Positions 1-64,000 of a DNA stretch of 64,000 nucleotides are shown here, one piece after another (the stretch's first letter is position 1; every line of letters starts with the position of its first letter). The notes under the pieces are model-generated. The model searched no databases. It had not been told where the DNA came from and worked only from the letters and a program-made list of their open reading frames with translations. Position numbers and translations under genes: made by a program. The stretch lies in contig JAGSHN010000031.1 in assembly GCA_029855935.1 (NCBI GenBank), positions 1-64,000 on the forward strand, given 5' to 3'. This DNA is from Candidatus Thorarchaeota archaeon (lineage in GTDB: Archaea; Asgardarchaeota; Thorarchaeia; Thorarchaeales; Thorarchaeaceae).

Positions 1-230
1 CAGCCTTCTCCTCAGTCTCAGCCTTCTTCTTGCGAGTGGTCTTCTTCTTTGCCGGCTTCTCCTCGGCCTTCTCCTCAGTCTCAGCCTTCTTCTTGCGGGT
101 GGTCTTCTTCTTTGCCGGCTTCTCCTCAGCCTTCTCCTCGGCCTCGGTCTTCTTCTTGCGGGTGGTCTTCTTCTTTGCCGGCTTCTCCTCGGCCTCGGTC
201 TTCTTCTTGCGGGTGGTCTTCTTCTTCACG
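1..230 (-). repeat. Tandem coding repeat (51-63 bp units) encoding KKKTTRKKK(A/T)E(T/A)EEK(AEEK)PA
   Basis: Four copies of ttcttcttgcg(a/g)gtggtcttcttctt visible on the + strand. Confidence 0.9.
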
Positions 231-622
231 CGGACGGTCTCTGAGGCCCTCGATTTCAAAAGATCTCCTACCTCGGCCAGCACAGGTCTCTCAGGCACCT
301 TCCTTGCAACCTGCTCTATGCGGTCTGAGAGCATGATGGGTAGTCCCACGTCCTCCTGATTGTACTCGGACGGGTTCGTGTAGGCAACGAAGCCGCTCTC
401 GCGGATGTAGGGCACGATGACACCCTGCGCCTCCCTCTCACGGAGTATCCGACGCGCAACGCTCAGTCGTATTCCGAATCGGTTTGCGATGTCGTACACA
501 GTCACGGACTTTGCCTTGGAAACGTATTTGTCAATCTCCTCCATCGTCTCCTCTTTGGGAAAGGCCTCGCGAATGATCTTCTCGCGAGCAGCGGCCGATC
601 TTCCCCACTTCTTTTTGCTCAC
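1..622 (-). CDS. rps25e: 30S ribosomal protein eS25 with long Lys-rich repetitive C-terminal tail (3' end runs off the window)
   Basis: Manual translation from GTG at 622: MSKKKWG...KSVTVYDIANRFGIRLSVARRILREREAQGVI, an eS25 winged helix. Not in the ORF track because no stop falls in the window. Confidence 0.8.
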   Translation of the reverse strand, partial: MSKKKWGRSAAAREKIIREAFPKEETMEEIDKYVSKAKSVTVYDIANRFGIRLSVARRILREREAQGVIVPYIRESGFVAYTNPSEYNQEDVGLPIMLSDRIEQVARKVPERPVLAEVGDLLKSRASETVRVKKKTTRKKKTEAEEKPAKKKTTRKKKTEAEEKAEEKPAKKKTTRKKKAETEEKAEEKPAKKKTTRKKKAETEEKA

Positions 623-628
623 TGTCAG

Positions 629-1318
629 ATGACTCTCCTAGTCTTTCTTGTTCGGGGTCAGCGCAACCTCTGGAACTCGACTTTTAAAGATGCTGTCATG
701 ACAAATAGACGACTGAAGATGAGGACAGTACGTATGCTGGCACAGGCCCGGGAGGTCCTAGAGAACCTACTGCGATATGCCTTCGACGGACAACACGCCC
801 AGCTCAGGATGATGAGGACAAAGGGGACGCTCGCCAGCGTTGCGTGGAAACCTCGCGAGGAGGACCCGGACATTCGAGTGAGGATCAGTCGTGTGGTGCT
901 GGGCTGGCCTGAGCCCGCGCTCATTGGACTTCTTGGCCACGAACTCTGTCACCCCATTGCTGGTGTGGATGATCCACAACCCGAACACAATGCCGACGTA
1001 GAGTGTGTGGAGCGTGGCCTGGGAGCATATCTGGCGCTGGAGAGGGCCTACACAGGGAGGTATCACGACCAGCGTCCACGAGGGAGAGGGCGTGATAGGT
1101 ACTTGGGGTATGCCTCAATCAGAGCAATGCTTGATGGACGTGACATCAATAGCCTCGATCGATTGCTTCGGGACTCGGGAGTAGTCCCTCACCTCGCAGC
1201 GGCACACCCTGCCCAAGAAACTGTTGTGACCGTGACCACCATCGACGGTCAGGTCATCATCGAGGATCGCACTGGCCCACTGCCAATACATACGTTTCCC
1301 GTGACTCGCCCGGAATAG
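629..1318 (+). CDS. Hypothetical protein with HExxH zincin motif (start uncertain)
   Basis: GLLGHELCH motif followed by a downstream acidic segment (EHNAD). Confidence 0.5.
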   Translation: MTLLVFLVRGQRNLWNSTFKDAVMTNRRLKMRTVRMLAQAREVLENLLRYAFDGQHAQLRMMRTKGTLASVAWKPREEDPDIRVRISRVVLGWPEPALIGLLGHELCHPIAGVDDPQPEHNADVECVERGLGAYLALERAYTGRYHDQRPRGRGRDRYLGYASIRAMLDGRDINSLDRLLRDSGVVPHLAAAHPAQETVVTVTTIDGQVIIEDRTGPLPIHTFPVTRPE

Positions 1319-1357
1319 GAACAGTGTGAGTGGGCATCATTCGGGACCGGGGGCAAG

Positions 1358-2671
1358 TCAACGCTCTCCCTTGCCGGACTCATCCTCGTCCGTCCTCGGC
1401 TCTATCACAAGCTTCTGCTCCGCCCAGACCCTCGATTTCGGAGGGATGTCGCGGTCGATGACGCAGCCAGGAGTGATTATCGAGTCGGTGCCAATACGTG
1501 TTGCGGGATAGACAGATGTGTTGACACCTATGACGACACGGTCACCCACGATTGCTCCAAACTTTCTCATCGGTATCTGTACGCGGATGTCCTCATATTG
1601 CAAGTACAGAGGCTTGTTATCCGGACGCCAGTTCCACATCTGGGCGCCTGCCTCGATGCAGGTATCGGCACCAATCAGTGAGTCGGCAAGATACGTCATC
1701 CGACCCACGTTGACACGGTCGAAGATCATCGAGTTGCGAATCTCGACAGCATACCCGAGATGCACACCGTCACACAGACAGGCGTAGTCTCGGACCAGAG
1801 AGTTGTTCCCTATGTACACGCCCTTACCAATGTAGACTGGACCACGAATTGTAGTACCTGGTCGGACAACACTCTCTTCACCGATGTACACAGGGCCCTC
1901 AAGGACGACATTCTTGTGAATCTCGGCTGACTCCGCGATGAAGGTCCCTCGGCCACGAAGCATCTTGTCCATCACAACACGATTGGCCTTCAGGATGTCC
2001 CAAGGCCACGTGAACTCAGCCCACTCGCGCTCCCAGACGGTGGCGGCAATCTTCTTCCCCGATGATATCATCGACTCGATTGCGCGCTCCATAGTCTCCT
2101 CTCTCTGAAGAACGTCGAAGATCTCAGTCGTGAAGACGGTGACGCCGCCGACAGCATAGTTGCTCACATACCTGTCCGGGCCGCCTTTCTCGACAAGCTT
2201 CTCCACAATGCCGTTCGGACCAATCCTGACCGTCCCAAATTGCTCGGGATTGGAGACAAGTGTGACGAGCATAGTGACATCTGCATCCATCAATCCGTGA
2301 TTGGCAATGGTCCGCGACACCATCTCGGGCTCTACAAGGACATCACCATTGACGAGGAGGAACTCGTTCTCGTCCTCTAGCTCGTCACGAGCCGTCAACA
2401 TAGCGTGTTCGACGCCTCGTTGTTCCCTCTGGTAGACATAGCGGATTCTGACACCCAGATCTTCGCCCTGCTGAAATCTCTCTGTGATCTCATCACGACC
2501 GTGGCCGACTACGATGACAATGTCTTTGATGCCATTGTCACGGAGGCTCTCGAGAATGTACTGCAGGACGGGGCGACCAGCGATCATCAGCATCGACTTC
2601 GAACGGTCGGTTGTGAGCGGACTCAGCCGGGCGCCCTTCCCGGCCGTTAGAACAAGGGCCTTCATCATCAC
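1358..2671 (-). CDS. Bifunctional sugar-1-phosphate nucleotidyltransferase/acetyltransferase (archaeal GlmU-like)
   Basis: LTAGKGARLSPLT..K nucleotidyltransferase motif plus C-terminal hexapeptide (LbH) repeats. Confidence 0.85.
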   Translation of the reverse strand: MMMKALVLTAGKGARLSPLTTDRSKSMLMIAGRPVLQYILESLRDNGIKDIVIVVGHGRDEITERFQQGEDLGVRIRYVYQREQRGVEHAMLTARDELEDENEFLLVNGDVLVEPEMVSRTIANHGLMDADVTMLVTLVSNPEQFGTVRIGPNGIVEKLVEKGGPDRYVSNYAVGGVTVFTTEIFDVLQREETMERAIESMISSGKKIAATVWEREWAEFTWPWDILKANRVVMDKMLRGRGTFIAESAEIHKNVVLEGPVYIGEESVVRPGTTIRGPVYIGKGVYIGNNSLVRDYACLCDGVHLGYAVEIRNSMIFDRVNVGRMTYLADSLIGADTCIEAGAQMWNWRPDNKPLYLQYEDIRVQIPMRKFGAIVGDRVVIGVNTSVYPATRIGTDSIITPGCVIDRDIPPKSRVWAEQKLVIEPRTDEDESGKGER

Positions 2672-2808
2672 TCAGATAATCAGCCGGCGTGCACGGCAAT
2701 AAAGTTAGCTCTTTGCACAAACTGCGGGCGCGTCCAATACGATAGTACAGATGCTACACGGGTTCACTCGCCGCGACTGGCGGGACCATGGAGGGGGCGG
2801 CCCAGACC

Positions 2809-3549
2809 TCAAGAGGGCGGACGCAGAGAGAAATAGAGCCGCTGCTTCCCTGCACCAACGTTCTTTGTCTTGCCAACAACAATTGACCCGATCTCGCGCG
2901 TGTTTGCCACGTGTGTCCCAGCACAGGCCGCGTAGTCGTAGTCATCGATGATGACCAGCCTGAATTCCTCCACAGACTTCGGTACCATCTCAAGGTACCG
3001 TGTCTGATAGCCCTTCTCCTGAAGCAGTGCTATGGCCTCTGCACGTGGTATGAACTCAATCTTCACGTCCATGCCACGGGCAAGTATGCTGCTGACCTGA
3101 GTCTCAATCTCACGCTTTAGCTCGTCGGTGAAGTGATCAATCGGTCTGAAGTCCGCGCGACTCTTTCCGGGATGAATCATATTGCCGACTGTCTCTAGAC
3201 CGTGAACAGTCTGTAGGTACCTTGACAGAACATGCTGTGCGGTATGAAAGCGCATACACTCGTACCGCCAGTCCCAGTTCAAGACGCCGTGGACGCTCGC
3301 GCCAGCTGAGAAGGGGGGTGCAGACTCCAAGATATGGCGGACCTCACCCCCACTCTTCCGGGTGTCAACAACCCGCACTGTGTGCTCGCCGTCCGAGAGG
3401 ACTCCTCTGTCCCCACTCTGTCCGCCGCCCTCGGGATAGAAGGCAGTCCTGTCGAGCACCACGAAGTCTGGCCCAACACCCGTGACTGTGGCATCAAACT
3501 CTCGAATGTAGTTGTCCCTCATATGGAGAAGCTCTGTCATGACCATCAC
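2809..3549 (-). CDS. alaX: Alanyl-tRNA editing protein AlaX-M
   Basis: LDRTAFYPEGGGQ, HTAQH and CAGTH zinc motifs. Confidence 0.9.
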   Translation of the reverse strand: MMVMTELLHMRDNYIREFDATVTGVGPDFVVLDRTAFYPEGGGQSGDRGVLSDGEHTVRVVDTRKSGGEVRHILESAPPFSAGASVHGVLNWDWRYECMRFHTAQHVLSRYLQTVHGLETVGNMIHPGKSRADFRPIDHFTDELKREIETQVSSILARGMDVKIEFIPRAEAIALLQEKGYQTRYLEMVPKSVEEFRLVIIDDYDYAACAGTHVANTREIGSIVVGKTKNVGAGKQRLYFSLRPPS

Positions 3550-3561
3550 AACTCCCTGCTC

Positions 3562-3990
3562 TCAGTCAATGGCCCCCAGACGGTGTCGCCTCCATTCCTC
3601 CACTGCTATGTTCTGAGCCTTCCTGACCTCGTCAGGCTGTAGTTTCGTGCGTAGAGCCTCAGAGGCTGCCTCGATCAGGCTTCGTACTCCCGCCTCGGTC
3701 TCCTCGACTGCCACACCCGACACGACAGCCTCAACGACATCTTCAGGCAGTCCTCGCTCACGGAGAAAGCGTGCTAAGGGCGTCTGAGAGAGAGGCACGT
3801 GGCCAGAGGCCATTGAGGGCTCAAGTCCAATGGCACGAATCCTGCTCTCGAACAAAGTGGTCACAATCTCTTGGCGATCTCGGACCTCAAGCTGCGGCGG
3901 CGGCTTTCCCTTCTCGAAGGCCTTCATCAGTCTCTTGACCTGTTTCAATGCGGGATGACCCTTCTTCTTCCTCCGCCCAAAGAATGACAT
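3562..3990 (-). CDS. Hypothetical protein
   Basis: Coding-like ORF co-oriented with alaX; no recognised motif. Confidence 0.6.
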   Translation of the reverse strand: MSFFGRRKKKGHPALKQVKRLMKAFEKGKPPPQLEVRDRQEIVTTLFESRIRAIGLEPSMASGHVPLSQTPLARFLRERGLPEDVVEAVVSGVAVEETEAGVRSLIEAASEALRTKLQPDEVRKAQNIAVEEWRRHRLGAID

Positions 3991-4135
3991 TGCTGCAGTG
4001 TCACCGCCGGTTTCAAATCTTACGATTCTCAGAGACGATAGATGCCCCGAGACCGTCCCTCTCTGAACACGGGCAAAACAGCAACTTTAAGGTTTTGTGT
4101 GAGTTGCGCGAGAGAGAATGAGGAAGTGACGCAGA

Positions 4136-4927
4136 ATGAGCAATCCGGAGAGGCGCGTTCTGGAAGACCTCGCGGCTGGCCGGCTGACTGTAGATGAGGC
4201 AAGGGAACGTCTTCGTAACTTGTCACTCAGACGTGTCGGCGAGATTGCGCTCATTGATGTGGAGCGCCAGAGACGGAGCGGCCTGCCGGAAGTCATCTAC
4301 GGTCTGAAGAAGACTGCGGACGACCTTGTGCAGATAGCATCGTCAATGCTTGAGAGCAGTGGCTTTGCCCTGGTGACGAGAATCAACAGGGAGAAGCTCG
4401 CACGAATTGTAGCGGCTTTCCCAGACGATGTTGTGCAGACGTGGGAGTATAATGACCATAACACCGTGCTCATTCACAGAACCGACTGGAGGCCAGAATC
4501 GTGCAGCGAGAGGATTGCAGTCCTCACAGCAGGTACATCCGACATTCCCTATGCCAATGAGACGCTCGCCATATCCAAGGTGATGGGCGTGGAGACTGTG
4601 AGGTTCTTTGACGTCGGTGTGGCGGGCATTCACAGACTGATCGATCCTCTGCGTACCATCGCGGAGAGCAATGTGGCGGCGGTTGTGGTCTTTGCAGGAA
4701 TGGAGGGTGCTCTGCCGACGATAGTCGCGTCCCTTGTCGACGTGCCAGTCATCGGCGTCCCTGTGCCGACGGGATATGGCCTTGGCGGAGACGGGGTGGC
4801 GGCGCTGATGGCCATGCTCCAGTCTTGTGCCCCAGGACTCAGCGTTGTCAACATAGGCAATGGTGTAGGGGCTGGTGCAGTGGCCTGTCTGATAGCAAGA
4901 GTGTGCGCGTCACGTAGAGAGGCCTAG
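4136..4927 (+). CDS. larB: Nickel-pincer cofactor biosynthesis protein LarB (PurE-like)
   Basis: GLPEVIYG..K, TAGTSD, DVGVAGIHRL, AGMEGAL and VVNIGNG motifs. Confidence 0.9.
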   Translation: MSNPERRVLEDLAAGRLTVDEARERLRNLSLRRVGEIALIDVERQRRSGLPEVIYGLKKTADDLVQIASSMLESSGFALVTRINREKLARIVAAFPDDVVQTWEYNDHNTVLIHRTDWRPESCSERIAVLTAGTSDIPYANETLAISKVMGVETVRFFDVGVAGIHRLIDPLRTIAESNVAAVVVFAGMEGALPTIVASLVDVPVIGVPVPTGYGLGGDGVAALMAMLQSCAPGLSVVNIGNGVGAGAVACLIARVCASRREA

Positions 4928-4941
4928 CGCCGTTTAGGCAC

Positions 4942-6096
4942 TCAGGGCTCGTGCGCGCGGGTCCCCTTTGGAATCTGATCTGCGACTCTGACATAGACCT
5001 TGGTGGCGGTGACAAGGTCATCGATAGACACGAACTCGTTCGGCTGATGAGCCTGTTCAATCGACCCTGGCCCACATATGACATTGATTATGCCAATCTT
5101 TGGTTGAAGCACGGAGCAGTCCGTGCCGTACGGAGCCGCACAAAGACCGGGCGAACGTCCGATGATGCTCTTGACAGCCTGCGACGCGACCTGTACTATT
5201 GGTGAGTCGAGAGGGGTGATGACGGCGGGCTTGCCGTGGACATACTCCACGCGCACGGTGTCGCCAAGACCCGCATCGCTCAGACGCGCTCTCATCTCGC
5301 TCAGCACACCGTCAAGGGTCTGTCCTCGTACAAGACGCATGTCCACCTCGGCCTCGCATCTGTCAGGTACCACATTGATCTTGACCCCGCCCCGAATCCG
5401 GCCGACGTTCACGGTGGGGGAGCCCATCAGCTCACTGGGCTCGTAGGAGTATCTCTCCCCTGTGAGAACACGTAGAGCGGCTATGCAGAGCTCAATCGCA
5501 TTGACGCCCTCTTCGGGGCGGGAGGCATGGGCAGCACGACCCACAGCCACCACACGCGTCCACAGCATGCCCTTCTCCCCGACGAACACGTCAAGATCCG
5601 TAGGCTCGGCGCACACGCCAAACTGCACGCCGGATAGAACACCACTCTTGGCCACCTCCTCGGCACCAGAACATCCACTCTCCTCATCGGCTGTGGCAAG
5701 GACGGTCAGTGGAGTAGAGGCGCCACTCTCGACATACAGAACAAGGGCCTCAGCCAAGGAGGCAACAGGACCCTTCATATCACATGCCCCGCGACCGTAT
5801 AGCCTTCCGCCGACAACCTCGCCTGCGAACGGGTCGTGTTCCCATTGCTCTTTGGGACCTGCGGGCACAGTGTCGAGATGACCGTGCAGGACGAGTGGGC
5901 CCGTACGACCCTCATGACTGAAGAAGACAAGATTGGGTCGGCGAGAGGAGCCGATCTGTCTAGATGCAATTCCGTACGCCTCAAGATGTTCCCGCAAAAC
6001 TCTCGCCGCCTCGGCCTCTCTGCCCGGCGGATTCTCAGAGTTCGCTGCAATCAGGTCTCTTGCCAGAGCCACAATCCTCTTCCTGTCAATCTCCAT
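4942..6096 (-). CDS. M20 family metallopeptidase (ArgE/DapE-like)
   Basis: HGHLDTVP, GRGACDMKG, DEESG and AHQPNE motifs. Confidence 0.9.
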   Translation of the reverse strand: MEIDRKRIVALARDLIAANSENPPGREAEAARVLREHLEAYGIASRQIGSSRRPNLVFFSHEGRTGPLVLHGHLDTVPAGPKEQWEHDPFAGEVVGGRLYGRGACDMKGPVASLAEALVLYVESGASTPLTVLATADEESGCSGAEEVAKSGVLSGVQFGVCAEPTDLDVFVGEKGMLWTRVVAVGRAAHASRPEEGVNAIELCIAALRVLTGERYSYEPSELMGSPTVNVGRIRGGVKINVVPDRCEAEVDMRLVRGQTLDGVLSEMRARLSDAGLGDTVRVEYVHGKPAVITPLDSPIVQVASQAVKSIIGRSPGLCAAPYGTDCSVLQPKIGIINVICGPGSIEQAHQPNEFVSIDDLVTATKVYVRVADQIPKGTRAHEP

Positions 6097-6537
6097 CAGG
6101 AGAGCTCACCACCTGTGCCAGCAGCATCTCAGATCCATACGATTCGGATGCTGACCATGCGATCCGACGGTCGTCAGGTACGACACCGAGGAGGTTTCCA
6201 CGGTGTCAGTCGTACAGACAGACACTGCCTGCGTAAAGTAGTTGGTGGTGGACAGAGATTCGTCACGACAGACCTACACGCTGGTACAGGCCCTACGACA
6301 TCCTCGCAGCATACTTATCTGTGCTCTTGTGTCTGAGATGACCGGTCGATGAAGCAGCTACCCCTGTCCGAGCATCAGCGATGACGAACCAAGAGCCGGC
6401 TGAGACCGCCCATACCCAATCGTGTTCTCCGCTCAAGCCATAGCTGGTCTATGACCGTTATGACTATCTCAAGTGTAGACACCGAGAGCAGGGGAGGGCC
6501 GAGACCTACACAAGTGGGACACAAAACAGGGCTGCGA

Positions 6538-6753
6538 CTACCGATTCTTCTTCTGCTGCTTCGCCCCTCGATAACGGTGATCGCAGGTCATTGAGAAAAT
6601 CAGTTGGTCCCTCTTCATCTCCACCGAGTATGTGTTGCCTGCTGTGTCCTCCACGAAAACGGGTTCGCCTCTCATGAACTTTCGGATTGTGCGACGCAGT
6701 CTCCAAGAGGTGATCCGATGGGACGACGTGCAGGTCTCGGCCATGTCTATCAT
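6538..6753 (-). CDS. Small hypothetical protein
   Basis: ORF with an upstream TATA-like element (ctatatat on - strand, ~6829-6836). Confidence 0.4.
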   Translation of the reverse strand: MIDMAETCTSSHRITSWRLRRTIRKFMRGEPVFVEDTAGNTYSVEMKRDQLIFSMTCDHRYRGAKQQKKNR

Positions 6754-6967
6754 CTCCGTTGGACGACGGTGTCAACCGACATCGCAACGGCAAATACGAC
6801 AACTATAGGAAACTTCCACTTGTCGTAATATATAGGGGCTGAAACAGACGATGGCTTAGAAATGGCCTGTAGAGGCCGTTTTCTGGCCCCTCTGAGGGAC
6901 GGACTCACGATGCTGGGTTGGATCTCGACAAACTCGTAAAATCATCAAAATCTGGCCGCAGTCTTAC

Positions 6968-7198
6968 TTAACAATCGGCCACGTCACTTTGAGGCCCACC
7001 ACGACCAGAAGTAGAGACATCAAGCACCCGCACGGAGAGTCGCCCCCTCAGTCGTGACACCACGACGGACTCGTCGCCGAACCTAAGGACGATCTCATCG
7101 CCCTCTCCGAGAAACTTGTCTGCACCGCTCGCAATGAGACTGTCTATGATGTTCTGTAGGCGGACACCGTACTCTTGTTCCGTGTCCAAGCACTTCAC
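6968..7198 (-). CDS. Small hypothetical protein
   Basis: Plausible globular sequence; no motif. Confidence 0.45.
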   Translation of the reverse strand: MKCLDTEQEYGVRLQNIIDSLIASGADKFLGEGDEIVLRFGDESVVVSRLRGRLSVRVLDVSTSGRGGPQSDVADC

Positions 7199-7344
7199 CT
7201 TCCATCGCGTAGCCTTGACTTGCGAGGTCTAGGGGGCTTGTGTAGGAGGGGGTGACCCATACGGTCAATATTAATCCTACGGGCACAGCGGCCGTCCATC
7301 TCTCGAAAGGCGACTGCTCCGTTGCCCGTGATGATGACGAGTGC

Positions 7345-8823
7345 TCAAGGGTTGTATGCAAACGGATGACGCGCAGAGAACCGTCTTGCCACGATCTCGT
7401 CGGTCGGCTGTCGGCCCTCAATGGCCCGCCGTAGTGCGAATCTGGTCGCCCTGAAGTTGTTGATGTGGACACGCTTCTCATTGCGGGCCTTCGGATGGAC
7501 GAAGACATTGACAGCAATGACTATGTCGTTGAGCAACTCCTCAGGCAGGATGCGGTCCGTGACGGTCCTGCGGATAGCGTCCTCAACCGCCTTCTGAGCA
7601 ACTTCGTAGACGAGATGCTTGTGGAACTCCGTAGTTATCGTCACGGTAGGGGCGAACACCGTCACTGGCTCCAAGTCACGTATCACATCCGACGGATGAA
7701 ATCCCTCGACTATCTTCCCCGCGTCCTCCAATGCCGCGGACATAGGACCATCCTTCAGACCCATCACGAGGTCAACGTGAGCCACCTCAAGCCCAGCACC
7801 TGCAAGGGCCTCTCCATGTAGGAGCATCAGGTCGGTCACCTCGTCTGGGACCATGCCCACCGCTTTCGGATAGGCCTCCGCAACAATCTGACGTTCGCCC
7901 ATTCGGAACGTGACCGTACCACGTGGTATCAGCTGGAGGTCCTCGAGACACGTTCTCAACTCATCAATGTCCTCGTAGCGGAGGACTCCGCCCTCAAGAA
8001 GCGGTGCCCGTGCCCTCCCGACGGGTATGCCCATCATGTTCAGTGCCGCCTTGACCGCGACACCACCTCCGCGATTGACTATGATCCGAACGGCCTTCTG
8101 GATGCTGCGCTGAATCAGAAAGGCCTCCTTGAGGTCTCCGCGTGCCAGAGCACTCTCCATCTTCAGGTACCGCGCTGGAAAGACGTTCGCGCTGGCTAGC
8201 ACAGCACCATCGCAGCCCGAGGCCAACGCAGGCAACGCGACCTCATCGTGACCCACGACTACCTGGAAGTTCTCGGGACGACGTACGAGTATCGTCGTGA
8301 GATTGACGAGGTCACCGCTGGAGTCCTTCATCCCGACAATGCCGTCGATCTCACGTAGACCGTCAATCACCGTCCAGTGGAGCGGCACCCCGGTCACCTG
8401 CGGGATGTTGTAGATGAATATCGGGATATCGCTGCTATTGGCAATCTTCTGGAAGTGTTCGTATATCTCCTTGGTAGATGGTCGGAGGAAGTACGGTGTG
8501 ACGACAAGTGCGGCAGAGGCGCCGAACTCTGCAGCGCGGCGGACCAGCTTGATCGCGTCATTGGTGTAGGCGGCACCGCAGCCAGCCAGAACAGGGACTT
8601 TGCCCTTGGCGGCCTCACACGCTATTCGAATGGCCTCGATACGCTCATTCAGATGCATATTTGTGAACTCGCCAGTCGTGCCGCAGGGAACGACACCCGT
8701 GGCGCCCGCACTGATGACATAGTCTATGAGACCGCGATACTGCTTCTCATTGACTCCCTCTTCATCGAAGGGGGTCACGAGCGCAGGATACACACCCTTG
8801 AACCGGAAGTCTTGTTCGGTCAT
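7345..8823 (-). CDS. DapA/DHDPS-family aldolase fused to a C-terminal formaldehyde-activating enzyme (Fae) domain
   Basis: GTTGE, YNIP and Schiff-base GMKDSSG. C-terminal GEALAGAGLEVAHVDL...VFVHPKA...N..AT..ALRRA resembles Fae. Confidence 0.85.
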   Translation of the reverse strand: MTEQDFRFKGVYPALVTPFDEEGVNEKQYRGLIDYVISAGATGVVPCGTTGEFTNMHLNERIEAIRIACEAAKGKVPVLAGCGAAYTNDAIKLVRRAAEFGASAALVVTPYFLRPSTKEIYEHFQKIANSSDIPIFIYNIPQVTGVPLHWTVIDGLREIDGIVGMKDSSGDLVNLTTILVRRPENFQVVVGHDEVALPALASGCDGAVLASANVFPARYLKMESALARGDLKEAFLIQRSIQKAVRIIVNRGGGVAVKAALNMMGIPVGRARAPLLEGGVLRYEDIDELRTCLEDLQLIPRGTVTFRMGERQIVAEAYPKAVGMVPDEVTDLMLLHGEALAGAGLEVAHVDLVMGLKDGPMSAALEDAGKIVEGFHPSDVIRDLEPVTVFAPTVTITTEFHKHLVYEVAQKAVEDAIRRTVTDRILPEELLNDIVIAVNVFVHPKARNEKRVHINNFRATRFALRRAIEGRQPTDEIVARRFSARHPFAYNP

Positions 8824-8830
8824 CTTGGCC

Positions 8831-10228
8831 TCACCCCCATATCTGAGCAAGCGCGGCACCGACCGCCTCTTGCGCTGCTGCCACGACGACCCGCCTGTCC
8901 CTCGTATTCAGGTCGACATCAAGGGCCATGATCAGGACTCCGGAGGAGAGGTCCTCAGCAGGTATCCGCCCCTCGGCAATGCGACTGGCGACTGCTCGCG
9001 CCGCGCCCGACTGTACAGGACCATAGAAGAGTGATGCCTGCCTCAACGACGTTATCCTCCTTGTAGGGACCATGATACTCGATGGTCTGACGGGGAGGTT
9101 CGGCTCTAGAATGACTGTCAACGCCTCGTGGCCCACCTTTGCACGCGTGAGAAGTCGAACAAAGGCTCTTCCCAGTGGACTGGCCTTCTTGTTGAATGCA
9201 ACAGTGGCGGCGACCGTCCCGTTGGCGGCCCGACCCACTCGTGCCCCTTCAAGATAGTCCGGCCCGAGTCCAAACTCGGTGAAGACGGTGCTGATGTCGT
9301 GCTGCTGTACGGGCTCGTGCGAGAGCGACTCGATGAGGCCCAGCTTCTCGAGCTCCATTCGAATCTCATCCTTGACCTCGGGCGTCAGTGTGCCACCGGA
9401 GTCGAGAGGCATACGAGAACGACCGGCCTTGATACCCATCATCTTGAGGGCTGCCTTCACAGGCGGTGCGCCGCCATTGCGCGTTATGAGGCGAGCAAGC
9501 GTCTGGACAGAGTGCTGAAGATCCATCGCACCCTGAAAGTCGCCCTCCCGTACCTTCTTCATTATCTCAAGCCAGATGTGGGGAATGACGTTCCCTGACG
9601 CCAGAATGGCGGCCTGTGCTCCGGCAGCGATGGCAGATAGAAAACACTCGTCGTGACCAATGAGCACAGGCAGCTTGCCCCTCAGTTTCTGAATCAGCTC
9701 AAGAGTGGCAGGGATGTTACCGCTGCTGTCCTTTATGGCCACAATGTTGTCAATCTCAGCAAGGTCCTCAACCACGCCGGGCGGGATCGAGCCCAGAGTG
9801 CACTGGGGGATGTTGTAGAGGATTATCGGGATGTCACACTTGTGAGCAATCGTCGAATAGTACTCGTAGTATCCCTTCGCCGATGGCCGCAGATAGTACG
9901 GGGAGATGATCAGAGCGGCATCGCAACCAATGTCCTGAGCGAAGCGGGTGAGCTCAATGGTGGCCCCTGTGCTAGTCTGGCCTGTCCCTGCCACAACAGG
10001 GACGCGCCCGTCCGCAAACTCTACAGCAAGACGGAGTAGCTTCTTGCGCTCCTCAGTACGCATGTAGACGAACTCGCCAGTGGTGCCACCGGGGACTATT
10101 CCCGTCGCACCCTTGCCAATCACGTAATCTATCAACTGTCTCAGGCCGTCCTCCTGCAGATCGCCATCCTTGTTGAACGGCGTCACCAATGCAGGCATAA
10201 CACCCTCAGGAACAAATGGTTTGACCAT
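8831..10228 (-). CDS. DapA/DHDPS-family aldolase fused to a degenerate Fae-like domain
   Basis: GTTGE, YNIP, AIKDSSG. C-terminal GHEALTVILEPNLPVRPSSIMVP...FYGPVQSGAARAV resembles the Fae core. Confidence 0.8.
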   Translation of the reverse strand: MVKPFVPEGVMPALVTPFNKDGDLQEDGLRQLIDYVIGKGATGIVPGGTTGEFVYMRTEERKKLLRLAVEFADGRVPVVAGTGQTSTGATIELTRFAQDIGCDAALIISPYYLRPSAKGYYEYYSTIAHKCDIPIILYNIPQCTLGSIPPGVVEDLAEIDNIVAIKDSSGNIPATLELIQKLRGKLPVLIGHDECFLSAIAAGAQAAILASGNVIPHIWLEIMKKVREGDFQGAMDLQHSVQTLARLITRNGGAPPVKAALKMMGIKAGRSRMPLDSGGTLTPEVKDEIRMELEKLGLIESLSHEPVQQHDISTVFTEFGLGPDYLEGARVGRAANGTVAATVAFNKKASPLGRAFVRLLTRAKVGHEALTVILEPNLPVRPSSIMVPTRRITSLRQASLFYGPVQSGAARAVASRIAEGRIPAEDLSSGVLIMALDVDLNTRDRRVVVAAAQEAVGAALAQIWG

Positions 10229-10297
10229 CGGTAGTCCTCCACCTCAGGCCCGTGAGGCCGCACGGTATATAGGTTGTGGGTGGCAGTCTGTTGGAGT

Positions 10298-10621
10298 ATG
10301 AAGGACCATATAGTCGCGATGACAACCTGTCCGCCGCAGGATAGCGCGAGAATCGCGAACACGCTCGTTGAAGAGAGGCTCTGCGCCTGCGTGAACATCA
10401 TATCGGGGATCTCCAGCGTGTACCGCTGGAGGGGCGAGGTCACGACTGACGAGGAGACTCTTCTCGTCATCAAGACACGAAGTGAACTCCTGGACGTCCT
10501 CAAGAAGAGGTTGAGCGAGATTCACCCATATGAGGTTCCAGAGCTGATCGCAGTCGACGTAGTCGCAGGCCTCGCCGGCTACCTTGGCTGGATTGACGAC
10601 TGCGTGGCCCGAGAAGAATGA
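10298..10621 (+). CDS. cutA: Divalent-cation tolerance protein CutA
   Basis: LVEERLCACVN, SVYRWRG, HPYEVPE. Confidence 0.92.
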   Translation: MKDHIVAMTTCPPQDSARIANTLVEERLCACVNIISGISSVYRWRGEVTTDEETLLVIKTRSELLDVLKKRLSEIHPYEVPELIAVDVVAGLAGYLGWIDDCVAREE

Positions 10622-10630
10622 GTATATCGC

Positions 10631-13084
10631 CTAGGCCAGACCCGCTCCTCTCGCGGCATAGTGGAGCGACTCGTTGAAGAACTTCCCAATCAGGGATGCG
10701 ATTCTCGGCCCCACAATGTTGTTGATCTCGCCGGGAAGAAGCTGACGAACATTCGTCTTTGAGGTGAGTCGACCCTGTCGTTTCAGAGCAGAGATCTCGC
10801 GCTGCACCATCGAACGTGCCTTGTCCCACGAGAGAGGCTCCGCTGTGGCGCCTATGAGCCCGGTCTTGATGTCGGTTATCGCCCGCATGACGAACACGGA
10901 CAGATTGTCAAAGTCGTCAGCCTGAGCCATCGAGACTCTGCCGTGGTCGGGACAGACGCCATCCTCTGGCGTTGCACCGCACTCCTTGCACACAGGCCGT
11001 CCGCGATTCGACTGGATGTAGTAGGCGAGGAGATTACGGCATTTCATATCGTCATTCGGACCCCACTCGAGGCCCTTTGTACCGACCCGACCTATGACCC
11101 TGAAGACCGTGTGTGCCTTCGTGTAGATGAAGTTCAGGACGTCGAGCTGCTTCCTCCGCTTGCGAATCATCTCCTGTTCGCGCGCCTTGGCCTCAATGGC
11201 CATCTCCTCCCTCTTGAGCCTCTTGTGACGCTCTCTGATGAGGAACCTGTGCATCACGTCATACGCAATCGCATAGTTGTCAAAGTCGAGCTCAGAGAGG
11301 TTTAGTGGAGCCTCAACTATACCCTCAAAGACCGGACTTGGTGTTGACTCGAGCTCATCCCGCGCTGCAGTGAAGCTCTTGTTTGAGAGTCGAGCGTGGA
11401 GCCACGCGCACACTGTCTGTGCATCCATCTCTGGATACACGCACTTCATCTCGTAGATGCGCTCGGACAGAAGGTCAATCAGGATCTCCTCGCGAAGGTA
11501 CTGGAGGTCCATCTCTGTCTCCTCGTAGATGCTCTTTAGCACGGCACGGATGCGCAGCATGTCCTGCTTGTTTCGGATGTAGGTCTCTACAACACGAGCA
11601 ACACTGGTCATCAGGGATGTCATCAGATGCCATACCATGTCCAGCCTCAGCGAGCGTATGGCCTCCGACTGAATGCGTTTCGCGGCCATCTCCGCCGATG
11701 AGGCTGCGGTCACGCCCTTCAGCGCTCCACTCTGGACCTGTTCACGGAGGTCGAGTAGCCTCGCGAGTTCGTCAGGGGAGGGTAGACGCACTTTCTTTCG
11801 CAGTTCGTCATAGACTTGCCGTTCGATGCCAATCAGTGAGGACGGATCGCGTGTGAACAATGTGATGTCAATCTTCTCTAGCTCCGAGGCGCGGAGACCG
11901 CGGGCACGCAGCATACCCTTGACCGGCCCGTTCAGTGCCTTCTCAATCTTCTCCACAGTACGGAGGGACCGCTCAATCTGCTCGACCTCATCAGCTGACA
12001 TCTCTGATGTCTCTGTGGCCTCGTCGGCCGCAGGCGTCTCGACGGCCTCCGAGAGGGCGTCAGTAATGGTCTCCGGGTCACGCAGATGCTTCGTTGCAAG
12101 AACCGATCGCACCTCATCCTCGGGTACGCCTATCAGCTCACTGATGACTTCAAAGAGGAGGGACGAGTTCTGCTGGAGGGTCGGGGCAAAGGTGTCGATC
12201 ACGCGTGCCTCAAGCTCTCTTTCAAGCTCATCGAAGGTCAGTGGCGTGTCGATGTTCTGATCAATTGAGTCGAGGAAGGCCAGGCGAAGCTGACATGCTA
12301 GGCGGAGTGCCTCAGGACTGCAGCCGCCACGTCGGACTCTCTTCCAGACCGCAGAGACAATCTCCTGAATCACTTGGTCGCTCAGGTCTGACCTTCGAAG
12401 AGGTTTCTCAAGGTACCTGAGCTGTCCCAGTAGTCGTACTATCCCGCGCTTCAGCACCGTTATCTCCACAGCCTCAGTTTCGTGCTCACGCAGCAGCTCG
12501 TCACGGAGCGTGAGGGCACTCTCCTTGAGACCCGATGCCTTGACATACAGGTCTCTGCGGTCCTCATCGCCCCACCCAGTGATCTCATTGACCAAGTCCA
12601 CCGACGCGTTGGGCGAATAGTCGTCCGGTATCTTGTCCAAGAGGTCGCAGACCATCTTCAGGAGCTCTGCAGGCGCCTCCTCATCGTCCAACTTGTCTGC
12701 GAGGTCATCACAGATCTCAAGGAAGAACTCGTTGACGAGCCGCATCACATCGGCATCCTCTCTGAAGGAGTTGCCCAGGAGCTGGCGTATCTCAAGCTCA
12801 AGCTGGCGTCGCTCTTCTCGCTCAATGGCTGAGAGGTCCTCGGATGAGACTGAGGAGTCCTCGTGTGAGAAGAGACGCAGACCTTGGTAGTTATAGATGT
12901 AGAATCCTGCGAAGAAGGAGAGAAGATCTTCAAGGGGCCGTCTGTCGCCCGCTATAGAGGCGAGTATCTGGCGGTCGCGGGTACTCCGCATGTGCGTCAC
13001 TAGGGCCTCACGCAGCAGAATCTCCTTTCCAGCCTCCTTCATCTGATGGGTCTTCAACAACCACGAACTAGACACGATTCTCAC
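10631..13084 (-). CDS. Large helical hypothetical protein with C-terminal CxxC..C..H zinc-binding motif
   Basis: 817-aa ORF with coiled-coil segments and CKECG...CPDH; overlaps the upstream gene by 4 bp. Confidence 0.75.
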   Translation of the reverse strand: MRIVSSSWLLKTHQMKEAGKEILLREALVTHMRSTRDRQILASIAGDRRPLEDLLSFFAGFYIYNYQGLRLFSHEDSSVSSEDLSAIEREERRQLELEIRQLLGNSFREDADVMRLVNEFFLEICDDLADKLDDEEAPAELLKMVCDLLDKIPDDYSPNASVDLVNEITGWGDEDRRDLYVKASGLKESALTLRDELLREHETEAVEITVLKRGIVRLLGQLRYLEKPLRRSDLSDQVIQEIVSAVWKRVRRGGCSPEALRLACQLRLAFLDSIDQNIDTPLTFDELERELEARVIDTFAPTLQQNSSLLFEVISELIGVPEDEVRSVLATKHLRDPETITDALSEAVETPAADEATETSEMSADEVEQIERSLRTVEKIEKALNGPVKGMLRARGLRASELEKIDITLFTRDPSSLIGIERQVYDELRKKVRLPSPDELARLLDLREQVQSGALKGVTAASSAEMAAKRIQSEAIRSLRLDMVWHLMTSLMTSVARVVETYIRNKQDMLRIRAVLKSIYEETEMDLQYLREEILIDLLSERIYEMKCVYPEMDAQTVCAWLHARLSNKSFTAARDELESTPSPVFEGIVEAPLNLSELDFDNYAIAYDVMHRFLIRERHKRLKREEMAIEAKAREQEMIRKRRKQLDVLNFIYTKAHTVFRVIGRVGTKGLEWGPNDDMKCRNLLAYYIQSNRGRPVCKECGATPEDGVCPDHGRVSMAQADDFDNLSVFVMRAITDIKTGLIGATAEPLSWDKARSMVQREISALKRQGRLTSKTNVRQLLPGEINNIVGPRIASLIGKFFNESLHYAARGAGLA

Positions 13085-15681
13085 CCCACGACAGTCTGAC
13101 CGATGGTCACCACGAGTTCTCCCTTCTCAGGGTGATGTTCAAACGTCACAAGATGTATTCTCGAGCGCTCACCAGTGTCCCGCAGAAAGGCCCTAGTCGT
13201 GAGTGGGAACAGACGTCCCAGAGACCGAATCGTGTAGTCCAGCAGATACTCATAGAACTGCTCTCCAAGCGATACTGATGTCTGATCCGCCATACTGGCC
13301 GCGTCCTGTGCCATTCTTCTCAGCCGCTCGGCGAAGACCTCCTCCATAGACTCCTGCTTTCTGTCCATCTCCGTAATGTGCTCTGTCAGGAGATCCCGAA
13401 GCTCCGTGTAGTTCTGTAGCTCCTCTGACGGCTGGGGCTTTGGCGGCAGAGGCTTCGGTGTTCCAGGCGGGTACTCAGCCTCTATCCGCGCAAGACGGCT
13501 CTGTAGGGGCTCTGGAGGCTGAGGTCGGGGCAACGAGTCGGTCGGCTGGCCGGTCGCGTGGAGTCTCCTTAGCTCAGCCTCATACTGCTCAACTTGAGCC
13601 TTGTATGCTGCCATCTCGCGGTCGTAGGCCTGACGAGCAAGGTCGGAGAGTTCCTGCCGCTTCTCATTCCGTTCGATGATTGGTGCATTCTCGGCCTCTA
13701 TCCGGGCACACTCCTCCTCCCACGCACGAACCTGGTCATCGTACTCGCGCTGTCGTGACTCGGCCTCAAACGACACACGCACTACAATGGATGCGGCGCG
13801 TCCCACCGTCCCGGCGCGTTCGTGGACGACATTCTGAAAGACGAGCAGCCTCTGGGAGAGAGGCATCGGGTCATCGATGTTCGCCTCAAAGAGCCGAATC
13901 CACCTCCGGGCCTCCTCACGCCATTCATCAGGTTTGTCGGGGATGCTGTCCACCCTCGCGTAGAGTTCGCCAACAAGGTCCTTGCCCTCTCGAACAAGGT
14001 CTATCACCTCTGACACGAACGGGCGGGAGAGCAGTGTCTGGGCTATATCAGGGACGATCTCGTTCACTAGGGTGGAGAGCGAGTCGAGCATACTGGTGAG
14101 TACCTGACCCCGCTCATTCAGGGAGCCACCCTCGCCATATCTCGACTCAATCTCTGTACGCGCAATCTCAGCCACATCGTCGAACTCGATGAGATCCCAC
14201 ATGTCAATCCTGCCAAAGACCTCAATCATCTCGTCGGCAATGAGGGAGATCAGCTCTTCGAAGGACTGTTGTGCAGCACCTTCGAAGGCCTTCCTATCAA
14301 AGACTGCATTGAGCTGTGCATACAGCTCCGAGTAGAACTTCTCGAACAGGAGCTTGGTGATGGCATCTGTATCGGGGCCGACCATCTGGTCCCGGAACTC
14401 GTGGAGTGCCGCAACAAACGCTTCGCGTGCTGCAGATACGAGGGTGTACTGGCGCAGCTGGTCTGCAAAGTAGGACGCAACTCTCTCGCAGTAGAGGAGG
14501 AAGTGAGCGACACGGCTCCTCATCTGCCAAGCGCGGAACTCAAGCCCGCGGGGAAATCCTCGCGAGACTGACTTGAAGAGGTCTTCCACAAGAGCCTGAG
14601 CAAACTTCAGCTCGATGTCCCGGAGCCCCGCTTGTGAGAGAGCCTCCAACAATGCCCTCTTGTGACCCTCCATATCTGACACAAGGCCGGACCTCACGTG
14701 AGCGTCAGCCACCAGCCGGAGTGCCCCGATCACCCGCTTCATCATATCTGCAAATTCAGACGTCTTGGCCCTCAGCTCATTCACCTTGGATGCCACCAAC
14801 CGGTCGGTACCAAGGTAGTCCGTGAGATATGCAATGGCAGTGCGGACAATCTCGGTTTCCTCAATCGAGTACGCATACTGGTTCAGCTCGCCGAGCAGAG
14901 CACGGCCCAGTTCGGGAAGCTCCTCTGTGAGAGTCCGGAGTCCCGCAGGTGTGAGGACACGATGTTTGAACTGGTCAATGAGGCGGTCTTCTGGCGCATC
15001 GGGAGAGAGGAACTCAAGTTCCTTGCGCCGGATGACCTTTACACCAGGAGGGAGGGTCGTGAAGTCGTCACAATACTCAAGGACCACCTTGACCTCTGGA
15101 TCTGTCTGCTCAGGACGTATCTGAAGCGAGTCCCACGTTCTCTGAAAGCGTCGATCAAGGAGGTCAACGAACAGCACCTTGTTCAGTCGGTCACTGAATC
15201 TACGCAGAACATCGAGCCCCTGTGTTTCATAGTCAAGACGGTTGGCCTCGACAGCTGCCTCGATATCGCCCATCTTCTTTGTGAGCCGCTCGATATACTC
15301 GTCCATCTTGAAGGGATCGATTATCCCCCGCTCCCAGCCCAGAATGCAGGCGTGGGAGGCAAGGCCATAGGTGAGTCCCCCTCCGGCCACGAGTAGCTGT
15401 TCCGGCACCATCTCTAGGCGTGCGGAGTGCTCAAGGTCCCACTCAACAGAGAGAAGTTCAAGGTCTTCGGCATCGTACAGTGAGTCGCGTACCGAGAAGA
15501 TCAGTGGCCCCACTCCCATAGCCACCGCGTCAGCATTCTGCTCCATCATGCTGCCCGAGCCGACGGCGCTCCCCAGCGGATGACCTCGTCTTGTTGTGAG
15601 ACCGAGCACGGAGACCGAGGCCATCCTTATCGCCTCGATGGTACTGGGCGTGAGAGGTTGTGCTTTCCTAGACGCGCTCAT
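13081..15681 (-). CDS. Large helical/coiled-coil hypothetical protein with Pro-rich segment
   Basis: ~866-aa ORF; PRPQPPEP and PPGTPKPLPPKPQP tracts inside a coiled coil. Confidence 0.75.
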   Translation of the reverse strand: MSASRKAQPLTPSTIEAIRMASVSVLGLTTRRGHPLGSAVGSGSMMEQNADAVAMGVGPLIFSVRDSLYDAEDLELLSVEWDLEHSARLEMVPEQLLVAGGGLTYGLASHACILGWERGIIDPFKMDEYIERLTKKMGDIEAAVEANRLDYETQGLDVLRRFSDRLNKVLFVDLLDRRFQRTWDSLQIRPEQTDPEVKVVLEYCDDFTTLPPGVKVIRRKELEFLSPDAPEDRLIDQFKHRVLTPAGLRTLTEELPELGRALLGELNQYAYSIEETEIVRTAIAYLTDYLGTDRLVASKVNELRAKTSEFADMMKRVIGALRLVADAHVRSGLVSDMEGHKRALLEALSQAGLRDIELKFAQALVEDLFKSVSRGFPRGLEFRAWQMRSRVAHFLLYCERVASYFADQLRQYTLVSAAREAFVAALHEFRDQMVGPDTDAITKLLFEKFYSELYAQLNAVFDRKAFEGAAQQSFEELISLIADEMIEVFGRIDMWDLIEFDDVAEIARTEIESRYGEGGSLNERGQVLTSMLDSLSTLVNEIVPDIAQTLLSRPFVSEVIDLVREGKDLVGELYARVDSIPDKPDEWREEARRWIRLFEANIDDPMPLSQRLLVFQNVVHERAGTVGRAASIVVRVSFEAESRQREYDDQVRAWEEECARIEAENAPIIERNEKRQELSDLARQAYDREMAAYKAQVEQYEAELRRLHATGQPTDSLPRPQPPEPLQSRLARIEAEYPPGTPKPLPPKPQPSEELQNYTELRDLLTEHITEMDRKQESMEEVFAERLRRMAQDAASMADQTSVSLGEQFYEYLLDYTIRSLGRLFPLTTRAFLRDTGERSRIHLVTFEHHPEKGELVVTIGQTVVG

Positions 15682-15815
15682 ATGATGTCCTTCCTGCACT
15701 CAAGACAGCCCGGAGAACGGTGAGATCCGAGACCGTAGTAGTGCTCGTTGTTCACTACTCGATGACTGAACATTCTCTTGAATGTTGCTGGTTCCACCTG
15801 GGTTGCAACCCCGAC

Positions 15816-16760
15816 TCACACCGGAGACCAGACACCGTTGTCCTCCCTAGCCTGCCCCGCCTGTTCAAGGGAGTGCAGTGTGACCCTCACTGTGGTGGGG
15901 AGCAAGAACGGATTTCCCGTTGGGACGGACACGTTGCCCGCGTGGGTCAAGTCAAAACAGATCTGCTCTATGTCGGCGCTGCCTCGAGATGACACAATCC
16001 TGAGGACCGCCTGTTGAAACTCCCGTATCCCATCCGCGGCCCCAGACAACTGAGCGTGCACCTCTCTGTGTACATAAGGGACATCGTGGGCAGGGAGTAG
16101 GTAGTCAATCTCAAGCTCCGCGAGAGCGTCAAGAGCCTCAAGTCGAGCACCGAGGTCTCCACTAAGGTCGACATAAAACCGACGGGGATCTGAGGGATAC
16201 TGTCCCACTTCGTCACCAGAGAACAGGATGCGATCCCGCGGCATATAGAACACACAGTGACCAGCCGAGTGACCACGAGTATTTATCACTACAATCTCAT
16301 CATCACCGATATGGAGTCTCTCGCCGTGTTGGAGAACGCGTTCTGGAGCGATTCCCGGATAGTTGACCCTCATCGGGCTACGGTCAAAGGCCATTGTGAG
16401 GCGTCCAGTGGGAGGAAGTAGCAGCCGCTCCTTCAGAAAGAGAGACGGTCTCTTGAGAATGGAGGCGTCGGCCTCGCCTATGAGGACTGGTGCGTGAGTA
16501 GAGCGATGCAGACGCTTGGCACCTCCGACGTGATCGGGATGGCAATGCGTACAGAGAATGGCAGCCACGTCACGACGAGGATTGAGACCAAACGACTCGA
16601 GAGCATCAAGTGTCTTCTTCCCAGGATGCCCCGCAGTCCCAGGGTCGACAACAATGGCCTCGCCCGCGCGGATAATGACGTAGCTACTGATGTAGCCGAA
16701 TCCCTCCACATATTTTCCCTGAATCAGGTGAACACCCGGTGCTACCTCAGTGAACGACAT
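15816..16760 (-). CDS. MBL-fold metallo-hydrolase with C-terminal winged helix
   Basis: THCHPDHVGG, GHSAGH, FSGD and PAHD motifs. Confidence 0.88.
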   Translation of the reverse strand: MSFTEVAPGVHLIQGKYVEGFGYISSYVIIRAGEAIVVDPGTAGHPGKKTLDALESFGLNPRRDVAAILCTHCHPDHVGGAKRLHRSTHAPVLIGEADASILKRPSLFLKERLLLPPTGRLTMAFDRSPMRVNYPGIAPERVLQHGERLHIGDDEIVVINTRGHSAGHCVFYMPRDRILFSGDEVGQYPSDPRRFYVDLSGDLGARLEALDALAELEIDYLLPAHDVPYVHREVHAQLSGAADGIREFQQAVLRIVSSRGSADIEQICFDLTHAGNVSVPTGNPFLLPTTVRVTLHSLEQAGQAREDNGVWSPV

Positions 16761-16842
16761 GACCAGCGCACGACAGAGTATCGTGCTTAAGTCAGTATCG
16801 TCTTCGAGAGGCTTAAAGAGCATATGTGCGCCAGTGTTGTTG

Positions 16843-17907
16843 ATGACGCCTGAAGAGATGGAGCAGCTGATCAGAGAGACCCGTGACCAGCTGGGTTTCA
16901 CAAGAGGTGTGCCGCCAGAGGTTGAAGAGGTCGATCGGCTCGACAATGGTACCCTTCTGGTGGTGACTGCCGATAGGGCTGAGAAGAGCGTCTGCCTGGG
17001 ACCCGGGGGCCGAATCGTCGCCAAGATCTCGAAGCGGCTGGGTCAGCCTGTGACCATCGTGGCGCGTGAGGAGCTTCTCGCACGACGGCAGAGGCTGAGG
17101 ACCACCGCCCAGCGCATCAACGAACTCGCGGGGGTGGTGACACCGCCACAACAGGACTTTCTCGGAACTCTACGTCAGCTCATTCAGCGAGAGATGATTG
17201 ATGCGCTCGATACGATTCGTGAGGGGCTCGCGCCATCAAGACACGTAAAAGTCACTCTCGCCTTCTCTGGTGGGACCGACAGCTGCGCGGCAGCAATACT
17301 CCTGTCACGTGCAGAAATACGGCCCACGCTCGCCACAGTGGACCTCGGTAGAGACTTTCTCAGCGAGCACGATATGAGGGCCATCAGGGAGATTGCAGAT
17401 CAACTCGACCTGCCACATGAGGTAGTCCCAGGTGGAGAGATGCACGCGGAGGTGGCACGAAGAGCGATTGAGGAGGCCGTACATCCGTGCGGTAAGTGTC
17501 ACGCCCTGATGTATGACCTGCTCATCGAGCACGCACGGGAGCAACGAGGACACGTCCTTGTCACAGGAGAGCTGCTTCCCACGGGTCGGCAGTCTATAGT
17601 TTCACTGGGCAGAATACTGATGGTGCATCTGCCAGCCGCCCTCGCAATGACAAAGTACAGAGACACCCTACTCTGTAGGGAGGCAGAGGTCAGCCCGCTG
17701 TCAGGCGGGTGTAGACTGATCAGACGCGCCCTCGGTGCCGAATGGCGAATCACTGGTCCGGCAGTGTTCCGTGTCCTAAGGGAGCTGGAGGCCGGAGTGT
17801 TGACGACTGGTGAGGCATTAGATCAGGTCAAGTCTCTCTTCAAGGTCGCGATGCGCAACAACAGTAGCGGCACTGGCAGCACCATCACAGAGGAGGAGGA
17901 CGGGTGA
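16843..17907 (+). CDS. PP-loop ATPase with N-terminal KH-like domain (COG1365-like)
   Basis: DRAEKSVCLGPGG, AFSGGTDS, HPCGKCH. Confidence 0.8.
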   Translation: MTPEEMEQLIRETRDQLGFTRGVPPEVEEVDRLDNGTLLVVTADRAEKSVCLGPGGRIVAKISKRLGQPVTIVAREELLARRQRLRTTAQRINELAGVVTPPQQDFLGTLRQLIQREMIDALDTIREGLAPSRHVKVTLAFSGGTDSCAAAILLSRAEIRPTLATVDLGRDFLSEHDMRAIREIADQLDLPHEVVPGGEMHAEVARRAIEEAVHPCGKCHALMYDLLIEHAREQRGHVLVTGELLPTGRQSIVSLGRILMVHLPAALAMTKYRDTLLCREAEVSPLSGGCRLIRRALGAEWRITGPAVFRVLRELEAGVLTTGEALDQVKSLFKVAMRNNSSGTGSTITEEEDG

Positions 17908-18353
17908 GAGGGGTCTATGCCCTTGTTGTGAAGGTCCCACGCCGCATCAAGATGACGGTAGGTGCTCTGGGCACACTCTCCTTCGAGAGAGGAGAATGGG
18001 TCTACGTGGGCTCTGCGATGGGCAGCGGTTCGACAACCATAGAGAGGAGACTGGAGAGACACTTCCGCGCCGAGAAGAAACTCCACTGGCACATCGACTA
18101 TCTGCTGAGGAGCGGTGCAGAGGCCACCTCTGCCGTGTTCGCCGAATCGGACACTCCAATGGAATGCAGTCTTGCACAAGCCCTGAGGCGAGATGGGAGA
18201 TTCCAACAGGGGCCAACAGGATTCGGTGCCTCAGACTGCAGGATGCACTGCAAGACGCACATATTCAGGTATGAGGGGACGGACTCCTCGCACCCGGCCA
18301 TTCAGGAGGTGTTCAGAGGCCTTGGCCTCAGACCTATCGTGATGGAACGGTAG
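17904..18353 (+). CDS. GIY-YIG (DUF123/Uri) family nuclease
   Basis: GVY...YVGSAMG...RLERH...HWHIDYLL...GFGASDC. Confidence 0.88.
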   Translation: MRGVYALVVKVPRRIKMTVGALGTLSFERGEWVYVGSAMGSGSTTIERRLERHFRAEKKLHWHIDYLLRSGAEATSAVFAESDTPMECSLAQALRRDGRFQQGPTGFGASDCRMHCKTHIFRYEGTDSSHPAIQEVFRGLGLRPIVMER

Positions 18354-18371
18354 GGAGCCAGTGAGGGGAAC

Positions 18372-18590
18372 TCATCTCGCGACCGTCGGAATGCTGACAT
18401 AGAGGATGTCCTCGTAGCCAAGAATCCCAATCCCGGCCTCATTCCGAAGTTTCACGTGGTCTTGGCTGACCTCGTATACCCGCACATTCGGTATCTTGGC
18501 AAGAGTGTCCCGCTGCATGTATCGCAGATAGATCGTGAAGACCTGATCAGAGGACTTCAGCTCCTGAAAAACCTGAACCCAGTCGGTCAT
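18372..18590 (-). CDS. Small hypothetical protein
   Basis: Compact ORF downstream of the AOR gene with GGAGG upstream. Confidence 0.6.
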   Translation of the reverse strand: MTDWVQVFQELKSSDQVFTIYLRYMQRDTLAKIPNVRVYEVSQDHVKLRNEAGIGILGYEDILYVSIPTVAR

Positions 18591-18627
18591 CGTCTTTCCT
18601 CCTGTCTACTCCCGTACATCTCCACAT

Positions 18628-20556
18628 TTAACGATGACGACCACCCCACTCAGCCCCCTCTTCGCCATCTTGCATCCACCCCAGCGAGAGACGGTCGAGG
18701 GTCTCCCGTGTTGGGATGCCGGTCTCCACATCCCAACCCCTCAGACGATAGTAGTCATCAAGCATCGGATTGAGATGGACGACCTGCCCCTTGCCTGGGC
18801 CCTCGGGCATCGGCTCCTTGGTGAACCTATCGGGCAACTGGTCATCCTCACGAGTTATGCCCTCCCGGACATTGAACATCCGCTTTAGTGTCACCTGCCG
18901 CTCAGCAATCTCAATCAGCTGGTCTGTTGACCCTAGCGACTCCTCTCCGGTGACAGCGGGGAGTAGCTGAGCAAAGTCGCGCATCCAGAAGATAGGGGGC
19001 CATGAAACTGTGTACCAGCACACTATCAGCGTGTCACGTATGCAATACGTGTTCTCAGTCTCTACCACAGCGACTGCCTTGTAACGCTCAGTATAGGGGT
19101 CGATTATCTCCAGGAGCCTGTCCGCACCCCAGCGTTCGGCAGCGACCTTCTCATAGCCCAGTTGGTCCACTGTCACGAGACTCCTCAGATGGTCCGCACC
19201 ACGAGCACCAGTCGCGTGCGACAACCCTATACTGCGATGGGTACGGCCATCCTGACCCGACACCTCAAGACCCTTGACGTGAATGGCAAACCTATCGGTG
19301 CCTCGTCCCAGCCGGCGAGAGGCCTCACGACTCCCGTCGGCAAGGATGTCACCAATCCCCTCGCGGTTGGCGATCATCTGCAGCAGCCGAATGACGAGCT
19401 TGCTGTCCCCCCACCTGAGGGTGAGGCCGTCCGTGTCCTCCTTTGTCAGAAGACCCTGTTCGAAGGACTCTATCGCAAAAGCGATCGTGGCACCTGCAGA
19501 GATCACGTCCATTCCGTACCTATTGCAGAGCTGGTTCGCTCTCAGAGCTGTCGCGTAGTCACCAATCCCAAGCAGGCTTCCAAAGGCCATCAGGCCCTCG
19601 TACTCCGGTCCCTCCTCAAAGGTCCCAGCAAATGGCCCCTCCCGTACGTAGTTGACCTTCTTGCACCCCACAGGACATCCGAAACAGGCCCTGTCGTTCA
19701 CCGTATAGTGAGAGCGAATGTGTTCGGCGCTGAGGCGCTCCCATCCGTCAAAGACGCCAGTGCGATGGTTGAAGGTGGGTAGCTCACCAATCTCCTGCTT
19801 GACAGCTGTGAGTACCCATGTCCCCCATCGACTCATCTGCTGCGCCTGTGGATCCTCCCGGACGCGTCTATGGGCCTCACGGGCAAGACGGAGAAACTCA
19901 TCAAGGTCAGCCACCTCCACTGAACCGTGACCACGGACGGCGATGGCCTTGAGGTTCTTCGAGCCCATCACGGCGCCCATACCTGTCCTGCCCGCAGCAC
20001 GTGCACGGTTTACCATTATCGATGCATAGCGTATGCGCCTCTCGCCTGCAGGGCCGATGGCTGCAACCTGAGCGTCAGGGTCGCCAGAGGCACGGAGTAT
20101 TGCAGAGGTAGCATCAGCAGTGGAGAGACCCCAGATCGAAGAGGCATCAACGAGGTCGATGTCGTCATCATTGATCATCAGGTAGACGGGACGCTCGGCA
20201 CTGCCCTCGATGACAAGCAGGTCGTAGCCGGCATACTTGAGCTCGGCACCAAGGAAACCGCCGACATGACTCTCCCCCCAGATACCCGTCAGAGGAGCCT
20301 TTGACACAAACACGCTCCTACCGCTGGTGGGCCACATGGTTCCCGTGACGGGGCCAGTAGCAAGAATCAGCCTGTTCGTCGGCGAGAGGGGGTCGGTCCC
20401 TGCAGGGACCTCCTTGTAGAGTATGTGTGCAGCAAAGCCATCGCCACCAATATACTCGGTGACCCATCTCTCAGGCCATGACTCCACGCGCACCTGTTCG
20501 CTGCTGAGGTCGACACGCAAGATCCTACCAGCGTAGCCACCCCTTCTCAATAGCAT
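18628..20556 (-). CDS. Aldehyde:ferredoxin oxidoreductase (W/Mo AOR family)
   Basis: AAIGPAGE, AAGRTGMGAVMGSKNLKAIAV, CFGCPVGC, GPEYE, YYRLRGWD. Confidence 0.93.
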   Translation of the reverse strand: MLLRRGGYAGRILRVDLSSEQVRVESWPERWVTEYIGGDGFAAHILYKEVPAGTDPLSPTNRLILATGPVTGTMWPTSGRSVFVSKAPLTGIWGESHVGGFLGAELKYAGYDLLVIEGSAERPVYLMINDDDIDLVDASSIWGLSTADATSAILRASGDPDAQVAAIGPAGERRIRYASIMVNRARAAGRTGMGAVMGSKNLKAIAVRGHGSVEVADLDEFLRLAREAHRRVREDPQAQQMSRWGTWVLTAVKQEIGELPTFNHRTGVFDGWERLSAEHIRSHYTVNDRACFGCPVGCKKVNYVREGPFAGTFEEGPEYEGLMAFGSLLGIGDYATALRANQLCNRYGMDVISAGATIAFAIESFEQGLLTKEDTDGLTLRWGDSKLVIRLLQMIANREGIGDILADGSREASRRLGRGTDRFAIHVKGLEVSGQDGRTHRSIGLSHATGARGADHLRSLVTVDQLGYEKVAAERWGADRLLEIIDPYTERYKAVAVVETENTYCIRDTLIVCWYTVSWPPIFWMRDFAQLLPAVTGEESLGSTDQLIEIAERQVTLKRMFNVREGITREDDQLPDRFTKEPMPEGPGKGQVVHLNPMLDDYYRLRGWDVETGIPTRETLDRLSLGWMQDGEEGAEWGGRHR

Positions 20557-20569
20557 TCACTTCTCCCGC

Positions 20570-21061
20570 TCAGAGCGATACACGAGCAATCTCCGATAGA
20601 TACTCGTGTAGTGAGTCGTATCGCTTCTTGATTGCAGCCTGCCCGGGTGTGGTATAGGTGATTGCGCCAGTCGGACAGACCTTGACACACTCGGGGTCGC
20701 CATCGCAGTGGTCGCACTTCACGATTCGCATTCTCTCAGTGTCAAGGATGATCACACCGTTGGGACAGGTGCCGACGCATGACTTGCAGAGAATACATCG
20801 ACTGTAGTCCACAGTGACCATTCCAGAGACCGGGTCCCTCTGCATCGCGTAGACGGGGCATATCTCGACACATGGGGCATCCTCGCACGGACCACATACG
20901 TTGGGAATATCTAGGCCCAAGTCGTCATACCTCACGATGCGGATTCTTGCAAGGCTGGGCTGAAATCTCCCCTCATGATGAGCGGAACAGGCAAGCTCGC
21001 AGATTCTGCATCCTGTGCACCTCGCGTAGTCGACAACAAGTTGCTTGTGCAGGAGGACCAC
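20570..21061 (-). CDS. 4Fe-4S dicluster electron-transfer subunit of AOR
   Basis: CTGCRICELAC, CILCKSCVGTCP, CDHC..PECVKVCP. Confidence 0.9.
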   Translation of the reverse strand: MVLLHKQLVVDYARCTGCRICELACSAHHEGRFQPSLARIRIVRYDDLGLDIPNVCGPCEDAPCVEICPVYAMQRDPVSGMVTVDYSRCILCKSCVGTCPNGVIILDTERMRIVKCDHCDGDPECVKVCPTGAITYTTPGQAAIKKRYDSLHEYLSEIARVSL

Positions 21062-21170
21062 CTCTCGGGAGGCGAATGGCAGCTATTGTGAAGATAAAAG
21101 GTTGTGGTGAAGGAAGACTCCCCCGCCCCGGGGGCGATGCACTCGCAGTCATAGGCCCACAAGGGGGTGA

Positions 21171-22238
21171 CTACACCTCGACTGTCCATCCGTATGGATC
21201 CTCTATCTCGCCGCACTGAATCCCTGTGAGTGTGTCGTACAGTCGCGTTGCAAGAGGACCGGACTTACCGTCACCAACGCGGTACACCTCGCCCTTGTAG
21301 TAGATCTCACCAATCGGAGCGACTATTGCCGCAGTGCCAGTGCCAAATACCTCTTCAACCTTTCCGGTTCGCAGTCCCTCGGTCAACTCGTCAATCGATA
21401 TGGGACGCTCCCGGACACGAAGTCCCCAATCGCGTGTCAGCCGGATGACAGAGTCGCGCGTGATACCGGGGAGGATGGCCCCATCAAGCGGTGTTGTGGC
21501 CAGCTCGTCATCGAACTTTACAAAGACATTCATCGTGCCGCACTCCTCGATGTACCTCCTCTCAATGGCATCGAGCCACAGTACCTGAGAATAGCCCATC
21601 TCTATCGCCTCCTTCGTACCGAGAAGACTGGCCGCGTAGTTGCCAATCGTCTTGGCCGCCCCGACACCACCGCGGACCGCTCTCACATACTTGTCCGAGA
21701 CGTACACCTTGACGGGGTTGAACCCCTCCTTGAAGTAGGGGCCGACCGGACTGAGGATTATGTAGTAGAGGAACTCCTTGGCTGGCTTGACGCCCAGTCG
21801 AGCCTCCACAGCAATCATTGTTGGACGGATGTACAACGACGTACCACGCACCTCCGGAATCCAGTCACGCTCGACCTTTACCAGCTCCTTGATGCAGTGT
21901 AGCGCGAACCCGGGATCTAGTTCTGGCATCACGAGACGCCGGGCCGAGGCGTTGAGACGCTCGATATTCTTGTCAGGTCTGAAGAGCAGAACTCTCTCCC
22001 CACGTCGATAGGCCTTCAGGCCTTCGAAGATCCCCTGACCGTAGTGAAGAACGAGAGCAGCCGGATCAAGAGACAGGGGATGGTACGGCTCGATGCGGGG
22101 GTCGTGCCACTGACCCTCAGAGTACGTCATTGTGAACATGTGGTCGGTGAAGATTGTGCCAAAGGGTATGCTTAGAGGGTCACCGGGCGGCGTCCGCCTC
22201 TTCTCCGGAGGTAGTAGGCTGAACTCTATCTCCATCAC
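21171..22238 (-). CDS. ilvE: Branched-chain amino acid aminotransferase
   Basis: LHYGQGIFEGLKAY, AKTIGNY, EECGTMN, ILPGITR, GTAA. Confidence 0.93.
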   Translation of the reverse strand: MMEIEFSLLPPEKRRTPPGDPLSIPFGTIFTDHMFTMTYSEGQWHDPRIEPYHPLSLDPAALVLHYGQGIFEGLKAYRRGERVLLFRPDKNIERLNASARRLVMPELDPGFALHCIKELVKVERDWIPEVRGTSLYIRPTMIAVEARLGVKPAKEFLYYIILSPVGPYFKEGFNPVKVYVSDKYVRAVRGGVGAAKTIGNYAASLLGTKEAIEMGYSQVLWLDAIERRYIEECGTMNVFVKFDDELATTPLDGAILPGITRDSVIRLTRDWGLRVRERPISIDELTEGLRTGKVEEVFGTGTAAIVAPIGEIYYKGEVYRVGDGKSGPLATRLYDTLTGIQCGEIEDPYGWTVEV

Positions 22239-22390
22239 CGGTCACGACCATTGACACGGCGCCCGCCCTCTTAGGTCTTACGAACGTGAGTGTGACCTGT
22301 CCGCCGACGAGAATGCCAACGCGATATCGCAAAATACCTTAAGAGGGGTGGCAGCCTATCCACCTGTGTCCTGAACAGGGGGCGATAGAA

Positions 22391-22993
22391 GTGAGCCACT
22401 ACGAGGGAATGCCCGAAGACCTATACGACATCGACCCACGAGACATCCTCGCACAGTACAGCGTTGAGTGGGTTGCGCTCAAGAAGTCCTACGAGGAACT
22501 CAAGAAGAAGCTGCAGGAGGTACAAGACGAGCTCAGCGAGCTCGACAAGAAGCTGGAGAGGGGCGAGATCACAGAGCAGGAGCACCTCGAGCAGTACAGA
22601 GAGAAGTGGCTCAGGTCGACCGAGATAGTTCAGGTCAAGAGAGAGGTGGAATCACGCCTTAATGAGATACTGAAAGAGATACGCGAGACCAACAAGAGAC
22701 TCGAGCTTGAAGAGGCAGAGCGCCAGCGTAGAGAACGGATTGAGCAGGAGAAGACGAATGCTATGATCGAGTGGATGTCACTCCGTCAGGGCTTCGACCT
22801 CATCCGCGAGCGCCGAAAGGAAATCAACCGCGAGATGGACGAGCTTGAGATGAGGAGACGTGCTGGCACAATCTCCGACGAGGAGTACCGTAGAGCAAGA
22901 GTCGACCAGATACGCAAGCTGGCCGAGCTGAAGACTGTCGAGAATGACGTGAAGAGGCGTCTAGGGGAACTGCTTGAGATAATCAGAAGCTGA
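22391..22993 (+). CDS. Coiled-coil protein with two SHOCT-like repeats
   Basis: Highly charged helical sequence; LERGEITEQEH and RRAGTISDEEY repeats. Confidence 0.7.
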   Translation: MSHYEGMPEDLYDIDPRDILAQYSVEWVALKKSYEELKKKLQEVQDELSELDKKLERGEITEQEHLEQYREKWLRSTEIVQVKREVESRLNEILKEIRETNKRLELEEAERQRRERIEQEKTNAMIEWMSLRQGFDLIRERRKEINREMDELEMRRRAGTISDEEYRRARVDQIRKLAELKTVENDVKRRLGELLEIIRS

Positions 22994-23068
22994 GCTCGGA
23001 GACTGTGTGAAGAAAAAGAGATGGAGGGAGGTCGTGGGAGACCTCGCTCATCGATGTGTATTCTCGCC

Positions 23069-24424
23069 TTATGAGAGGTGACCTTGGGCAATCATTGCGT
23101 TGGCAACCTTGAGAAAGCCAGCAATGTTGGCACCCAAGACGTAGTTACCGGGGGCGCCGAACTCCTCCGCCGTCTTGTACGCCGTGTGGTGAATGCCGAC
23201 CATGATCTCGTGGAGCTTCTTGTCGACCTCCTCGCGTGTCCAAAACATTCTCTGACTGTTCTGGACCATCTCAAGACCTGAGACTGCAACGCCTCCCGCA
23301 TTGGCGGCCTTGCCTGGGGCAAACAGCACACCAGCGTTCTGGAATATCTCAATGGCATCGGGTGTGCATGGCATGTTGGCTCCCTCGCCGACAGCAATCA
23401 CACCGCCATCGACAAGTGCCTGTGCCTCCTTGCCGTCCAGCTCGTTTTGGGTCGCACACGGCAGGGCAATCTGTGTGCCGTAGATCCACGGATTGCTCTC
23501 GGGGTTGTACTCGACACCGAAGTGCTCAGCGTACTCGCGGATTCGTCCGCGACGCACGTTCTTCAGCTCCATCACCCAGGCCAGCTTCTCGGCATCGATG
23601 CCGTCTGGATCGTAGATGTTGCCGTCAGAGTCGCTGAGCGTGACGACCTTCGCACCGAGCTGGATGCACTTCTCGGCCGCGTACTGAGCAACGTTACCGG
23701 AGCCTGAGATGGCGACCGTCTTGCCCTTGATATCCTCACCCTTGGTCTTTAGCATCTCGCGCACAAAGTACACGAGACCGTAGCCAGTGGCCTCCGGTCT
23801 GATAAGGGAGCCGCCCCAGCCGTGGCCCTTGCCTGTGAGGACACACGTGCCGTGCAGGTTCTTTATCTTGCGATAGGCACCGTACAGGAAACCAATCTCA
23901 CGTCCACCGACACCAATGTCGCCAGCAGGAACGTCAGTGAACTGGCCAATGTGCCGGTTGAGCTCCAGCATGAAGTTCGTACAGAAACGCTCGACCTCCT
24001 CATCAGTCTTGCCGTGGGGATCGAAGTCACTGCCGCCCTTGCCACCGCCCATCGGCAGACCGGTCAGGCTGTTCTTGAAGATCTGCTCGAAGCCCAGGAA
24101 TTTCAGGACTCCCAAAGTGACGGTTCTGTGGAACCGGAGCCCGCCCTTATACGGTCCGATTGCCGAGTTGAACTCGACTCTGTAGCCTCTGTTCACCTGG
24201 ATCTTGCCATCGCGGTCCTTCCACGGCACGCGGAACATTACCACGCGCTCGGGCTCAACAATCCGTTCAAGGATACCATACTCCTTGTACTTCGGATACT
24301 TCTTGATGGCTGGCTCCAGGGACTCGAGGACCTCCCGGACTGCCTGGTGGAACTCCTTCTGTCCCGGGTCCTTGTCAACGACCGAGTTGTAGACACTCTC
24401 AATGTAACTGTCCATAGACAACAA
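23069..24424 (-). CDS. gdhA: NADP-specific glutamate dehydrogenase
   Basis: GPYKGGLRF, GGGKGG, DVPAGDIG, RPEATGYG, GSGNVA, PGKAANAGGV. Confidence 0.95.
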   Translation of the reverse strand: MLSMDSYIESVYNSVVDKDPGQKEFHQAVREVLESLEPAIKKYPKYKEYGILERIVEPERVVMFRVPWKDRDGKIQVNRGYRVEFNSAIGPYKGGLRFHRTVTLGVLKFLGFEQIFKNSLTGLPMGGGKGGSDFDPHGKTDEEVERFCTNFMLELNRHIGQFTDVPAGDIGVGGREIGFLYGAYRKIKNLHGTCVLTGKGHGWGGSLIRPEATGYGLVYFVREMLKTKGEDIKGKTVAISGSGNVAQYAAEKCIQLGAKVVTLSDSDGNIYDPDGIDAEKLAWVMELKNVRRGRIREYAEHFGVEYNPESNPWIYGTQIALPCATQNELDGKEAQALVDGGVIAVGEGANMPCTPDAIEIFQNAGVLFAPGKAANAGGVAVSGLEMVQNSQRMFWTREEVDKKLHEIMVGIHHTAYKTAEEFGAPGNYVLGANIAGFLKVANAMIAQGHLS

Positions 24425-24634
24425 CTTCCCTGTGAGTTGTTAGGCGGGCCCGCCCGCTATGTGCTTGTAGATAAATGAATCGGATTCGGCCCCCCGCAGC
24501 CGCGGGATGGTGGAGTTATTAGAACACCTGTTCCAACGCGTGTGAGACCTCACTGAGAACTGCAGGAAACGAAACTGATGCTGAGGAGAACTATGCCGAG
24601 TGATGACTTGTGCCGACAAGACTGTGGTCAGACC

Positions 24635-25351
24635 TCAAGACTCCTCGTCAGTGGCGTACGCACCATAGCCTATCCGGTGACGCTCTGCAGATGTTGAGTC
24701 GACCTTATGGACGGCTGCGCTTCCATGTCTTGGTCCCTTATCGCAGTCCCTACAGACAAGCCCACGGACATCCCTCAGAGAGACAACCCGTCCGCACGAT
24801 ATACAGACCCACATGCCACCTTGGTACAGACGGGTCTTGCGCAGGACCGTCTTTGCAAGGGACCTCAACTCTGCCGGACAGTCGGGTGCAACACCCTTGA
24901 TGCCAGTCTTTGACCAGGCACAGATGAGCGACACGAGAGTGGTGATCAGCTCGATGACCTCAGTGGCAGTCTCCTCCACGTCTTGGGGGGTGTCACGTCG
25001 CAACACCATCTGGCCCTCAATCTCGGACAGAATCTCCATAAAGGCAAAGAATGCCGGGAGCGGCAGTCGGGATGAGCGCGGGGACTCGACCATCTGTGCG
25101 ATCACCGCAGAGATCATCAGAGTGCGGGTATGGTCCTCCGTGAGGACCTCGCGTATCCTATCGATGATTCGCAGGGGGTCTAGGACGTACCGCCTGGGGT
25201 CAAGACCCGTCTCCCGGGCGAGAGTCTGCACTGAAGAGATAAGGCTCTCCCCCTTCGCCATCTCGGCATTCACCCTGCGGACAACATCCGAGTAACGAAG
25301 TCCACTGTCACGTGCTATGCGACGGACAAGCTCTCGTGCTGTAAGGGTCAA
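24635..25351 (-). CDS. Hypothetical protein with C-terminal zinc ribbon
   Basis: CISCG...CRDC. Confidence 0.65.
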   Translation of the reverse strand: MTLTARELVRRIARDSGLRYSDVVRRVNAEMAKGESLISSVQTLARETGLDPRRYVLDPLRIIDRIREVLTEDHTRTLMISAVIAQMVESPRSSRLPLPAFFAFMEILSEIEGQMVLRRDTPQDVEETATEVIELITTLVSLICAWSKTGIKGVAPDCPAELRSLAKTVLRKTRLYQGGMWVCISCGRVVSLRDVRGLVCRDCDKGPRHGSAAVHKVDSTSAERHRIGYGAYATDEES

Positions 25352-25546
25352 TAGTCCTCACTTATCCTGGCATGCGTCATAGCCTATGTGCACGGACGCC
25401 TAAAGTAGTGTCGTAATATGCATCGATGAACTATGACCACTATTCATAGTGCCGAAACAGATGCAGTCATGATCGACACGTAGGCCAGTGACGGGCATTA
25501 ATGTTAAAGAGAGGGCGTAGACGAATTGTTGAGAGGTCGTTCTGGT

Positions 25547-26119
25547 ATGATGTTGTCCGATAGCGATATCCTCCGGGCGATGTCGGAGGGAGAGATTCGA
25601 ATTCATCCCTTTGACAGAGAGGCCCTAGGTCCTTGCTCCATCGACCTCACTCTTGACTCGCTGTTCACGGTGTACTACCCAGGAGCACCGGTAGACCTCC
25701 GGGCGCAGGGCCCCGAGTATCAGAATACCGAACTCATCGACACCGACGGCGAACCGTTCACAATCAGGCCGCATCAGTTCGTCTTGGGCCAGACCCGCGA
25801 AACCGTGACTGTCTCGAACTCCTATGCTGCACTCTTGGAGGGGAGGTCCAGCATCGCAAGGCTGGGAATCATCGTCCATGCGGCGGGGCTGGTCAACCCG
25901 GGGACGGGGACAAGGACTCCGGGCAGACTCACGCTTGAGATCTTCTGTGAGAATGAGAGCCCCGTCGTTCTGTATCCGGGGATGAGAATCGTCCAAGTCA
26001 TGTTTGTACGTCTCAATAGCCCGGCAACCTCTGCGTATGACGAGAGACCGCAGAGTCACTACGTTGGGCAAGAGAGGCCCATCATCTTTGGGTCGAGAGA
26101 TAGCGACGAAGACACGTGA
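25547..26119 (+). CDS. dcd: dCTP deaminase
   Basis: MLSDSDI, SIDLTL, EGRSSIARLG, LTLEI, PGMRIVQ. Confidence 0.9.
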   Translation: MMLSDSDILRAMSEGEIRIHPFDREALGPCSIDLTLDSLFTVYYPGAPVDLRAQGPEYQNTELIDTDGEPFTIRPHQFVLGQTRETVTVSNSYAALLEGRSSIARLGIIVHAAGLVNPGTGTRTPGRLTLEIFCENESPVVLYPGMRIVQVMFVRLNSPATSAYDERPQSHYVGQERPIIFGSRDSDEDT

Positions 26120-26190
26120 GATGGGCGGGGCCTGCTCTCAACGGCAAGTCTCATAAGGGGGTCGTGCCCGGCCCCGCAAGGGTCCCGCTG

Positions 26191-27177
26191 ATGAGAGACT
26201 ATGATGTGGTCCTCGCCTCCGGCGCAGAGCACCTCAGAACACGTTTTGAGGAACACGGCTTCCGCGTCTTCACCTGTGAGATGAACTACGACGGGAAGAG
26301 GCTGTTCCCCAATGCGGATGTCTATGTCCGCATCCCAGAAGTTGAGAAGCTCTCCGACCGGCGTGTTGTTGTAGTCCAATCGTGTACCGGCTCAGGTCCA
26401 GCGGAGAAGGAGCATTTATCCACCTCAGATAGAGTAGTGGAGCTGCTGCTCATACTGGATGTCCTCAACAGGCCTGTCTCTGTGGAGAAGATTGGACACA
26501 AGCAATACAGGACAACACCAGTAATCCCGCCGTCGCGCGTGGAGGTCGTGCTCACTTTCCAGCCTTTCGCATTACAGGACAAGGCCTTCGAAACGGGTGA
26601 GGCAATCTCAGGTCGGTGGGCCATGGAGACCATTGTGAAGGCGTGCAACCATGTCTGGGTTGTCAATCCTCACCCGCCCGAAGACACGCCGTGGATGAAG
26701 GTGCTTCGTGACAGAGGGGTCCTGCACTCAATTGACATCACACCCGACCTAATCAAGTTTGGAGCAGAGCAGCTTGGCCTCAAAGACTACAAGGTGATAA
26801 CACCGGACGAGGGCGGTCAAGAACGCTTCTCGGTCGCCGGGTACGGCAAGACACGGAGCGACTCGTACACAGTCGAACTCACAGGTGATCTTGACGTGAG
26901 CGGTCGAAGCGTGATTGTTGTGGACGACCTAACAAAGAGCGGAAGCACACTGCTCAAAGCTGCAGCGCGGCTGCGACAACAGGGTGCAAAAGAGGTGGCC
27001 CTCGCCGTCGCGCACGTATTACCACTACTCGACAGAGGGGAGGAACTGCTTGAGGAGCTGGTCGAGAAGAGTGGACAACGAGTCTTCGTGTCGAACACCG
27101 TAAAGACAAGAGTCTTCTGCGAGAGGTACCCGCAACTGACCTACAATGTTGTGGACTCGCTGGTGAAGGTACTCTGA
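26191..27177 (+). CDS. Divergent ribose-phosphate pyrophosphokinase-like protein
   Basis: FPNADVYVRI, QDKAF..GEAIS, PDEGG and the PRT motif VVDDLTKSGST. Confidence 0.75.
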   Translation: MRDYDVVLASGAEHLRTRFEEHGFRVFTCEMNYDGKRLFPNADVYVRIPEVEKLSDRRVVVVQSCTGSGPAEKEHLSTSDRVVELLLILDVLNRPVSVEKIGHKQYRTTPVIPPSRVEVVLTFQPFALQDKAFETGEAISGRWAMETIVKACNHVWVVNPHPPEDTPWMKVLRDRGVLHSIDITPDLIKFGAEQLGLKDYKVITPDEGGQERFSVAGYGKTRSDSYTVELTGDLDVSGRSVIVVDDLTKSGSTLLKAAARLRQQGAKEVALAVAHVLPLLDRGEELLEELVEKSGQRVFVSNTVKTRVFCERYPQLTYNVVDSLVKVL

Positions 27178-27187
27178 AACAACAGGT

Positions 27188-27424
27188 CTACTCCGCCACG
27201 AACTGCTCCGCCTTGGAAGTGGCGATCCAAGTCTTGGCTGTAAACCTCTCGACGAGGCCTCTCTCCTCGAGCCGGTTGAGCGCCTGGACAACCCGGTTCT
27301 GGTCGCACTCGACGTGACGACCCCTGAGTATGCGCGTGATTGCAGCTGGACGATGGCTGTCCTTGAGGATGACAGCGAGTATCTTGCGCTCAAGTTCGCT
27401 GATTTCGTCGCTCATTCCCATCAC
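27188..27424 (-). CDS. Small winged-helix protein
   Basis: LERKILAVI...VVQALNRLEERGLVER. Confidence 0.7.
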   Translation of the reverse strand: MMGMSDEISELERKILAVILKDSHRPAAITRILRGRHVECDQNRVVQALNRLEERGLVERFTAKTWIATSKAEQFVAE

Positions 27425-27505
27425 TCACCGGCGGAGGACATAGGTTAGGTTTTAAGGATATCTCTAGTTGCCGATGGTCACCAGACACGAAAGTTAGAGG
27501 CGCCA

Positions 27506-28267
27506 GTGATGTCTGACGACAGGGAGTATCACATAGGAATTGCACCCGGCGAGATGCCAAGACTCGTTCTTCTACCCGGCGACCCGCAGAGGGCAAGGAC
27601 CATTGCACAGACCTTCTTTGAGAGACCAGAGGAGGTGGCCCACAGGAGAGAGTACTGGAGCTTCAGGGGAGAATATCGGGGAGTTGAGGTTGGGGTGTGC
27701 TCAACAGGGATTGGCTGTCCCTCCGCGGCAATCGCGATAGAGGAACTGGTCAGAGTCGGTTGTACGCACTTCATAAGAGTGGGCACTGCCGGCGCCATAG
27801 ACCCAACACTCAGAGCAGGAGATCTCGTCATCTTCACTGGCGCAGTCCGAGACGACGGTACGTCAAAGCAATACGTCCCTGTTGAGTATCCTGCGGTTGC
27901 TGACCCGGATGTGACACGAGCACTTGAAGTCGCAGCGAGAGAGAGAGGGGCACGGTACCGTGTTGGGATAGGCCACAGCAAGGACGCGTTCTACAGCGAG
28001 CATCCCGATCTTGTCGCAGACCCTGAAGTGATGCGTTCCCGATGGCAGGTTCTCCGCAGAGCGAATGTGATTGCCACAGAGATGGAGTCAGCGGTCCTGT
28101 TCGTCCTAGGCCAGCTCCGTAGAGTTCACGTGGGAGCAGTCTGTATGATCATAGGGGAGCCCGTCGACAGAGGGGCGAAGATAGTAGAGAAGCCTCCAAT
28201 CGACGCACTGGTCACCGTCGCACTGGATGCCCTACGTCTTGTGGCCACCCGAAACACATCTCACTGA
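27506..28267 (+). CDS. udp: Uridine/nucleoside phosphorylase
   Basis: LPGDPQR, STGIGCPSAAIAIEEL, RVGTAG, EME. Confidence 0.88.
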   Translation: MMSDDREYHIGIAPGEMPRLVLLPGDPQRARTIAQTFFERPEEVAHRREYWSFRGEYRGVEVGVCSTGIGCPSAAIAIEELVRVGCTHFIRVGTAGAIDPTLRAGDLVIFTGAVRDDGTSKQYVPVEYPAVADPDVTRALEVAARERGARYRVGIGHSKDAFYSEHPDLVADPEVMRSRWQVLRRANVIATEMESAVLFVLGQLRRVHVGAVCMIIGEPVDRGAKIVEKPPIDALVTVALDALRLVATRNTSH

Positions 28268-28311
28268 GGTGTTCGAAATAGCTGCACAGACAGTACACGA
28301 GTCTGCGCAGA

Positions 28312-29091
28312 CTATAGGCCCTCAAACCAGACCTTTTTCTGAACGGCTGCATTAAGGGAGTTGGCCGCAGAAACATCCATCCCGCTGATTCTGGCGATGT
28401 CCTCAGGCGGCGTCGCGCCCAGCTCGGTCAGCGAGGAGATTCCCGCCGCGAGAATGGCCTCAGTCTGTGCGGGAGTGACACCCTGCTGAGTCAGGAATGC
28501 TCTCAGCTCTTGAATCTCCTTCTCGTCGACACGAGCTGGGGGAGCGGTAGGTGTCGTTGGAGCGGATGGTGTTGCGGGGGCTGAAGCGGGTGCGGTACTC
28601 ACACGGGCGGGGGCGGACACACCTGTTGCAAATGACTTGACAAAGGACGGGCGCAGTACGTAGATTCCTGCAAGGAGCGACAGGACAATGGCCGGAATGA
28701 GAACTATCGGCCCGATGTTCAGACCCTCAATGCCACCACTCGGGCCAGGGAACGGAATGGCACCGACGACCCCGCCAGCGATGACGTAGGCCCAAGGCGT
28801 GCCTGACAGGTCAGTCGCAAGAACGAACCAGAGTGGGCCAAAGAAGGCCAGGCCTCCAATCTCGAATACGAGGATCTCGCGAAACGCATCTCGAATGCGG
28901 ATGTATGTCACGACCAGGGGACCCACAATCAGCGCAATCGCGACGACGAACCAGAGCTGGTACAGGCTCCACAGACTCTGTATGACAACCGGATCAGTGA
29001 CCCCATACCCTGAGAGTTTTATCATTGCAGCCCCAAGGAAGATGATTCCCGGAATCAATGCCCCGAACAGAATTCCACGATAATAGCGCAA
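28312..29091 (-). CDS. Multi-pass membrane protein with Pro/Ala linker and C-terminal HhH-like domain
   Basis: Four hydrophobic segments, an APASAPATP linker and AGISSLTELGATPPEDIARISGM. Confidence 0.75.
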   Translation of the reverse strand: MRYYRGILFGALIPGIIFLGAAMIKLSGYGVTDPVVIQSLWSLYQLWFVVAIALIVGPLVVTYIRIRDAFREILVFEIGGLAFFGPLWFVLATDLSGTPWAYVIAGGVVGAIPFPGPSGGIEGLNIGPIVLIPAIVLSLLAGIYVLRPSFVKSFATGVSAPARVSTAPASAPATPSAPTTPTAPPARVDEKEIQELRAFLTQQGVTPAQTEAILAAGISSLTELGATPPEDIARISGMDVSAANSLNAAVQKKVWFEGL

Positions 29092-29138
29092 AGGGTCCTC
29101 ACCTCAGTAGCTTGCGGAGAATTACATAGCAGGCCGTC

Positions 29139-29150
29139 TATAAAGGTGTT
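29139..29150 (+). repeat. Putative attL core (TATAAAGGTGTT)
   Basis: 11/12 identical to 49736-49747, with AAAGGTGTT exact; lies between the last host gene and the first element promoter. Confidence 0.55.
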
Positions 29151-29196
29151 TGCGGTCGAAATGTATGCCTAATATACCACCACTGAGGGGGGTGAA

Positions 29197-29204
29197 TTTA
29201 TATT
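29197..29204 (+). promoter_or_regulatory. TATA box of the structural operon
   Basis: TTTATATT ~30 bp upstream of a 5' hairpin and ~75 bp upstream of ATG 29275. Confidence 0.6.
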
Positions 29205-29274
29205 CTACTGGATATAGAACTGTATACGTCCCTCCTGCGGGAGGGGCGCAGACTCAGCAACAGGTGAACGAGAT

Positions 29275-30246
29275 ATGGGAAAGAAGAAGAAGGCAACGTT
29301 CTCCGGGAGCGTGGCGCAGGGTGCCGGTCTCGCGGCCGGGGTCTGTGCTGTGCTTCTGATCGTCATGGTGGTCCTGCCAATGGTGGGAATCACGCTAATC
29401 ACGCTCTTCTCGGGCTTCGGGACCACGAACACTCAGTCCACGGGCGAGCCGGTCTTCGTGATGGCGTCCCTCAAGGCTAAGGGCGCCAACACGCCGCTCA
29501 ATGGGACTGTGTATCTCAGTTCTGACCTCCAGACGTGGGAGCCTGTCGACGCGAGCGCAGGCAGTCTCACTAGCAGCAACCAGTACGCGATGGGATCGGT
29601 AATCTATCTGTTCGCACCGATAAGCGGCTACTACACTGCGCTGTTCCAGACGACTGTACCACAGGCTGACACGTCTAAGACCACAGTGTCGCTCGGCATA
29701 TTCGAGCTCATTGCGGTCTCGTCCTCAATGACTGTGACCGCGCAGACGAATGCTGGCTCGAACCTTGGGACGACTGCTTCTGCTTGGTTGAACACCACGT
29801 CGGGTACGACAGAGACAGTGCGGGTGATCATCCAGAACAGTGACACGGACAGCGGCTTCGGCGATGACCGCTGGACCGACCAGACAGTCACAATCGGCAC
29901 ATCCGTCACACTCCCAGGCTACAAGAACTATCCTACTGACGGCTACACCTACGTGGGTCCGTTTGCGGTCGTTCAGGTGAACACGTCCAGTGTGGTCGTC
30001 ACGGGCGCGATGTCCTCAATCCACGTCGGCAGCAACTACTACTATTTTGTCGCGCTGAATGTCGCGACTCTCTGGAACGATGCCGATGTAGCCGGTGATG
30101 GCATCCAGGTCTTCAGTGTGGACCTCACTCCGACGGCCGATGCCCAAGTGACTGTCAGCATCTACGACTATGTACGGGCGGACTTCATCCCGACCGTGAG
30201 CCTTGGCTCTGCGGACGCGTCGACCAGCTTCAAGGTGAACGTGTAG
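29275..30246 (+). CDS. Candidate major structural protein: basic N-terminus, TM anchor, beta-rich ectodomain
   Basis: MGKKKK + hydrophobic helix + Ser/Thr-rich beta sequence; first gene behind its own promoter, flanked by hairpins. Confidence 0.6.
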   Translation: MGKKKKATFSGSVAQGAGLAAGVCAVLLIVMVVLPMVGITLITLFSGFGTTNTQSTGEPVFVMASLKAKGANTPLNGTVYLSSDLQTWEPVDASAGSLTSSNQYAMGSVIYLFAPISGYYTALFQTTVPQADTSKTTVSLGIFELIAVSSSMTVTAQTNAGSNLGTTASAWLNTTSGTTETVRVIIQNSDTDSGFGDDRWTDQTVTIGTSVTLPGYKNYPTDGYTYVGPFAVVQVNTSSVVVTGAMSSIHVGSNYYYFVALNVATLWNDADVAGDGIQVFSVDLTPTADAQVTVSIYDYVRADFIPTVSLGSADASTSFKVNV

Positions 30247-30269
30247 GGGCTCCCTGCGGAGCCTCTACA
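30242..30269 (+). terminator. 12-bp stem hairpin over the stop codon of the first structural gene
   Basis: TGTAGGGGCTCC-CTGC-GGAGCCTCTACA (one G-U pair). Confidence 0.55.
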
Positions 30270-30301
30270 TCTGTTCCCATAGTGGGGGTGATAGAGTGAG
30301 G

Positions 30302-30850
30302 ATGAAGAAGAAGACCCGGAATGCGATTCTCGCGGTGGTGGTCCTACCGGTCGTGATTCTGGCGCTGTTCTACGTCAGCACGGCGATGAACGCAGAGATG
30401 GCGTCGATGCAGCTCCAATATTACAACGATGGACAGCCGGTGTCCACGCCCTTCCAGTTGATCAACGAGGGCGGGCAGGAGATAGACTCCGTCGCCGTGA
30501 CAGTCACGTGGTCTATCTCTGGCGACAACGTGGACTGGACGACCTTGCAGCTCACCGGCGCGGTCATAGTCTACATCTCCGGCGGTGGGGAGCAGGACTC
30601 GCAGCTGACACGTCAGGACTTCACAAGTTCCGATCAGCAGGGGTCGAAGACCCTGACCTTCGCGCTGGAGACACTGTTCGCGCACTACAGCAGCGGCGAC
30701 TACACGCTCCGCTTTCACGGCCTGCTGACGGTGTCGGCGAAGGACCTCGCAGGGAACGACATCAGCGACAGTTGGAACGGCGACAGGACTATCAGCGTCA
30801 GCTGGGACGATGGCTCAGGCTCCCTCACGCTGACAGCAGAGATCTCGTAG
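30302..30850 (+). CDS. N-terminally anchored beta-sandwich structural protein
   Basis: MKKKTRN + TM helix + alternating beta-strand pattern. Confidence 0.65.
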   Translation: MKKKTRNAILAVVVLPVVILALFYVSTAMNAEMASMQLQYYNDGQPVSTPFQLINEGGQEIDSVAVTVTWSISGDNVDWTTLQLTGAVIVYISGGGEQDSQLTRQDFTSSDQQGSKTLTFALETLFAHYSSGDYTLRFHGLLTVSAKDLAGNDISDSWNGDRTISVSWDDGSGSLTLTAEIS

Positions 30851-30861
30851 GAGGGAGCGGA

Positions 30862-31524
30862 GTGCGCAGGCGGGGCTGGCTGGGCGACAGCAGTGCCTTC
30901 AATCTGGAGGTCAGCAACTTCGACCTGCTGCTCACTGTGCTCGCCCTGTTGAGCAGCTTTCTGGTCATCACAAACTTTCAGCAGGATCTTGAGCGGGCAC
31001 TGATTGCCATCGCCTTCAGCGTCTTCTGCATCGCAGGACTGACGCTTGGTCTGGCGAGCTTCGGCGTGCAGCGGGACAAGAATGTGTCCACGGGGGAACT
31101 GCTGGAGAGAGTGAACTGGGGCATTGTGGGGTTCATTGCGATTGCGATGCTTCAGCTGGCGGTGAACAGTCTCGACTTCTTCAGCGCCATCGAGTTCTAT
31201 GACGTCCTATTCCTGTTCATCGCAGCCGTGGCGGAGACATGGCTGTTCCAGTACTTCCTGCTCGTGCTCCTGTACCGGCTCAGCCCGCCCGGTCCAGTAG
31301 GTCTGAGGATGATGATTGTGGCGACACTCGATGCTGCGATATTCGCCAGTTACCATGCCGTCGTCTATGCTGCACGGCCGGACGCAATCTTGGTCGTGTT
31401 CTTAGGCGGCATCGTCCTCGCAATGGTGAACCTCGTCACAAGGAGCGTTCTTCCAGCCATGCTCGCGCACATAATGAACAATGTGCCCATTCTGGCCCTG
31501 CTTCTCGCACTGCTACCGCCGTAG
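30862..31524 (+). CDS. CPBP (CAAX protease II/Abi) family intramembrane metalloprotease
   Basis: Multi-TM; AETWLFQ (degenerate EExxxR), FASYH (FxxxH) and AHIMNN (HxxxN). Confidence 0.78.
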   Translation: MRRRGWLGDSSAFNLEVSNFDLLLTVLALLSSFLVITNFQQDLERALIAIAFSVFCIAGLTLGLASFGVQRDKNVSTGELLERVNWGIVGFIAIAMLQLAVNSLDFFSAIEFYDVLFLFIAAVAETWLFQYFLLVLLYRLSPPGPVGLRMMIVATLDAAIFASYHAVVYAARPDAILVVFLGGIVLAMVNLVTRSVLPAMLAHIMNNVPILALLLALLPP

Positions 31525-31535
31525 GAGGGATTCGA

Positions 31536-32513
31536 ATGAAGAGACAGAGAAGGAGACAACTGGCGCTCGGGGTCCTGCTCCTGACGGCACTCGTGGTGGG
31601 CGTCTATGCGACGACTCGGTTCAGCACCTTCAGCACCAGCGGGTTGCAGGGTGTCAGGGCCACGTGGCAGCGACTGGAGTGGAACGGCGAGTCCTATCCA
31701 TTGTCCGACCCAACGCACGCAGTGATTGACCTCACGGACGAGGGTGTGCCAGCGCCCTTCCTTGCCGACTGGACACGGTACCAGTTGGAGACCGACCAGC
31801 CAAAATACGAGGAGGTGCTTCGCTCCGAGACTGCGTGGTTCAACACGAGTGACGAGGCCCGGTGGCAGGAGGTCCGGCTGGAGCGCTGGACCCTCAGTGT
31901 GGACCTCTACGCTCTCAGCGCTGGAGGCGCATATTCTCCAGCAGGAGTGAAGTTCATTCTCAGGCTGGAGACCAACCCGGACGCGATTTTCGTCGATGCC
32001 AACAGAACGACCTCTTATGTGGTCCACGCCTACGTTCAGGAATATCAGCAGCTGGGGACTCAGACCGAACTCGTCCTCCCCTCACAGGGAGCCTTCACTC
32101 TATACTTTCCTGAGGGCGGAGGCTCGCCGGACATCCCTGAGAACACCTTTGTGGACCCTGATGCCCTCGGCCAGTACGCTGTGGTCGAGATTCAGTTTGA
32201 GACCTCGGACTTTGGGCCGGTCGGATCCCTGTGGTGGTGGACGGATGCCCACGTGCATTATGTCATTGCGCTCGACGTTGTCGTGATAGGGCAGTGGATA
32301 TGGCCACTGGACGAGGCACTGGGTGGCGAGAACAGGGCTGGTGGCGGGACGAAAGTGTCGCCCTGGGACGCCGCAGCACGGGCGCTGGGCGATGCATTCT
32401 CAGCGCTCGGCGACTGGCTGAACCAGTTCTGGTGGGTCATCCCCATCGTGATCATCAGCGTTGCCACCCTTGTGCTTCTTGTCCTGTTGAGAGGAATCGT
32501 GCCGAGGAGGTAA
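31536..32513 (+). CDS. Structural protein anchored at both termini
   Basis: MKRQRRRQ + TM, beta-rich core, Gly linker, amphipathic helix, C-terminal TM FWWVIPIVIISVATLVLLVLL. Confidence 0.7.
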   Translation: MKRQRRRQLALGVLLLTALVVGVYATTRFSTFSTSGLQGVRATWQRLEWNGESYPLSDPTHAVIDLTDEGVPAPFLADWTRYQLETDQPKYEEVLRSETAWFNTSDEARWQEVRLERWTLSVDLYALSAGGAYSPAGVKFILRLETNPDAIFVDANRTTSYVVHAYVQEYQQLGTQTELVLPSQGAFTLYFPEGGGSPDIPENTFVDPDALGQYAVVEIQFETSDFGPVGSLWWWTDAHVHYVIALDVVVIGQWIWPLDEALGGENRAGGGTKVSPWDAAARALGDAFSALGDWLNQFWWVIPIVIISVATLVLLVLLRGIVPRR

Positions 32514-32520
32514 TAGCATC

Positions 32521-32721
32521 GTGGAGTGGGGGCTGGTCTTTATCGTGCTGGCAGCAGCAATAGGAGTGGCAGGCTCGCTACTAGTTGAGGATATGCTGGT
32601 GGCGGTCTATCACCACTGGGTCAAGAAACGCCAGCAGGAGAAGATCCCAGTACGTCGCTGGGTCGTCAGGGACTATGGCGACAGGATGGTCATTCTATGC
32701 AGGGGGTGGAAGAGGGAGTGA
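32521..32721 (+). CDS. Small single-TM protein
   Basis: N-terminal TM and basic tail; GTGA overlap with the next gene. Confidence 0.55.
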   Translation: MEWGLVFIVLAAAIGVAGSLLVEDMLVAVYHHWVKKRQQEKIPVRRWVVRDYGDRMVILCRGWKRE

Positions 32722-35700
32722 GAGGTCGCGCTGTGGTCCTGCTCTTTGTACTGATGATTATGCTACCAGCCCTCGGGCCGATGGTGCCCTCACTGGTTGT
32801 TCCCCCCTCCCACCAGACTACTTCTGGCCCGAGGGCTGACCCCTCACAGAACTTCAGCACGAGCGCGGACGGGGACGTGTCGCCCGACTCCATCACCAGT
32901 TTCAGCGAGACTCTCCCGGATGATGTCATGTTCTATCCCGATAACGAGTCCTATGGGAGCGGGTACGTCGAATCGTTCGCCGACGTCACTGACTGGTACA
33001 CAAATGCTTGGGAGAGCGAAGACTCCTACTCAACGGATGGAGATATTCTGTCGCTGGAGTCGTACGGAAACGCGAACAATGACGTTGACAAACTCTTGAG
33101 CGACTCAATCTCAATCTCAATGTACAACTACTTTGAATTCAGATACCGAATGAATGTGAGTACTGGGGGCGCAGATGGTGTCTGGATTGCCTTCTACGAT
33201 GCGGCAGGCGCCTTGATTCGCTACTGGTCCACGGATTCATTGACGGCCAATAAGTGGGTCACGGTGAAGCGTTGGATACCCACGTTGTCTGCGGGCAGCA
33301 GTTCGTCAACGACCATTGAGAAGGTGGGGCTCTATACGAGAACGGATGTCGGAGAGCACGCGAGGCTTGACGTTGACTACGTGCGTGTTGCCTCTGGTGA
33401 TCAAATGGGCTGGCAATATGACGGTTCTACTCTCTGTGGTGTAGAACCCGCGTCGTTGGCGAACTGGCAATCTACTACTGAGATATTAAGTGGGGACCAG
33501 TTTCGGGTCACAGCGAAGAAGATTGCCGCAGGTAACTCCTATTTCTACGTCAAGTTCTACACAGACACGACAAGCACGATTGCTGAGGTCGATGAGGACT
33601 ACTATCCCTTTTTCAAGATTAGATGGGCTGGCGATAATCTCAATGACACTAGCTGCTGGATGTATCTGTATGTGTACGGACAGGACAAGAACCCCACGTG
33701 GACGGAAATGATGACCGCGGGGCTGGTCCATAGTGTCGACTTCAATGAGACCGTTGTCATGAATGTCGACGCAATCGCAAGCGAGCCCAACTCTCGTGAC
33801 TACATCGCAACAATCTATGTATACCTTGATGATAATCGCATCAATTCAGTCGTACAGATTACTGTAGACTACATGAAGATGTACTCCATTGCGGAGTTCT
33901 CCATCTCGCAGAACTACGTTGAGGTCGATGATATTGCGTATGTACAGAACGGTCTGCTGTACACGGAGCTGGACGGGTATCCTGAATCAATCATATTCAA
34001 CCACGACCCAGCAGTTTCAATATCCCCGACTTATAACGTTGTGAACTTGACGCTTGCCGACTCCGACCCGACGAGCAGTCCCTACGACTACGGGGTAAGG
34101 GTCTATCAGACCACTTCTACGTACTTGACAAAGTACGAGGAAACGAGATTCGATTGGACGAGTTCACTGACAGAGGTGACCGATTTCTTCATAGAGTCCT
34201 ACTATACGAACATCATCAGCGCAATCAAGTTCTGGCAGGACTCCGCTGCGCCGGAGATAATAGCTGTATGGAACACGCCCTCCGAGCCAGACAATGCCAC
34301 AAGTGTTCGGTTCTCCGTGACAGCCTATGATCTGATGGGAGTCTACTCGGTCTCGCTAGTGTCCCTGATGCAGCCGGCCGGATCCTCCATCTCCGCCATA
34401 ACTCTATCGCGCTATGCTCTGGGCGCAGGATCTGAGCTCTGGACCGCGAACGAAACACTGTCGGTGCCGGGCGAGTACGTGTTCGAGGTCCGCGTCTCGG
34501 ACGGAGCGAATGTCGCCTACGAGACACTCTCTCTGGTGGTGGACCAGTACGAACCCGCTACGCTCGTGGTCAGCGACAGCGTCTTCTCGTACAACAACGA
34601 GACCAACGTCCTATCGGGTGATGTGTCCATTCCCTGCTCCTATTCTGTGTACGAGAACGACAGCCTTACGGCGTCCGGATCGCTGTCCGCAGGCTCCTAC
34701 AGCATCGAGTGGCCTCACTCGACCACCCCTGGTAATTACTTCTGGGCTGTCAAGTTTGAAAATGGAGGCCACACGATGTGGAGGAATGGGACGTACCACA
34801 TCGATGGCCAGATTCATGACGGTGATCTGTACTACGCTCTCCTATACTCCTACCCTCTGGAGGTGACCGACATGTCACACTTCTGCGCCAGACCAGAATA
34901 CAGCGGGTACATGTTCTTCCTGCTATGGGGCGACCTCGACAACGTCACCACTTCCATCACAATGGAGCCCTATGTGTACGAAGGAGCCATGACCGGATTC
35001 TACTGCGAGGTCTACGGAGTCTGGTCGCTCCTCATCCCAATTGACGATGCCACGATACATCAGTTTGCGAGTTCTAACGTTGGAAACGTGTTCAGTAATT
35101 TCACTATGAAGTACAACGGTCGAGTCGTGACACCTGCAATAACGACCTTCGGCGGGGGATGGGATCACTACACGTACGAATTTTTCAACACCGGAAGCGG
35201 ACAGACTGGAGTCATCTATCTCAGTGACTACTTTCTTGCACCAAAGACGTTTCAGTACTTTGTCCTCGATAATGGAACCTTCGTGGACTCGAACACTATA
35301 GACTATGACATCGCGGTGTATCATAATTATGAACTATCTCCGTACATAGGTGGCTGGGGGCGCTTCCTGTTCCGCGTTCGCGTCAACAACCAATTTGCGG
35401 GCTGGGGTGTAGGAGTCACTTGGACGGATCAGGACTACAACGACGGACGTCAGTATCTGGAGGTCGACCTCTACGGCCTCAACACCGATTTTCTCGACAC
35501 TACCTGTTCCATCCAACTCGATCTTGTCTGGGGGATAGCATTCCTGGCAAACGAGACCTTCTCCTTCGATGAAGACGGGATAGCGACGGCACTCACCTCT
35601 CTCTACACCCAACCGCTTCTCTACGTTCCCGGAAGGCTCCAGATTGAGAACCGGCTTGCACTTGTGGCGGAGCGGTACGTCACCTTCTCCGGCACGACGA

Positions 35701-36146
35701 ACCTCCCCTGTAATGTCACGGTTACGGAGAACGGCACCGTCGTTGCGACTGCTGAGATCTCGCAGGCGGGAGAGTTCTCCCTGCTGTGGAATAGAAGTGT
35801 CGGGAACGGCGACATCATCGCAACCCTTCACTTCTACACCTCGACCAGTGACGTCTACATCAACGTCACCTATGCCATGCTCCGCGAGATTGAGTACGTG
35901 GACTACGACCAGATCTGGAAGATAGTCCAGAGCGAGGCGGACAGGATAATACGACAGAGTCCAGCGGGAGCCAGCCCAGAGGCTGTGCAGAATATAGTCT
36001 CCAATGCAGTCGTGCCAATCTGGGCATTCATAGTTGTCTTCGGCGTGTTCGGTCTTCTCCTCCTGTGGAGGTTCACGGACTCGATTGCGGAACGGGTCGC
36101 CAAGATGATGAGAAGGAGCGCGGGACTCAGGAGGTCGAGAGGATGA
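32718..36146 (+). CDS. Large spike/adhesin-like glycoprotein
   Basis: Signal-like N-terminus, many N-x-S/T sequons, repeated beta-sandwich modules, C-terminal TM plus basic tail. Confidence 0.75.
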   Translation: MRGRAVVLLFVLMIMLPALGPMVPSLVVPPSHQTTSGPRADPSQNFSTSADGDVSPDSITSFSETLPDDVMFYPDNESYGSGYVESFADVTDWYTNAWESEDSYSTDGDILSLESYGNANNDVDKLLSDSISISMYNYFEFRYRMNVSTGGADGVWIAFYDAAGALIRYWSTDSLTANKWVTVKRWIPTLSAGSSSSTTIEKVGLYTRTDVGEHARLDVDYVRVASGDQMGWQYDGSTLCGVEPASLANWQSTTEILSGDQFRVTAKKIAAGNSYFYVKFYTDTTSTIAEVDEDYYPFFKIRWAGDNLNDTSCWMYLYVYGQDKNPTWTEMMTAGLVHSVDFNETVVMNVDAIASEPNSRDYIATIYVYLDDNRINSVVQITVDYMKMYSIAEFSISQNYVEVDDIAYVQNGLLYTELDGYPESIIFNHDPAVSISPTYNVVNLTLADSDPTSSPYDYGVRVYQTTSTYLTKYEETRFDWTSSLTEVTDFFIESYYTNIISAIKFWQDSAAPEIIAVWNTPSEPDNATSVRFSVTAYDLMGVYSVSLVSLMQPAGSSISAITLSRYALGAGSELWTANETLSVPGEYVFEVRVSDGANVAYETLSLVVDQYEPATLVVSDSVFSYNNETNVLSGDVSIPCSYSVYENDSLTASGSLSAGSYSIEWPHSTTPGNYFWAVKFENGGHTMWRNGTYHIDGQIHDGDLYYALLYSYPLEVTDMSHFCARPEYSGYMFFLLWGDLDNVTTSITMEPYVYEGAMTGFYCEVYGVWSLLIPIDDATIHQFASSNVGNVFSNFTMKYNGRVVTPAITTFGGGWDHYTYEFFNTGSGQTGVIYLSDYFLAPKTFQYFVLDNGTFVDSNTIDYDIAVYHNYELSPYIGGWGRFLFRVRVNNQFAGWGVGVTWTDQDYNDGRQYLEVDLYGLNTDFLDTTCSIQLDLVWGIAFLANETFSFDEDGIATALTSLYTQPLLYVPGRLQIENRLALVAERYVTFSGTTNLPCNVTVTENGTVVATAEISQAGEFSLLWNRSVGNGDIIATLHFYTSTSDVYINVTYAMLREIEYVDYDQIWKIVQSEADRIIRQSPAGASPEAVQNIVSNAVVPIWAFIVVFGVFGLLLLWRFTDSIAERVAKMMRRSAGLRRSRG

Positions 36147-36355
36147 GAGTGAAGGAGACCATAGCGCGAAAGTCAACCTACACGATGATCTTGGCAGTGA
36201 GTTTCTTCATTGCTGTGCTATTGTTCAGCGACTGGTTCGGCGTGACATTCGTGGGCGGGATAGGTGAGCTCTTCCGGCTGTTTCTGCTGTTCCTGCTGCT
36301 CACCAGCCTGTCCAGCGTTCTCACGTGGGCGATGTTCAGGGGGTCGACTGAGTGA
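36143..36355 (+). CDS. Small two-TM protein
   Basis: ATGA overlap; two hydrophobic helices separated by GVTFVGGIGE. Confidence 0.65.
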   Translation: MRVKETIARKSTYTMILAVSFFIAVLLFSDWFGVTFVGGIGELFRLFLLFLLLTSLSSVLTWAMFRGSTE

Positions 36356-36696
36356 TGCTAGTCCTCCTCGTTCTCAGTCCGTTCATTCCGTTGTTCGCCC
36401 TCATGGTACACGAGGGCGCCCACGCATTGATGGCCCGCTGTAGACGGGTCCACTACGTATGGTTCTGGGACGGCAGGCACATAGGTCTGGACCTCGACGA
36501 GCACGCTCCAAGGACAGCGCTGAGGTCAATTGCAGCAGCGGGACCCATTGCCGAGCTAGTGGCGCTACTCTGTTGGCTAGTAGTTCTTGTCGTCCAAGAA
36601 GTGATCATCTGGCCCATGTTCATCCCTCAGATTGCCTATGCCATCTGGTATGGGAACGAAGAGATTAGACGTGTAGAAGCGGAGGTTGAAGAATGA
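36352..36696 (+). CDS. Minimal M50/site-2-protease-like membrane zinc peptidase
   Basis: TM-embedded VHEGAH followed by IAAAGP, typical of M50-like peptidases. Confidence 0.65.
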   Translation: MMLVLLVLSPFIPLFALMVHEGAHALMARCRRVHYVWFWDGRHIGLDLDEHAPRTALRSIAAAGPIAELVALLCWLVVLVVQEVIIWPMFIPQIAYAIWYGNEEIRRVEAEVEE

Positions 36697-36724
36697 ATCA
36701 GGCACTCAAGCTGAACCTGTTCAT
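36688..36724 (+). repeat. 37-bp exact direct repeat, copy 1 (start of paralogous gene)
   Basis: GAAGAATGAATCAGGCACTCAAGCTGAACCTGTTCAT, also at 41577-41613. Confidence 0.9.
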
Positions 36725-37712
36725 AGTGTTCTTGGAGGTCGCGGTGGTGGTCGGACCTCTGCTGCTAATCAGACAAGCGGAGGCGGTCGGTGCTGCGAAC
36801 CCCTTCACGAACACGACGATATTTATCGCAGTTGCTGCCGTCGTGGCCTTCGTGGGCCAGCAGATCGTGAAGTACAGCGTGGAGAGGGAGCTCGGTGCAA
36901 ACCGCGTTCTCGACCTCGTCGTGCGCGGGAAGGGTGCCAGGGCCGAGGAGAAGAACGAGGTAGAGCACAGATACATAGTCTCCGAGACCTACCCTCTGTA
37001 CGACTCATCGCTGGACGACCTGCTGAAAGGCGAGCAGGCGCAGATCTACGCGACCGTGCGCGAGTACTGGGACCGCGTCACCAGTCGTGAGCGTGAGGGA
37101 AACACGCACATCGAGTTGGTGAACACAGATGAGGGCTGGAAGCTCTTCCTCATGCCAGCCCCCTTCGAGGTCACGTTCTCATTCTCGGAGCGCTTCATCG
37201 AGGGTGGCCTCTGGGGCAAGAAGATGCTCGCGAGCTCCGGCTCCGCACTGAGCCTTGGTGAGATGTCGCAGCAGGTGGAGTTCGACACGCGCAAGATAGA
37301 GAACTGTGAGGTGCTCATCATAGTCGATTCCAACTATCTTGCGGCGGCGCTTGAGGCGAGAATCTTACTCGACCCGGATTTGAACATCGACGAGATTGCG
37401 CAGGCCATCCAGCGCCACGTCCAGTTTCAAAATGTGCAGCTCGCTATGGACCTCACGGCGGCAACAGAAGAGAACAAGGTCCTCTGGGAGAAGTATCTGG
37501 CTCAGGATTACGACGTCGACCGACGTGCAGCCAAGAAAGCGAGATTGATGACCGTGAAGTATCTGGAGGGCGAGGAGGATGCGATCCCGAAGGAGTCCCG
37601 CGTCAGCCTGTCGTCACTGAAGTGGTGGCACTGGCTTCTGGTGATCCTGCTCATCGTCGGAGGAGTACTACTATTGCGGATGTTGCTGGTACCAGCGCCT
37701 GCAGGAGGATGA
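36693..37712 (+). CDS. Membrane protein (2 N-terminal TM, cytoplasmic domain, coiled coil, C-terminal TM)
   Basis: Hydrophobicity pattern; paralog of 41582-42181. Confidence 0.75.
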   Translation: MNQALKLNLFIVFLEVAVVVGPLLLIRQAEAVGAANPFTNTTIFIAVAAVVAFVGQQIVKYSVERELGANRVLDLVVRGKGARAEEKNEVEHRYIVSETYPLYDSSLDDLLKGEQAQIYATVREYWDRVTSREREGNTHIELVNTDEGWKLFLMPAPFEVTFSFSERFIEGGLWGKKMLASSGSALSLGEMSQQVEFDTRKIENCEVLIIVDSNYLAAALEARILLDPDLNIDEIAQAIQRHVQFQNVQLAMDLTAATEENKVLWEKYLAQDYDVDRRAAKKARLMTVKYLEGEEDAIPKESRVSLSSLKWWHWLLVILLIVGGVLLLRMLLVPAPAGG

Positions 37713-37715
37713 GAT

Positions 37716-38192
37716 ATGGCATCTAGAATGAGGGAGATCCGCGAGTGGATAGAGTTCGCAGAGGACCGCGCGGCTGCAAAAGAAGAAGCGAAGAAGGCCG
37801 CAAGCGCAGATATAGACCCCAAGAAACATGGCCTGTTCGCGGGGAGCCGGCCGAAGTCAAGGCTGGTCCGTGGTATCAACAGGCTCCGGCTTGTGCAGTC
37901 GTTCTCAGAGATTGGCAAGGACAAGATTGTGGAGGACGAGCAGCTCCTGCCGAGGCTTCTCGCAGAGAATCTCGAGCAGAATCTCGACTACTATGTCCTG
38001 CTACCGCGCCCCGCGCTGGTCGAGGCGCGTGAGCACGGTCAGGAAGTCGTCCCTATCAGTCCTGCGGAGCTCGACGAGGAGACGCGGAGATTGCTGGAGA
38101 TGACCGAGATCCCTGCTCAGGAGCAGGGTAACGAAGAGTCTAAGAGTGAAGATGAGCATGTAGAGGGTGATAGGAACGATGAGAATGAATGA
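37716..38192 (+). CDS. Hypothetical protein with acidic C-terminus
   Basis: In operon; coding-like. Confidence 0.65.
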   Translation: MASRMREIREWIEFAEDRAAAKEEAKKAASADIDPKKHGLFAGSRPKSRLVRGINRLRLVQSFSEIGKDKIVEDEQLLPRLLAENLEQNLDYYVLLPRPALVEAREHGQEVVPISPAELDEETRRLLEMTEIPAQEQGNEESKSEDEHVEGDRNDENE

Positions 38193-38451
38193 AGAGAAGC
38201 TGGGACTGACCGCGAACATCATTCAGGTCTTTGGACTCGGGCTGGCATTGATGGTGGCCTTCCAACTGATGAACATCGTGGACCAAATGCTCTACTGGCT
38301 GTCAGTGACTGCACTCGCGAGTGCCTTTCTCGCTGGCGTCGTCTTATCCAACAGAGAGTCAAAGCTCACTCATGCCCTCTGGCTGATGGCTCTGTCATTC
38401 ACTCTCATTGTCGTTGGCTATGCCATAGTCGTCATTGGGGTGAGAACATGA
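38179..38451 (+). CDS. Small three-TM protein
   Basis: Three hydrophobic segments; ATGA overlap with the next gene. Confidence 0.65.
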   Translation: MRMNEEKLGLTANIIQVFGLGLALMVAFQLMNIVDQMLYWLSVTALASAFLAGVVLSNRESKLTHALWLMALSFTLIVVGYAIVVIGVRT

Positions 38452-38633
38452 AGAGGCAGACTCTGGAGGATATTCAACTTGTGATGTTGGGAGCCGGCGT
38501 GTTTGTTCTCATGTACCTCATTGGGAAAATGGTGGCTAACACGGACATTCTGGCCCCCGGTAACGAGTTCTATCTGATAGCTGTGTTGATAGGTGCTGCA
38601 GCACCATTCTATGTCCTTCTATTCGACAGATGA
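38448..38633 (+). CDS. Small two-TM protein
   Basis: Two hydrophobic helices. Confidence 0.6.
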   Translation: MKRQTLEDIQLVMLGAGVFVLMYLIGKMVANTDILAPGNEFYLIAVLIGAAAPFYVLLFDR

Positions 38634-38646
38634 GGACTGACCATGC

Positions 38647-40365
38647 ATGACCGCGACCACTGCCAGCGAGAGCCACTTCGACATCCCTCCGGGCGGGGAC
38701 AGACCACCGGAGCCAATACGTAGGGACCGCTACGGCAGGTGGCTCGCATACTTTCCCAGCAGAGGCTGGTACCCTGCAGTGCCGGTGCCCACACTCAAAC
38801 GATGGGACAAAACAGAACTGGACTGGCGTCTCGATGCAAGGATCTGGTGGGCGACAGACACCGTCCGCGAGAGCTGGAAGAACCGGGCCGAGGAGGACCC
38901 ACGCCTCTTCCGTGCACTTACGACAGACGGCACACTGACCTTTCTCCGCACTATTCAGCAGCTCGCGTTCCGCTTCGAGGGGCATGAGGGCGGGAATGCA
39001 GTCATTGCCATCAGAGGGCCGCGTCGAAGCGGAAAGTCGTTCCTGGCATTCTCCATTACCGGCCTGTGGACCCGAATGATGCGCTCGCAGGCACATATCA
39101 CGTTCTCCGCAGGTCTGACCAGTACCTTGGCCAAGTCCTCCGATGGCGATATCATCGTGGTAGATGAGAACAGTGCGCTCTCCGGTGGAGAGAGTTCCAC
39201 GTTCTACAAGCAACGTAAGAATCTGATAGACCAGACCGGCGTGAAGAAGATCGCACTGGTGCTCATTGGCCCGGACATCGACTTCAAGGCCTTCGGTCGC
39301 GCCCTCGACCTCGGCATCGAATGGTGGGGTGCCTGGCAGAGCAAGAACGCCACCCGCTTTGTCGTGTTCGACCATGCCGAGCGACCTCTCTATGTCGCAG
39401 GTCTCCAGCGGACGTTCCTGTGGACTCAGGAGCCATTCGCCTCCTATCTTGTCCAGAAGCATGCGATGTTGGATGAACTCATAGAGGCTGGAGGCGTAGA
39501 CACAGCAGCCACAGCCTATGATGAAATGTGGGATGAATACTACTCAGTGCTGATGCAGGAGATACGGGAACGATACCCGCATCACGTCCCATCGGTGCGC
39601 ACTATCCGAAGTATTGCAGTACGAGACCTCAAGCTGAGGTTTCCAACAATCAGCTTTCGTGACGACCTCTGTACGCTAGTTCGCGACGATCTCAAGGCCA
39701 GCATGGAGGTACAGAGTGATAATAATTCATCACTCCCAGTGGTGTCTACGACGACATCAGAGGGGTGGGAGACCTTCCGCGAGGGGATGTACCGACTGGG
39801 GTTCGAGTACGGCGGCGGGAAGAAGCACAGAGAGCGAGATGCGTGGGCGCTCGCCTGGTGGTACGTGCCAGAGACCACGGAGCACTGGACCTACAAGGAA
39901 GTGGCCCGAAAGGTGAACTTTGACGGAAATCCCGACTCGCTCGGCAAGCAGATAAACCGGCTGTTCGGTCGAATCCCCACGAAGGCCGTTGGAGACCTTG
40001 GCGAGATTTGCCTCGCGTCGTGGTTAGATTCTCTCCGCCCGCGCCGCGCACCGAGCACCGGACGTGGCACGCCCGACCTGCTGGTGGACGTGGAGGGTCA
40101 GGAGGTCGCGATCAACGTCAAGACCTCGCTCGAGGACAACTACCGCGAACACATACCCACCACACCAGAGTACCACTGGCGGCCCAACGCCCTGATCGCA
40201 CTGGTCCTGCCCAGACTCCTCGAGATACGACTCTTCCCCATCACACAACCCAAACAGTCCATCAACCGCAACAACGGAGTCCTGACAACGCCGGAGAGGG
40301 TTTCTAACCACGTCAGAGAGATGGTCCTCCGTCAGCAGACAGAGGGCGGAGGCGGCGGCGTCTGA
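38647..40365 (+). CDS. P-loop ATPase fused to HTH and PD-(D/E)xK nuclease-like domain
   Basis: Walker A GPRRSGKS, Walker B IIVVDE, HTH TYKEVARKV...SLGKQINR, and GDLGE...TPDLLV...AINVK. Confidence 0.72.
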   Translation: MTATTASESHFDIPPGGDRPPEPIRRDRYGRWLAYFPSRGWYPAVPVPTLKRWDKTELDWRLDARIWWATDTVRESWKNRAEEDPRLFRALTTDGTLTFLRTIQQLAFRFEGHEGGNAVIAIRGPRRSGKSFLAFSITGLWTRMMRSQAHITFSAGLTSTLAKSSDGDIIVVDENSALSGGESSTFYKQRKNLIDQTGVKKIALVLIGPDIDFKAFGRALDLGIEWWGAWQSKNATRFVVFDHAERPLYVAGLQRTFLWTQEPFASYLVQKHAMLDELIEAGGVDTAATAYDEMWDEYYSVLMQEIRERYPHHVPSVRTIRSIAVRDLKLRFPTISFRDDLCTLVRDDLKASMEVQSDNNSSLPVVSTTTSEGWETFREGMYRLGFEYGGGKKHRERDAWALAWWYVPETTEHWTYKEVARKVNFDGNPDSLGKQINRLFGRIPTKAVGDLGEICLASWLDSLRPRRAPSTGRGTPDLLVDVEGQEVAINVKTSLEDNYREHIPTTPEYHWRPNALIALVLPRLLEIRLFPITQPKQSINRNNGVLTTPERVSNHVREMVLRQQTEGGGGGV

Positions 40366-40380
40366 GTGGGAGAGCGACGT

Positions 40381-40575
40381 TCAGTAGTCCTCGCGAAGGC
40401 ATCTACTAAGTTGTTGGAGAAACTTGACGATCTCCAAACCTTTGGCCATGCTGGTTTTAAAGAAAGTCCCCAAGAGAGGACTGGAGAAAAGGACACGATG
40501 ATTGTGTGTGTCCTCACAGACTATAATCTCGATGCCCTCAACCTCTATAGTTTCTCTCTCTCGAGGTTCTGTCAT
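40381..40575 (-). CDS. Small hypothetical protein
   Basis: ATG 40575 with TTTTTA ~25 bp upstream on the - strand. Confidence 0.45.
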   Translation of the reverse strand: MTEPRERETIEVEGIEIIVCEDTHNHRVLFSSPLLGTFFKTSMAKGLEIVKFLQQLSRCLREDY

Positions 40576-40606
40576 GCATTTACATGTCCTTGCGTTGCGT
40601 AAAAAC

Positions 40607-40638
40607 TTTCGCACTCCACCAGGTACGGAGGTGCGAAA
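40607..40638. other. Inverted repeat/hairpin in the element's intergenic region
   Basis: TTTCGCAC-TCC...GGA-G-GTGCGAAA. Confidence 0.5.
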
Positions 40639-40695
40639 ATCTCTTCGCCTAATAGGGAAAAAGGAGGGGTCCGAGTGGGACTCGGACAGACTACT

Positions 40696-40884
40696 TTAAC
40701 GATTGCTCCCGAACTGCCTGTAATAGTTCCATGTAATCACAGAATTGACAATGACAAAGACTAGAGACCACAGCAACACTTCAAGATAATCCATGTATCC
40801 CAACAAGTACATGATCACGAGAACTGCTGTAACCGCCCCCTGAGGAATCACGAACACGAACGCCGGCATTGGTTGCCTTCTCAA
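40696..40884 (-). CDS. Small two-TM protein co-transcribed with the repressor (candidate superinfection exclusion)
   Basis: Two hydrophobic helices; downstream of the repressor on the - strand. Confidence 0.5.
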   Translation of the reverse strand: MRRQPMPAFVFVIPQGAVTAVLVIMYLLGYMDYLEVLLWSLVFVIVNSVITWNYYRQFGSNR

Positions 40885-40962
40885 CTTCTAATCCCCCGCG
40901 CAGGACTTCTTGACCGTCCACGCGGGAGCCCGTATATCCTATCCATCCTATAAAGTCTCTTC

Positions 40963-41250
40963 CTATGCCTGTTCGAGAATCGCAAGTATCTCCCTGATCT
41001 TCTCCGCTACCCTGCGCCCCTTCTCTGTCAGCCGCAGATAGACCTTCGGTCGAGGCCCCTCCTCTCTCTCCTCGACAATCAGACCGAGCCTTCGAAGATT
41101 CTGTCGGCACCTGCGCAACGCATCTTGACTGACTATTCCTCGAGGATTGAACTGGCCTCGCAGAAGCTCGGTCACGAATCTCTCCTTCTCCTGCAACATG
41201 AGTAGGACCCGCAAGGCTCCCCGTTGCTCAAGCATTTCCAACAAATTCAA
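40963..41250 (-). CDS. Winged-helix (MarR/HxlR-like) transcriptional repressor
   Basis: LRRLGLIVEEREEGPRPKVYLRLTEKGRRVAE; divergent from the early operon. Confidence 0.8.
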   Translation of the reverse strand: MNLLEMLEQRGALRVLLMLQEKERFVTELLRGQFNPRGIVSQDALRRCRQNLRRLGLIVEEREEGPRPKVYLRLTEKGRRVAEKIREILAILEQA

Positions 41251-41293
41251 TGTCTATCGTCATTCAACAACCGACATGATTTAGTTATCCGTT

Positions 41294-41374
41294 TCCTGTC
41301 GTATACCGAATAGCAATATCCTTAATAGGCAGTTGTGGTCATTATAGGATGTCGACATTCGATATGCGACAGGA
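41294..41374. promoter_or_regulatory. Divergent promoter/operator region with 18-bp inverted repeat around a TATA-like box
   Basis: TCCTGTCGTATACCGAAT (41294-41311) vs ATTCGATATGCGACAGGA (41357-41374), 16/18; CTTAATA at 41321; palindrome ATGTCGACAT at 41349. Confidence 0.65.
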
Positions 41375-41381
41375 GGTAGAA

Positions 41382-41585
41382 ATGAAACACAAGCGTTGGT
41401 ACATGACGGAGGCGACGTGGCGGCGCTTCTCGCGTTTTCGCAAGGAGCTGGAGCTGCGTCTAAACAGAGATCTGAGCCAGGACGAGTTCGTGAGAGTCCT
41501 GTGTGATCACAAGGACGTCGTTCTGGACGTGCTACTGAACACCGCCTCGGCGGACTGTGCTTCTCGAGGAGGGACCGAAGAATGA
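41382..41585 (+). CDS. Small ribbon-helix-helix-like regulator (first early gene)
   Basis: GGAGGT RBS; KRWYMTEATWRRFSRFRKEL...SQDEFVRVL pattern. Confidence 0.6.
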   Translation: MKHKRWYMTEATWRRFSRFRKELELRLNRDLSQDEFVRVLCDHKDVVLDVLLNTASADCASRGGTEE

Positions 41586-41613
41586 ATCAGGCACTCAAGC
41601 TGAACCTGTTCAT
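41577..41613 (+). repeat. 37-bp exact direct repeat, copy 2
   Basis: Identical to 36688-36724. Confidence 0.9.
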
Positions 41614-42181
41614 TGTATTTCTGGAGGTGGTAGTGATAGCAGTCCCTGCCACGTTCGCGAAATGGCTTGGACTGCCCACTGTAGATTTCTTCATAGCTGT
41701 TACCGTTGCCTCTCTCTTGGCATCAGTCACCGGGTTATACTTTGTGCATTATACCGTCGAACGTGAACTTGGCAATGCGAGAGTTCTCGATCTCACAGTC
41801 CAGGAAGGTGACATAGAATGGGCACACAGGCTCTACATCTATGAAATCCTCAGCACGGAGAAGGTCAACGACTCCGAGGTTCGTGACTGGTTGCACAGGG
41901 TCTCAGAGGAGTGGCACAGTGTTGTGGTGCTCACTGACGAGGGCTCGAAGCTTCTGCTTACGCGCCGCCCCTTCGAGGAGGAGTTCATCTTCCGCGAGCG
42001 GTTCGTGGAGGCTGGACTCTGGGGCAAGAGAGCCCCAGTAGCGACGGGCTCGGCGGTGGTGCTGGGACGGGATGGTGCAGTAGACGTCCTTTTTGTGACT
42101 GATTCTGCCAGTCAGCGCAGAGACGTTGCTATGAAAATGATGCGCCTCTTAGAAGGTACTTCGGAGGTGGAGGCCCAGTGA
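41582..42181 (+). CDS. Truncated paralog of the 36693-37712 membrane protein
   Basis: Shared MNQALKLNLFIVFLEV, YxVERELGxxRVLDL, TDEGxKL and ERFxExGLWGK; lacks the C-terminal coiled coil and TM. Confidence 0.8.
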   Translation: MNQALKLNLFIVFLEVVVIAVPATFAKWLGLPTVDFFIAVTVASLLASVTGLYFVHYTVERELGNARVLDLTVQEGDIEWAHRLYIYEILSTEKVNDSEVRDWLHRVSEEWHSVVVLTDEGSKLLLTRRPFEEEFIFRERFVEAGLWGKRAPVATGSAVVLGRDGAVDVLFVTDSASQRRDVAMKMMRLLEGTSEVEAQ

Positions 42182-42408
42182 GCAGCGAAGTCCTCTTCGA
42201 GAAAGTCAAGAGAGTCGTGTTCAACGGAGACGGACTGATTGTCGTGTACGTTGGAGACTTCGCGTCTTTTGAGAGATTGCACGAACGGATAATGCACTCC
42301 ACGACAATCTGCGTCAAGACGAACCTGTTCGGCACTACTCAGTACTGGGAGATCCCGACCAGCCGCGTTGTACTATCGCTCGAAACGGAGAAGGAGGGGA
42401 GCGCATGA
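42178..42408 (+). CDS. Small hypothetical protein
   Basis: GTGA and ATGA overlaps with both neighbours. Confidence 0.6.
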   Translation: MSSEVLFEKVKRVVFNGDGLIVVYVGDFASFERLHERIMHSTTICVKTNLFGTTQYWEIPTSRVVLSLETEKEGSA

Positions 42409-42782
42409 GCGGCAAGGCAAAGCAAGACTTCGCAGACGCAAGTCTCCTTGAGCTCTTGAAGTTCCACGAGGAGAACGCTTCAATCTGGAAGACCTTACCG
42501 AGCGACCTCGTTGACGCGTTCTGGGAGCGTTTCAACGAGTTGATGCGCAAGATGGCCGTCGTGATGAAGTGGGACCTCGACGACCTGACGGAGGATCATA
42601 TTGAGCCTCTCAAGGGTGAACTTGCGGCTGTGAAAGACCAGGTGGCGGCGCTCCGGGACAAGGTTGACGAGGCCGCAGCAGAGCTGCGCCAGTTGAGTAA
42701 ACGGTTTGAACGCCTTCTCACCGCACTACAGAATACGGAGGTCTCAATCTCCGTGCGCGATTTCGTGGAGGTGGGCAGATGA
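42405..42782 (+). CDS. Coiled-coil hypothetical protein
   Basis: Heptad pattern LKGELAAVKDQVAALRDKVDEAAAELRQL. Confidence 0.65.
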   Translation: MSGKAKQDFADASLLELLKFHEENASIWKTLPSDLVDAFWERFNELMRKMAVVMKWDLDDLTEDHIEPLKGELAAVKDQVAALRDKVDEAAAELRQLSKRFERLLTALQNTEVSISVRDFVEVGR

Positions 42783-42950
42783 AGACGGTGAAGAATGTGG
42801 AAGGCGTCAGCATTGCGATGGCGCCATGTCCAAACTGCGGTGGCCTTCGACTCCGTTTTGCCATTGAGCAACAAATGCGAGGTATTCTGTGCGAGCTGCG
42901 GATTGCTGTTGCTGGAAGTCTTGGGCGGAGGTGAAGAAACGTGCGAGTGA
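42779..42950 (+). pseudogene. TFIIB-type zinc-ribbon gene split by an apparent 1-nt frameshift
   Basis: CPNCGG in the frame of ATG 42779; EVFCASCGLLL in the +1 frame. Confidence 0.5.
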
Positions 42951-43315
42951 CGTGGAATGGCGATAACACAGTGACGTTTGAAGGCTCTCGTGAGACCTCC
43001 ACGGCCATTGTTGAAGCCCTTGATTTTGCCCGCAGGCTCTTTGCGGGGCTGGACAGGCTGGGTGAGCGGCAGAGGGACGCGGACGAGGCGAGATATGTGC
43101 GTTCAGAGGAATCGGGTGTGTCTCCTTCCTTCACGCTTGATCCCGCCGAGACTCGCCTAGGGAACTGCCCTCTGTGCGGGGGCGTACTGGAGCGGAAGAG
43201 TACGAGCTCAAGGATAGGCCCGCCGGGTATGATTCAGAGCGAGGAGATCCACACGACTGTCTACTGCCCCCATTGCGGCTACGAGCAGGTCTCATTCGAG
43301 GAGGTGCCTCTGTGA
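42941..43315 (+). CDS. Zinc-ribbon protein
   Basis: CPLCG...CPHCG; GGAGGTGA RBS. Confidence 0.65.
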   Translation: MRVTWNGDNTVTFEGSRETSTAIVEALDFARRLFAGLDRLGERQRDADEARYVRSEESGVSPSFTLDPAETRLGNCPLCGGVLERKSTSSRIGPPGMIQSEEIHTTVYCPHCGYEQVSFEEVPL

Positions 43316-44046
43316 CTGCGAACAGAATTCGCATCAAGAAGTCGGTGGGACCATTCTGGAGGTGGACCATCAATTTCATGGTCGGATGTGACCAATGTCT
43401 TTACTGTTACAACAAACGGTGGAATTGGGCCCGCGGGTCACCACGAATCAAAACGGACCTGTCGCTCCTAAGGAAACAAGCAGAGTCCTTCGAATGGAGC
43501 CCAGGACCGTCGGCAATGTGCACAACGCTCTATGACGTGCTCACGTCCAGCAGTCATGACCCATTCCACGTCTCATCACTATCCACAGCGGTAGAGATTC
43601 TCCGGCTACTGGCGAATACCCCTGTGGCGAGTCATCTACGGGTTCTCACAAAGATGGCACTGTTCAATCCTCCACGGTGCGGGGGGCTTTGGGGCATGAC
43701 AATCACAACACTAAATGGTGCAGTGGCTCGGCTGCTGGAACCTCTTGCATCGCCCCCACACGAGCGTTTCAACGCTCTTCAGAACTGGGCCCAGCGAGGG
43801 CACAAGCTGTGGCTCTCCGTCGAGCCTATGCTGGAGGGAATGCATCTTCATGACCTCATTTGGTCCTTGGAACGGCTCGGTGTTCATCCCCAAGAGGTCT
43901 GGGCCGGACGACTAAATCATCGTCATCTATCGACAAAGGCAGCAGAGTACGCTCTCGATGATGCTGAGATAGTGAGGCAGTTCGAAGAGGCGAGAGACTC
44001 CTTTCCAGAGATACGGTGGTATCTGAAGAGGGAGGTGAGGGCGTGA
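43312..44046 (+). CDS. Radical-SAM-like protein (SplB-related), atypical CxxCxxC spacing
   Basis: NFMVGCDQCLYCY, GMTITTL...LEPLASPPHERF, WLSVEP. Confidence 0.68.
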   Translation: MTANRIRIKKSVGPFWRWTINFMVGCDQCLYCYNKRWNWARGSPRIKTDLSLLRKQAESFEWSPGPSAMCTTLYDVLTSSSHDPFHVSSLSTAVEILRLLANTPVASHLRVLTKMALFNPPRCGGLWGMTITTLNGAVARLLEPLASPPHERFNALQNWAQRGHKLWLSVEPMLEGMHLHDLIWSLERLGVHPQEVWAGRLNHRHLSTKAAEYALDDAEIVRQFEEARDSFPEIRWYLKREVRA

Positions 44047-44492
44047 GCGTCGACACGATTTCCGCATCCACATCGATCACCGAGAGCTACGTCGCGACGG
44101 CGACCGTCTACACATCCTACTATGCCAGATTGATGAGAAACGTGGATGAACGACCCGATTTGACGCACGTGGCGGTCAGTCGCTACTGGCCTCGGTGGAT
44201 GAAGAAACCTGAGGGCGTGCTGTGGCTTCCAAATCTAGGGCCTAGCAAGCAGCTGCTCTTCACTGCAAAGAAACTGAGCATGGACTTCGAGGAGTACGGT
44301 CACCGATATCTTCACGAGATCCTTGACACACGGGACGGCCGGGAGGCGCTGAACAGGCTGTTGGCACTCCTCGAAGATGGAGAAGATGTCGTGCTGTACT
44401 GCTACGAGAAAGATGTCCGATGTTGCCACCGCTTCTGGCTCTCGGCACTTCTCTGTCACGCGTACGGCTTTGGCCAGGGGGGAGAGCTGTGA
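44043..44492 (+). CDS. DUF488 family protein
   Basis: VYTSYY, AVSRYWP, LGPSKQLL, VLYCYEK...CHR. Confidence 0.75.
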   Translation: MSVDTISASTSITESYVATATVYTSYYARLMRNVDERPDLTHVAVSRYWPRWMKKPEGVLWLPNLGPSKQLLFTAKKLSMDFEEYGHRYLHEILDTRDGREALNRLLALLEDGEDVVLYCYEKDVRCCHRFWLSALLCHAYGFGQGGEL

Positions 44493-44755
44493 AGTCTCCG
44501 CCAACAGCTGAGATAGAGCGAGGACTCTGGCGACAGGGCAAGGACCCCGCCAACATCCAACCCTATTGCAGGCTATGTATGAGAAGGAGGGAATGTGATA
44601 ACTGGCTTCTACAGCATGTACCGATGATGCGATGCGAGAACTTTCTCTTTCCCTGTCCAAAGTGCGGCGAGAACGTGGAGCTGCGCTATGACGAGGCCAG
44701 CGAGTCGTGGGGCTACGTGTGCAGGCAATGCAAGCTGATTTTGGTGGTTCGGTGA
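44489..44755 (+). CDS. Cys-rich zinc-finger protein
   Basis: CRLC, CPKCG, CRQC. Confidence 0.6.
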   Translation: MKSPPTAEIERGLWRQGKDPANIQPYCRLCMRRRECDNWLLQHVPMMRCENFLFPCPKCGENVELRYDEASESWGYVCRQCKLILVVR

Positions 44756-44756
44756 C

Positions 44757-46577
44757 GTGACCATGACCGAGGCACATGTCAGTGACTGGACGGTGACGGA
44801 CGAAGAGCTGCTCTCGCTCATCCAACGCTACGAGCAAGAGTTCGGGGAGTGGAATCCAGAACACTTCTTTGAGATATTCTTTCATGTCCTTCGGCCCTCT
44901 TCTCCCCGGCAGGTGCACATCGAATACGTGAATGAGTTGCGAGAGCGCGGAGCAAATAGCTGTATATTGCTCCCTTCTTGGCGGACTCCCCAGAAGGTAC
45001 ACGTCATAGCATCGTATCTTCTACGCAAACATCGCTTCTATGCTCAGTCCAAGAATAGCCCGATATGGATGTATCACGAGGACGAAGGGATCTGGCGGCC
45101 GGATGGTGAGGAATTCATTCAACGGTTCGTGAGAGAGATTCTCGGCGAGGATTTCAGAACGCACGTAGTCAACGAGGTCGTCAATTCTATCCGATATGCA
45201 TCCTACAATCCAAGCGTGGAGTTAGGCGGGCCGCCACACAAGATCGTGGTCAATAATGGCCTTCTGAATATTGAAACGCGAGAACTTGAGGGCTTCGCCG
45301 CGGACGAATACCACATTGTCCGCCTTCCGGTGGACTATGACCCAGATGCAGACTGCCCTCGTTTTAGGAAGTTCTTGGACGAGATTCTGGACTCTGAAGA
45401 TGACAAGAAGGCCATCATCGAGCATCTCGGCTCTTGTCTACATCGTGTCCCGTATTCGAATATCGTGTTGCTTCTCGGCGAGGGGTCCAACGGTAAGAGC
45501 GTTCTGCTCAATGTTGTCAAGACCTTTCTCGGTGCGGAGAACGTCAGCGCCATTCAGCTGCAGAGGCTTGAGGAGCGCTTTCAGACCGCCAAGCTGCACG
45601 GCAAGCTCGCCAACATCTGCGCGGACCTGCCAGCTAACCCCATCCGATACACCGGCATGATAAAGATGTTGACGGGGGGAGATATCATCACCGCGGAGCG
45701 CAAGAACAGAGACCCATTTGAGTTTGTCAATCACGCCAAGCTGTGGTTTAGTGCAAACGAAGTACCGCCGTCTTGGGACGGCACGGACGCATTTCATAGA
45801 AGAATGCGAATCATAGAGTTCAGGCGCCAATTCTTGGATGACGATCCGAACACCATCCCGCAGGACATCCTGGTGCCTCAGCTGACAACAGAGGAAGAGC
45901 TATCAGGAATACTCAACCTCGCTCTGGATGGGCTGGCGAGACTACGACACCAGGGCCACCTCTCGGGAACCCCAGGTGTCGAGGCGGCTCGGCGGCAGTA
46001 CATCAAGCGCAGCGACCCAATCCAGTACTTTGCCATGTACTTCTTGGAACAGGACCCCACTGCGCCGAGCGTGCCGAAGCAAGAGATGTACGATATGTAT
46101 GTCAAACTGTGCCGCGCGCTTGGCAAGATCCCGAAGTCCGACGGGTGGTTCGGTAAGAGGCTGAAGATGCTTCTGCCATACATCTCTGAATCACAGCCCC
46201 GCGAGGAGGGTTCCCGCATTCGTGTGTGGGATGGTGTGCGCATCCGATACGACCTGCTACAGAAGGAGGGGGTAGAGGTGCCCTCTGGCACAGGTGGAAC
46301 AGGTTCCCTACTTATTTCGTCGTCTAAAGTGATTGACTCTATGGAGAGAAGTAGGGAAACAACCCGTTCCACCCGTGCCACCCGTTCCACAATACTGAGG
46401 GCCCTGAGTGGACATGATCTGACGGAGGGCGCGTTGTGGGACGCTCTTGGCTGCAGTTCAGAGGAGGAGCGGAGGAGGGTGTCGGAGGCCCTGCAGGAGC
46501 TCGTGCGAGAGGGCAGGGTGATGGCGCGTGGCGACACTCCCGTGTACTACCGCGCCGTAAGAGGTGATGCACGATGA
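44757..46577 (+). CDS. D5/P4-family SF3 replicative helicase with C-terminal winged helices
   Basis: D5_N-like region, Walker A GEGSNGKS, KLANICADL, KLWFSAN, RRMRII; no primase motif seen. Confidence 0.88.
   Translation: MTMTEAHVSDWTVTDEELLSLIQRYEQEFGEWNPEHFFEIFFHVLRPSSPRQVHIEYVNELRERGANSCILLPSWRTPQKVHVIASYLLRKHRFYAQSKNSPIWMYHEDEGIWRPDGEEFIQRFVREILGEDFRTHVVNEVVNSIRYASYNPSVELGGPPHKIVVNNGLLNIETRELEGFAADEYHIVRLPVDYDPDADCPRFRKFLDEILDSEDDKKAIIEHLGSCLHRVPYSNIVLLLGEGSNGKSVLLNVVKTFLGAENVSAIQLQRLEERFQTAKLHGKLANICADLPANPIRYTGMIKMLTGGDIITAERKNRDPFEFVNHAKLWFSANEVPPSWDGTDAFHRRMRIIEFRRQFLDDDPNTIPQDILVPQLTTEEELSGILNLALDGLARLRHQGHLSGTPGVEAARRQYIKRSDPIQYFAMYFLEQDPTAPSVPKQEMYDMYVKLCRALGKIPKSDGWFGKRLKMLLPYISESQPREEGSRIRVWDGVRIRYDLLQKEGVEVPSGTGGTGSLLISSSKVIDSMERSRETTRSTRATRSTILRALSGHDLTEGALWDALGCSSEEERRRVSEALQELVREGRVMARGDTPVYYRAVRGDAR
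46286..46389. repeat. Iteron-like origin of replication inside the helicase gene
   Basis: TGGCACAGG TGGAACAGG TTCCCTACTT - 35 bp spacer - AAGTAGGGAA acaa CCCGTTCCA CCCGTGCCA CCCGTTCCA. Confidence 0.7.
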
Positions 46578-46756
46578 ACGAGAACAGAAAGCGGAGGATC
46601 TGTCCCTATCTAACGCCGAGGCAGCCCTGCCCATCTCCTGGCCTCGTAGACTGTCACATCCACACGGACTGGGGACTGGTGCCCTGCCCGGTGATAATTG
46701 TGAAGCGTTCCTCCAACCCAGAGTTTGTCGAGGGAGGTAGAGAAGAGGAGGAATGA
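46574..46756 (+). CDS. Small Cys/His protein
   Basis: ATGA overlap; CPY..CP..CH..CP. Confidence 0.5.
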   Translation: MNENRKRRICPYLTPRQPCPSPGLVDCHIHTDWGLVPCPVIIVKRSSNPEFVEGGREEEE

Positions 46757-46760
46757 TGTG

Positions 46761-46925
46761 ATGGCAAGAGTGTGTAGATGTAAGAGGTGTGGTGTGCTAT
46801 TGGAAGAGGTCATGCTATTGGCTCTGTTACGAGAGCTCGGAAATCATGTCTCTGGGCCGATCAGTACGTGTTGGTCTGGTGGTCCGGAACACGATTTCGA
46901 GTGGGTGGAGGTGGATAAGAAATGA
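46761..46925 (+). CDS. Small zinc-binding protein
   Basis: CKRCG...C...H; start uncertain. Confidence 0.5.
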   Translation: MARVCRCKRCGVLLEEVMLLALLRELGNHVSGPISTCWSGGPEHDFEWVEVDKK

Positions 46926-47110
46926 CCGAAGATGGAGTCCTTGAGGATGTGGTGCGACAGTTCGCACACATCTTTGGACAAGCAGTCACCAGCGTCGTGC
47001 TGGTTGTGGTCTGCACTGACGACGTCAAGAGTGCCAAGAACATCTGCAACGAAATCAAGAGACGCTTGATGCATCAATCGCGACCATCCAGCTTATGGAC
47101 TGGAGAGTAG
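46922..47110 (+). CDS. Small hypothetical protein
   Basis: GGAGGTG RBS, overlapping stop. Confidence 0.5.
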   Translation: MTEDGVLEDVVRQFAHIFGQAVTSVVLVVVCTDDVKSAKNICNEIKRRLMHQSRPSSLWTGE

Positions 47111-47116
47111 TGGGAG

Positions 47117-47401
47117 GTGATGATAATGTCGGTTAAGAGAAGATTCTGGCGCGGCTACTGGGTAAGATTGGTGGTCCTGTCGGCGATAGCGATGATTGGC
47201 ATGCTGTTCTTCGCGTTGTTCACAATCGACACCTTTGTGAGCGTGCATGTCAATGTGCCATTGCCAGTCAGAACTGTGGGATTCCTCATCTGTGCGGTGG
47301 TAGCCTCGTGGTTCTTCCTGATTGCATTGTATAAGAACACTCTGTGGGCCATACGTGTACGCAGGAAGATGCGCGCGGTCGAAGGAGGCGATGAGGAGTG
47401 A
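47117..47401 (+). CDS. Two-TM protein
   Basis: Hydrophobic helices flanked by basic residues. Confidence 0.6.
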   Translation: MMIMSVKRRFWRGYWVRLVVLSAIAMIGMLFFALFTIDTFVSVHVNVPLPVRTVGFLICAVVASWFFLIALYKNTLWAIRVRRKMRAVEGGDEE

Positions 47402-47592
47402 CTGAGGAGACCAGCCAGGGCCGCCGGCTTGCAGCCATCACAGTGTTGCTGATGTCGATGATCACGCTACTCGGTGATGGTTTCCTGTTGGTGGCGATGG
47501 GGCAGTATCCTCTCCTCTTTGCGAACGTTGTCTATGTGAGCTACGTCCTGATTGCGGTCTACGTATATCTCTGGGAGAGTGATGTGGAGTGA
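47398..47592 (+). CDS. Two-TM protein
   Basis: GTGA overlaps; hydrophobic. Confidence 0.55.
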   Translation: MTEETSQGRRLAAITVLLMSMITLLGDGFLLVAMGQYPLLFANVVYVSYVLIAVYVYLWESDVE

Positions 47593-48059
47593 CGTGCCTG
47601 AGATGCGGCCGGGATGCCGTCGACTACTACGTGGACAATGGCATTCAGCGCCATGACGACTGGGCGTGCGCCATCTTGGGCATCGGAGGGGCGCCGTACT
47701 GCTGGAAGTGTCGGCATGAGTACTACTTCTCCGAGCAGCACTGCGACTACGTTGCGATCTTTGAGTTTCGTAACATCTTCGGCGCCAGGTATCGTACTGA
47801 CGTCCTCTTCTGGAAAGGCATGAGAGAGCTCGATGCTGCACTGGAGAGGATGCGTCTGGTTGGCGAGTACCTGCATCGTGCGTCTGGTCGGCAGGCACGA
47901 TACCTCGGTGTGTCTGCGGGTCAGAGAGGGGGCGTGTCATTCATTTTCGGCACGGAGAACAGTCTGGACTTTCTGCGAGAGCGGATAATGTGGGTCCGAA
48001 GAATGATGGCGGTGCCGGTTCAAGGGACGCTGGAGGAGTTTCTGGAGGTGGAGGTGTGA
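47589..48059 (+). CDS. Hypothetical protein with CxxC pairs
   Basis: CLRCG...CWKC; ends QGTLEEF (PCNA-interacting PIP-box-like). Confidence 0.6.
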   Translation: MTCLRCGRDAVDYYVDNGIQRHDDWACAILGIGGAPYCWKCRHEYYFSEQHCDYVAIFEFRNIFGARYRTDVLFWKGMRELDAALERMRLVGEYLHRASGRQARYLGVSAGQRGGVSFIFGTENSLDFLRERIMWVRRMMAVPVQGTLEEFLEVEV

Positions 48060-48649
48060 GACTTCGCGTTCTGGACCTGTTCTCGGGTCTCGGAGGTTTC
48101 TCGGAGGCGTTTCTGCGGCGGGGGCATGAGGTGTTCCGAGTGGACAACGACGTCCGTTTCGCGCAGGTCCCGTGTACTATCATAGGGGACGTGCGGGAGA
48201 TTGACATTGAGCAGTTCGTACCGATTGATGTTGTCTTGGCGAGTCCACCGTGCGAGACATTCACACGGCGTCATCTGCCCTGGCTGGATGCACGTGATGG
48301 CGAGATAGAGGAGGCAATGCTGCTTGTGGAGGCTGCAGTGATGATCATCGACGATTTGGAGCCACAGTTCTGGGTATTGGAGAATGTGCAGGGTGCCGTA
48401 CCGCACATATCCAGACTGCTGGGCCCGCCCAGACAACGTATCGGCTCGCGCTACCTGTGGGGTGTCTTCCCGCGGATACATCTCACTCCGCAGGAGGAGC
48501 GCGAGTGCTACGGAAAGTACCGCCTTCCGCCCAGCGTTCCGAACCGGGCTGCGGAGCGCGCCAGGATTCCGTATGTGCTGAGCTTGGCACTCTGCCGGGC
48601 CATGGAGGAACAACAGACACTGCTGGAGGTGCTGGAGGATGAGCGCTGA
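48056..48649 (+). CDS. Compact DNA cytosine-C5 methyltransferase
   Basis: Motif I LDLFSGLGG, motif IV SPPC, motif VI ENV. Confidence 0.85.
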   Translation: MRLRVLDLFSGLGGFSEAFLRRGHEVFRVDNDVRFAQVPCTIIGDVREIDIEQFVPIDVVLASPPCETFTRRHLPWLDARDGEIEEAMLLVEAAVMIIDDLEPQFWVLENVQGAVPHISRLLGPPRQRIGSRYLWGVFPRIHLTPQEERECYGKYRLPPSVPNRAAERARIPYVLSLALCRAMEEQQTLLEVLEDER

Positions 48650-49734
48650 GGCTGCTGAGCCGGGAGATCTGTGGGCGCTGGTACGGGAGTTGGTGGAGAA
48701 GGCAAAGGAGGAACTGAGGACTGAGAGAGAGCGACAGGAGCAGGTTCCTGAGCGAGTTCGAGCGGAAACTTGAACTGGAGGGTCTTCGGCCCAGAAGCAT
48801 CAGGAACTACATGTACTGGGCTGGCCGACTGTACCCTCTGACCCGTCCCCGTCTCGAGGAGCTGCTATTGCAAGCGAGAAGCGCAAGCACTTACAACCTC
48901 GTCTTGCAGACAGCGAGAAAGATGGTCACATTGATGGGGATCTCTGTGAGTCTGGAGGGACTGCGGTTTCGCCGCGTGGAGAATCGCGTGCGGCATCATG
49001 AGGACCTTCTGACCGTCGACGAGGTTCGTGCAGTCATCCGTGAGGCTCGGACAACGGCAGCAGCCAGTGCGATTGCAGTGTGCTGGGATGGCGCCCTCAG
49101 AGTCGGCGAGCTACTCTCATTCGAGATGCGCGACATCCGACAGGACGAGTACGGCTACGTGATCATCGTGCGCGGTAAGACCGGCGAGAGGCCTGTGCGT
49201 CTCGTCCGCAGCTGCGGACATCTCTCTGCATGGCTCAGGCATCGCGGTGAGGAACCCGGACGGGTCTTTCCATTCACAGCAGACTGGCTCCGCGGACATC
49301 TGCGTCGTGCTGCCCGTAGGGCCGGCATAAGGAAGAGAGTCTACCCGCATCTACTGAGACATTCAAGACTGACAGAACTGGCCAAGAGCCTGCCTCGACA
49401 GGCACTTGTGGCATTTGCGGGTTGGAACGCCGAGACGGATATGGACAGTGTGTACGTTCATCTCAGCCAGCAGGATGTGGACTCGGCCGTGTTGCGGGCG
49501 GCTGGTGTTCCGGTGGGCAGTAGCGAGTCCTCTGTGCAGCGTTGCCCGCGCTGTCATCTTCTCACGGACGGCGGAGACTTTTGCAGCAATTGTGGGGCGG
49601 TGCTGCAGGTCACTGCTGATGATCTACAGAGGCTGACTCTTGAGCAGATGATGTTCCGGGCGTTGCAGATGCCTGAGGTCCAGCGCGCGATGATTGATGC
49701 ATTCAAGCGCATTATAGATGAACAGAAGGAGTAG
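48639..49734 (+). CDS. Tyrosine recombinase/integrase with C-terminal zinc ribbon; 5' end split by a frameshift or initiating at CTG 48721
   Basis: GALRVGE (R), GKTG (K), HLLRH (HxxR), GW, catalytic Y in VYVH, CPRC..CSNC. The frame is open back to 48718; an upstream 44-aa ORF starts at 48639. Confidence 0.85.
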
Positions 49735-49735
49735 T

Positions 49736-49747
49736 TAGAAAGGTGTT
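49736..49747 (+). repeat. Putative attR core (TAGAAAGGTGTT)
   Basis: 1 bp after the integrase stop; matches 29139-29150 at 11/12. Confidence 0.55.
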
Positions 49748-49814
49748 ATGTGACATAGTAAGACCAAGGGTCAGGTACCTTTATGAGAGCCGTCACGGCA
49801 GCCACACGGGAGCG

Positions 49815-50906
49815 ATGCTGATGAAGCCCTTCTTTGTGATAGGCACACGGCCCGAGATAATCAAGACGGCCCCGGTCATCAAGGAGTTTGAGGAAAACAG
49901 GGGCATTCCTTGCTACGTGCTTCACACTGGACAGCACTACTCAAACACGATGAGCAGGACTTTCTTCGCGGACATGGACCTGAGAGAGCCCGACGAGAAC
50001 CTTCACATCGGCTCGGGGACGCACTCCGAGCAGACTGCCAAGGCGCTCATTGGAATCGAGAAGTCGCTGATGCGTGAGAGACCCAACGTGGTGCTCGTTC
50101 AGGGGGATACGAATGCCGTCTTGTCAGCAGCCCTTGCGGCAGTCAAGCTCCATATCCCGGTGGCTCATATCGAGGCCGGACTCAGGAGCTACGACCAGAG
50201 AATGCCAGAGGAACACAACCGTCGCCTCACAGACCACGCCTCGAAATATCTCTTTGCGCCCACGAAGCGCGCCGCCCAGATTCTCAGGCAGGAGAACGTC
50301 TGGGGCAAGATCTATGTGACAGGCAACACTGTCATTGACGCACTCGAGATGCGACTGCCCGCCGCACTCAATACACCTCTGCCTGCAGTGGCGTCGTCGC
50401 TGGACAACTTTGCGCTATTGACGCTGCATAGAGCTGAGAATGTTGACGACCCCAAGATACTGAGAGGACTCATCGACGGGCTGAACAGACTGGGCGACCA
50501 CATCATATTTCCCGCACATCCGCGAACCATTGCAAGACTGAACGAGTTCGGGTTGATGGACCACCTCAAGAGCGCGAATGCGATTCATCTCATCGAGCCT
50601 GTCGGCTATCTGACATTTCTCCATCTGATGGTGGCGTGTAGATACGTTCTCACCGACTCCGGGGGCATTCAAGAGGAAGTGACAGCCCCATCAATCAACA
50701 AGCGTGTCTTTGTGTTGAGGACATCCACTGAGAGGCCAGAGGCCATTGAGTCGGGTCATGCTGTGGTCGTGGGTGTCAATCCGGATGTCTTTCCCGAACT
50801 CGTCATCAAGGGCAGAGACGAGGGGCTGGACGCTGAGAGGCCCTGCCCGTACGGTGATGGTACTGCCTCAAAGAAGATTGTCGACATCCTGTTGGTTGAA
50901 AACTAG
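49815..50906 (+). CDS. wecB: UDP-N-acetylglucosamine 2-epimerase (non-hydrolysing)
   Basis: GTRPEIIK, HTGQHY, QGDT, HIEAGLRS, TDSGGIQEE, TERPE, YGDG. Confidence 0.95.
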   Translation: MLMKPFFVIGTRPEIIKTAPVIKEFEENRGIPCYVLHTGQHYSNTMSRTFFADMDLREPDENLHIGSGTHSEQTAKALIGIEKSLMRERPNVVLVQGDTNAVLSAALAAVKLHIPVAHIEAGLRSYDQRMPEEHNRRLTDHASKYLFAPTKRAAQILRQENVWGKIYVTGNTVIDALEMRLPAALNTPLPAVASSLDNFALLTLHRAENVDDPKILRGLIDGLNRLGDHIIFPAHPRTIARLNEFGLMDHLKSANAIHLIEPVGYLTFLHLMVACRYVLTDSGGIQEEVTAPSINKRVFVLRTSTERPEAIESGHAVVVGVNPDVFPELVIKGRDEGLDAERPCPYGDGTASKKIVDILLVEN

Positions 50907-51022
50907 CCTCCGAGGAGGCGAAAAACGGCCCCAAACAGGCCATTTTCGATGGAAATCCAAACAATGCTTATATGTGGGCCCTGCAAAATCGTTAATACAA
51001 CTTTTATAGAAAGGGGAAAGAA

Positions 51023-51193
51023 ATGAGCTACATAGTCAAGAGCAAGATACAGGAGTTCGCGAAGAAGAAGGGCCTAATGGTTGGAAGCGACTTCTATGGT
51101 GCACTCGACAAGGCGGTCGAGGGGCTTCTGAAGGATGCAGCAAAGCGTTGCACCGAGAACAAGAGGAAGACACTCAAGGCGTACGACTTGTAG
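51023..51193 (+). CDS. Short histone-fold protein (56 aa, truncated alpha3 type)
   Basis: MSYIVKSKIQEFAKKKGLMVGSDFYGALDKAVEGLLKDAAKRCTENKRKTLKAYDL with an RxTxxxxD motif; own TATA and terminator; below the ORF-track cutoff. Confidence 0.85.
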   Translation: MSYIVKSKIQEFAKKKGLMVGSDFYGALDKAVEGLLKDAAKRCTENKRKTLKAYDL

Positions 51194-51212
51194 TCAGGTG
51201 CTTGGTGGACTC

Positions 51213-51252
51213 GGAAGGCGTTACATCACGCCTTCCCCTCCCTTCTTTTTCC
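51213..51252 (+). terminator. Hairpin plus pyrimidine/T-tract after the histone gene
   Basis: GGAAGGCGT-tacatc-ACGCCTTCC then CCTCCTTCTTTTTCC. Confidence 0.65.
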
Positions 51253-51314
51253 TATCGCATGGCTTATGAGCGTGCATGCCGCTCTGAGGCTGTCCTCAGA
51301 GAGGCGGACACAAT

Positions 51315-52091
51315 ATGTACAACGTAGTACTGACCAATGATGACGGCCCGCATAGTGAGGGGCTACTCACGCTCGCCGATGCTCTCTCCAATCTAGTCGA
51401 CCTGACCGTGATAGTACCGGACGGACAGCGAAGCGCAACGGGGAAGGCTCTCACACTGAACAGGCCTCTCAGGGCGGTCACGCTGCAGCGTGACAGATAC
51501 AGACTCATCACGCACGATGGCACTCCAGCTGACTCTGTAGTCCTTGCCAGATTCTTCGTGGGCAGAATTGACCTTCTGATCTCCGGCATAAATGCGGGGG
51601 CCAACGTGGGCTACCAGAGTATGCTCACAAGCGGGACCGTGGGGGCCGCGCTCGAAGCCGCACTGAACGGCTATGCTGCCATTGCCGCCTCTGTAGAGGC
51701 CTCGCCCTCCGAGTGGTTCAATCATCAGGGGAGCGAGAGGGACTACGCACTCCCCTGCAGAGTGGTCACGGACATAGCAATGAGAGTACTAGAGAGGGGG
51801 ATGCCACCAGACACCGATGTCATCAACATCAACTTCCCCTGCGTCGTCACCGAGCACACCGAAATAGTGGTCACCCGGCCGACCAGAGTCCGGATGCGTA
51901 ATGAGGTCGTCGAACGGAAAGACCCGCACGACAGAACCTACTACTGGCTGAAAGGAATCGAGACAGAGCCAGCGCCGGGGACCGACGCCTACGTTGTGCT
52001 CAAACAACAGGGCATCTCGGTCACGCCGATACGGATAGGTGGCGCAACCGAAGAGTCGCTCTCAACGCTCAGGGAGTTTCTTGGCCTGTGA
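51315..52091 (+). CDS. surE: 5'/3'-nucleotidase SurE
   Basis: LTNDDG, GTPADSV, SGINAGAN, SGTVGAA. Confidence 0.93.
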   Translation: MYNVVLTNDDGPHSEGLLTLADALSNLVDLTVIVPDGQRSATGKALTLNRPLRAVTLQRDRYRLITHDGTPADSVVLARFFVGRIDLLISGINAGANVGYQSMLTSGTVGAALEAALNGYAAIAASVEASPSEWFNHQGSERDYALPCRVVTDIAMRVLERGMPPDTDVININFPCVVTEHTEIVVTRPTRVRMRNEVVERKDPHDRTYYWLKGIETEPAPGTDAYVVLKQQGISVTPIRIGGATEESLSTLREFLGL

Positions 52092-53088
52092 CCTTTGCAA
52101 GGGCATCCCAGAGGGCATCGGTCTCGGGCCGTGGCAGCGGTTCCTGCCGACCATCGCGGGAGATCAGTCGTTCCGCAGGGTCGGCCACAAACTCCCCAAT
52201 GACGGTGGCCTCGACGCCTGCAGACTGCAGGGCTCCCGTGACACTTGCGCTGTGACCACGCTTGACAGCAATCAGCATACATCCACTGCTGATCAGACAC
52301 AGGACATCAATTCCGAGCACCTCGCAGATCCTGCGCGTGGCCTGATGTATTGGTATGCTCTCACCCCTAATCCTGACCCCAATATTGCTGGCGTCACAGA
52401 TCTCGTGGACCCCTCCAGCAAGCCCACCCTCAGTGGGATCGTGCATGGCGGTGACGTGACCAGTGGAGAAGGCAACCACACCATCCGTGACAACGCTTGT
52501 TGACATCCTCAGAGCCCGTGCCGCGGCAAGAAGGTCTTCACTCAGGAACTGCCCCAGGTAGGTATGTCCCTCAGTGGCAAGGATGGCTGTCCCCTCAAGG
52601 GCGATGCTCTTGGTCAGCACGAGCTCATCACCAGGTCTTGCGCCCGAGGAGGTCACGTATTGGCCGTTCTTGGCTAGGCCGACCATAGACCCTACCGCGA
52701 TGGGACGGTCAATTCCCTCCGTCACCTCAGTATGCCCCCCAATGACGGCGATGTCGAGTTCTCTCGCCGCAGCGTCAACCTGGGCCATCACTCGCTCGAC
52801 ATCCTCTGGTGAACTGCCGTCAGGCATTATGAGAGACAGGAGGAACCAGCGGGGTGCCACCCCAAAGGTCGCGATGTCATTGGCGTTCACATTGACGACG
52901 AGCCATCCGAGGTCCTCGATTGAGCCTGTTATCGGATCAGTCGCCATGATGAGGGCGTCCTCGCCGACGCGGACGACAGCAGCATCCTGTCCGAGCGCGG
53001 GGCCGAGCAGAACTGCAGAATCGGAGCAGCCAAGAAAGCGGAACACGTTGTCTCTCAGAACCTGTGGTGGTACCTTTCCGGGCCTCAT
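52069..53088 (-). CDS. AIR-synthase (PurM/HypE-like) family protein
   Basis: GQDAAV, DPITG, VNANDIA, GGHTEVT, MHDPTEGG. Confidence 0.85.
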   Translation of the reverse strand: MRPGKVPPQVLRDNVFRFLGCSDSAVLLGPALGQDAAVVRVGEDALIMATDPITGSIEDLGWLVVNVNANDIATFGVAPRWFLLSLIMPDGSSPEDVERVMAQVDAAARELDIAVIGGHTEVTEGIDRPIAVGSMVGLAKNGQYVTSSGARPGDELVLTKSIALEGTAILATEGHTYLGQFLSEDLLAAARALRMSTSVVTDGVVAFSTGHVTAMHDPTEGGLAGGVHEICDASNIGVRIRGESIPIHQATRRICEVLGIDVLCLISSGCMLIAVKRGHSASVTGALQSAGVEATVIGEFVADPAERLISRDGRQEPLPRPETDALWDALAKVTGQETP

Positions 53089-53114
53089 GGTGCCTACACC
53101 GTCAATCAGGAATC

Positions 53115-53235
53115 GGGCGCTGGTGCGCACAAGTCCTGTGCCGTGGCGTATGAAAAGTGGGTTCATCGAACCCCTATACGGGGATCTCCTCACTCACTAT
53201 GGGCACCAGGCAGGTGTCGGACTTGTGCGCGCCCC
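53115..53235. ncRNA. Candidate structured non-coding element
   Basis: Perfect 12-bp terminal stem GCGCACAAGTCC/GGACTTGTGCGC with nested stems. Confidence 0.35.
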
Positions 53236-53279
53236 AGAATCAATGCCCTCCGCTAATAACACCATCGAGTAGTGCATCT

Positions 53280-54743
53280 TCATCGCAGGTATGCCTCAGG
53301 GCTCTCAAGCGCCTCGGCCTCGAGTCGACTCCTCGACTGGCACGCGGCTATGAATAGCCCCAGGACCGATGGCTCATCAAGGACCTCTCTGAGTAGAAAC
53401 GCACGGCCGCCGGAGAGATGCGCGAGAAGGAACGCACCAAAGGACTCCCGGAATGAAGGTACGGCCAGAATTGTCTCTACGACACTGTGGTAACCGTCCT
53501 TATTCATCCTGAGCGTGGCCGCCAGCTCCAGCGCCTCATGGTATGGATGCTTGAGAAGACGGACCCAGTTCTGCTGGTCCGCCCGCAGGTTGACAGCGAC
53601 CAGGCGTACCTTGTGCCGCCTTGCCGTTCGTGCAGCGAGCACAAGGTCACGTACTGGAGTGTACTTTGCGCTACCGGGCTTCGCTGTCTGAGCAAGAGGG
53701 ATGTTGGGGGAGAAGTCAGATATGACAACGATGAGAGGCTCGATGCTGCTGTCACGCATTCGCTCTCTGCGAATGGTCTCAAGGGCCTTCATCACACCAT
53801 CTGCGAGTGGGGTCAGGCCGGACATCCTGAGCCTTGCGAGAGCGCGATAGATCTTGTTCCAGTTGCTCGTCGGCGCCTGTACCTCGATTGCGCCGCTATC
53901 CTTGAACGCAATAATTCCCACTCTGTCACGGGAGCCTCGGGTCTCACGTTCAATTCGTTCGACAATCTTGCGAATGTCACGCGCATAGCCCCGCATAGAC
54001 AGACTGACGTCAATGACTAGAATGACTGTGAGTGGGGTACGTGCGGCGAAAACCTTCTCCCGGATGTCCTCGGCCTTGATTCTGATGGGAAGTCCTGAAC
54101 GCTCTGCGCCTTGTCGGGTCACTGCGGCAAGTACCGTCGCCACAATGTCTATGCTCTGAACCTCAGCATCGGGTTCTCGTGACCTCACGGGACGCCCGTG
54201 CTGGGTGGACTCTGATGCCTTCAGCGAGCCTGTTCCACGGGAGGCCACGCGCTTTCTGATCCAGCCTCCGGAGGAAACGCGGGAACGTATGCTGGCTCGC
54301 GCCATCAAGTCCTTCGGGTCAAATATCGGCTGCCCGGAGTCGAGGTCCGGGGTCCTGACAAAGAACTCGGGCTCGAGTAGAGGACTCTCCCTGATGTCCG
54401 ACTTGGTCCCTGCGACCTTAGAATGACGGAACTCGCTGTAGGGACGCGTTGCAGTCCCCACCTCGTCGCCCTCCTCTGCCTCCGCTGGACCGGGCTCCAC
54501 AACATCGATTCCAGCAGCAGGACCACTCTTTCTTCGGAGCATAGTCCTCAGCCAGTACCTGACGAACAGATAGATGGATGGAACTGCTATGACTGTGTCA
54601 ACTATGATGAGGGGGATCGATGGGATGACGCCGGGAGGATAGCCAGCAAGGATGTTCAATGGACTGAACAGCAGTGTCATCAGATACATGCTGGCCGATA
54701 CCATCAAGATGGCCAGAATAGTCCCCCGGATAGGATGCCCCAC
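53280..54743 (-). CDS. ChlD-like von Willebrand A domain protein with two N-terminal TM helices (probably the -1 frameshift extension of the upstream AAA+ gene)
   Basis: [23 protein letters not shown]; the frame is open up to the A9 tract. Confidence 0.8.
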
Positions 54744-55942
54744 CGGGTTTCGAATCTTAGACGCAGTTTTTTTTTACCACCCTCGGACGCCGACTCTGCG
54801 TAGCTCTTTCCGCGACCAAATCTCCCGCCGCTAAACCTCCGTCCAGTCGACTCACCAGAGGACGGCACCTCAGTGGGCGAGTGTCTGTGTTCCTTCTTTC
54901 TGGCAAGGTCCATCGCGCGTACAATGGCCTCATCGATGTCCTGCGGAGCAGGCGGCTCCAAGAGCCCTCCACGCCGTGTCCTATGACTCAGTGCGAGCTG
55001 CGCAGCAAGCCGGATGTCATCGAGATTGACCTCAGTGCGACCCTGAAATGCCGCGTGCGTGATGGCGGTCTTGCTGATGATTATGTCTGGTCGGACGCCA
55101 TCCACCTCAAGAGCGTCGCACGCCATCGCAACCGCTCGCAGAGTAGCGTTCGACATCACGACACTGGAGAGGGACTCCCTCGCTCTCATGATCCGCTCGC
55201 GCAGCGACTCCTCGGCCTCAGCCCAGTTCTGATGAAAGTCCTGCGGGGAGCGCTCAAAGTCTAGGTTGCGGCGTACAAGCTCCATCCTCTGTTCGATTGT
55301 GAGCCCTCTGCCAACGGCCACATGCAAAGGGAATCTGTCGAGCAACTGAGGTCTGAGCTCACCCTCCTCGGGGTTCATTGTCCCAATGAGGATGAAGTCC
55401 GATGGGTGGGATATGGAAATTCCCTCGCGTTCAATCACATTGACCTTGGTGGCCGCAGCATCGAGCAGGTCGTCAACCAGATGGTCGGGCAAGAGATTGA
55501 CCTCATCGACATAGAGTACGTTCTGATTCGCCTCGGCCAGTATTCCAGGTCGCAGGGCCTGTATCCCCTCCTGCAGAACACGTTCTATGTCAATCGAGCC
55601 GATGAGCCGATCCTCCGTTGCGGATAGGGGCAGGTTCACCACACGCATCTTTCTCTTCGTTCTAGGAAGACTGCCCTCCTGCTCAAGACGCTCACGACAC
55701 TCGGCGCACAGGGCCTCGGGGAAGTTCGGATTACAGCTGAAGCGGCACCCCTCCACAACCTCGACCTCAGGGAGGAGATCGGCAAAGGCCCGCACGATGG
55801 TCGTCTTTCCTGTCCCCTTCGGACCGGAGACCAGAACGCCGCCAATTCTCGGATTGATACCATTCAGAATCAGTGCCAGCTTGAGCTGGTCTAGGTCAAC
55901 GATGGCTGTAAATGGGAGGTAGAGGCGTGCACCACGCTGCAA
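54704..55942 (-). CDS. ChlI/BchI-like AAA+ chelatase ATPase (start approximate)
   Basis: [48 protein letters not shown]. Confidence 0.9.
54767..54775 (-). other. A9 slippery site (putative programmed -1 frameshift)
   Basis: GGT AAA AAA AAA CTG; the -1 frame opens immediately after TAA at the tract start and continues into the VWA ORF. Confidence 0.7.
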
Positions 55943-56066
55943 GACAACTGCCCCTTGGTCTTTGACAGATGGTGCGGTGGAAGCTTCTTGTAATAAATCA
56001 GTCGAATCACGTGCTCGCTGGCCGAACCAGTGCAATACAAATAGAGGGGAAGGAACGGGTGTAGCG

Positions 56067-57230
56067 GTGTTTCAGGATTTGTTCTCGGCGCTCCATCATC
56101 TCAAGTGTCCAAACTGTGGCAAGGAGTACTCGGCCGACACGGTTGTAGGTACTTGTGACTGCGGCTCGCCCCTGTTTGTCATATACCATATGCGTGTTGT
56201 AGAGGAGGCCATGCGGGTCGATCTCTTCCCCACAGGGGTGAACTCGCTATGGCGATACTCGATGCTGCTACCACTGAGGTCACCACAGTATGTGATCACT
56301 CTGGGCGAGGGTTGGACTCCACTCATTCAGGCACCGCGTCTGTCGGAGCACTACGGACTGAGGATGCTGCGAGTCAAGTGCGAGAGCCAGAACCCCACCG
56401 GCTCGTTCAAGGATCGCGGACTCAGTGTGACGGTCTCAAGACACGTAGAACTCGGCTGTGACAAGTTCGCCCTCCCGACAGCCGGCAATGCTGGGGTCGC
56501 ACTGAGCGCGTACTGCGCGCGGGCGGGCGTGAGATGCAGAGTCTATATGCCAGAGGACACTCCGGACAGGTTTGTCAAGGAGTGCGAGAGATACGGGGCA
56601 GAGGTATTCAGAGTCGAGGGGACAATCAGCGAGTGCAGAGCAGCAATGATAGCGGAGTCGCCGGACTTTGTCGACCTGTCGACGACAAGAGAACCGTATC
56701 GCGTCGAGGGCAAGAAGACAATCGGCTTCGAGATAGCTGAGCAACTGGAGTGGAATATGCCCGATGTCATAGTCTGTCCGACAGGCGGCGGTACTGCGCT
56801 CCTCGGGATCTGGAAGGCCATAGGCGAGCTCCGCGCGCTCGGCCTGATGGACAAGCACGATGGTCCTCGTCTTGTTGCTGCTCAGAGCGAGCACTGCGCC
56901 CCTGTCGTCAGAGCAGTGGAGAGAGGTGACTCGCAGGTGGAAACCTGGGAGGGGCCCGAGACCGCAGCGTTGGGCCTCAGGGTCCCCAGTCCCTTTGCGA
57001 AGAAGCTGATTCCCAAGGCGATACGTCAGACAAAGGGCACCGCAGTGGCGGTCGCAGAGAACGACATGTGGGAGGCACAGAGACTCGCTGCAAAGCTCGA
57101 AGGGTTGGACATCGGACCTGAGGCCGCCGTCGGCCTCGCGGGAATAGGTAACCTTGTTGAGGCCGGCGAGATAGATCCAGACGAAGAAGTGGTGCTGCTC
57201 AACACCGGAGGGTCTGCAAGGTATGGGTAG
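56067..57230 (+). CDS. thrC: Threonine synthase
   Basis: [38 protein letters not shown]. Confidence 0.88.
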
Positions 57231-57363
57231 AACGGGCCGTTGTAGCTCGTTCCGCAGATGTGGTCGGCCAACGAGGTATGTCCAAGACGCACTTGAGAGA
57301 GAGGAAGACGAGGGGGAGGAGAGAGACGATAGTCCTGCTCCAGACGTATTGTCTTCGTGCTCC

Positions 57364-58008
57364 TCATTCTCGAGCCTGTGGCATGACATGCGGGAGAATG
57401 GCCCGCAGGTCGTTCTCCTCCACAACCACATGTGCAGCACGGGCTACCTCTTCGTCTTCGGGCATAAAGGCAATCGCAAGGCCGACAACAGACATTGCGT
57501 CAACATCATTGCGTCCGTCACCGACGAATGCTGTCTCCCTGAGCGACACGCCAAGGTCAGAGGCGATTCTCTCCACTATCTCCTTCTTCTGACCCCAGCC
57601 GACATTCGTCTCGACCTCTCCGGTCAGGACACCGTCGCGATGTATCAGACGATTGGTCACGACGTACGATATCCCCAGGCGTCGAGCGACGTCCTCCGCA
57701 AGAACGTCAAGCCCACCAGACAGAATCGCCGTCCTGATGCCAGCATCGTGGAGCGCCTGCACCGCCTCACGGGCCCCGGGTACGAGGCGCGTCTCGCGGA
57801 CCACCCTGAGGACCTCATCAATGCGACGCCCCCTCCATAGACCTGCGTCGAGGTCGGCCCACTCGTTGTACGAGATCTCTCCAGCGAAGAACATATCGTA
57901 GTACTTGCGCCCCTCATCGGTGGTCCCGAACAGCTGATGTAGGCGCCACCAGATACTGCTGTGCTGTGTCAGGGTACCGTCCGCATCAAATACAACAAGT
58001 CGAATCAT
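57364..58008 (-). CDS. HAD phosphoserine phosphatase-like hydrolase
   Basis: FDADGTL, LSGG, K, GDGRND. Confidence 0.85.
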   Translation of the reverse strand: MIRLVVFDADGTLTQHSSIWWRLHQLFGTTDEGRKYYDMFFAGEISYNEWADLDAGLWRGRRIDEVLRVVRETRLVPGAREAVQALHDAGIRTAILSGGLDVLAEDVARRLGISYVVTNRLIHRDGVLTGEVETNVGWGQKKEIVERIASDLGVSLRETAFVGDGRNDVDAMSVVGLAIAFMPEDEEVARAAHVVVEENDLRAILPHVMPQARE

Positions 58009-58069
58009 GTCGGAGAGTCACCATTGGTGCGGGCCCTTACGCGAGTATGGAACATAGCATACTGCGGAT

Positions 58070-58705
58070 TCACTCGCCCGCGGCCTCACGAGAGAGGCGT
58101 GCAATCACCTCATCAATCTTCGCATCGTGCCCCTCCACCTCGGGCTCCTGTTGAGGTACGTCACTCCCGGGTGAGGGAAGAACACCCTCGCGCTCCAAGA
58201 GGACCTCGGCCTCGATCGATGCGAGACGCCTGTCAACCGCGGATTCAATCTCGGACGCACCCAGCGATGGAGAGATGTCCTCTGACAGGAAGTCGGTCGC
58301 AAGTGAGACCCTGTCGATGACCGAGCTCAATCTATCAAGCTCGCTGCGAATCTCTGTCGGGTTGATGGACTTGGCCGCCTCCTCAAGGACCTCCCGGGAC
58401 TTCCGTATGGCCTTTACTATCTCCTGTTGAGAACGGGCATTCTCAATCTGTAGCTGGACGGTACGTAGCGTGACCATCTGCTGTTGAACCTGAGTACGTT
58501 GGGCCCTCAATGACTCGGCGTTGCGGACATAGGCCCTTGCAAGTGCATCGTCACCCTCGCGGACCGCAGCACGAGCCAAGTCAAGGTTATGGTCGATCTC
58601 CGCCCCATATCTCCGAGACATCATCTCCAAGTTATTGATCATACCGCGAATGTCAAGGATGTGCTTCTCGACATCGACCGACCTGCGTCCGCTAAGAAAA
58701 CCCAT
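58070..58705 (-). CDS. ESCRT-III/Snf7 family protein (Vps2/24/46-like)
   Basis: N-terminal MGFLSG, helical hairpin with A.REGD..LAR.Y..NA, LPSP, and C-terminal MIM1-like DEVIARL. Confidence 0.8.
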   Translation of the reverse strand: MGFLSGRRSVDVEKHILDIRGMINNLEMMSRRYGAEIDHNLDLARAAVREGDDALARAYVRNAESLRAQRTQVQQQMVTLRTVQLQIENARSQQEIVKAIRKSREVLEEAAKSINPTEIRSELDRLSSVIDRVSLATDFLSEDISPSLGASEIESAVDRRLASIEAEVLLEREGVLPSPGSDVPQQEPEVEGHDAKIDEVIARLSREAAGE

Positions 58706-58860
58706 CTTGCCCACCGGGATTATGGCCACTGTGAGTAGTTCCGTAGCCACGGTTTTTAAAGCGTTGTAGCACGCTGGCTAATACACGACCAAGAAGTCAC
58801 AGTCCTATCCTCGGGAGGCCTACCCGAGACTCGGGACAACAGACAAAGCAGTGATGCCAG

Positions 58861-59676
58861 ATGGGAGTGAGAGATCTTCTTGAGGAGGCTGCCCAGGCCG
58901 CTATTGAGGTCGTGAGAGAGAACACGGCGATTGCAAGTGAACTGACGGGAACACGCAATCCGTTCGGAGACAAGACCCTGGTCCTTGACAGACGCGCAGA
59001 GGAGGCCATCATAGAGGTAATTCGGAGCTGGTCGGTCCCCACTGCCATTCTCTCGGAGGAGGCTGGAATTATATTGTCGGAGGAGGAGCCCGAGTATCTG
59101 GCGGTGATAGATCCCATTGATGGCTCCGCGAACCTTGAGCGGCGCATCCCTCTGTGCTCGGTGGGCATTGCACTGGTCCCATACTCAGACAGAATGTCTA
59201 TGCACGACGTGGAGGCTAGCCTCGTTAGGTCGTACTTCACCGATGAGGTCTATGTTGCAATCAGAGGAGAGGGCGCATTCAGGAATGGTGAGAGAGTGAG
59301 AGTGAGGGAGGAGGTCCCAATCGAGGAGGCAATCATCTCATACGATACGAAGAAGAGATGGGACAGGGAGTTTACCGACTCATCGATACGCGTGCTGTCT
59401 TCAGTGCGAGATATGCGCAGATCGGCCAGCAATCTGCTGGACCTCTGCTGGGTGGCCGGGGGATCTCTCGATGCAATGGTCGACCTGAGGAACATCCTTC
59501 CCATAGTACACATAATGGGGACGCACATCGTACTGGAGGCGGGCGGGACTGTCGTCGGAGTTGACGGCAAGACGCTCGACCTTGAGATATCGATGACCAA
59601 TCGGATGAGCTTTGTCGCGGCCAGCGGACCAAGACTTGCTGAGGACATCAGACAGAGGTTTGTGGGAGTCGCCTGA
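58861..59676 (+). CDS. Inositol monophosphatase/FBPase family protein
   Basis: LSEEAG, IDPIDGSAN, GEGAFRNG. Confidence 0.88.
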   Translation: MGVRDLLEEAAQAAIEVVRENTAIASELTGTRNPFGDKTLVLDRRAEEAIIEVIRSWSVPTAILSEEAGIILSEEEPEYLAVIDPIDGSANLERRIPLCSVGIALVPYSDRMSMHDVEASLVRSYFTDEVYVAIRGEGAFRNGERVRVREEVPIEEAIISYDTKKRWDREFTDSSIRVLSSVRDMRRSASNLLDLCWVAGGSLDAMVDLRNILPIVHIMGTHIVLEAGGTVVGVDGKTLDLEISMTNRMSFVAASGPRLAEDIRQRFVGVA

Positions 59677-59828
59677 GAGCCGGACTGTTCGATGTGGCTG
59701 ACGATCCCAGAAAAAGTCGACCTCAGCCTCATATTTCAGTCTGAAACACTCGCTCGACTCTTTGAAACAGTTCCTGTTCCTAAGAGGTTAAAAGGCTGAC
59801 ACAGGTGTTCTCGGATGAGGAGTTAACT

Positions 59829-60647
59829 ATGGTCAAGGCAGTACCATTTGTACCACCTGAAGTGAAGAAGGCAATGCAGGACGTCAAGCACAAGATAGTC
59901 GTACTGTCTGGCAAGGGCGGTGTCGGCAAGACGACCGTGGCCACCAATCTGGCTATGTCCTTTGCCAAGAAGGGGCTGTCAGCAGGTGTCCTAGATGTGG
60001 ACATCTACGGTCCAAATGTTCCGAAGCTTCTGGGACTGGAGGGGCAGCATCCGCGCGCCGACGAGAACATGATCTATCCGATAGAGGGGCCGCTGAAGAC
60101 CAAGGTCATGAGTATGGGGTTCCTTCTGAGGAAGAGTGATGATGCTGTTGCATGGAGGGGCCCGCTCGTCGCGAAGGCGGTCACACAGTTCTTGGGAAAC
60201 GTGAAGTGGGGCGAACTGGATGTTCTTGTCATCGATCTTCCACCTGGCACAGGTGATGAGATTCTCAGTATTCTCCAGTCAATCCCAGATGCGGATGGGG
60301 TGATTGTGGTGACAACACCCCAGGAGGTAGCGGTGCTGGACGCTAGGAGAGCGATACAGCTCGCTGAGAAGATGGGCGTCCCCGTACTGGGCATCATTGA
60401 GAACATGTCGGAGTTTGTCTGTCCGAACTGTGGCAACTCGTACAAGATCTTCGGAGAGGGTGCAGCCAAGCGAGCGGCCGAGGAATATGGTATTGAGCAT
60501 CTTGGCACCCTGCCGCTGGATCCACGTGTCGTGACCCTCTCTGACGAGGGATCTCCGTTCGTCATCAGTGAGCCCGAGTCAAAGGTGGCGAAGGCATTCG
60601 AGGCGATAGTGGAGAGACTATCTGAGAAGATGGAACTCGATGACTAA
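59829..60647 (+). CDS. mrp: Mrp/NBP35 Fe-S cluster carrier ATPase
   Basis: SGKGGVGKTT, DVDIYGPN, WRGP, DLPPGTGD, ENMS..CPNC. Confidence 0.93.
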   Translation: MVKAVPFVPPEVKKAMQDVKHKIVVLSGKGGVGKTTVATNLAMSFAKKGLSAGVLDVDIYGPNVPKLLGLEGQHPRADENMIYPIEGPLKTKVMSMGFLLRKSDDAVAWRGPLVAKAVTQFLGNVKWGELDVLVIDLPPGTGDEILSILQSIPDADGVIVVTTPQEVAVLDARRAIQLAEKMGVPVLGIIENMSEFVCPNCGNSYKIFGEGAAKRAAEEYGIEHLGTLPLDPRVVTLSDEGSPFVISEPESKVAKAFEAIVERLSEKMELDD

Positions 60648-60815
60648 TCAATAGGCGCACCGGTCGGGCCGCGATTTGCCAGCTATTGCTGCTAGGGCGG
60701 TACGTTCCGACCGGGGCCTTGAGTTGTTTTTCAATAACTCAGAAGTCAGCCTGCTGGCGCCCTATGGAGACCCGTCCCTGATCTGACTGTATGCGTGCTT
60801 GCATCTGAAAGGGGC

Positions 60816-61187
60816 CTATTCGGCCTCGCCCTCATCAGAGGCCTCTTCCTCATTCGGCTTCTCGGCCTTGACCTCTTCCTCCTCAATGCTCTCAGCCTTG
60901 GCAGTCCTTGGCGCAATGCCCATCAGATAGAAGTATCCGAGGATCAGGCTGACCAACGACAGGAGGACCGTAACGCCGACCGCACCAGCATAGCCAAACC
61001 AGCTCACCGGGTTGATGACTAGGTTCTCCACAGCGCTGGAGAGAGCAATCTGCTGGAGCCACATCGGAATCACGAACACCAGCGGGATACAGATTATGAT
61101 GAGGAGCACGATGGACATAATAATCTCGGCCATATGAGTTAGAACTCTGCGTATCGTGCTGTCAACTGCCTTCTTTGCCGACGCCAT
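60816..61187 (-). CDS. Two-TM membrane protein with acidic tail
   Basis: Hydrophobic helices; GGAGA upstream. Confidence 0.7.
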   Translation of the reverse strand: MASAKKAVDSTIRRVLTHMAEIIMSIVLLIIICIPLVFVIPMWLQQIALSSAVENLVINPVSWFGYAGAVGVTVLLSLVSLILGYFYLMGIAPRTAKAESIEEEEVKAEKPNEEEASDEGEAE

Positions 61188-61941
61188 GTGTCTGTCTCCT
61201 TCAGTCTGGGACCGACGGGGCTCATGCTTTAAAGATTGCTCTGGAGAGCAGAGGGCTCTCGGGGACCCAAAAGGAGAGGAGAAGTGTCAGATGAGAGAGA
61301 GGATGAGTAGCGGTTGGGAATGGGAGGAAGGTCCCCGATTATATGATAATACGTTCTACTACAATATAAAGATAGCTTGTGCGTATGATCCTGCAGCGCC
61401 TCGGCTCAGAGTAGCAGAATGGGTATCCGGGGCCATAGAAGAACGCAGGAAGGAGGAGAGAATATGGAGGTGCACAAATAGATGGCCCCGGTTCTCCTTG
61501 ATTCCTTGTACAATCAATGCATATAACAAAAGCTGTGATTAATAGTTATTGCGGTACTCGCAATTCAGAGCCCGAGGTATTGACGTCATCGCAACCCTTA
61601 TTAGGAAGTGATTGCGTAGTCCTCAAGTGAATGTGCCGGAGAGGCGTGTGACTCGTTTCAAGCGAGAATCCCTCCCACAATCCTGATCGCATTTGAAGTG
61701 CACACATCCTCTCCTCCTCTCAAGCAATCAAAAGCGAACCTTTCTCCTTTTCGCGCCTCCCGGCACACTCACTCCATCCATTGTCCTTCTGTTGGTAGGG
61801 CCTGTACTTTGAGGGTGACCCTTTTCCGATACAGCTGTGGCTGCGTACGGGCAGGTCAAGCCGAAATCGTCCAGCCAATTGGACAATCAGTGGAGAAGGA
61901 TACCGCTGTCGCGATGAAACCCTCTACCAGCGGCCTTCTCA

Positions 61942-62328
61942 CTACAAGGTGCACGTGTCAGTCGTCGGCAGAACTGACGTGCGACCGTCATTGAACACCT
62001 CGATAAAGAAGGGATCCTGCGCCTCTCCCACCTTGGTCCACCCGAACTGATCCTTTCGGTAGTACTTGTAGTCACTCGGATCATAGCACACTTCGACGAC
62101 AGACCCCTCTGGAAGTTTCTGGAGATATAGAGAGACCTCTTCTATGGATTCGTGAGAGTACGACTCGCCCAACCGGATATGGTGGATGTGGTCGCTGACC
62201 TCAATCAGCAGAGCAACATACGGATTCGAGTGGGAACCGTGTCTAGACGGGACCGGTGGTCTTCGGCACGAGTACGCACCACTGACTGAACGTAGGACCG
62301 TATAGATACCCTTGTCTATCTGCATCAC
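61942..62328 (-). CDS. Hypothetical protein
   Basis: Coding-like ORF; no motif. Confidence 0.5.
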   Translation of the reverse strand: MMQIDKGIYTVLRSVSGAYSCRRPPVPSRHGSHSNPYVALLIEVSDHIHHIRLGESYSHESIEEVSLYLQKLPEGSVVEVCYDPSDYKYYRKDQFGWTKVGEAQDPFFIEVFNDGRTSVLPTTDTCTL

Positions 62329-62548
62329 TGTCTCAATCCCGGCTGTTTATCCGGCGGGGTTACCGGCAAGTGTATAATATGAACTCATATGCCCTTATAA
62401 TAGGAGTGCTATGAGGGGGGCCGAAAAAATCGCATAGAGCGCCGGTTCCTCGGCCATTCTCCGCTTCACCAGCCGTATTGTCCCGGCTGCCAACGCAGAA
62501 TGTGCACACTTTGCGAAAAATTGGCCGAATTTTCTTAACAAACGGACA

Positions 62549-63250
62549 TCACGATTGCCGAATGCTATCATGCGCCGCGCCAATCTCGGCGCGCAGTGCT
62601 GGTAGTATCTCGGCAAGTCTACCGAATACCCTCTCCGCCCCAGCCTTCTTCAGCTCAAGTGCATTGGTCTCCCCGGTGGCCACGGCCCAGAAACGCACAC
62701 CGGCCCTCTTGGCCGCAGCAGCATCAATCCTTGCGTCCCCCACGTAGATGGCCTCATCTCGCGACACCGAGAGTTTCTTGAGGAGTGCCAGCAGGCCGTC
62801 AGGGTACGGCTTCGGGTTGGGCGACTCGTTGCGAGTCTGGATGACATCGAAATAGTCGCCGAGAGGAAGACGCTCTAGGACAATCTCCACGGCGTGGCGA
62901 CCATTGTTCGTCAGGATAGCCGTCTTGAGTCCCATCTTGCGTACCTCTGCAACGACATCAAGAACCCCGCGTATGAGCCTCGCGGACTTAGCAGCCTCGG
63001 CCTCGTGCCGGGTCAGTATTTCATCAATCTCGCGGTCCAGCGACTCCCACTCCTCAATGCTCATACCGTGGGAGAGGAAATACTCACGGGCTTTCATCTT
63101 TGTGCTGGAGATACCGTCCTCAGGGTCCAGAAGATCTGGGGGAAGTCCAAGCTCGATGTAGAACTTCTTTGTGTCCGAACGCATAGCATCAAGGGGGAGG
63201 GTGAGTTCGGTAATTGTCCCATCGAGGTCGAAGACGACAGCCCTGAGCAT
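62549..63250 (-). CDS. HAD family phosphatase (Gph-like)
   Basis: FDLDGT, LTNN, KPYPD, YVGD. Confidence 0.88.
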   Translation of the reverse strand: MLRAVVFDLDGTITELTLPLDAMRSDTKKFYIELGLPPDLLDPEDGISSTKMKAREYFLSHGMSIEEWESLDREIDEILTRHEAEAAKSARLIRGVLDVVAEVRKMGLKTAILTNNGRHAVEIVLERLPLGDYFDVIQTRNESPNPKPYPDGLLALLKKLSVSRDEAIYVGDARIDAAAAKRAGVRFWAVATGETNALELKKAGAERVFGRLAEILPALRAEIGAAHDSIRQS

Positions 63251-63290
63251 GGCGGTGAACAACCCGAGCGAGGAGGAGACACAGCACTTC

Positions 63291-63977
63291 TTAACGGTTG
63301 CTCCCCGGGCATACTGGGGGTCGAACACGGCTGACGAACTGTCGAAGTACTGTCGTCATCTCGTCCAGTCCCCAGTTGTAGAAGTGGTCAGCGCCTTCAA
63401 TTGTGCGGACAAGTGGATCAGCATTGTCCATCAGCGACGCGATGCGGGTGACATCAGAAACGGATACGACCGAATCACGGTCGCCGTGGAGCAGGAGTAC
63501 CGGGCAGGTGATAGCACTCAGTCTCTCAGCCAGCAACGGCACGTCTGCGGCAATATCGTAGGAGGCGCTTATCGTGACCAAGAACGACACAGATGTCAGG
63601 CCAGCAATGTGCAGTGCCACCGAACCACCAAACGAATACCCAACAACACCAATATCAGGGTGCTGGCTCGCGGAGCGGAGGTGCGAGCGCATCTCGTCCA
63701 TCGCGCTCAGTGCGTCATCGATGGCGCCATCAACACCCGCATAGGGGAGGCCCGACGGTGGACCTCGGAAGTCGAACCTGAGAGTAGCCACTCCAAGTGA
63801 TAGCAGTGTCTCTTCGGTCGCAAGGACTATGCGGTCCTCTTTGCAGCCGCCGTATAACGGATGAGGATGAAGAAGGAGGGCACCACCCTGAGACCATTGG
63901 GGGACCGTCACGATGGCGGGGAGACTCCCACCAGGGCCCTCAATGATCAGTTCTTCACGGCTGGCCAAGTTGCTCAT
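63291..63977 (-). CDS. Alpha/beta hydrolase (COG2945-like)
   Basis: HPHPLYGG, LRFDFRG, GYSFG nucleophile, HGDRD, GADHFY. Confidence 0.88.
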   Translation of the reverse strand: MSNLASREELIIEGPGGSLPAIVTVPQWSQGGALLLHPHPLYGGCKEDRIVLATEETLLSLGVATLRFDFRGPPSGLPYAGVDGAIDDALSAMDEMRSHLRSASQHPDIGVVGYSFGGSVALHIAGLTSVSFLVTISASYDIAADVPLLAERLSAITCPVLLLHGDRDSVVSVSDVTRIASLMDNADPLVRTIEGADHFYNWGLDEMTTVLRQFVSRVRPPVCPGSNR

Positions 63978-64000
63978 TCGGGTCCCCACCGTAGTAGAGT

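Follow-up and report, generated by a model that had tools for sequence, protein, structure and literature searches.

Tandem DHDPS-family aldolase-Fae fusions with complementary Fae domains in a Thorarchaeota genome: a possible 4-hydroxy-2-oxobutanoate-forming heteromer

The window analysed here is a stretch of 64,000 nucleotides from a Thorarchaeota (Asgard archaeon) genome that is 97.3% complete. It contains two adjacent genes that each join a DHDPS-family aldolase to a C-terminal Fae domain, and the question is what reaction such a pair would catalyze. A sequence-only reading had described the genes as tandem aldolase-Fae fusions, and this arrangement was confirmed, with a DHDPS domain and a Pfam Fae domain in each of the two minus-strand genes. 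The two are the only DHDPS genes and the only Fae genes of the genome. The genes, supported by their open reading frames, Pfam and NCBIfam, and the junction, read directly from the sequence, are as follows.

Gene B, 8831-10228, minus strand: upstream gene, 465 aa, DHDPS-family aldolase and truncated Fae-like domain
Junction B/A, 8824-8833, minus strand: stop codon TGA of B at 8833-8831, then a 7-nt spacer and the ATG of A
Gene A, 7345-8823, minus strand: downstream gene, 492 aa, DHDPS-family aldolase and full-length, centrally degenerate Fae domain

The longest open reading frame of gene A (7345-8859, minus strand, 504 aa) is open up to a GTG at 8859; the ATG at 8823 fits the homologues and gives the 492 aa listed. 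Residue numbers in gene A follow the database protein P0001 (501 aa), which begins 9 residues ahead of this ATG. The end of gene B is spanned by a purine-rich GGGGGTGAGG stretch, which is consistent with co-translation of the two genes. Orthologues of the B type (n=120) are 61-77% identical to B and mostly named Thorarchaeota. Gene neighbourhoods in Thorarchaeota and Bathyarchaeia contain no metabolic operon partner of the fusion genes beyond two unknowns. Literature searches, including searches on Thorarchaeota, on Atabeyarchaeia and on 4-hydroxy-2-oxobutanoate (HOB) in archaea, found no published DapA-Fae fusion.

The C-terminal domains are divided between the two genes in an unusual way.

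B Fae-like domain, 8846-9202, minus strand: central GH..L..EPNLP.RP and YGP.Q..A block retained
A Fae domain, 7360-7815, minus strand: GEAL, AHVDL His/Asp motif, NVFVHP and C-terminal RHPF retained

Both domains match Pfam Fae (PF08714) far above its gathering score of 27 bits, in support of the earlier assignment to Fae. The match of A (E of 7.8e-29, 101 bits) covers profile positions 2-158 of 159, and that of B (3.2e-23, 83 bits) covers positions 17-135 only. B has lost the N-terminal GEAL/His/Asp motif and its last ~20 residues are absent; in A the PNL loop is shortened by a 4-residue deletion and GPAQ is lost. Neither chain alone carries the full motif set (GEAL..AH.DL, GH..PNLP.KP, GPAQ, VF.HP, HPF). 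The pattern first noticed from the letters, with N- and C-terminal motifs in A and the central motif in B, is borne out when the domains are aligned with the solved Fae of M. extorquens (1Y5Y) and holds across 108 A-type and 120 B-type orthologues. Canonical Fae and the single-copy aldolase-Fae fusions (S-type; Pfam Fae score 195-205 bits) have 59 conserved positions in common; of these, A alone keeps 24, B alone keeps 14, both keep 10 and neither keeps 11. A therefore covers 34 positions, B 24 and the two jointly 48. The statistic for complementary loss is modest (odds ratio 0.33, p = 0.06), and the surviving residues are strongly conserved inside each paralogue group.

Canonical Fae is a homopentamer that binds H4MPT between its subunits and relies on His/Asp catalysis. 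A two-chain model of the A and B Fae domains has an ipSAE of 0.82 (0.80-0.85 between runs), versus 0.17 for the best control; the benchmark mark for this score is reached by 58 of 80 solved complexes and by 2 of 110 mismatched pairs. The runs agree on at least 83% of contacts, with a partner pLDDT of at least 86. The A side of the modelled interface holds 11 of the 24 A-only conserved residues (background 39/154) and the B side 8 of the 14 B-only residues (background 39/139), so that in the model the complementary residues are enriched at a single predicted interface. The model supports an inter-domain interface but neither a stoichiometry nor a chemistry, and the existence of a solved Fae homopentamer may be what lets it pass. 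The heteromer suggested by the sequence-only reading gains support from the complementary losses and from a Fae-domain model that passes its controls, and it is a predicted complex. Strict alternation of A and B is incompatible with the pentamer of canonical Fae.

The aldolase domains also differ from each other.

B aldolase domain, 9398-10207, minus strand: Lys166 (E. coli K161), Tyr138 (Y133), Thr49 (T44) and Tyr112 (Y107) retained
A aldolase domain, 7993-8802, minus strand: Lys175 (K161) and Tyr147 (Y133) retained, P0001 numbering

For Pfam DHDPS the E value is 1.5e-71 with A and 5.4e-78 with B. In each of the A, B and S types, 94% or more of the sequences have Lys161 (the Schiff-base residue), Tyr133 and Thr44, and to this extent the DHDPS catalytic motifs are kept in both genes as had been claimed; the claim fails for Arg138, which is gone in both, and for Tyr107, which is Phe in A. 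The Arg138 position is Val152 in gene A and Cys143 in gene B. Val occupies it in 93% of A-type proteins, whereas Cys does so in 96% of the B type and 61% of the S type; in no group does Arg make up the majority. In the tight dimer of E. coli DHDPS, Tyr107 reaches into the active site of the partner subunit. Its position (Phe121 in gene A) is Phe in 99% of A-type, Tyr in 92% of B-type and Tyr in 100% of S-type sequences. The loop 139-145 has the ancestral form in A and is altered in B. The aldolase halves of A and B are thus asymmetric, like the Fae halves, in residue 107 and in the substrate loop.

We propose that A and B form an obligate hetero-oligomer that interconverts pyruvate plus methylene-H4MPT and HOB, here feeding homoserine and threonine; we consider this reading about evenly balanced between right and wrong. 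Labour would be divided in both domains. A would house a single complete pyruvate aldolase site of class I (Schiff-base lysine), to which B would add Tyr112 across the tight-dimer interface, and one complete Fae site would lie at the A/B interface, with GEAL, His, Asp and RHPF from A and the PNLP loop and GPxQ from B. A hydroxymethyl unit would be moved between methylene-H4MPT and C3 of pyruvate via enzyme-held formaldehyde (pyruvate + methylene-H4MPT + H2O <-> HOB + H4MPT). The net direction in this genome would most likely be synthetic. HOB would become homoserine by transamination, which after activation would be used by threonine synthase, and this route would substitute for the missing aspartate-semialdehyde/homoserine dehydrogenase route. 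Such an HOB aldolase/hydroxymethyltransferase activity is suggested by the fusion of the two domains, the missing Arg138, the gap in the pathway and the genes found nearby; the substrates, direction, aminotransferase and kinase of the pathway are likewise putative.

The pathway gap is seen at the level of the genome, where one gene inside the window is of particular relevance.

Threonine synthase, 55962-57230, plus strand: NF006050, 465 bits versus a cut-off of 303; not in an operon with the pair

No match to Asd was found in the 97.3%-complete genome, nor does the genome encode a homoserine dehydrogenase (Hom) or Hps. The threonine synthase is retained in a genome with no known homoserine source and may be the downstream consumer of the proposed pathway. 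Together, the missing Hom, Asd and Hps and the retained threonine synthase point to synthesis of a C4 acid and not to its cleavage. On the question of H4MPT genes, which the earlier reading had raised, the genome encodes Mch (391 bits) and therefore uses H4MPT. A homoserine kinase could not be recognised: ThrB is absent from the genome, and TIGR02535 gives 302 bits, below its cut-off of 446. Of the 301 Asgard genomes sampled, 285 likewise lack ThrB, so its absence is not peculiar to this genome. An orphan GHMP kinase (L018:4481-5599) and an ApgM-like protein are merely nominal candidates for this step. Asgard archaea are frequently amino-acid auxotrophs, and a missing pathway therefore need not have a replacement.

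The same pattern is found among relatives. The fusion is present in 66 of 70 genomes of the family and threonine synthase (NF006050) in 68, with homoserine dehydrogenase in 3. Three other families (f12, f13 and f25) show the same distribution of the three genes. A further family (f9) has 21 genomes with both fusion and homoserine dehydrogenase by hand count, so the two are not strict alternatives. Threonine synthase also occurs without the fusion in families f10 and f15, which mostly have no homoserine dehydrogenase either.

In ~58 of 61 genomes outside Thorarchaeota, an uncharacterised gene for a 426-aa TIM-barrel protein precedes the fusion at a distance of 19-55 nt. In families that have no fusion, this gene clusters with an aminotransferase and a homoserine dehydrogenase, and these neighbours point to a straight-chain C4 acid. 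The protein has no match in Pfam, in a PDB sequence search or in the Atlas, and a fold search returned only generic TIM-barrel matches. The position of the 426-aa gene next to a ThrC-like gene in this genome was discounted, since the ThrC-like paralogue, which has a PadR domain and lies beside a gene for an ECF transporter, probably acts as a regulator. A route to 2-oxobutanoate via an OYE ene-reductase, encoded downstream of the fusion in L009, was also set aside because the arrangement is not conserved in L010, L011 and L032.

The heteromer could instead work in the catabolic direction, cleaving HOB or some other 4-hydroxy-2-oxo acid that ends in CH2OH to pyruvate and formaldehyde, with the formaldehyde trapped on H4MPT for the Wood-Ljungdahl pathway as in Fae-Hps. 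Fae classically captures formaldehyde, and the enzyme-level evidence is compatible with either direction. The known Fae fusion, Fae-Hps, has been discussed as a source of methylene-H4MPT (PMC7495880), and degradation of amino acids has been described for Asgard archaea and Bathyarchaeia (PMC11291895). The 21 f9 genomes with both enzymes could run from homoserine through HOB to pyruvate and a C1 unit. However, Hom, Asd and Hps are missing from the present genome, so that neither HOB nor homoserine has a recognisable origin in it, the threonine synthase that it retains depends on a homoserine derivative, and across the family the fusion is far more frequent than homoserine dehydrogenase. Cleavage as the main function is therefore rather unlikely. 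This direction was the one given in the sequence-only reading, which had formaldehyde released by a retro-aldol reaction and passed to H4MPT. The proposed chemistry is supported, since the fusion is read most economically as an enzyme that handles pyruvate and formaldehyde with a 4-hydroxy-2-oxo acid; the direction is not supported, for want of an HOB source. A role as formaldehyde trap for the reverse RuMP pathway is ruled out as the genome has no Hps.

It is quite improbable that the Fae modules are non-catalytic, serving as a pterin-binding, regulatory or oligomerisation scaffold on an ordinary 2-keto-3-deoxy-acid aldolase that acts on a non-C1 aldehyde. Each Fae domain does score below the NCBIfam equivalog-domain cut-off (TIGR03126, 110.1 bits for A and 74.1 for B versus 118.05), the 11 positions lost from both copies would fit decay, and the Thorarchaeota A and B clades have long branches. 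The surviving residues, however, are conserved per paralogue, enriched at the one predicted interface and able jointly to rebuild most of the canonical motifs. In the ancestral single-copy fusion the Fae domain is fully canonical, and the genomes of the Thorarchaeota family have no further Fae genes besides the fusion domains.

The same hydroxymethyl transfer might act on a different 2-oxo acid, for example on 2-oxoisovalerate to give ketopantoate (a class I analogue of PanB) or on 2-oxobutanoate. The small hydrophobic residues in place of Arg138 leave the acceptor/donor pocket undefined and would allow for this. DHDPS-family enzymes characterised so far, however, form their enamine from pyruvate, and the neighbours of the TIM-barrel gene suggest a straight-chain C4 product. 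The genome has a normal PanB (392 bits), pantoate kinase and phosphopantothenate synthetase and hence no pantoate gap, which rules out the pair as a replacement of PanB; on the whole a 2-oxo acid other than pyruvate is very doubtful. Finally, it is extremely unlikely that A and B are genuine DapA isozymes of lysine biosynthesis, as all the database names have it and as TIGR00674 scores of 219 (A) and 230 (B) bits slightly over the cut-off of 206 might suggest: the Arg138 that binds the carboxylate of aspartate semialdehyde is missing, the 97.3%-complete genome has neither Asd nor DapB (no DapB_C match and only a 24.9-bit DapB_N match), Asd occurs in 13 of 57 family genomes versus 66 of 70 for the pair, and the adjoining M20 deacylase is just a generic ArgE/DapE-family member, so the enzymes are not plain DHDPS, in line with the sequence-only reading.

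An intact single-copy fusion with a fully canonical Fae domain (205 bits) is found in Atabeyarchaeia, Loki-type genomes and Bathyarchaeia. In a quick tree all upstream B-type copies form one clade (SH-aLRT 100), and the Thorarchaeota A and B clades sit on the long branches mentioned above. The Thorarchaeota pair goes back to a single ancient duplication of the one-gene fusion, which is widespread among Bathyarchaeia and further Asgard lineages. Tentatively, and with somewhat less than an even chance of being correct, Thorarchaeota and, by means of the single-copy fusion, many Bathyarchaeia and other Asgard archaea may make homoserine and threonine from pyruvate and Wood-Ljungdahl C1 units instead of aspartate, with the obligate heteromer of Thorarchaeota, its one aldolase site and one Fae site shared by the chains, arising by duplication and complementary decay and the 426-aa TIM-barrel family providing a further step.

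If the proposed HOB-forming heteromer is correct, the H4MPT Wood-Ljungdahl pathway would be tied directly to C4 amino-acid synthesis through HOB, a compound that has counted as non-native until now, with synthetic methylotrophy as its only use (PMC8879981). A dedicated natural catalyst of the HOB step would be of interest in that field. Thousands of Asgard and Bathyarchaeia entries named 4-hydroxy-tetrahydrodipicolinate synthase would be misnamed, and metabolic reconstructions of these sediment archaea would contain wrong assignments for the lysine pathway. The Thorarchaeota pair would also be a clean case in which simultaneous complementary losses in two separate domains made an obligate heteromer out of a homomer.

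Several known systems resemble the pair in part. Archaeal Fae-Hps (NF009833) likewise fuses Fae to a C-C lyase that releases or consumes formaldehyde, so that an aldol-type reaction is linked to H4MPT and no formaldehyde is set free. Frames of ~400 aa encode this enzyme in the same phylum. The lyase of the pair, however, is a Schiff-base aldolase of the DHDPS family with pyruvate as donor and not the OMP-decarboxylase-fold Hps, its Fae domain is C-terminal, and the enzyme is split over two paralogous fusions with complementary degenerate sites. The Fae-Hps profile gives 89 (A) and 65 (B) bits versus a cut-off of 274, from the Fae part only. The class I aldolases of the DHDPS/NAL family (DapA, NanA, KDG aldolase, YagE/YjhH and HOGA1) share with the pair the fold, Lys161 and the Tyr133/Thr44 proton relay. 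The pair differs from them in the lack of Arg138, the extra Fae domain, Phe107 in one paralogue and a proposed aldehyde that is pterin-delivered formaldehyde.

Ketopantoate hydroxymethyltransferase (PanB) has the same proposed net reaction, transferring the hydroxymethyl group of a methylene-pterin to C3 of a 2-oxo acid, but it is unrelated, metal-dependent and a single polypeptide, and uses 2-oxoisovalerate. The natural counterpart proposed here is closest in purpose to the engineered homoserine cycle, in which the promiscuous E. coli RhmA joins pyruvate and formaldehyde to HOB, which is taken to homoserine and threonine (He et al. 2020, as outlined in the review PMC8879981). As described there, the RhmA step is a laboratory design with a class II aldolase and free formaldehyde. 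The pair, a putative carrier-coupled HOB-forming enzyme suggested by sequences and models, would in contrast be a natural, dedicated class I aldolase coupled to its carrier.

The window holds two adjacent minus-strand genes, B upstream and A downstream, each encoding an N-terminal DHDPS-family aldolase domain (Pfam E 1.5e-71 in A, 5.4e-78 in B) and a C-terminal formaldehyde-activating enzyme (Fae) domain (A, E 7.8e-29, profile positions 2-158; B, E 3.2e-23, positions 17-135). The profiles confirm the tandem DapA-family aldolase-Fae fusions described in the sequence-only reading, with both domains in each ORF.

8831-10228, minus strand: gene B, ORF of 465 aa
ORF from 8859, start set at ATG 8823, minus strand: gene A, homologues of 491-492 aa

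The start of A is placed at 8823 because of the homologue lengths and because homologues begin four residues ahead of a conserved FRFKG. The names of homologues assign the organism to Thorarchaeota (Asgard). The TGA stop of B is at 8833-8831; therefore, the spacer is only 7 nt. A purine-rich stretch at the junction overlaps the 3' end of B.

Both proteins narrowly pass the NCBIfam dapA equivalog (219 bits for A and 230 for B; cut-off 206), so the DapA label is universal in databases. Alignment to E. coli DapA (annotated K-12 record, whose numbering is used here) shows that Lys161, Tyr133 and Thr44 are retained in both. In place of Arg138, A has Val and B has Cys, and the replacement also holds across 108 A-type and 120 B-type orthologues and 108 single-copy (S-type) fusions. 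A and B are the sole DHDPS genes and the sole Fae genes of the assembly holding the window (2.97 Mb, 32 contigs, 97.3% complete). This genome has no match to Asd or DapB_C, and its only DapB_N match reaches 24.9 bits. The Arg138 replacement and these absences lead to rejection of a DapA identity; A and B are DHDPS superfamily members that fail the DapA tests. Within the window's family, Asd occurs in 13/57 genomes versus 66/70 for the pair.

The NCBIfam Fae model is failed by both proteins (110 bits for A and 74 for B; cut-off 118), and neither Fae domain taken singly has the full Fae motif set. The reference was 59 positions conserved in the single-copy fusions as well as in eight canonical Asgard Fae domains. 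Of these, 24 are retained by A only (GEAL, Ala-His-x-Asp-Leu, VT, VFxHP and a C-terminal His-Pro) and 14 by B only (Gly-His, Leu, Pro-Asn-Leu, Pro, Gly-Pro and Ala), with 10 common to both and 11 lost from both. Retention in A and retention in B show a modest negative association (odds ratio 0.33, p = 0.06). The segmental pattern of loss is clear, with a 4-residue deletion in the PNL loop of A and approximately the last 20 residues missing in B. Alignment to the solved M. extorquens Fae bears out the complementary degeneracy first noticed from the sequence alone.

The two Fae domains were modelled as a complex with family alignments in three runs. The ipSAE is 0.82 (runs 0.80-0.85) versus 0.17 for the best control, a mark attained by 58/80 solved complexes and 2/110 mismatched pairs; the heteromer proposed earlier is thus also predicted structurally. 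Contacts common to the runs are at least 83% and partner pLDDT is at least 86. Since the Fae homopentamer is already solved, the pass may partly reflect likeness to a known structure. Every model pairs the N- and C-terminal face of A with the central face of B. The A side of the interface holds 11 of the 24 A-only residues (background 39/154) and the B side 8 of the 14 B-only residues (background 39/139). In these models, the face pairing and residue counts match what a single composite Fae site would predict.

The aldolase domains also differ. Tyr107 in E. coli DHDPS crosses the tight dimer into the active site of the partner. At position 107, 99% of A-type proteins have Phe, and 92% of B-type and 100% of S-type proteins have Tyr. 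The loop after position 138 is ancestral in A (T-G-V...W) and changed in B (T-L-G...S). Assuming that the tyrosine crosses as in E. coli, this asymmetry suggests that an A:B dimer would have one complete aldolase site in A, finished by the Tyr of B, and a doubly impaired site in B.

A survey of 301 Asgard genomes (completeness at least 80%, 30 families) found the fusion in 10 families and no Fae other than the fusions in Thorarchaeota. The tandem pair is found in 66/70 genomes of the window's family and in single genomes of two others. Other Asgard families, and also Bathyarchaeia, have the fusion in single copy; there it is about 495 aa long and its Fae domain is canonical (195-205 bits). In a quick maximum-likelihood tree, the upstream B-type copies (Thorarchaeota, genomes G007 and G051, and a metagenome contig) form one clade (SH-aLRT 100), implying one old duplication; no single grouping of the A-type copies is resolved.

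The genome check for H4MPT genes found Mch, so this genome uses H4MPT. Homoserine dehydrogenase (Hom) is absent from this genome, though found in 14/14 control genomes. Threonine synthase (ThrC) lies inside the window.

55962-57230: threonine synthase (NF006050, 465 bits; cut-off 303)

Fusion, Hom and ThrC in four Asgard families (genomes with the gene)
f1 (window's family): fusion 66/70, Hom 3/70, ThrC 68/70
f12: fusion 11/14, Hom 0/14, ThrC 11/14
f13: fusion 3/3, Hom 0/3, ThrC 2/3
f25: fusion 8/9, Hom 0/9, ThrC 5/9

Hom is present in 16 families without the fusion. The two are not mutually exclusive, since a hand count of family f9 gives 21 genomes with both, 37 with the fusion only, 24 with Hom only and 10 with neither. 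Families f10 and f15 keep ThrC and lack the fusion, and most of their genomes lack Hom. No homoserine kinase is recognisable in the window's genome; ThrB is missing in 285/301 Asgard genomes, so the phylum must in any case contain a kinase that such searches do not recognise. An orphan 372-aa GHMP kinase (C28:127480-128592; L018:4481-5599) falls below every NCBIfam cut-off and best matches mevalonate kinase and galactokinase. No other unassigned GHMP kinase was found in this genome, which makes this one a nominal candidate for the missing homoserine kinase.

At the enzyme level, A and B probably form a heteromeric pyruvate/C1-H4MPT aldolase; for the full statement, including a homoserine role, the chances are about even. 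The earlier interpretation is partly supported: a heteromeric aldolase is probable, and the reaction may or may not run towards formaldehyde release, as was read there.

The gene for a 426-aa protein precedes the single-copy fusion by 19-55 nt in about 58 of the 61 non-Thorarchaeota genomes with listed coordinates for both genes.

C2:28789-30051 (L017:2781-4142), minus strand: 426-aa protein gene, window's genome, on a different contig from the pair
L009:9754-11034, L032:5358-6638, L033:1804-3087: relatives
L032:2599-3777 and 3851-5338: threonine synthase and fusion, Loki-type contig G118:C44

The protein is very conserved (about 70% identity between Thorarchaeota and Loki-type genomes) and has no match in Pfam, NCBIfam, a PDB sequence search or the Atlas. 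Its confident model (pLDDT 89) shows a TIM barrel plus a helical N-domain, and its structural neighbours are all generic. On G118:C44 it precedes the fusion, which is convergent to threonine synthase (NF006050, 552 bits) 74 nt away. Families f5, f21 and f23 lack the fusion, and there (29 genomes judged by coordinates, five loci read) its gene comes first in a cluster that also contains a class I aminotransferase and Hom. The two contexts meet at homoserine or at the corresponding 2-oxo acid, 4-hydroxy-2-oxobutanoate (HOB), and this neighbourhood swap is an independent line of evidence.

The A/B pair has no informative neighbour genes in Thorarchaeota. Pfam gives no significant family for two large overlapping minus-strand genes (10631-13084 and 13081-15699; 817 and 872 aa), whose order beside CutA1 and the pair is kept in a second Thorarchaeota genome (locus L006; 814 and 867 aa). 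The 1.25 kb downstream of A (6097-7344) has no real-looking ORF above 100 aa. At this position L006 has a TPR gene (1037 aa) and a 72-aa ORF, to which a 76-aa ORF of the window (6968-7198, minus) may correspond. A gene for a 303-315-aa protein (L013:6015-6926, L015:6017-6964, L007:5421-6359 and the start of L030) immediately precedes the fusion in G007 and in two loci of Bathyarchaeia, and is nearby in two Atabeyarchaeia loci. This protein has no Pfam match, tblastn found none in the window's genome, and its Atlas features are near U32-peptidase-like clusters (score 0.98). Contig C2 also encodes a PALP protein that resembles threonine synthase and carries a PadR DNA-binding domain at its C-terminus (L017:4892-6379, plus), adjoined by an ECF riboflavin-type S-component gene (L017:4259-4825, minus).

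A literature search found no paper describing an aldolase-Fae fusion. Fae-Hps is similar in being a formaldehyde-handling lyase fused to Fae, and PanB resembles the proposed reaction in moving a hydroxymethyl group of a methylene-pterin onto a 2-oxo acid. HOB, the proposed A/B product, is the key intermediate in the engineered homoserine cycle, where it is termed non-native (PMC8879981). The present analysis adds three points: the asymmetry of the aldolase domains, the mapping of the interface, and the TIM-barrel gene that swaps its place between the fusion and the cluster of aminotransferase and Hom.

What the first reader, a model, noticed from the sequence alone, without database searches (positions are those of the whole stretch)
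29139..49747. Integrated Asgard provirus with an all-membrane morphogenesis module and no recognisable capsid
Seen: an integrase at one end, a short direct repeat at both ends, an SF3 helicase, a repressor switch, and a 13-gene left operon in which almost every product has TM helices, ending in an ATPase. Knowledge: head-tail viruses need an HK97 capsid, portal and terminase, and icosahedral ones a jelly-roll capsid with an A32-like ATPase; none is recognisable here. Pleolipoviruses, spindle-shaped viruses and inoviruses instead build particles at the membrane from TM proteins plus an ATPase. Inference: this is a temperate enveloped or extruded virus, or a vesicle-borne element. Its gene set (three anchored beta-proteins, a giant spike, two membrane proteases, an ATPase-nuclease) does not match any family I recognise.
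Basis: partly seen in the sequence, partly recalled or inferred. Interest (0 to 1): 0.9.

Follow-up and report, generated by a model that had tools for sequence, protein, structure and literature searches.

The report
HeimV1-like integrated element in Asgard genome
This is a real 20.6-kb mobile element inserted in an Asgard archaeal chromosome, a distant relative of the published putative virus HeimV1, and like HeimV1 it carries a membrane-protein operon ending in an ATPase-nuclease but no recognisable capsid gene.

Summary
Window 29139-49747 is a 20.6-kb insertion. Two genomes of the same genus have the flanking genes side by side. The 9-12 bp repeat sits exactly at both junctions.

The gene content is as described:
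- tyrosine integrase, D5/SF3 helicase, C5 methylase, and a wHTH switch;
- a tight 13-gene operon in which 11 products have predicted TM segments;
- a 1149-aa anchored giant protein and a CPBP protease;
- a terminal 572-aa ATPase with a C-terminal Hjc-type nuclease fold.

No capsid, portal or terminase profile matches.

The claim that it matches no described element is wrong. The ATPase is homologous to the ATPase of HeimV1 (profile-profile 98.8%, E 1e-16). HeimV1 is the 30-kb putative provirus of Ca. Heimdallarchaeum endolithica (Wu et al. 2022), which circularises, replicates and is CRISPR-targeted. I identified it here by its published primers. The same layout recurs patchily in 16 of 400 Asgard genomes.

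Whether these elements make particles is still unshown. This copy shows no excised form or extra coverage in its source metagenome, and its integrase looks frameshifted.

Verdict: a new variant of a known but poorly understood kind of Asgard element.

The parts
29139..29150 (.). attL: direct repeat TATAAAGGTGTT (core AAAGGTGTT, 29142-29150)
   Evidence: It sits at the left junction defined by the empty sites in G001 and G003. Sequence read.
29180..29274 (+). Promoter-like AATTTATAT box and leader hairpin upstream of the operon. It includes a 33-nt stretch (29232-29264) that matches a conserved host locus.
   Evidence: The motifs AATA(T)ACCACC, AATTTA(T/A)AT and GTATAC plus a hairpin are shared with the homologous element end in JAJRWI010000034.1.
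29275..30246 (+). Gene 1: 323-aa N-terminally anchored, Thr/Ser-rich protein, first gene of the operon
   Evidence: TM at residues 11-50. Homologues at 58-61% identity in two other assemblies and 28% in G010. No family hit. The AF2 model is unusable.
30296..30850 (+). Gene 2: 184-aa N-terminally anchored protein
   Evidence: TM at residues 6-34. No family hit.
30856..31524 (+). CPBP (Rce1/Abi-type) intramembrane protease
   Evidence: PF02517, E 6.3e-11. Multi-TM. Homologue in G010.
31536..32513 (+). Gene 4: 325-aa type-I-like membrane protein (N-terminal and C-terminal TM)
   Evidence: No homologue in 5.8 billion clusters.
32521..32721 (+). Gene 5: 66-aa single-TM protein
32697..36146 (+). Giant 1149-aa protein with N-terminal signal-like segment and C-terminal TM anchor; presumed adhesin or spike
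   Evidence: TM segments. Its N-terminal half is homologous to the G010 giant (E 6e-47) and to an ENA contig. The C-terminal half of the G010 giant matches the HeimV1 'tail fibre'.
36143..36355 (+). Gene 7: 70-aa two-TM protein (candidate small structural membrane protein)
   Evidence: no PHROG hit.
36352..36696 (+). Gene 8: 114-aa TM protein with HEGAH motif (putative metalloprotease; motif only)
   Evidence: Sequence. The G010 counterpart has HELGH. No Pfam, PHROG or PADLOC hit.
36693..37712 (+). Gene 9: 339-aa protein with N-terminal and C-terminal TM segments. A truncated paralogue lies at 41582-42181.
   Evidence: G010 homologue, 3e-8.
37716..38192 (+). Gene 10: 158-aa soluble, highly charged protein
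38167..38451 (+). Gene 11: about 90-aa three-TM protein
38448..38633 (+). Gene 12: 61-aa two-TM protein (candidate small structural membrane protein)
   Evidence: Only a weak hit to an unknown PHROG.
38647..40365 (+). Hallmark ATPase: RecA-like P-loop domain (Walker A GPRRSGKS, Walker B VVDE), helical/wHTH middle, C-terminal Hjc-type PD-(D/E)xK nuclease domain
40963..41250 (-). wHTH regulator (repressor candidate)
   Evidence: HxlR/PadR-like. phrog_12817. 61% identical in G010. The most widely conserved DNA of the element.
41294..41374 (.). Divergent-promoter region with a 29-nt inverted repeat (operator candidate)
41349..41585 (+). First gene of the rightward (early) operon, a small DNA-binding-like protein
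   Evidence: 51% identical in G010, in the same divergent arrangement.
41582..44755 (+). Early genes: the gene-9 paralogue, a coiled-coil protein, Zn-ribbon proteins, a 244-aa phrog_13321 protein and DUF488
44757..46577 (+). D5-like SF3 helicase (replication)
   Evidence: PF19263 and PF08706. phrog_864, 7.5e-90.
46574..48059 (+). Small genes, two of them with TM segments; function unknown
47990..48649 (+). C5 cytosine DNA methyltransferase
   Evidence: PF00145. PADLOC MTase_II.
48639..49734 (+). Tyrosine integrase. The catalytic domain is intact, but the N-terminal core-binding helix lies upstream of the first ATG and out of frame with a 44-aa ORF at a (GA)n tract.
   Evidence: PF00589. Frames read. 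The same sequence is in the source-run contig.
49736..49747 (.). attR: direct repeat TAGAAAGGTGTT (core 49739-49747)

Best explanation
Window 29139-49747 is a site-specifically integrated mobile element of an Asgard archaeon (MAG GCA_027031745.1, hydrothermal-vent metagenome). It belongs to a phylum-wide but patchy group of Asgard elements. The one studied member of that group is HeimV1 of Ca. Heimdallarchaeum endolithica.

Shown:
- It is an insertion between two host genes, bounded by a 9-12 bp att repeat.
- It carries an integrase, an SF3 helicase replication module and a wHTH/inverted-repeat switch.
- It has a leftward-placed, tightly packed operon of membrane proteins, a giant anchored protein and a CPBP protease.
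- That operon ends in an ATPase fused to a wHTH and an Hjc-type nuclease.
- The ATPase is homologous to the HeimV1 ATPase.

Inferred:
- The operon is a morphogenesis/egress module.
- The anchored glycoprotein-like products and small 2-3-TM proteins are inserted in the host membrane, and some are trimmed by the element's own membrane protease(s).
- The giant protein serves as the adhesin.
- The ATPase-nuclease resolves or cuts replicated circular DNA and drives it into a membrane-derived particle that leaves without lysis. This would resemble the pI/Zot-type or B251-type ATPases of extruded and spindle-shaped viruses.

This copy appears quiescent and may be grounded by an integrase frameshift.
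For: - Empty sites in G001 and G003, with the repeat at both junctions.
- The ATPase was not found in 4 of 4 same-genus genomes, and was found in 1 of 24 other family genomes with a single-protein query.
- A sister element in G010 has the same gene order at 24-61% identity.
- A gene-1 homologue sits at a different chromosomal site in another MAG.
- G052 is identified as Ca. H. endolithica, and its first ~30 kb as HeimV1. The contig ends in tRNA-Gly(CCC) and all four published primers map exactly.
- ATPase homology to HeimV1: BLASTP 36% over 100 aa, E 8e-12; hhalign 98.8%, E 1.2e-16 over 329 columns.
- Giant-protein link through G010, with i-E 1e-13 to the HeimV1 giant.
- The same layout occurs in G090, G324, G174 and G283.
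- 16 of 400 Asgard genomes carry the ATPase family.
- The nearest predicted-structure neighbours of the ATPase are viral, partly Zot-annotated clusters.
- HeimV1 circularises, replicates and is CRISPR-targeted (PMC8813620).
- Wyrdviruses have the same layout of adhesin, a block of unknown genes, then an ATPase without TM (bioRxiv 10.1101/2021.07.29.453957).
Against: - No structural protein of any known virus family is detectable.
- No relative was found in IMG/VR or in GenBank phage records with the queries used.
- None of about 290 spacers of the host's own arrays matches this element or its relatives. The short DNA matches in the 400 representative genomes do not lie in CRISPR arrays.
- Unitig-like contigs of the source run pass through both att junctions. 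Depth is 18-27x across the stretch laid, with no step above the contigs that run into the flanks. No excision or replication is visible.
- The integrase N-terminus is out of frame.
- CRISPR targeting and autonomous replication of HeimV1 fit a plasmid equally well. No particle has been shown for any member.
Confidence: 0.55

Rival explanations
1. It is an integrative plasmid or conjugation-like element rather than a virus. The membrane operon with its giant adhesin builds a mating or DNA-export apparatus. The ATPase-HTH-nuclease acts as a combined DNA-processing enzyme and motor, playing the roles of relaxase and coupling protein.
For: - No capsid of any kind is detectable.
- The adhesin plus many TM proteins plus a single RecA-like ATPase with a DNA-cutting domain would suit DNA transfer.
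- The published HeimV1 evidence (circularisation, replication, CRISPR targeting) does not distinguish a plasmid from a virus.
- Medvedeva et al. considered capsid-less CRISPR-targeted Asgard MGEs 'perhaps more likely plasmids'.
Against: - No Pfam hit to VirB4, VirD4/TraG, relaxases or Ced/Ted components.
- The closest predicted-structure neighbours of the ATPase are viral clusters.
- The temperate-phage-like divergent repressor switch and the operon layout resemble those of non-lytic archaeal viruses.
Confidence: 0.27
2. It is a distant member of the spindle-shaped virus lineage (wyrdvirus-like). One of the 61-94-aa two- or three-TM proteins is a His1/SSV1-type major capsid protein, the giant protein is the terminal adhesin, and the ATPase is the B251/pI counterpart. 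This is a specific version of the best explanation.
For: - The layout matches the published wyrdvirus module: MCP of about 80 aa with two hydrophobic segments, adhesin, a block of five unknown genes, and an ATPase without TM.
- Candidate small 2-TM proteins lie at 36143-36355 and 38448-38633.
- The top BFVD hit of the ATPase model is a Zot protein, E 8.8e-6. Zot-annotated clusters are among its Atlas neighbours.
Against: - No PHROG hit of the small TM proteins to fusellovirus or halspivirus MCP families.
- Short hydrophobic hairpins are common and non-specific.
- In wyrdviruses the MCP genes were found by sequence similarity to His1. Here none is.
- No wyrdvirus sequence could be fetched for direct comparison.
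Confidence: 0.15
3. It is a grounded, decaying remnant that the host now keeps only for its cargo (surface proteins, methylase). It would no longer be a functioning element.
For: - The integrase N-terminus is out of frame.
- No excised form or coverage step is seen.
- Element GC is 56.0% against 55.7% for the genome.
- A degraded fragment of a second ATPase copy lies elsewhere in the genome at C28:228472-228705.
Against: - All 13 operon genes and the replication genes are open, with tight translational coupling.
- The att repeats are intact.
- The element is absent from all four congeners, so the insertion is recent at genus scale.
Confidence: 0.2

Closest known systems
HeimV1, putative provirus of Ca. 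Heimdallarchaeum endolithica (Wu et al. 2022, Nat Microbiol 7:200, PMC8813620)
   Same: - An integrated Asgard element with its integrase at one end.
- A long polycistronic block of N-signal/C-anchor membrane proteins, a giant anchored protein and multi-TM proteins, ending in a homologous 550-650-aa ATPase (hhalign 98.8%).
- Divergent small regulators after the ATPase, followed by replication genes and a methylase.
- No capsid gene identified.
   Different: - 20.6 kb against about 30 kb.
- Integrated in an intergenic site between protein genes, not beside tRNA-Gly.
- Apart from the ATPase, no protein matches HeimV1 directly at E < 0.01 apart from a marginal DUF488 match (E 1e-4). The giant protein links only through the G010 element.
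- This ATPase keeps a clear Hjc-type nuclease motif set (E453, D477, NxK), which looks degenerate in HeimV1.
- It has a CPBP protease and an HExxH protein.
- Its SF3 helicase is a different replication protein.
- No evidence of excision here, whereas HeimV1 was shown to circularise and replicate.
Wyrdviruses (Asgard spindle-shaped-virus relatives; Medvedeva et al., bioRxiv 10.1101/2021.07.29.453957)
   Same: - The same module logic: small hydrophobic proteins, a large adhesin, a block of unknown genes, then an ATPase lacking a TM domain whose nearest viral relatives are Zot/pI-like.
- Variable replication modules.
   Different: - No detectable sequence similarity of any small TM protein to His1/SSV-type MCPs.
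- The ATPase carries an Hjc-type nuclease domain, which the section of the paper read here does not mention for wyrdviruses.
- Direct comparison was not possible, because no wyrdvirus sequences were reachable with these tools.
Pleolipoviridae (e.g. HRPV-1, SNJ2)
   Same: - Temperate members carry integrases.
- The virion is a membrane vesicle with an anchored spike and internal membrane proteins, plus an NTPase gene at the end of the conserved block.
   Different: - No PHROG or Pfam similarity to VP3, VP4 or VP8.
- The operon is much larger.
- The ATPase has a nuclease domain.
Inovirus/Tubulavirales pI (Zot) morphogenesis ATPases
   Same: The P-loop domain's best viral structural neighbours are Zot-annotated.
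   Different: - No TM segment in the ATPase.
- No Pfam Zot hit.
- The element is dsDNA with an SF3 helicase, not an HUH/rolling-circle ssDNA phage.

Membership tests
HeimV1-like Asgard integrated elements | Homologue of the HeimV1 terminal ATPase | tested here: met
   BLASTP E 8e-12, 36% identity over 100 aa. hhalign 98.8%, E 1.2e-16, 329 columns. HeimV1 was identified by primer mapping and the terminal tRNA-Gly.
HeimV1-like Asgard integrated elements | Homologue of the giant 'tail fibre' protein, with conserved synteny around it | tested here: inconclusive
   The window giant matches the G010 giant (6e-47). The C-terminal half of the G010 giant matches the HeimV1 giant (i-E 1e-13), though with high compositional bias. 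A direct profile comparison of window and HeimV1 giants gave only 2.5% probability. The gene order is the same: anchored proteins, giant, TM proteins, soluble ~160 aa, ATPase.
HeimV1-like Asgard integrated elements | Site-specific integration with its own integrase | tested here: met
   Empty sites and att repeat. PF00589 integrase adjacent to attR.
HeimV1-like Asgard integrated elements | Excision to a circle and autonomous replication | tested here: not met
   Source-run contigs bridge both junctions. There is no joint and no coverage excess. Contigs drop rare variants, so a rare excised form is not excluded.
HeimV1-like Asgard integrated elements | Targeting by Asgard CRISPR spacers | tested here: not met
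   About 290 spacers of the host's own arrays give no match. Short DNA hits in 400 Asgard genomes are not in arrays. Environmental spacer sets were not searchable.
Spindle-shaped viruses (Fuselloviridae, Halspiviridae, wyrdviruses) | His1 VP21 / SSV1 VP1-type major capsid protein | tested here: inconclusive
   Two-TM proteins of 61 and 70 aa exist. They have no PHROG hit to MCP families. Hydrophobic hairpins are not specific.
Spindle-shaped viruses (Fuselloviridae, Halspiviridae, wyrdviruses) | B251/pI-like ATPase without a TM domain | tested here: inconclusive
Pleolipoviridae | Homologues of the VP3 membrane protein, VP4 spike and VP8 NTPase | tested here: not met
   No PHROG or Pfam hits for any operon protein. 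Fold-level comparison of the spike candidates was not possible.
Caudoviricetes (head-tail viruses) | HK97 major capsid protein, portal, large terminase | tested here: not met
   No Pfam or PHROG hit in any ORF of the element.
Varidnaviria (jelly-roll capsid plus A32-like ATPase) | Single or double jelly-roll major capsid protein | tested here: inconclusive
   No profile hit. The AF2 model of the 323-aa beta-rich gene-1 product failed (pLDDT 35.8). Gene 4 has no homologues from which to build an alignment.
Conjugative T4SS / ICE | VirB4-type ATPase, coupling protein, relaxase | tested here: inconclusive
Anti-phage defence ATPase-nucleases | Match to a known defence-system protein model | tested here: not met
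   PADLOC gives no family for the ATPase-nuclease.

The most novel reading that the evidence does not exclude
HeimV1-like elements, this one included, are a phylum-wide lineage of temperate Asgard viruses. Their virions would be built entirely from host-membrane-inserted proteins, with no homologue of any known capsid protein. Their hallmark enzyme would be a RecA-like ATPase fused to a Holliday-junction-resolvase-type nuclease that resolves and exports the genome. [quoted passage not shown]
Probability: 0.3. Interest if true: 0.85.

Novelty: new variant of a known kind. Interest (0 to 1): 0.62.

Why it matters
Very few Asgard mobile elements are understood, and only one Asgard virus has been cultivated.

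- This analysis ties an anonymous provirus-like island in a vent MAG to HeimV1. In the papers held here, HeimV1 is the one capsid-less putative Asgard virus shown to excise and replicate.
- The pairing of a membrane operon with an ATPase-nuclease recurs across several Asgard families (16 of 400 genomes).
- That defines a testable hallmark gene, the ATPase-wHTH-Hjc fusion. Its family has 229 representative clusters and no Pfam model of its own.
- It reframes HeimV1. The published reading leaned on machine-learned 'tail fibre' calls and Caudovirales affinities. The conserved module instead looks like that of non-lytic, membrane-derived archaeal virions or of a DNA-transfer apparatus.
- If particles are confirmed, this would be a new kind of virion in the archaea closest to eukaryotes.

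Tried and rejected
- tRNA target. ARAGORN called a tRNA-Ser at 49586-49673. It lies inside the integrase CDS and Infernal/Rfam finds no tRNA there at E <= 1. I reject it. Integration is intergenic.
- IMG/VR scans found no relatives. Queries were the ATPase alignment A1 and single ATPases from G174, G052, G283 and G324.
- GenBank phage records (tblastn, E <= 1) gave no match for the window ATPase, the giant protein or the G174 ATPase.
- Two JGI metagenome scans, with A2 and A8, confirmed no relative.
- The genome-contig scan returned only the G010 contig.
- The wider alignments A1 and A6 were too divergent for pattern scans.
- A profile search of PDB sequences hit only generic P-loop stretches.
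- ESM Atlas feature searches gave no usable lead for gene 1 or gene 4. For the ATPase they gave only AAA/Mrr-type leads below 0.9.
- AF2 of gene 1 with 4 sequences gave pLDDT 35.8 and was not searched.
- Gene 4 has no homologue at all.
- Contexts of the close ATPase homologues P0008-P0010 are contigs of under 4 kb and are uninformative.
- Own-genome CRISPR spacers give no hit to the element or its relatives.
- No RNA holder is listed for the element.
- A wyrdvirus comparison was not possible. The journal version (PMC11165672) is not held, and the preprint gives no accession numbers.
- Papers on Fylgjavirus (DJR capsid) and on Atabeyarchaeia MGEs were checked. Neither describes this kind of element.
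- The accession JALVPO / GCA_027031745 occurs in no held paper.
- The host's class within Asgard was not determined.

Full report

Yes. The window is contig C27 of a 2.97-Mb, 97%-complete MAG. It corresponds to GCA_027031745.1 / JALVPO010000006.1 and comes from a hydrothermal-vent metagenome. The genome encodes a full-length actin-family protein at 443 bits, which fits an Asgard archaeon. I did not determine the class.

I searched the two flanks in the four other genomes of the genus.
- In G001 the left flank ends at C11:23528 and the right flank starts at C11:23636.
- In G003 the two flanks are about 1 kb apart. That space is taken up by the diverged homologue of the left flank gene.
- The window holds 20.7 kb between the same points.

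The empty sites carry TTAAAGGTCTTGTT at the corresponding place. By my estimate, a shared 9-mer in junction intervals of this size is expected about 0.02 times by chance. The repeat is therefore best read as the att core. Integration is intergenic. The ARAGORN tRNA-Ser lies inside the integrase gene and Rfam does not support it.

**2. Gene content**

Replication, integration and regulation:
- Tyrosine integrase, D5_N/DUF5906 SF3 helicase, C5 methylase and DUF488.
- A wHTH regulator.
- The wHTH gene and a small rightward gene diverge from a region holding a 29-nt inverted repeat. The pair is conserved at 61% and 51% identity in a sister element.

The left part is a 13-gene block (29275-40365) with overlapping or nearly abutting ORFs.
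- Eleven products have hydropathy-predicted TM segments.
- One is a CPBP protease (PF02517).
- One small TM protein has a conserved HExxH motif but no profile hit.
- One is a 1149-aa protein with an N-terminal signal-like segment and a C-terminal anchor.
- Nothing in the block matches PHROGs or Pfam capsid, portal, terminase, pleolipovirus, fusellovirus or T4SS families.

**3. The terminal ATPase**

Homologues are rare among close sequences (3 clusters). A profile search finds 229 representative clusters, with no Pfam model of their own. Members give scattered weak hits to AAA, nSTAND, HTH, FokI-cleavage and PDDEXK models.

AlphaFold2 with 50 sequences gave pLDDT 85.7.
- The family keeps E453 and K492, and almost always D477. 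An Asn sits where Hjc has Glu.
- Among predicted viral structures the best hit is a Zot protein (E 8.8e-6), followed by an A32-like ATPase.
- ESM-Atlas neighbours are mostly viral clusters, some of them Zot-annotated.
- PADLOC has no match.

**4. Relatives**

- The ATPase was not found in the four congeners. It was found in 1 of 24 other family genomes with a single-protein query and in 16 of 400 Asgard genomes with a profile.
- G010 (MAG Dive96_bin4.146) carries a sister element with the same gene order. It runs from a Thr-rich anchored first gene through a CPBP protease, an HExxH protein, a 1182-aa giant and the ATPase to the wHTH switch and an integrase.
- A 60%-identical gene-1 homologue sits at a contig end beside different host genes in a third MAG. 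It shares the promoter-like box and a leader hairpin with the window element.
- More distant elements in other Asgard families (G052, G090, G324, G174, G283) show the same plan. They have N-signal/C-anchor proteins, a 1100-1800-aa anchored giant, multi-TM proteins and a homologous 550-650-aa ATPase; G052 and G090 also have a soluble ~160-aa protein. The G174 and G283 contigs cut the giant short or off.

**5. The link to HeimV1**

G052 is a single 3,326,783-bp contig. Wu et al. (PMC8813620) state that they rotated the Ca. [quoted passage not shown] They also give the junction primers.
- G052 ends with tRNA-Gly(CCC).
- All four primers map exactly, at 3,325,205(+), 927(-), 29,323(+) and 31,430(-).

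The first ~30 kb of G052 is therefore HeimV1. It includes the membrane block, the 1822-aa 'tail fibre' and the 653-aa ATPase.

The window ATPase matches the HeimV1 ATPase by BLASTP (E 8e-12). The two ATPase sub-families match profile to profile at 98.8%, E 1.2e-16, over 329 columns.

The giant proteins are mosaics. The window and G010 giants share the N-terminal half. The C-terminal half of the G010 giant matches the HeimV1, G090 and G324 giants. A direct window-to-HeimV1 giant profile comparison was not significant.

According to the paper, HeimV1 exists both integrated and as a replicating circle. The evidence is V-shaped coverage and PCR of the circular junction, and HeimV1 is targeted by CRISPR spacers. 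The paper never mentions a capsid and relies on PhANNs 'tail fibre' predictions. Apart from one passing mention in an unrelated preprint, no other held paper discusses HeimV1.

**6. Activity of this copy**

Only one run holds the element, probably the source of the MAG. Its unitig-like contigs run from host DNA through attL (a 12.6-kb record) and through attR (a 20.1-kb record).
- Depth is 25-27x on the contigs that run into the flanks and 18-22x on the two internal contigs. No joint is reported.
- The contigs break only at the internal 37-bp paralogue repeat and near 40260-40290, where related sequences exist in the sample.

So no excised form, empty site or over-replication is visible, though rare forms would be dropped from contigs.

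The integrase's conserved N-terminal helix lies upstream of the first ATG and has no in-frame start. A 44-aa ORF in another frame overlaps it at a GAGAGAGAG tract. This is a likely frameshift. A degraded fragment of a second ATPase copy lies at C28:228472-228705.

**7. How it most likely works**

Shown:
- an integrated, self-replicating type of element;
- a lysogeny-style switch;
- a co-transcribed-looking membrane-protein operon, conserved in plan across Asgard lineages;
- an operon that ends in an ATPase-wHTH-resolvase fusion.

Inferred:
- The operon is an egress or morphogenesis module.
- Anchored proteins and small hydrophobic proteins populate a patch of host membrane.
- The element's protease(s) process them.
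- The giant mosaic protein is the adhesin.
- The ATPase-nuclease resolves replicated circles and moves DNA into the nascent particle.

The nearest analogies are non-lytic archaeal viruses. The wyrdvirus module of adhesin, five unknown genes and a TM-less pI-like ATPase is strikingly similar in layout. None of these analogies passed a homology test here. A conjugation-like or vesicle-mediated plasmid remains a serious rival.

**8. Novelty and verdict**

The 'virus' reading is plausible but unproven. The 'matches nothing' claim is wrong, because the element is a divergent relative of HeimV1.

Three points appear in none of the papers I could search or read here:
- the group extends to this lineage and across the phylum;
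- the ATPase-Hjc fusion is its hallmark;
- the conserved module is membrane-based rather than tail-like.

I file it as a new variant of a known, poorly understood kind. Interest is 0.62.

Noticed in passing
window 29232-29264; own genome C21:259958-259990: A 33-nt stretch of the operon leader (hairpin plus GCGCAGACTCAGCAACAGG) matches one conserved chromosomal locus at 88-91%. The match occurs in all five genomes of the genus and in several genomes of another genus. The host locus looks like a ~100-nt structured RNA with a long terminal helix and has no Rfam family.
   Followed up: partly
window 48639-48811: The integrase's conserved N-terminal helix has no in-frame start codon. A 44-aa ORF in another frame overlaps it at a GAGAGAGAG tract. 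This points to a frameshifted or recoded integrase. The source-run contig shows the same sequence.
   Followed up: partly
window 36688-36746 and 41577-41635: The 339-aa membrane gene of the operon has a 199-aa truncated paralogue in the early operon. Their first 59 nt are 88% identical. Logan unitigs break exactly at this repeat.
   Followed up: partly
own genome C28:228472-228705: A degraded fragment covers the first 75 residues of a second ATPase homologue (52% identity, with stop codons). It lies about 3 kb from a CRISPR array at the contig end, and no other element genes are nearby.
   Followed up: partly
own genome C18, C20, C24, C28, C29: The host carries at least six CRISPR arrays with four repeat variants and about 290 spacers. 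None matches the element or the related elements fetched.
   Followed up: yes
window 51158-51189: A 32-nt stretch downstream of the epimerase gene recurs at 94-97% identity on unrelated contigs of G001 and G002. Its nature is unknown. ARAGORN found no tRNA there.
   Followed up: no
L045:18984-19961 (HeimV1), L050:3801-4769, L053:625-1512: HeimV1 and the G174 and G283 elements share a conserved N4/N6-type DNA methylase (SPPY and DPFLGSGTT motifs) downstream of the ATPase. The window element instead carries a C5 methylase near its integrase.
   Followed up: partly
window 40254-40343: The 3' end of the ATPase gene matches a contig of another genus at 86% DNA identity over 90 bp (G019:C174:8719-8804). 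The source metagenome holds variant sequences that diverge at 40238-40290. Related elements therefore co-occur in the sample.
   Followed up: no

What the first reader, a model, noticed from the sequence alone, without database searches (positions are those of the whole stretch)
30862..36696. Two unrelated intramembrane metalloproteases inside the structural operon
Seen: a CPBP-type protein (E, FxxxH, HxxxN; first motif degenerate as AETWLFQ) and a 114-aa M50-like protein (TM HEGAH + AAAGP, no obvious NPDG). They are interleaved with proteins that begin with a basic stretch plus a TM helix (MGKKKK, MKKKTR, MKRQRRR). Knowledge: both families cleave substrates in or at membranes. Inference: the element encodes its own maturation system that releases or trims membrane-anchored virion proteins, or cleaves the host receptor or S-layer for egress or exclusion. 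This may be the most distinctive part of the system.
Basis: partly seen in the sequence, partly recalled or inferred. Interest (0 to 1): 0.75.

Follow-up and report, generated by a model that had tools for sequence, protein, structure and literature searches.

The report
Membrane protease pair in Asgard element
A 20.7-kb mobile element in an Asgard archaeon encodes a real, probably active Rce1/CPBP-type membrane protease that all close relatives of the element keep next to the same membrane-anchored partner protein, whereas the second "protease" is an orphan, truncated fragment of a site-2 protease that lacks its third metal-binding residue.

Summary
Both genes exist at the stated coordinates, but they are not equal. 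Window 30862-31524 is a true CPBP/Rce1-like protein: Pfam 42.9 bits against a cut-off of 22.4. Its Glu, His, His and Asn active-site residues are invariant in six orthologues of 19-70% identity. CPBPs are glutamic proteases, not metalloproteases.

The gene sits at the same place in all five complete modules of this element family (window, G324, L028, L029, L035) and in one fragment. In every case it lies just upstream of a partner protein with an N-terminal and a C-terminal membrane helix (window 31536-32513). It is most likely a processing enzyme for the element's own membrane proteins, the partner first. This is inferred, not shown.

Window 36352-36696 is below the Pfam M50 cut-off (14.7 against 27.2 bits). 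It is nonetheless a real remote relative of the N-terminal core of Asgard CBS-type site-2 proteases: hhalign 95.5%, score 52, against at most 25 for 400 shuffles. It stops before the NxxPxxxxDG motif, has no homologue among 1.8 billion representatives, and is absent from three of the four related modules. It is a lineage-specific accessory and probably not a stand-alone protease.

A CAAX-like protease in an Asgard plasmid is already published (PMC11529989). Notes from this scan describe similar CPBP cassettes in other archaeal elements. Interest is moderate.

The parts
29092..49820 (.). Inserted mobile element of about 20.7 kb. It contains the + strand membrane-protein operon 29275-40365, a D5-like primase-helicase at 44757-46577, a C5 methylase at 47990-48649 and a tyrosine integrase at 48811-49734.
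   Evidence: Same-genus genomes G312 and G313 have the flanks, including the host gene 28312-29091, only about 0.1 kb apart from the right flank. A 9-bp repeat AAAGGTGTT lies at both junctions and is not significant.
29275..30246 (+). 323-aa protein with a basic N-terminus and a TM anchor (MGKKKK...)
   Evidence: ORF. No family found. Positional counterparts with the same topology occur in G324, L028 and L029.
30296..30850 (+). 184-aa protein with an N-terminal signal or anchor
   Evidence: Weak homologue at L028:4269-4904.
30862..31524 (+). CPBP/Rce1-like glutamic intramembrane protease, 220 aa, 7 predicted helices. Catalytic residues E125, H165, H203, N207.
   Evidence: Pfam 42.9 bits, above the 22.4 cut-off. 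Residues invariant in alignment A4. AF2 model has pLDDT 61, and 72-87 over residues 120-210. Best structural rows are SpdC 6u0o Z 8.7, Rce1 4cad Z 6.8 and APH-1 Z 6.7.
31536..32513 (+). 325-aa partner protein with an N-terminal TM, an ectodomain, a juxtamembrane LGxxxxDxFxxLG-like stretch, a C-terminal TM and a basic tail
   Evidence: The GGAGG site for this gene overlaps the CPBP stop codon. Homologues follow the CPBP in L001, L028 and L035, and positional and topological counterparts follow it in L029 and G324.
32521..32721 (+). 66-aa single-TM protein
   Evidence: No family.
32697..36146 (+). 1149-aa spike-like surface protein with a signal peptide and a C-terminal TM
   Evidence: 29% identical to the G324 protein. 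Relatives in 42 metagenome loci.
36143..36355 (+). 70-aa two-TM protein. Its ATG overlaps the spike stop codon (ATGA).
   Evidence: Sequence. Positional counterparts in G324, L028 and L029.
36352..36696 (+). 114-aa truncated M50/site-2-protease-like protein: an HEGAH helix, a beta-hairpin, an AAAGP helix and a third helix. It has no NxxPxxxxDG motif.
36693..37712 (+). 339-aa membrane protein (two N-terminal TMs, one C-terminal TM). Start overlaps the previous stop (ATGA). A paralogue lies at 41582-42181.
   Evidence: Homologue at G324 L023:16595-17437.
38647..40365 (+). 572-aa P-loop ATPase, the last gene of the operon. It serves as the marker of the element family.
   Evidence: Homologues in G324 (30% identity), L035 and L028. 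No Pfam, PHROG or INPHARED match.

Best explanation
The operon is the membrane (envelope or transfer) module of a roughly 20.7-kb integrated element of a Thorarchaeota-type Asgard archaeon. Its CPBP gene encodes a catalytically competent glutamic intramembrane endopeptidase. This enzyme is made together with the module's membrane-anchored proteins and most likely cuts one or more of them inside or at the edge of the membrane. The prime candidate substrate is the partner protein with two membrane helices whose ribosome-binding site overlaps the CPBP stop codon. The 114-aa gene is a diverged, truncated copy of the N-terminal core of a cellular site-2 protease. It keeps the HExxH helix, the hairpin and the GP helix, but lacks the Asp-bearing helix, so alone it probably cannot form the M50 zinc site. 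It is a lineage-specific accessory, either a pseudo-protease or modulator or a partial site that needs something else. It is not part of the conserved machinery. Shown: family membership, residue conservation, synteny, insertion boundaries and the truncation. Inferred: activity, substrate and role.
For: The top structural rows are all CPBP-fold proteins. A CPBP lies at the same position in all five complete modules and in fragment L001, scoring Pfam 23.1-62.1 bits. E125, F129, F161, H165, H203 and N207 are invariant at 19-26% overall identity. The partner gene follows the CPBP in all six loci. It is homologous in four and matches by position and topology in the other two. The SD site overlaps the stop codon. 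Loci that share only the spike family have neither the CPBP nor the partner. The CPBP is embedded in the long co-directional operon, not in the regulatory region around 40.7-41.6 kb. P0002: hhalign 95.5% against shuffles. Weak tblastn hits fall on the first ~95 residues of ~380-aa Asgard M50-CBS proteins. Language-model neighbours are small viral proteins and M50, M50B and DUF3267 clusters. There is no homologue elsewhere. The motif with the third ligand is missing.
Against: No cleavage has been observed and no conserved cleavage motif was found. The partner proteins of L029 and G324 are counterparts only by position and topology. In L001 a 72-aa gene lies between the CPBP and the partner. In the window and L001 the second Glu and the Arg of EExxxR are replaced, and L035 has lost the Arg. 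Some CPBP-fold proteins work without catalysis, for example SpdC, which is the best structural row. The CPBP model is of low confidence (pLDDT 61). For P0002, glutamates in helix 3 and in the tail could in principle replace the missing Asp. The single-sequence model (pLDDT 68.5) cannot decide this.
Confidence: 0.45

Rival explanations
1. The CPBP is an immunity or exclusion factor of the Abi type. It protects the carrier cell against re-entry of the same element, or against a toxic or fusogenic element protein, as CPBP/Abi proteins protect bacteriocin producers.
For: The only published Asgard mobile-element CPBP was annotated as 'CAAX-like protease self-immunity' in a 20.8-kb Atabeyarchaeia plasmid with a primase-helicase, a tyrosine integrase and seven TM proteins (PMC11529989). 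That gene set and size resemble this element. The catalytic motifs are also needed for Abi immunity (general knowledge of the family).
Against: The gene sits inside the long membrane-protein operon and is coupled to it, not placed with the regulatory or lysogeny genes. No bacteriocin-like small peptide gene lies nearby. It co-varies with the partner gene, not with the spike, which would be the entry protein.
Confidence: 0.25
2. The CPBP acts as a non-catalytic membrane scaffold or chaperone. It holds the TM helix of its partner, as SpdC holds SagB, or as CflP acts in streptococci.
For: SpdC (6u0o) is the best structural row, Z 8.7. The partner is a protein with terminal TM helices encoded directly downstream. 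The EExxxR motif is degenerate in the window lineage.
Against: The Glu, His, His and Asn residues are invariant across six very divergent orthologues. This is hard to explain without catalysis.
Confidence: 0.1
3. One reading: two active intramembrane proteases (CPBP plus M50) jointly mature the anchored proteins or cut host surface proteins.
For: Both genes lie in one operon. Three related loci carry some small HExxH membrane protein next to the spike gene: the window, G324 and L056.
Against: The M50-like protein lacks the third ligand and the helix that carries it. It is an orphan. It is absent from L028, L029 and L035. The three small HExxH proteins cannot be aligned with each other and sit at different positions. 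Neighbouring genes do not supply the missing M50 part.
Confidence: 0.08
4. The 114-aa ORF is a decaying remnant of a captured site-2 protease gene and has no function.
For: It is truncated, is an orphan, and is not conserved in relatives.
Against: The frame is open. Start and stop overlap the neighbouring genes (GTGA and ATGA junctions). HExxH, the PRT stretch and GP are still intact at about 26% identity to cellular relatives. This suggests selection.
Confidence: 0.12

Closest known systems
CPBP / Rce1-like glutamic intramembrane proteases (Pfam PF02517; MmRce1, PDB 4CAD)
   Same: Above the Pfam cut-off. Catalytic Glu, His, His and Asn in the three motifs. Multi-helix membrane protein. Rce1, SpdC and APH-1 are the best structural rows.
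   Different: Only 220 aa. The second Glu and the Arg of EExxxR are replaced. There is no CAAX-type substrate. It is encoded on a mobile element. No sequence-level match to any solved structure.
CPBP proteases encoded next to their own target: myxosortase MrtX with MYXO-CTERM, MrtJ with JDVT-CTERM, MrtS with Synerg-CTERM (PMC11980579; 10.1101/2023.06.07.544157)
   Same: A CPBP gene lies directly beside a membrane-anchored surface protein with a C-terminal TM helix and a basic tail. Weak NCBIfam hits to the Mrt models.
   Different: Scores are far below the model cut-offs (19-21 bits against 75-130). No invariant Cys precedes the C-terminal helix. The system is archaeal and on a mobile element.
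'CAAX-like protease self-immunity' gene of the 20.8-kb Atabeyarchaeia plasmid (Valentin-Alvarado et al. 2024, PMC11529989)
   Same: An Asgard mobile element of the same size, with a primase-helicase, a tyrosine integrase, many TM proteins and one CPBP. A ParB-type HTH protein occurs in relative L028.
   Different: The authors read it as immunity within a plasmid secretion or conjugation system. Synteny here points to the partner protein.
M50 site-2 proteases (PF02163; MjS2P) and small HExxH membrane proteins of M50B and DUF3267 (PF13398, PF11667)
   Same: HExxH in a TM helix, a hairpin and a GP helix, aligned over 84 columns with the Asgard CBS-type S2P core. The size is like that of DUF3267-type mini proteins.
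   Different: Below every Pfam cut-off. No NxxPxxxxDG/LDG ligand helix. No PDZ or CBS domain. 114 aa.
Morphogenetic module of Pleolipoviridae (membrane protein, spike, small TM proteins, NTPase)
   Same: The gene order is of the same kind: anchored proteins, a large spike with a C-terminal TM, small TM proteins and a terminal ATPase.
   Different: No sequence match of the ATPase or the CPBP to INPHARED or PHROGs. To my knowledge pleolipoviruses are not known to carry a CPBP.

Membership tests
CPBP / Rce1-like (PF02517) | Pfam model above its gathering score | tested here: met
   42.9 bits against 22.4. Orthologues score 23.1-62.1 bits.
CPBP / Rce1-like (PF02517) | Motif 1 EExxxR with the catalytic first Glu | tested here: met
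   E125 is invariant in six orthologues. The second Glu is Thr and the Arg is Gln in the window.
CPBP / Rce1-like (PF02517) | Motif 2 FxxxH and motif 3 HxxxN/D | tested here: met
   F161, H165, H203 and N207 are invariant.
CPBP / Rce1-like (PF02517) | Rce1-type helical membrane fold | tested here: inconclusive
   Model pLDDT 61. Foldseek E about 2 for 4cad. VIA rows: SpdC Z 8.7, Rce1 Z 6.8, APH-1 Z 6.7. These Z values are in the range that helical bundles reach by chance.
CPBP / Rce1-like (PF02517) | Endoproteolytic activity | not testable with these tools
   Needs a biochemical assay.
Peptidase M50 / site-2 protease (PF02163) | Pfam model above its gathering score | tested here: not met
   14.7 bits, E 0.019, against 27.2. 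Not found by the whole-genome family search at E 0.1.
Peptidase M50 / site-2 protease (PF02163) | HExxH inside a TM helix and homology of the N-terminal core | tested here: met
   HEGAH. hhalign 95.5%, score 51.9, 84 columns, against at most 24.8 in 400 shuffles.
Peptidase M50 / site-2 protease (PF02163) | Third zinc ligand: Asp of the NxxPxxxxDG (LDG) helix | tested here: not met
   The alignment ends at template column 98 and the ligand is at column 121. The remaining 16 residues carry no such motif. Neighbouring genes do not supply it.
Myxosortase-type CPBP sorting systems (NCBIfam Mrt_core, MrtS, MrtJ) | Model cut-off reached | tested here: not met
   19.1-21.2 bits against cut-offs of 75-130.
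Myxosortase-type CPBP sorting systems (NCBIfam Mrt_core, MrtS, MrtJ) | Targets with a tripartite C-terminal signal holding an invariant Cys | tested here: not met
   The partner family has a juxtamembrane stretch, a TM helix and a basic tail, but no invariant Cys. The definition is from PMC11980579.
Abi-type bacteriocin self-immunity | Adjacent bacteriocin or small secreted peptide gene | tested here: not met
   The neighbours are 184- to 325-aa anchored proteins. No peptide family hit.
Pleolipovirus morphogenetic module | Sequence relation of the ATPase or membrane proteins to VP8, VP3 or VP4 | tested here: inconclusive
   No PHROG hit and no tblastn hit in 50,697 phage and archaeal-virus records. 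Remote structural similarity was not tested.

The most novel reading that the evidence does not exclude
The CPBP is the dedicated maturation protease of a new family of enveloped or vesicle-forming Asgard elements. It clips its coupled partner glycoprotein to prime it, which would be an intramembrane analogue of the priming of viral fusion proteins. The truncated site-2 protease is a virus-made pseudo-enzyme that blocks or diverts the host's own regulated intramembrane proteolysis.
Probability: 0.12. Interest if true: 0.8.

Novelty: new variant of a known kind. Interest (0 to 1): 0.45.

Why it matters
Little is known about how Asgard archaeal mobile elements build their membrane-associated particles or transfer machinery. 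An element family that always carries an apparently active intramembrane protease coupled to one partner protein offers a concrete enzyme-substrate pair that can be tested in a heterologous host. If the partner is cleaved, it would be, as far as I know, the first intramembrane maturation protease assigned to an archaeal mobile element. It would also add a Cys-independent target class to the CPBP proteases that are encoded next to their own target. The truncated site-2 protease is a smaller curiosity: a possible pseudo-protease captured from the cell.

Tried and rejected
1. Split M50. I tested whether the upstream 70-aa gene or the N-terminus of the downstream 339-aa gene supplies the missing Asp helix. 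The lead was an NLFIVFLE stretch that recalls NLxPxFPxD. hhalign scores were 11.6 and 12.0, which is noise, and concatenation did not extend the alignment. No frameshift joins the frames, because stops lie directly upstream.

2. Complex prediction of P0002 with residues 1-75 of the 339-aa protein gave 'no answer', score 0.00. This is not evidence either way.

3. The AF2 model of P0002 alone was too poor to use: pLDDT 68.5, pTM 0.33. Its Atlas fold search returned only unrelated helical proteins with TM below 0.45.

4. Many operon proteins end in GG, RRG or EE. I considered a C-terminal signal. These endings are the GGAGG ribosome-binding sites of the next genes read as codons.

5. The ARAGORN tRNA-Ser at 49586-49673 as an att site. 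It lies inside the integrase ORF. No repeat of it occurs at the left end, and the empty sites in relatives hold no tRNA.

6. Searches that found nothing:
- PHROGs
- tblastn against phage and archaeal-virus records
- IMG/VR scans with the ATPase and with the spike
- PDB sequence searches
- the scan's own notes, searched by sequence

7. The three small HExxH proteins (window, G324, L056) do not form one family. BLASTP and hhalign find only the HExGHxLA helix in common.

Full report
**What is there**

The + strand from 29275 to 40365 is one tight operon. Junctions either overlap (ATGA or GTGA) or leave gaps of 10-50 nt, and GGAGG sites lie inside the preceding genes. It encodes, in order:
- a 323-aa and a 184-aa protein, each with a basic N-terminus and a TM helix;
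- a 220-aa polytopic protein (30862-31524);
- a 325-aa protein with an N-terminal and a C-terminal TM helix (31536-32513);
- a 66-aa TM protein;
- a 1149-aa spike-like protein;
- a 70-aa two-TM protein;
- the 114-aa protein (36352-36696);
- a 339-aa membrane protein;
- a 158-aa acidic protein;
- two small TM proteins;
- a 572-aa P-loop ATPase.

**The element**

Same-genus genomes G312 and G313 carry the left flank, including the host gene 28312-29091. The right flank (from about 49820) lies about 0.1 kb beyond that gene. So about 29.1-49.8 kb is a 20.7-kb insertion. Besides the operon it holds a wHTH gene, a D5-like primase-helicase, DUF488, a C5 methylase and a tyrosine integrase. The same-genus genomes lack the CPBP and the ATPase. 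The ARAGORN tRNA-Ser lies inside the integrase ORF and gives no att repeat. Earlier scan notes place the genome in Thorarchaeota-type Asgard archaea.

**The CPBP**

- Pfam PF02517 scores 42.9 bits against a cut-off of 22.4.
- NCBIfam gives only sub-threshold hits to CPBP models, among them the myxosortase-type MrtS and MrtJ.
- The protein collection holds one close homologue, 70% identical, on a 1.9-kb scaffold.
- Searching with the ATPase found a related element in a different genus of the same family (G324, JAJRZD010000017.1; ATPase 30% identity). Its gene order is the same and it has a canonical CPBP with EEVFFR, FAVMH and HIILN.
- A metagenome scan with the spike alignment gave 42 loci. 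Three of them (L028, L029, L035) share the whole module. Each has a CPBP at the same position, at Pfam 60.9, 62.1 and 23.1 bits.
- In the six-sequence alignment (19-70% identity) only L116, E125, F129, F161, H165, H203 and N207 are invariant. E125, H165, H203 and N207 correspond to the Rce1 catalytic residues.
It has lost the second Glu and the Arg.
- An AF2 model from this shallow alignment is weak overall (pLDDT 61) but reaches 72-87 over the catalytic half.
- Foldseek is not significant. The three best VIA rows are all CPBP-fold proteins: SpdC Z 8.7, MmRce1 Z 6.8, APH-1 Z 6.7.
- By established knowledge of MmRce1, this family is glutamic, not metal-dependent. 'Metalloprotease' is therefore the wrong word.

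**The partner**

- In the window the GGAGG site of gene 31536 overlaps the CPBP stop codon.
- A profile of the 325-aa protein finds homologues directly after the CPBP in L001, L028 and L035.
- L029 and G324 have a protein, or a split pair, of the same topology at that place.
- A CPBP profile finds no other CPBP among the 1108 ORFs of all loci.
- Most spike-family loci belong to a different module type: a ~235-aa protein, a ~185-aa protein, a ~79-aa protein and a spike with three C-terminal TM helices. These have neither CPBP, partner nor ATPase.
- The CPBP therefore travels with the partner and the ATPase module, not with the spike.
- The partner family shares a loosely conserved juxtamembrane stretch, a TM helix and a basic tail, but no invariant Cys. 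It is therefore not a myxosortase-type signal as defined in PMC11980579.

**The M50-like protein**

- Pfam PF02163 gives 14.7 bits, E 0.019, below the cut-off of 27.2.
- The word-indexed search and an exhaustive phmmer search of 1.8 billion representatives find only the protein itself.
- A six-frame search of 400 Asgard genomes gives weak hits (E 3e-4 to 1e-2). All fall on the first ~95 residues of ~380-aa proteins, and these are typical M50-CBS site-2 proteases with HELAH, GP and NLIPAFPMDGG.
- Against an alignment of six of these cores, hhalign gives 95.5%, E 1.3e-8, score 51.9 over 84 columns.
- 200 global shuffles reach at most 19.8, 200 local shuffles at most 24.8, and the reversed sequence reaches 14.5. 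The homology is real.
- The alignment stops at template column 98. The Asp ligand is at column 121, and the last 16 residues of the protein are a charged tail that carries the next gene's ribosome-binding site.
- Language-model neighbours are ~110-120-aa viral hypothetical proteins and clusters partly annotated M50, M50B or DUF3267.
- The host has three full M50 genes and four other CPBP genes.

**Co-occurrence of the second protease**

Among all ORFs of the related loci, only two other small proteins have HExxH in a hydrophobic helix:
- a 131-aa protein in G324, directly upstream of the spike (Pfam M50 16.4 bits, E 0.006);
- a 144-aa protein in L056, also directly upstream of a spike.

They cannot be aligned with each other or with the window protein beyond the HExGHxLA helix. 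Against the S2P core they score within the noise range. L028, L029 and L035 have none. Small HExxH membrane proteins thus recur sporadically near the spike gene, but they are not a conserved part of the module.

**Interpretation**

The CPBP is a conserved component of this element family with an intact catalytic set. It is expressed from within the membrane-protein operon and coupled to one partner. The most economical reading is that it processes element-encoded membrane proteins, the partner first (confidence about 0.45).

An Abi-like immunity role remains a serious rival. That is how a CAAX-like protease in a similar 20.8-kb Atabeyarchaeia plasmid was annotated (PMC11529989). A non-catalytic SpdC-like scaffold is less likely, given the invariant residues.

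The 114-aa protein is best described as a truncated site-2 protease core. By the rules of the M50 family it should not bind zinc in the usual way, and its role is open.

**Prior art and the scan's own notes**

The published Asgard plasmid case means that a CPBP on an Asgard mobile element is not new in itself. Notes of this scan (unchecked AI notes) describe CPBP genes among anchored surface proteins in integrated elements of Thermoplasmata, nanoarchaea and other archaea. One of them lies always directly in front of the same anchored protein. The adjacency I measured here agrees with that pattern, but it is not independent proof of function.

**Verdict**

This is a new variant of a known kind: a CPBP paired with its own target, here on an Asgard mobile element, plus a truncated S2P. 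Interest 0.45.

Noticed in passing
window 29092-49820: Comparison with same-genus genomes defines a 20.7-kb insertion between the host gene 28312-29091 and the gene starting near 49743. A 9-bp repeat AAAGGTGTT lies at 29142 and 49739, but it could be chance (about 0.3 expected).
   Followed up: partly
window 49586-49673: The only tRNA call in the window (tRNA-Ser, GCT) lies inside the integrase ORF. It has no repeat at the other end of the element, and the empty sites of relatives hold no tRNA. It is probably a false call.
   Followed up: partly
G000:C28:228472-228705 (L022): A fragment 50% identical to the first 78 residues of the element's ATPase, interrupted by two stop codons. It looks like a decayed copy of a related element elsewhere in the same genome.
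   Followed up: no
L049 (Ga0299912_10000952): The ORFs at 2-3494 recur at 16630-20149, a spacing of 16,655 bp. The contig is probably a concatemer of a circular ~16.7-kb element of the CPBP-less 'group B' type that shares the spike family.
   Followed up: no
42 metagenome loci, L028-L069: The N-terminal part of the spike (FSETLPDD and GWxxDGST motifs) is shared by at least two quite different gene modules in sediment and wetland metagenomes. None is in IMG/VR. This suggests that a surface-protein domain is exchanged between element families.
   Followed up: partly
window 36688-36746 and 41577-41635: The start of the 339-aa membrane gene, including its ribosome-binding site, is repeated at 88% identity over 59 nt at the start of a shorter paralogue (41582-42181) in the regulatory half of the element.
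   Followed up: no
window 44016-44492: A DUF488 protein (active N3a subclade, 69.9 bits) is encoded just upstream of the D5-like primase-helicase inside the element.
   Followed up: no
L028:14485-16578: The related element L028 encodes a 697-aa protein with a ParB-type HTH. This fits the ParB-like NTPase lineage described for Asgard plasmids in PMC11529989.
   Followed up: no
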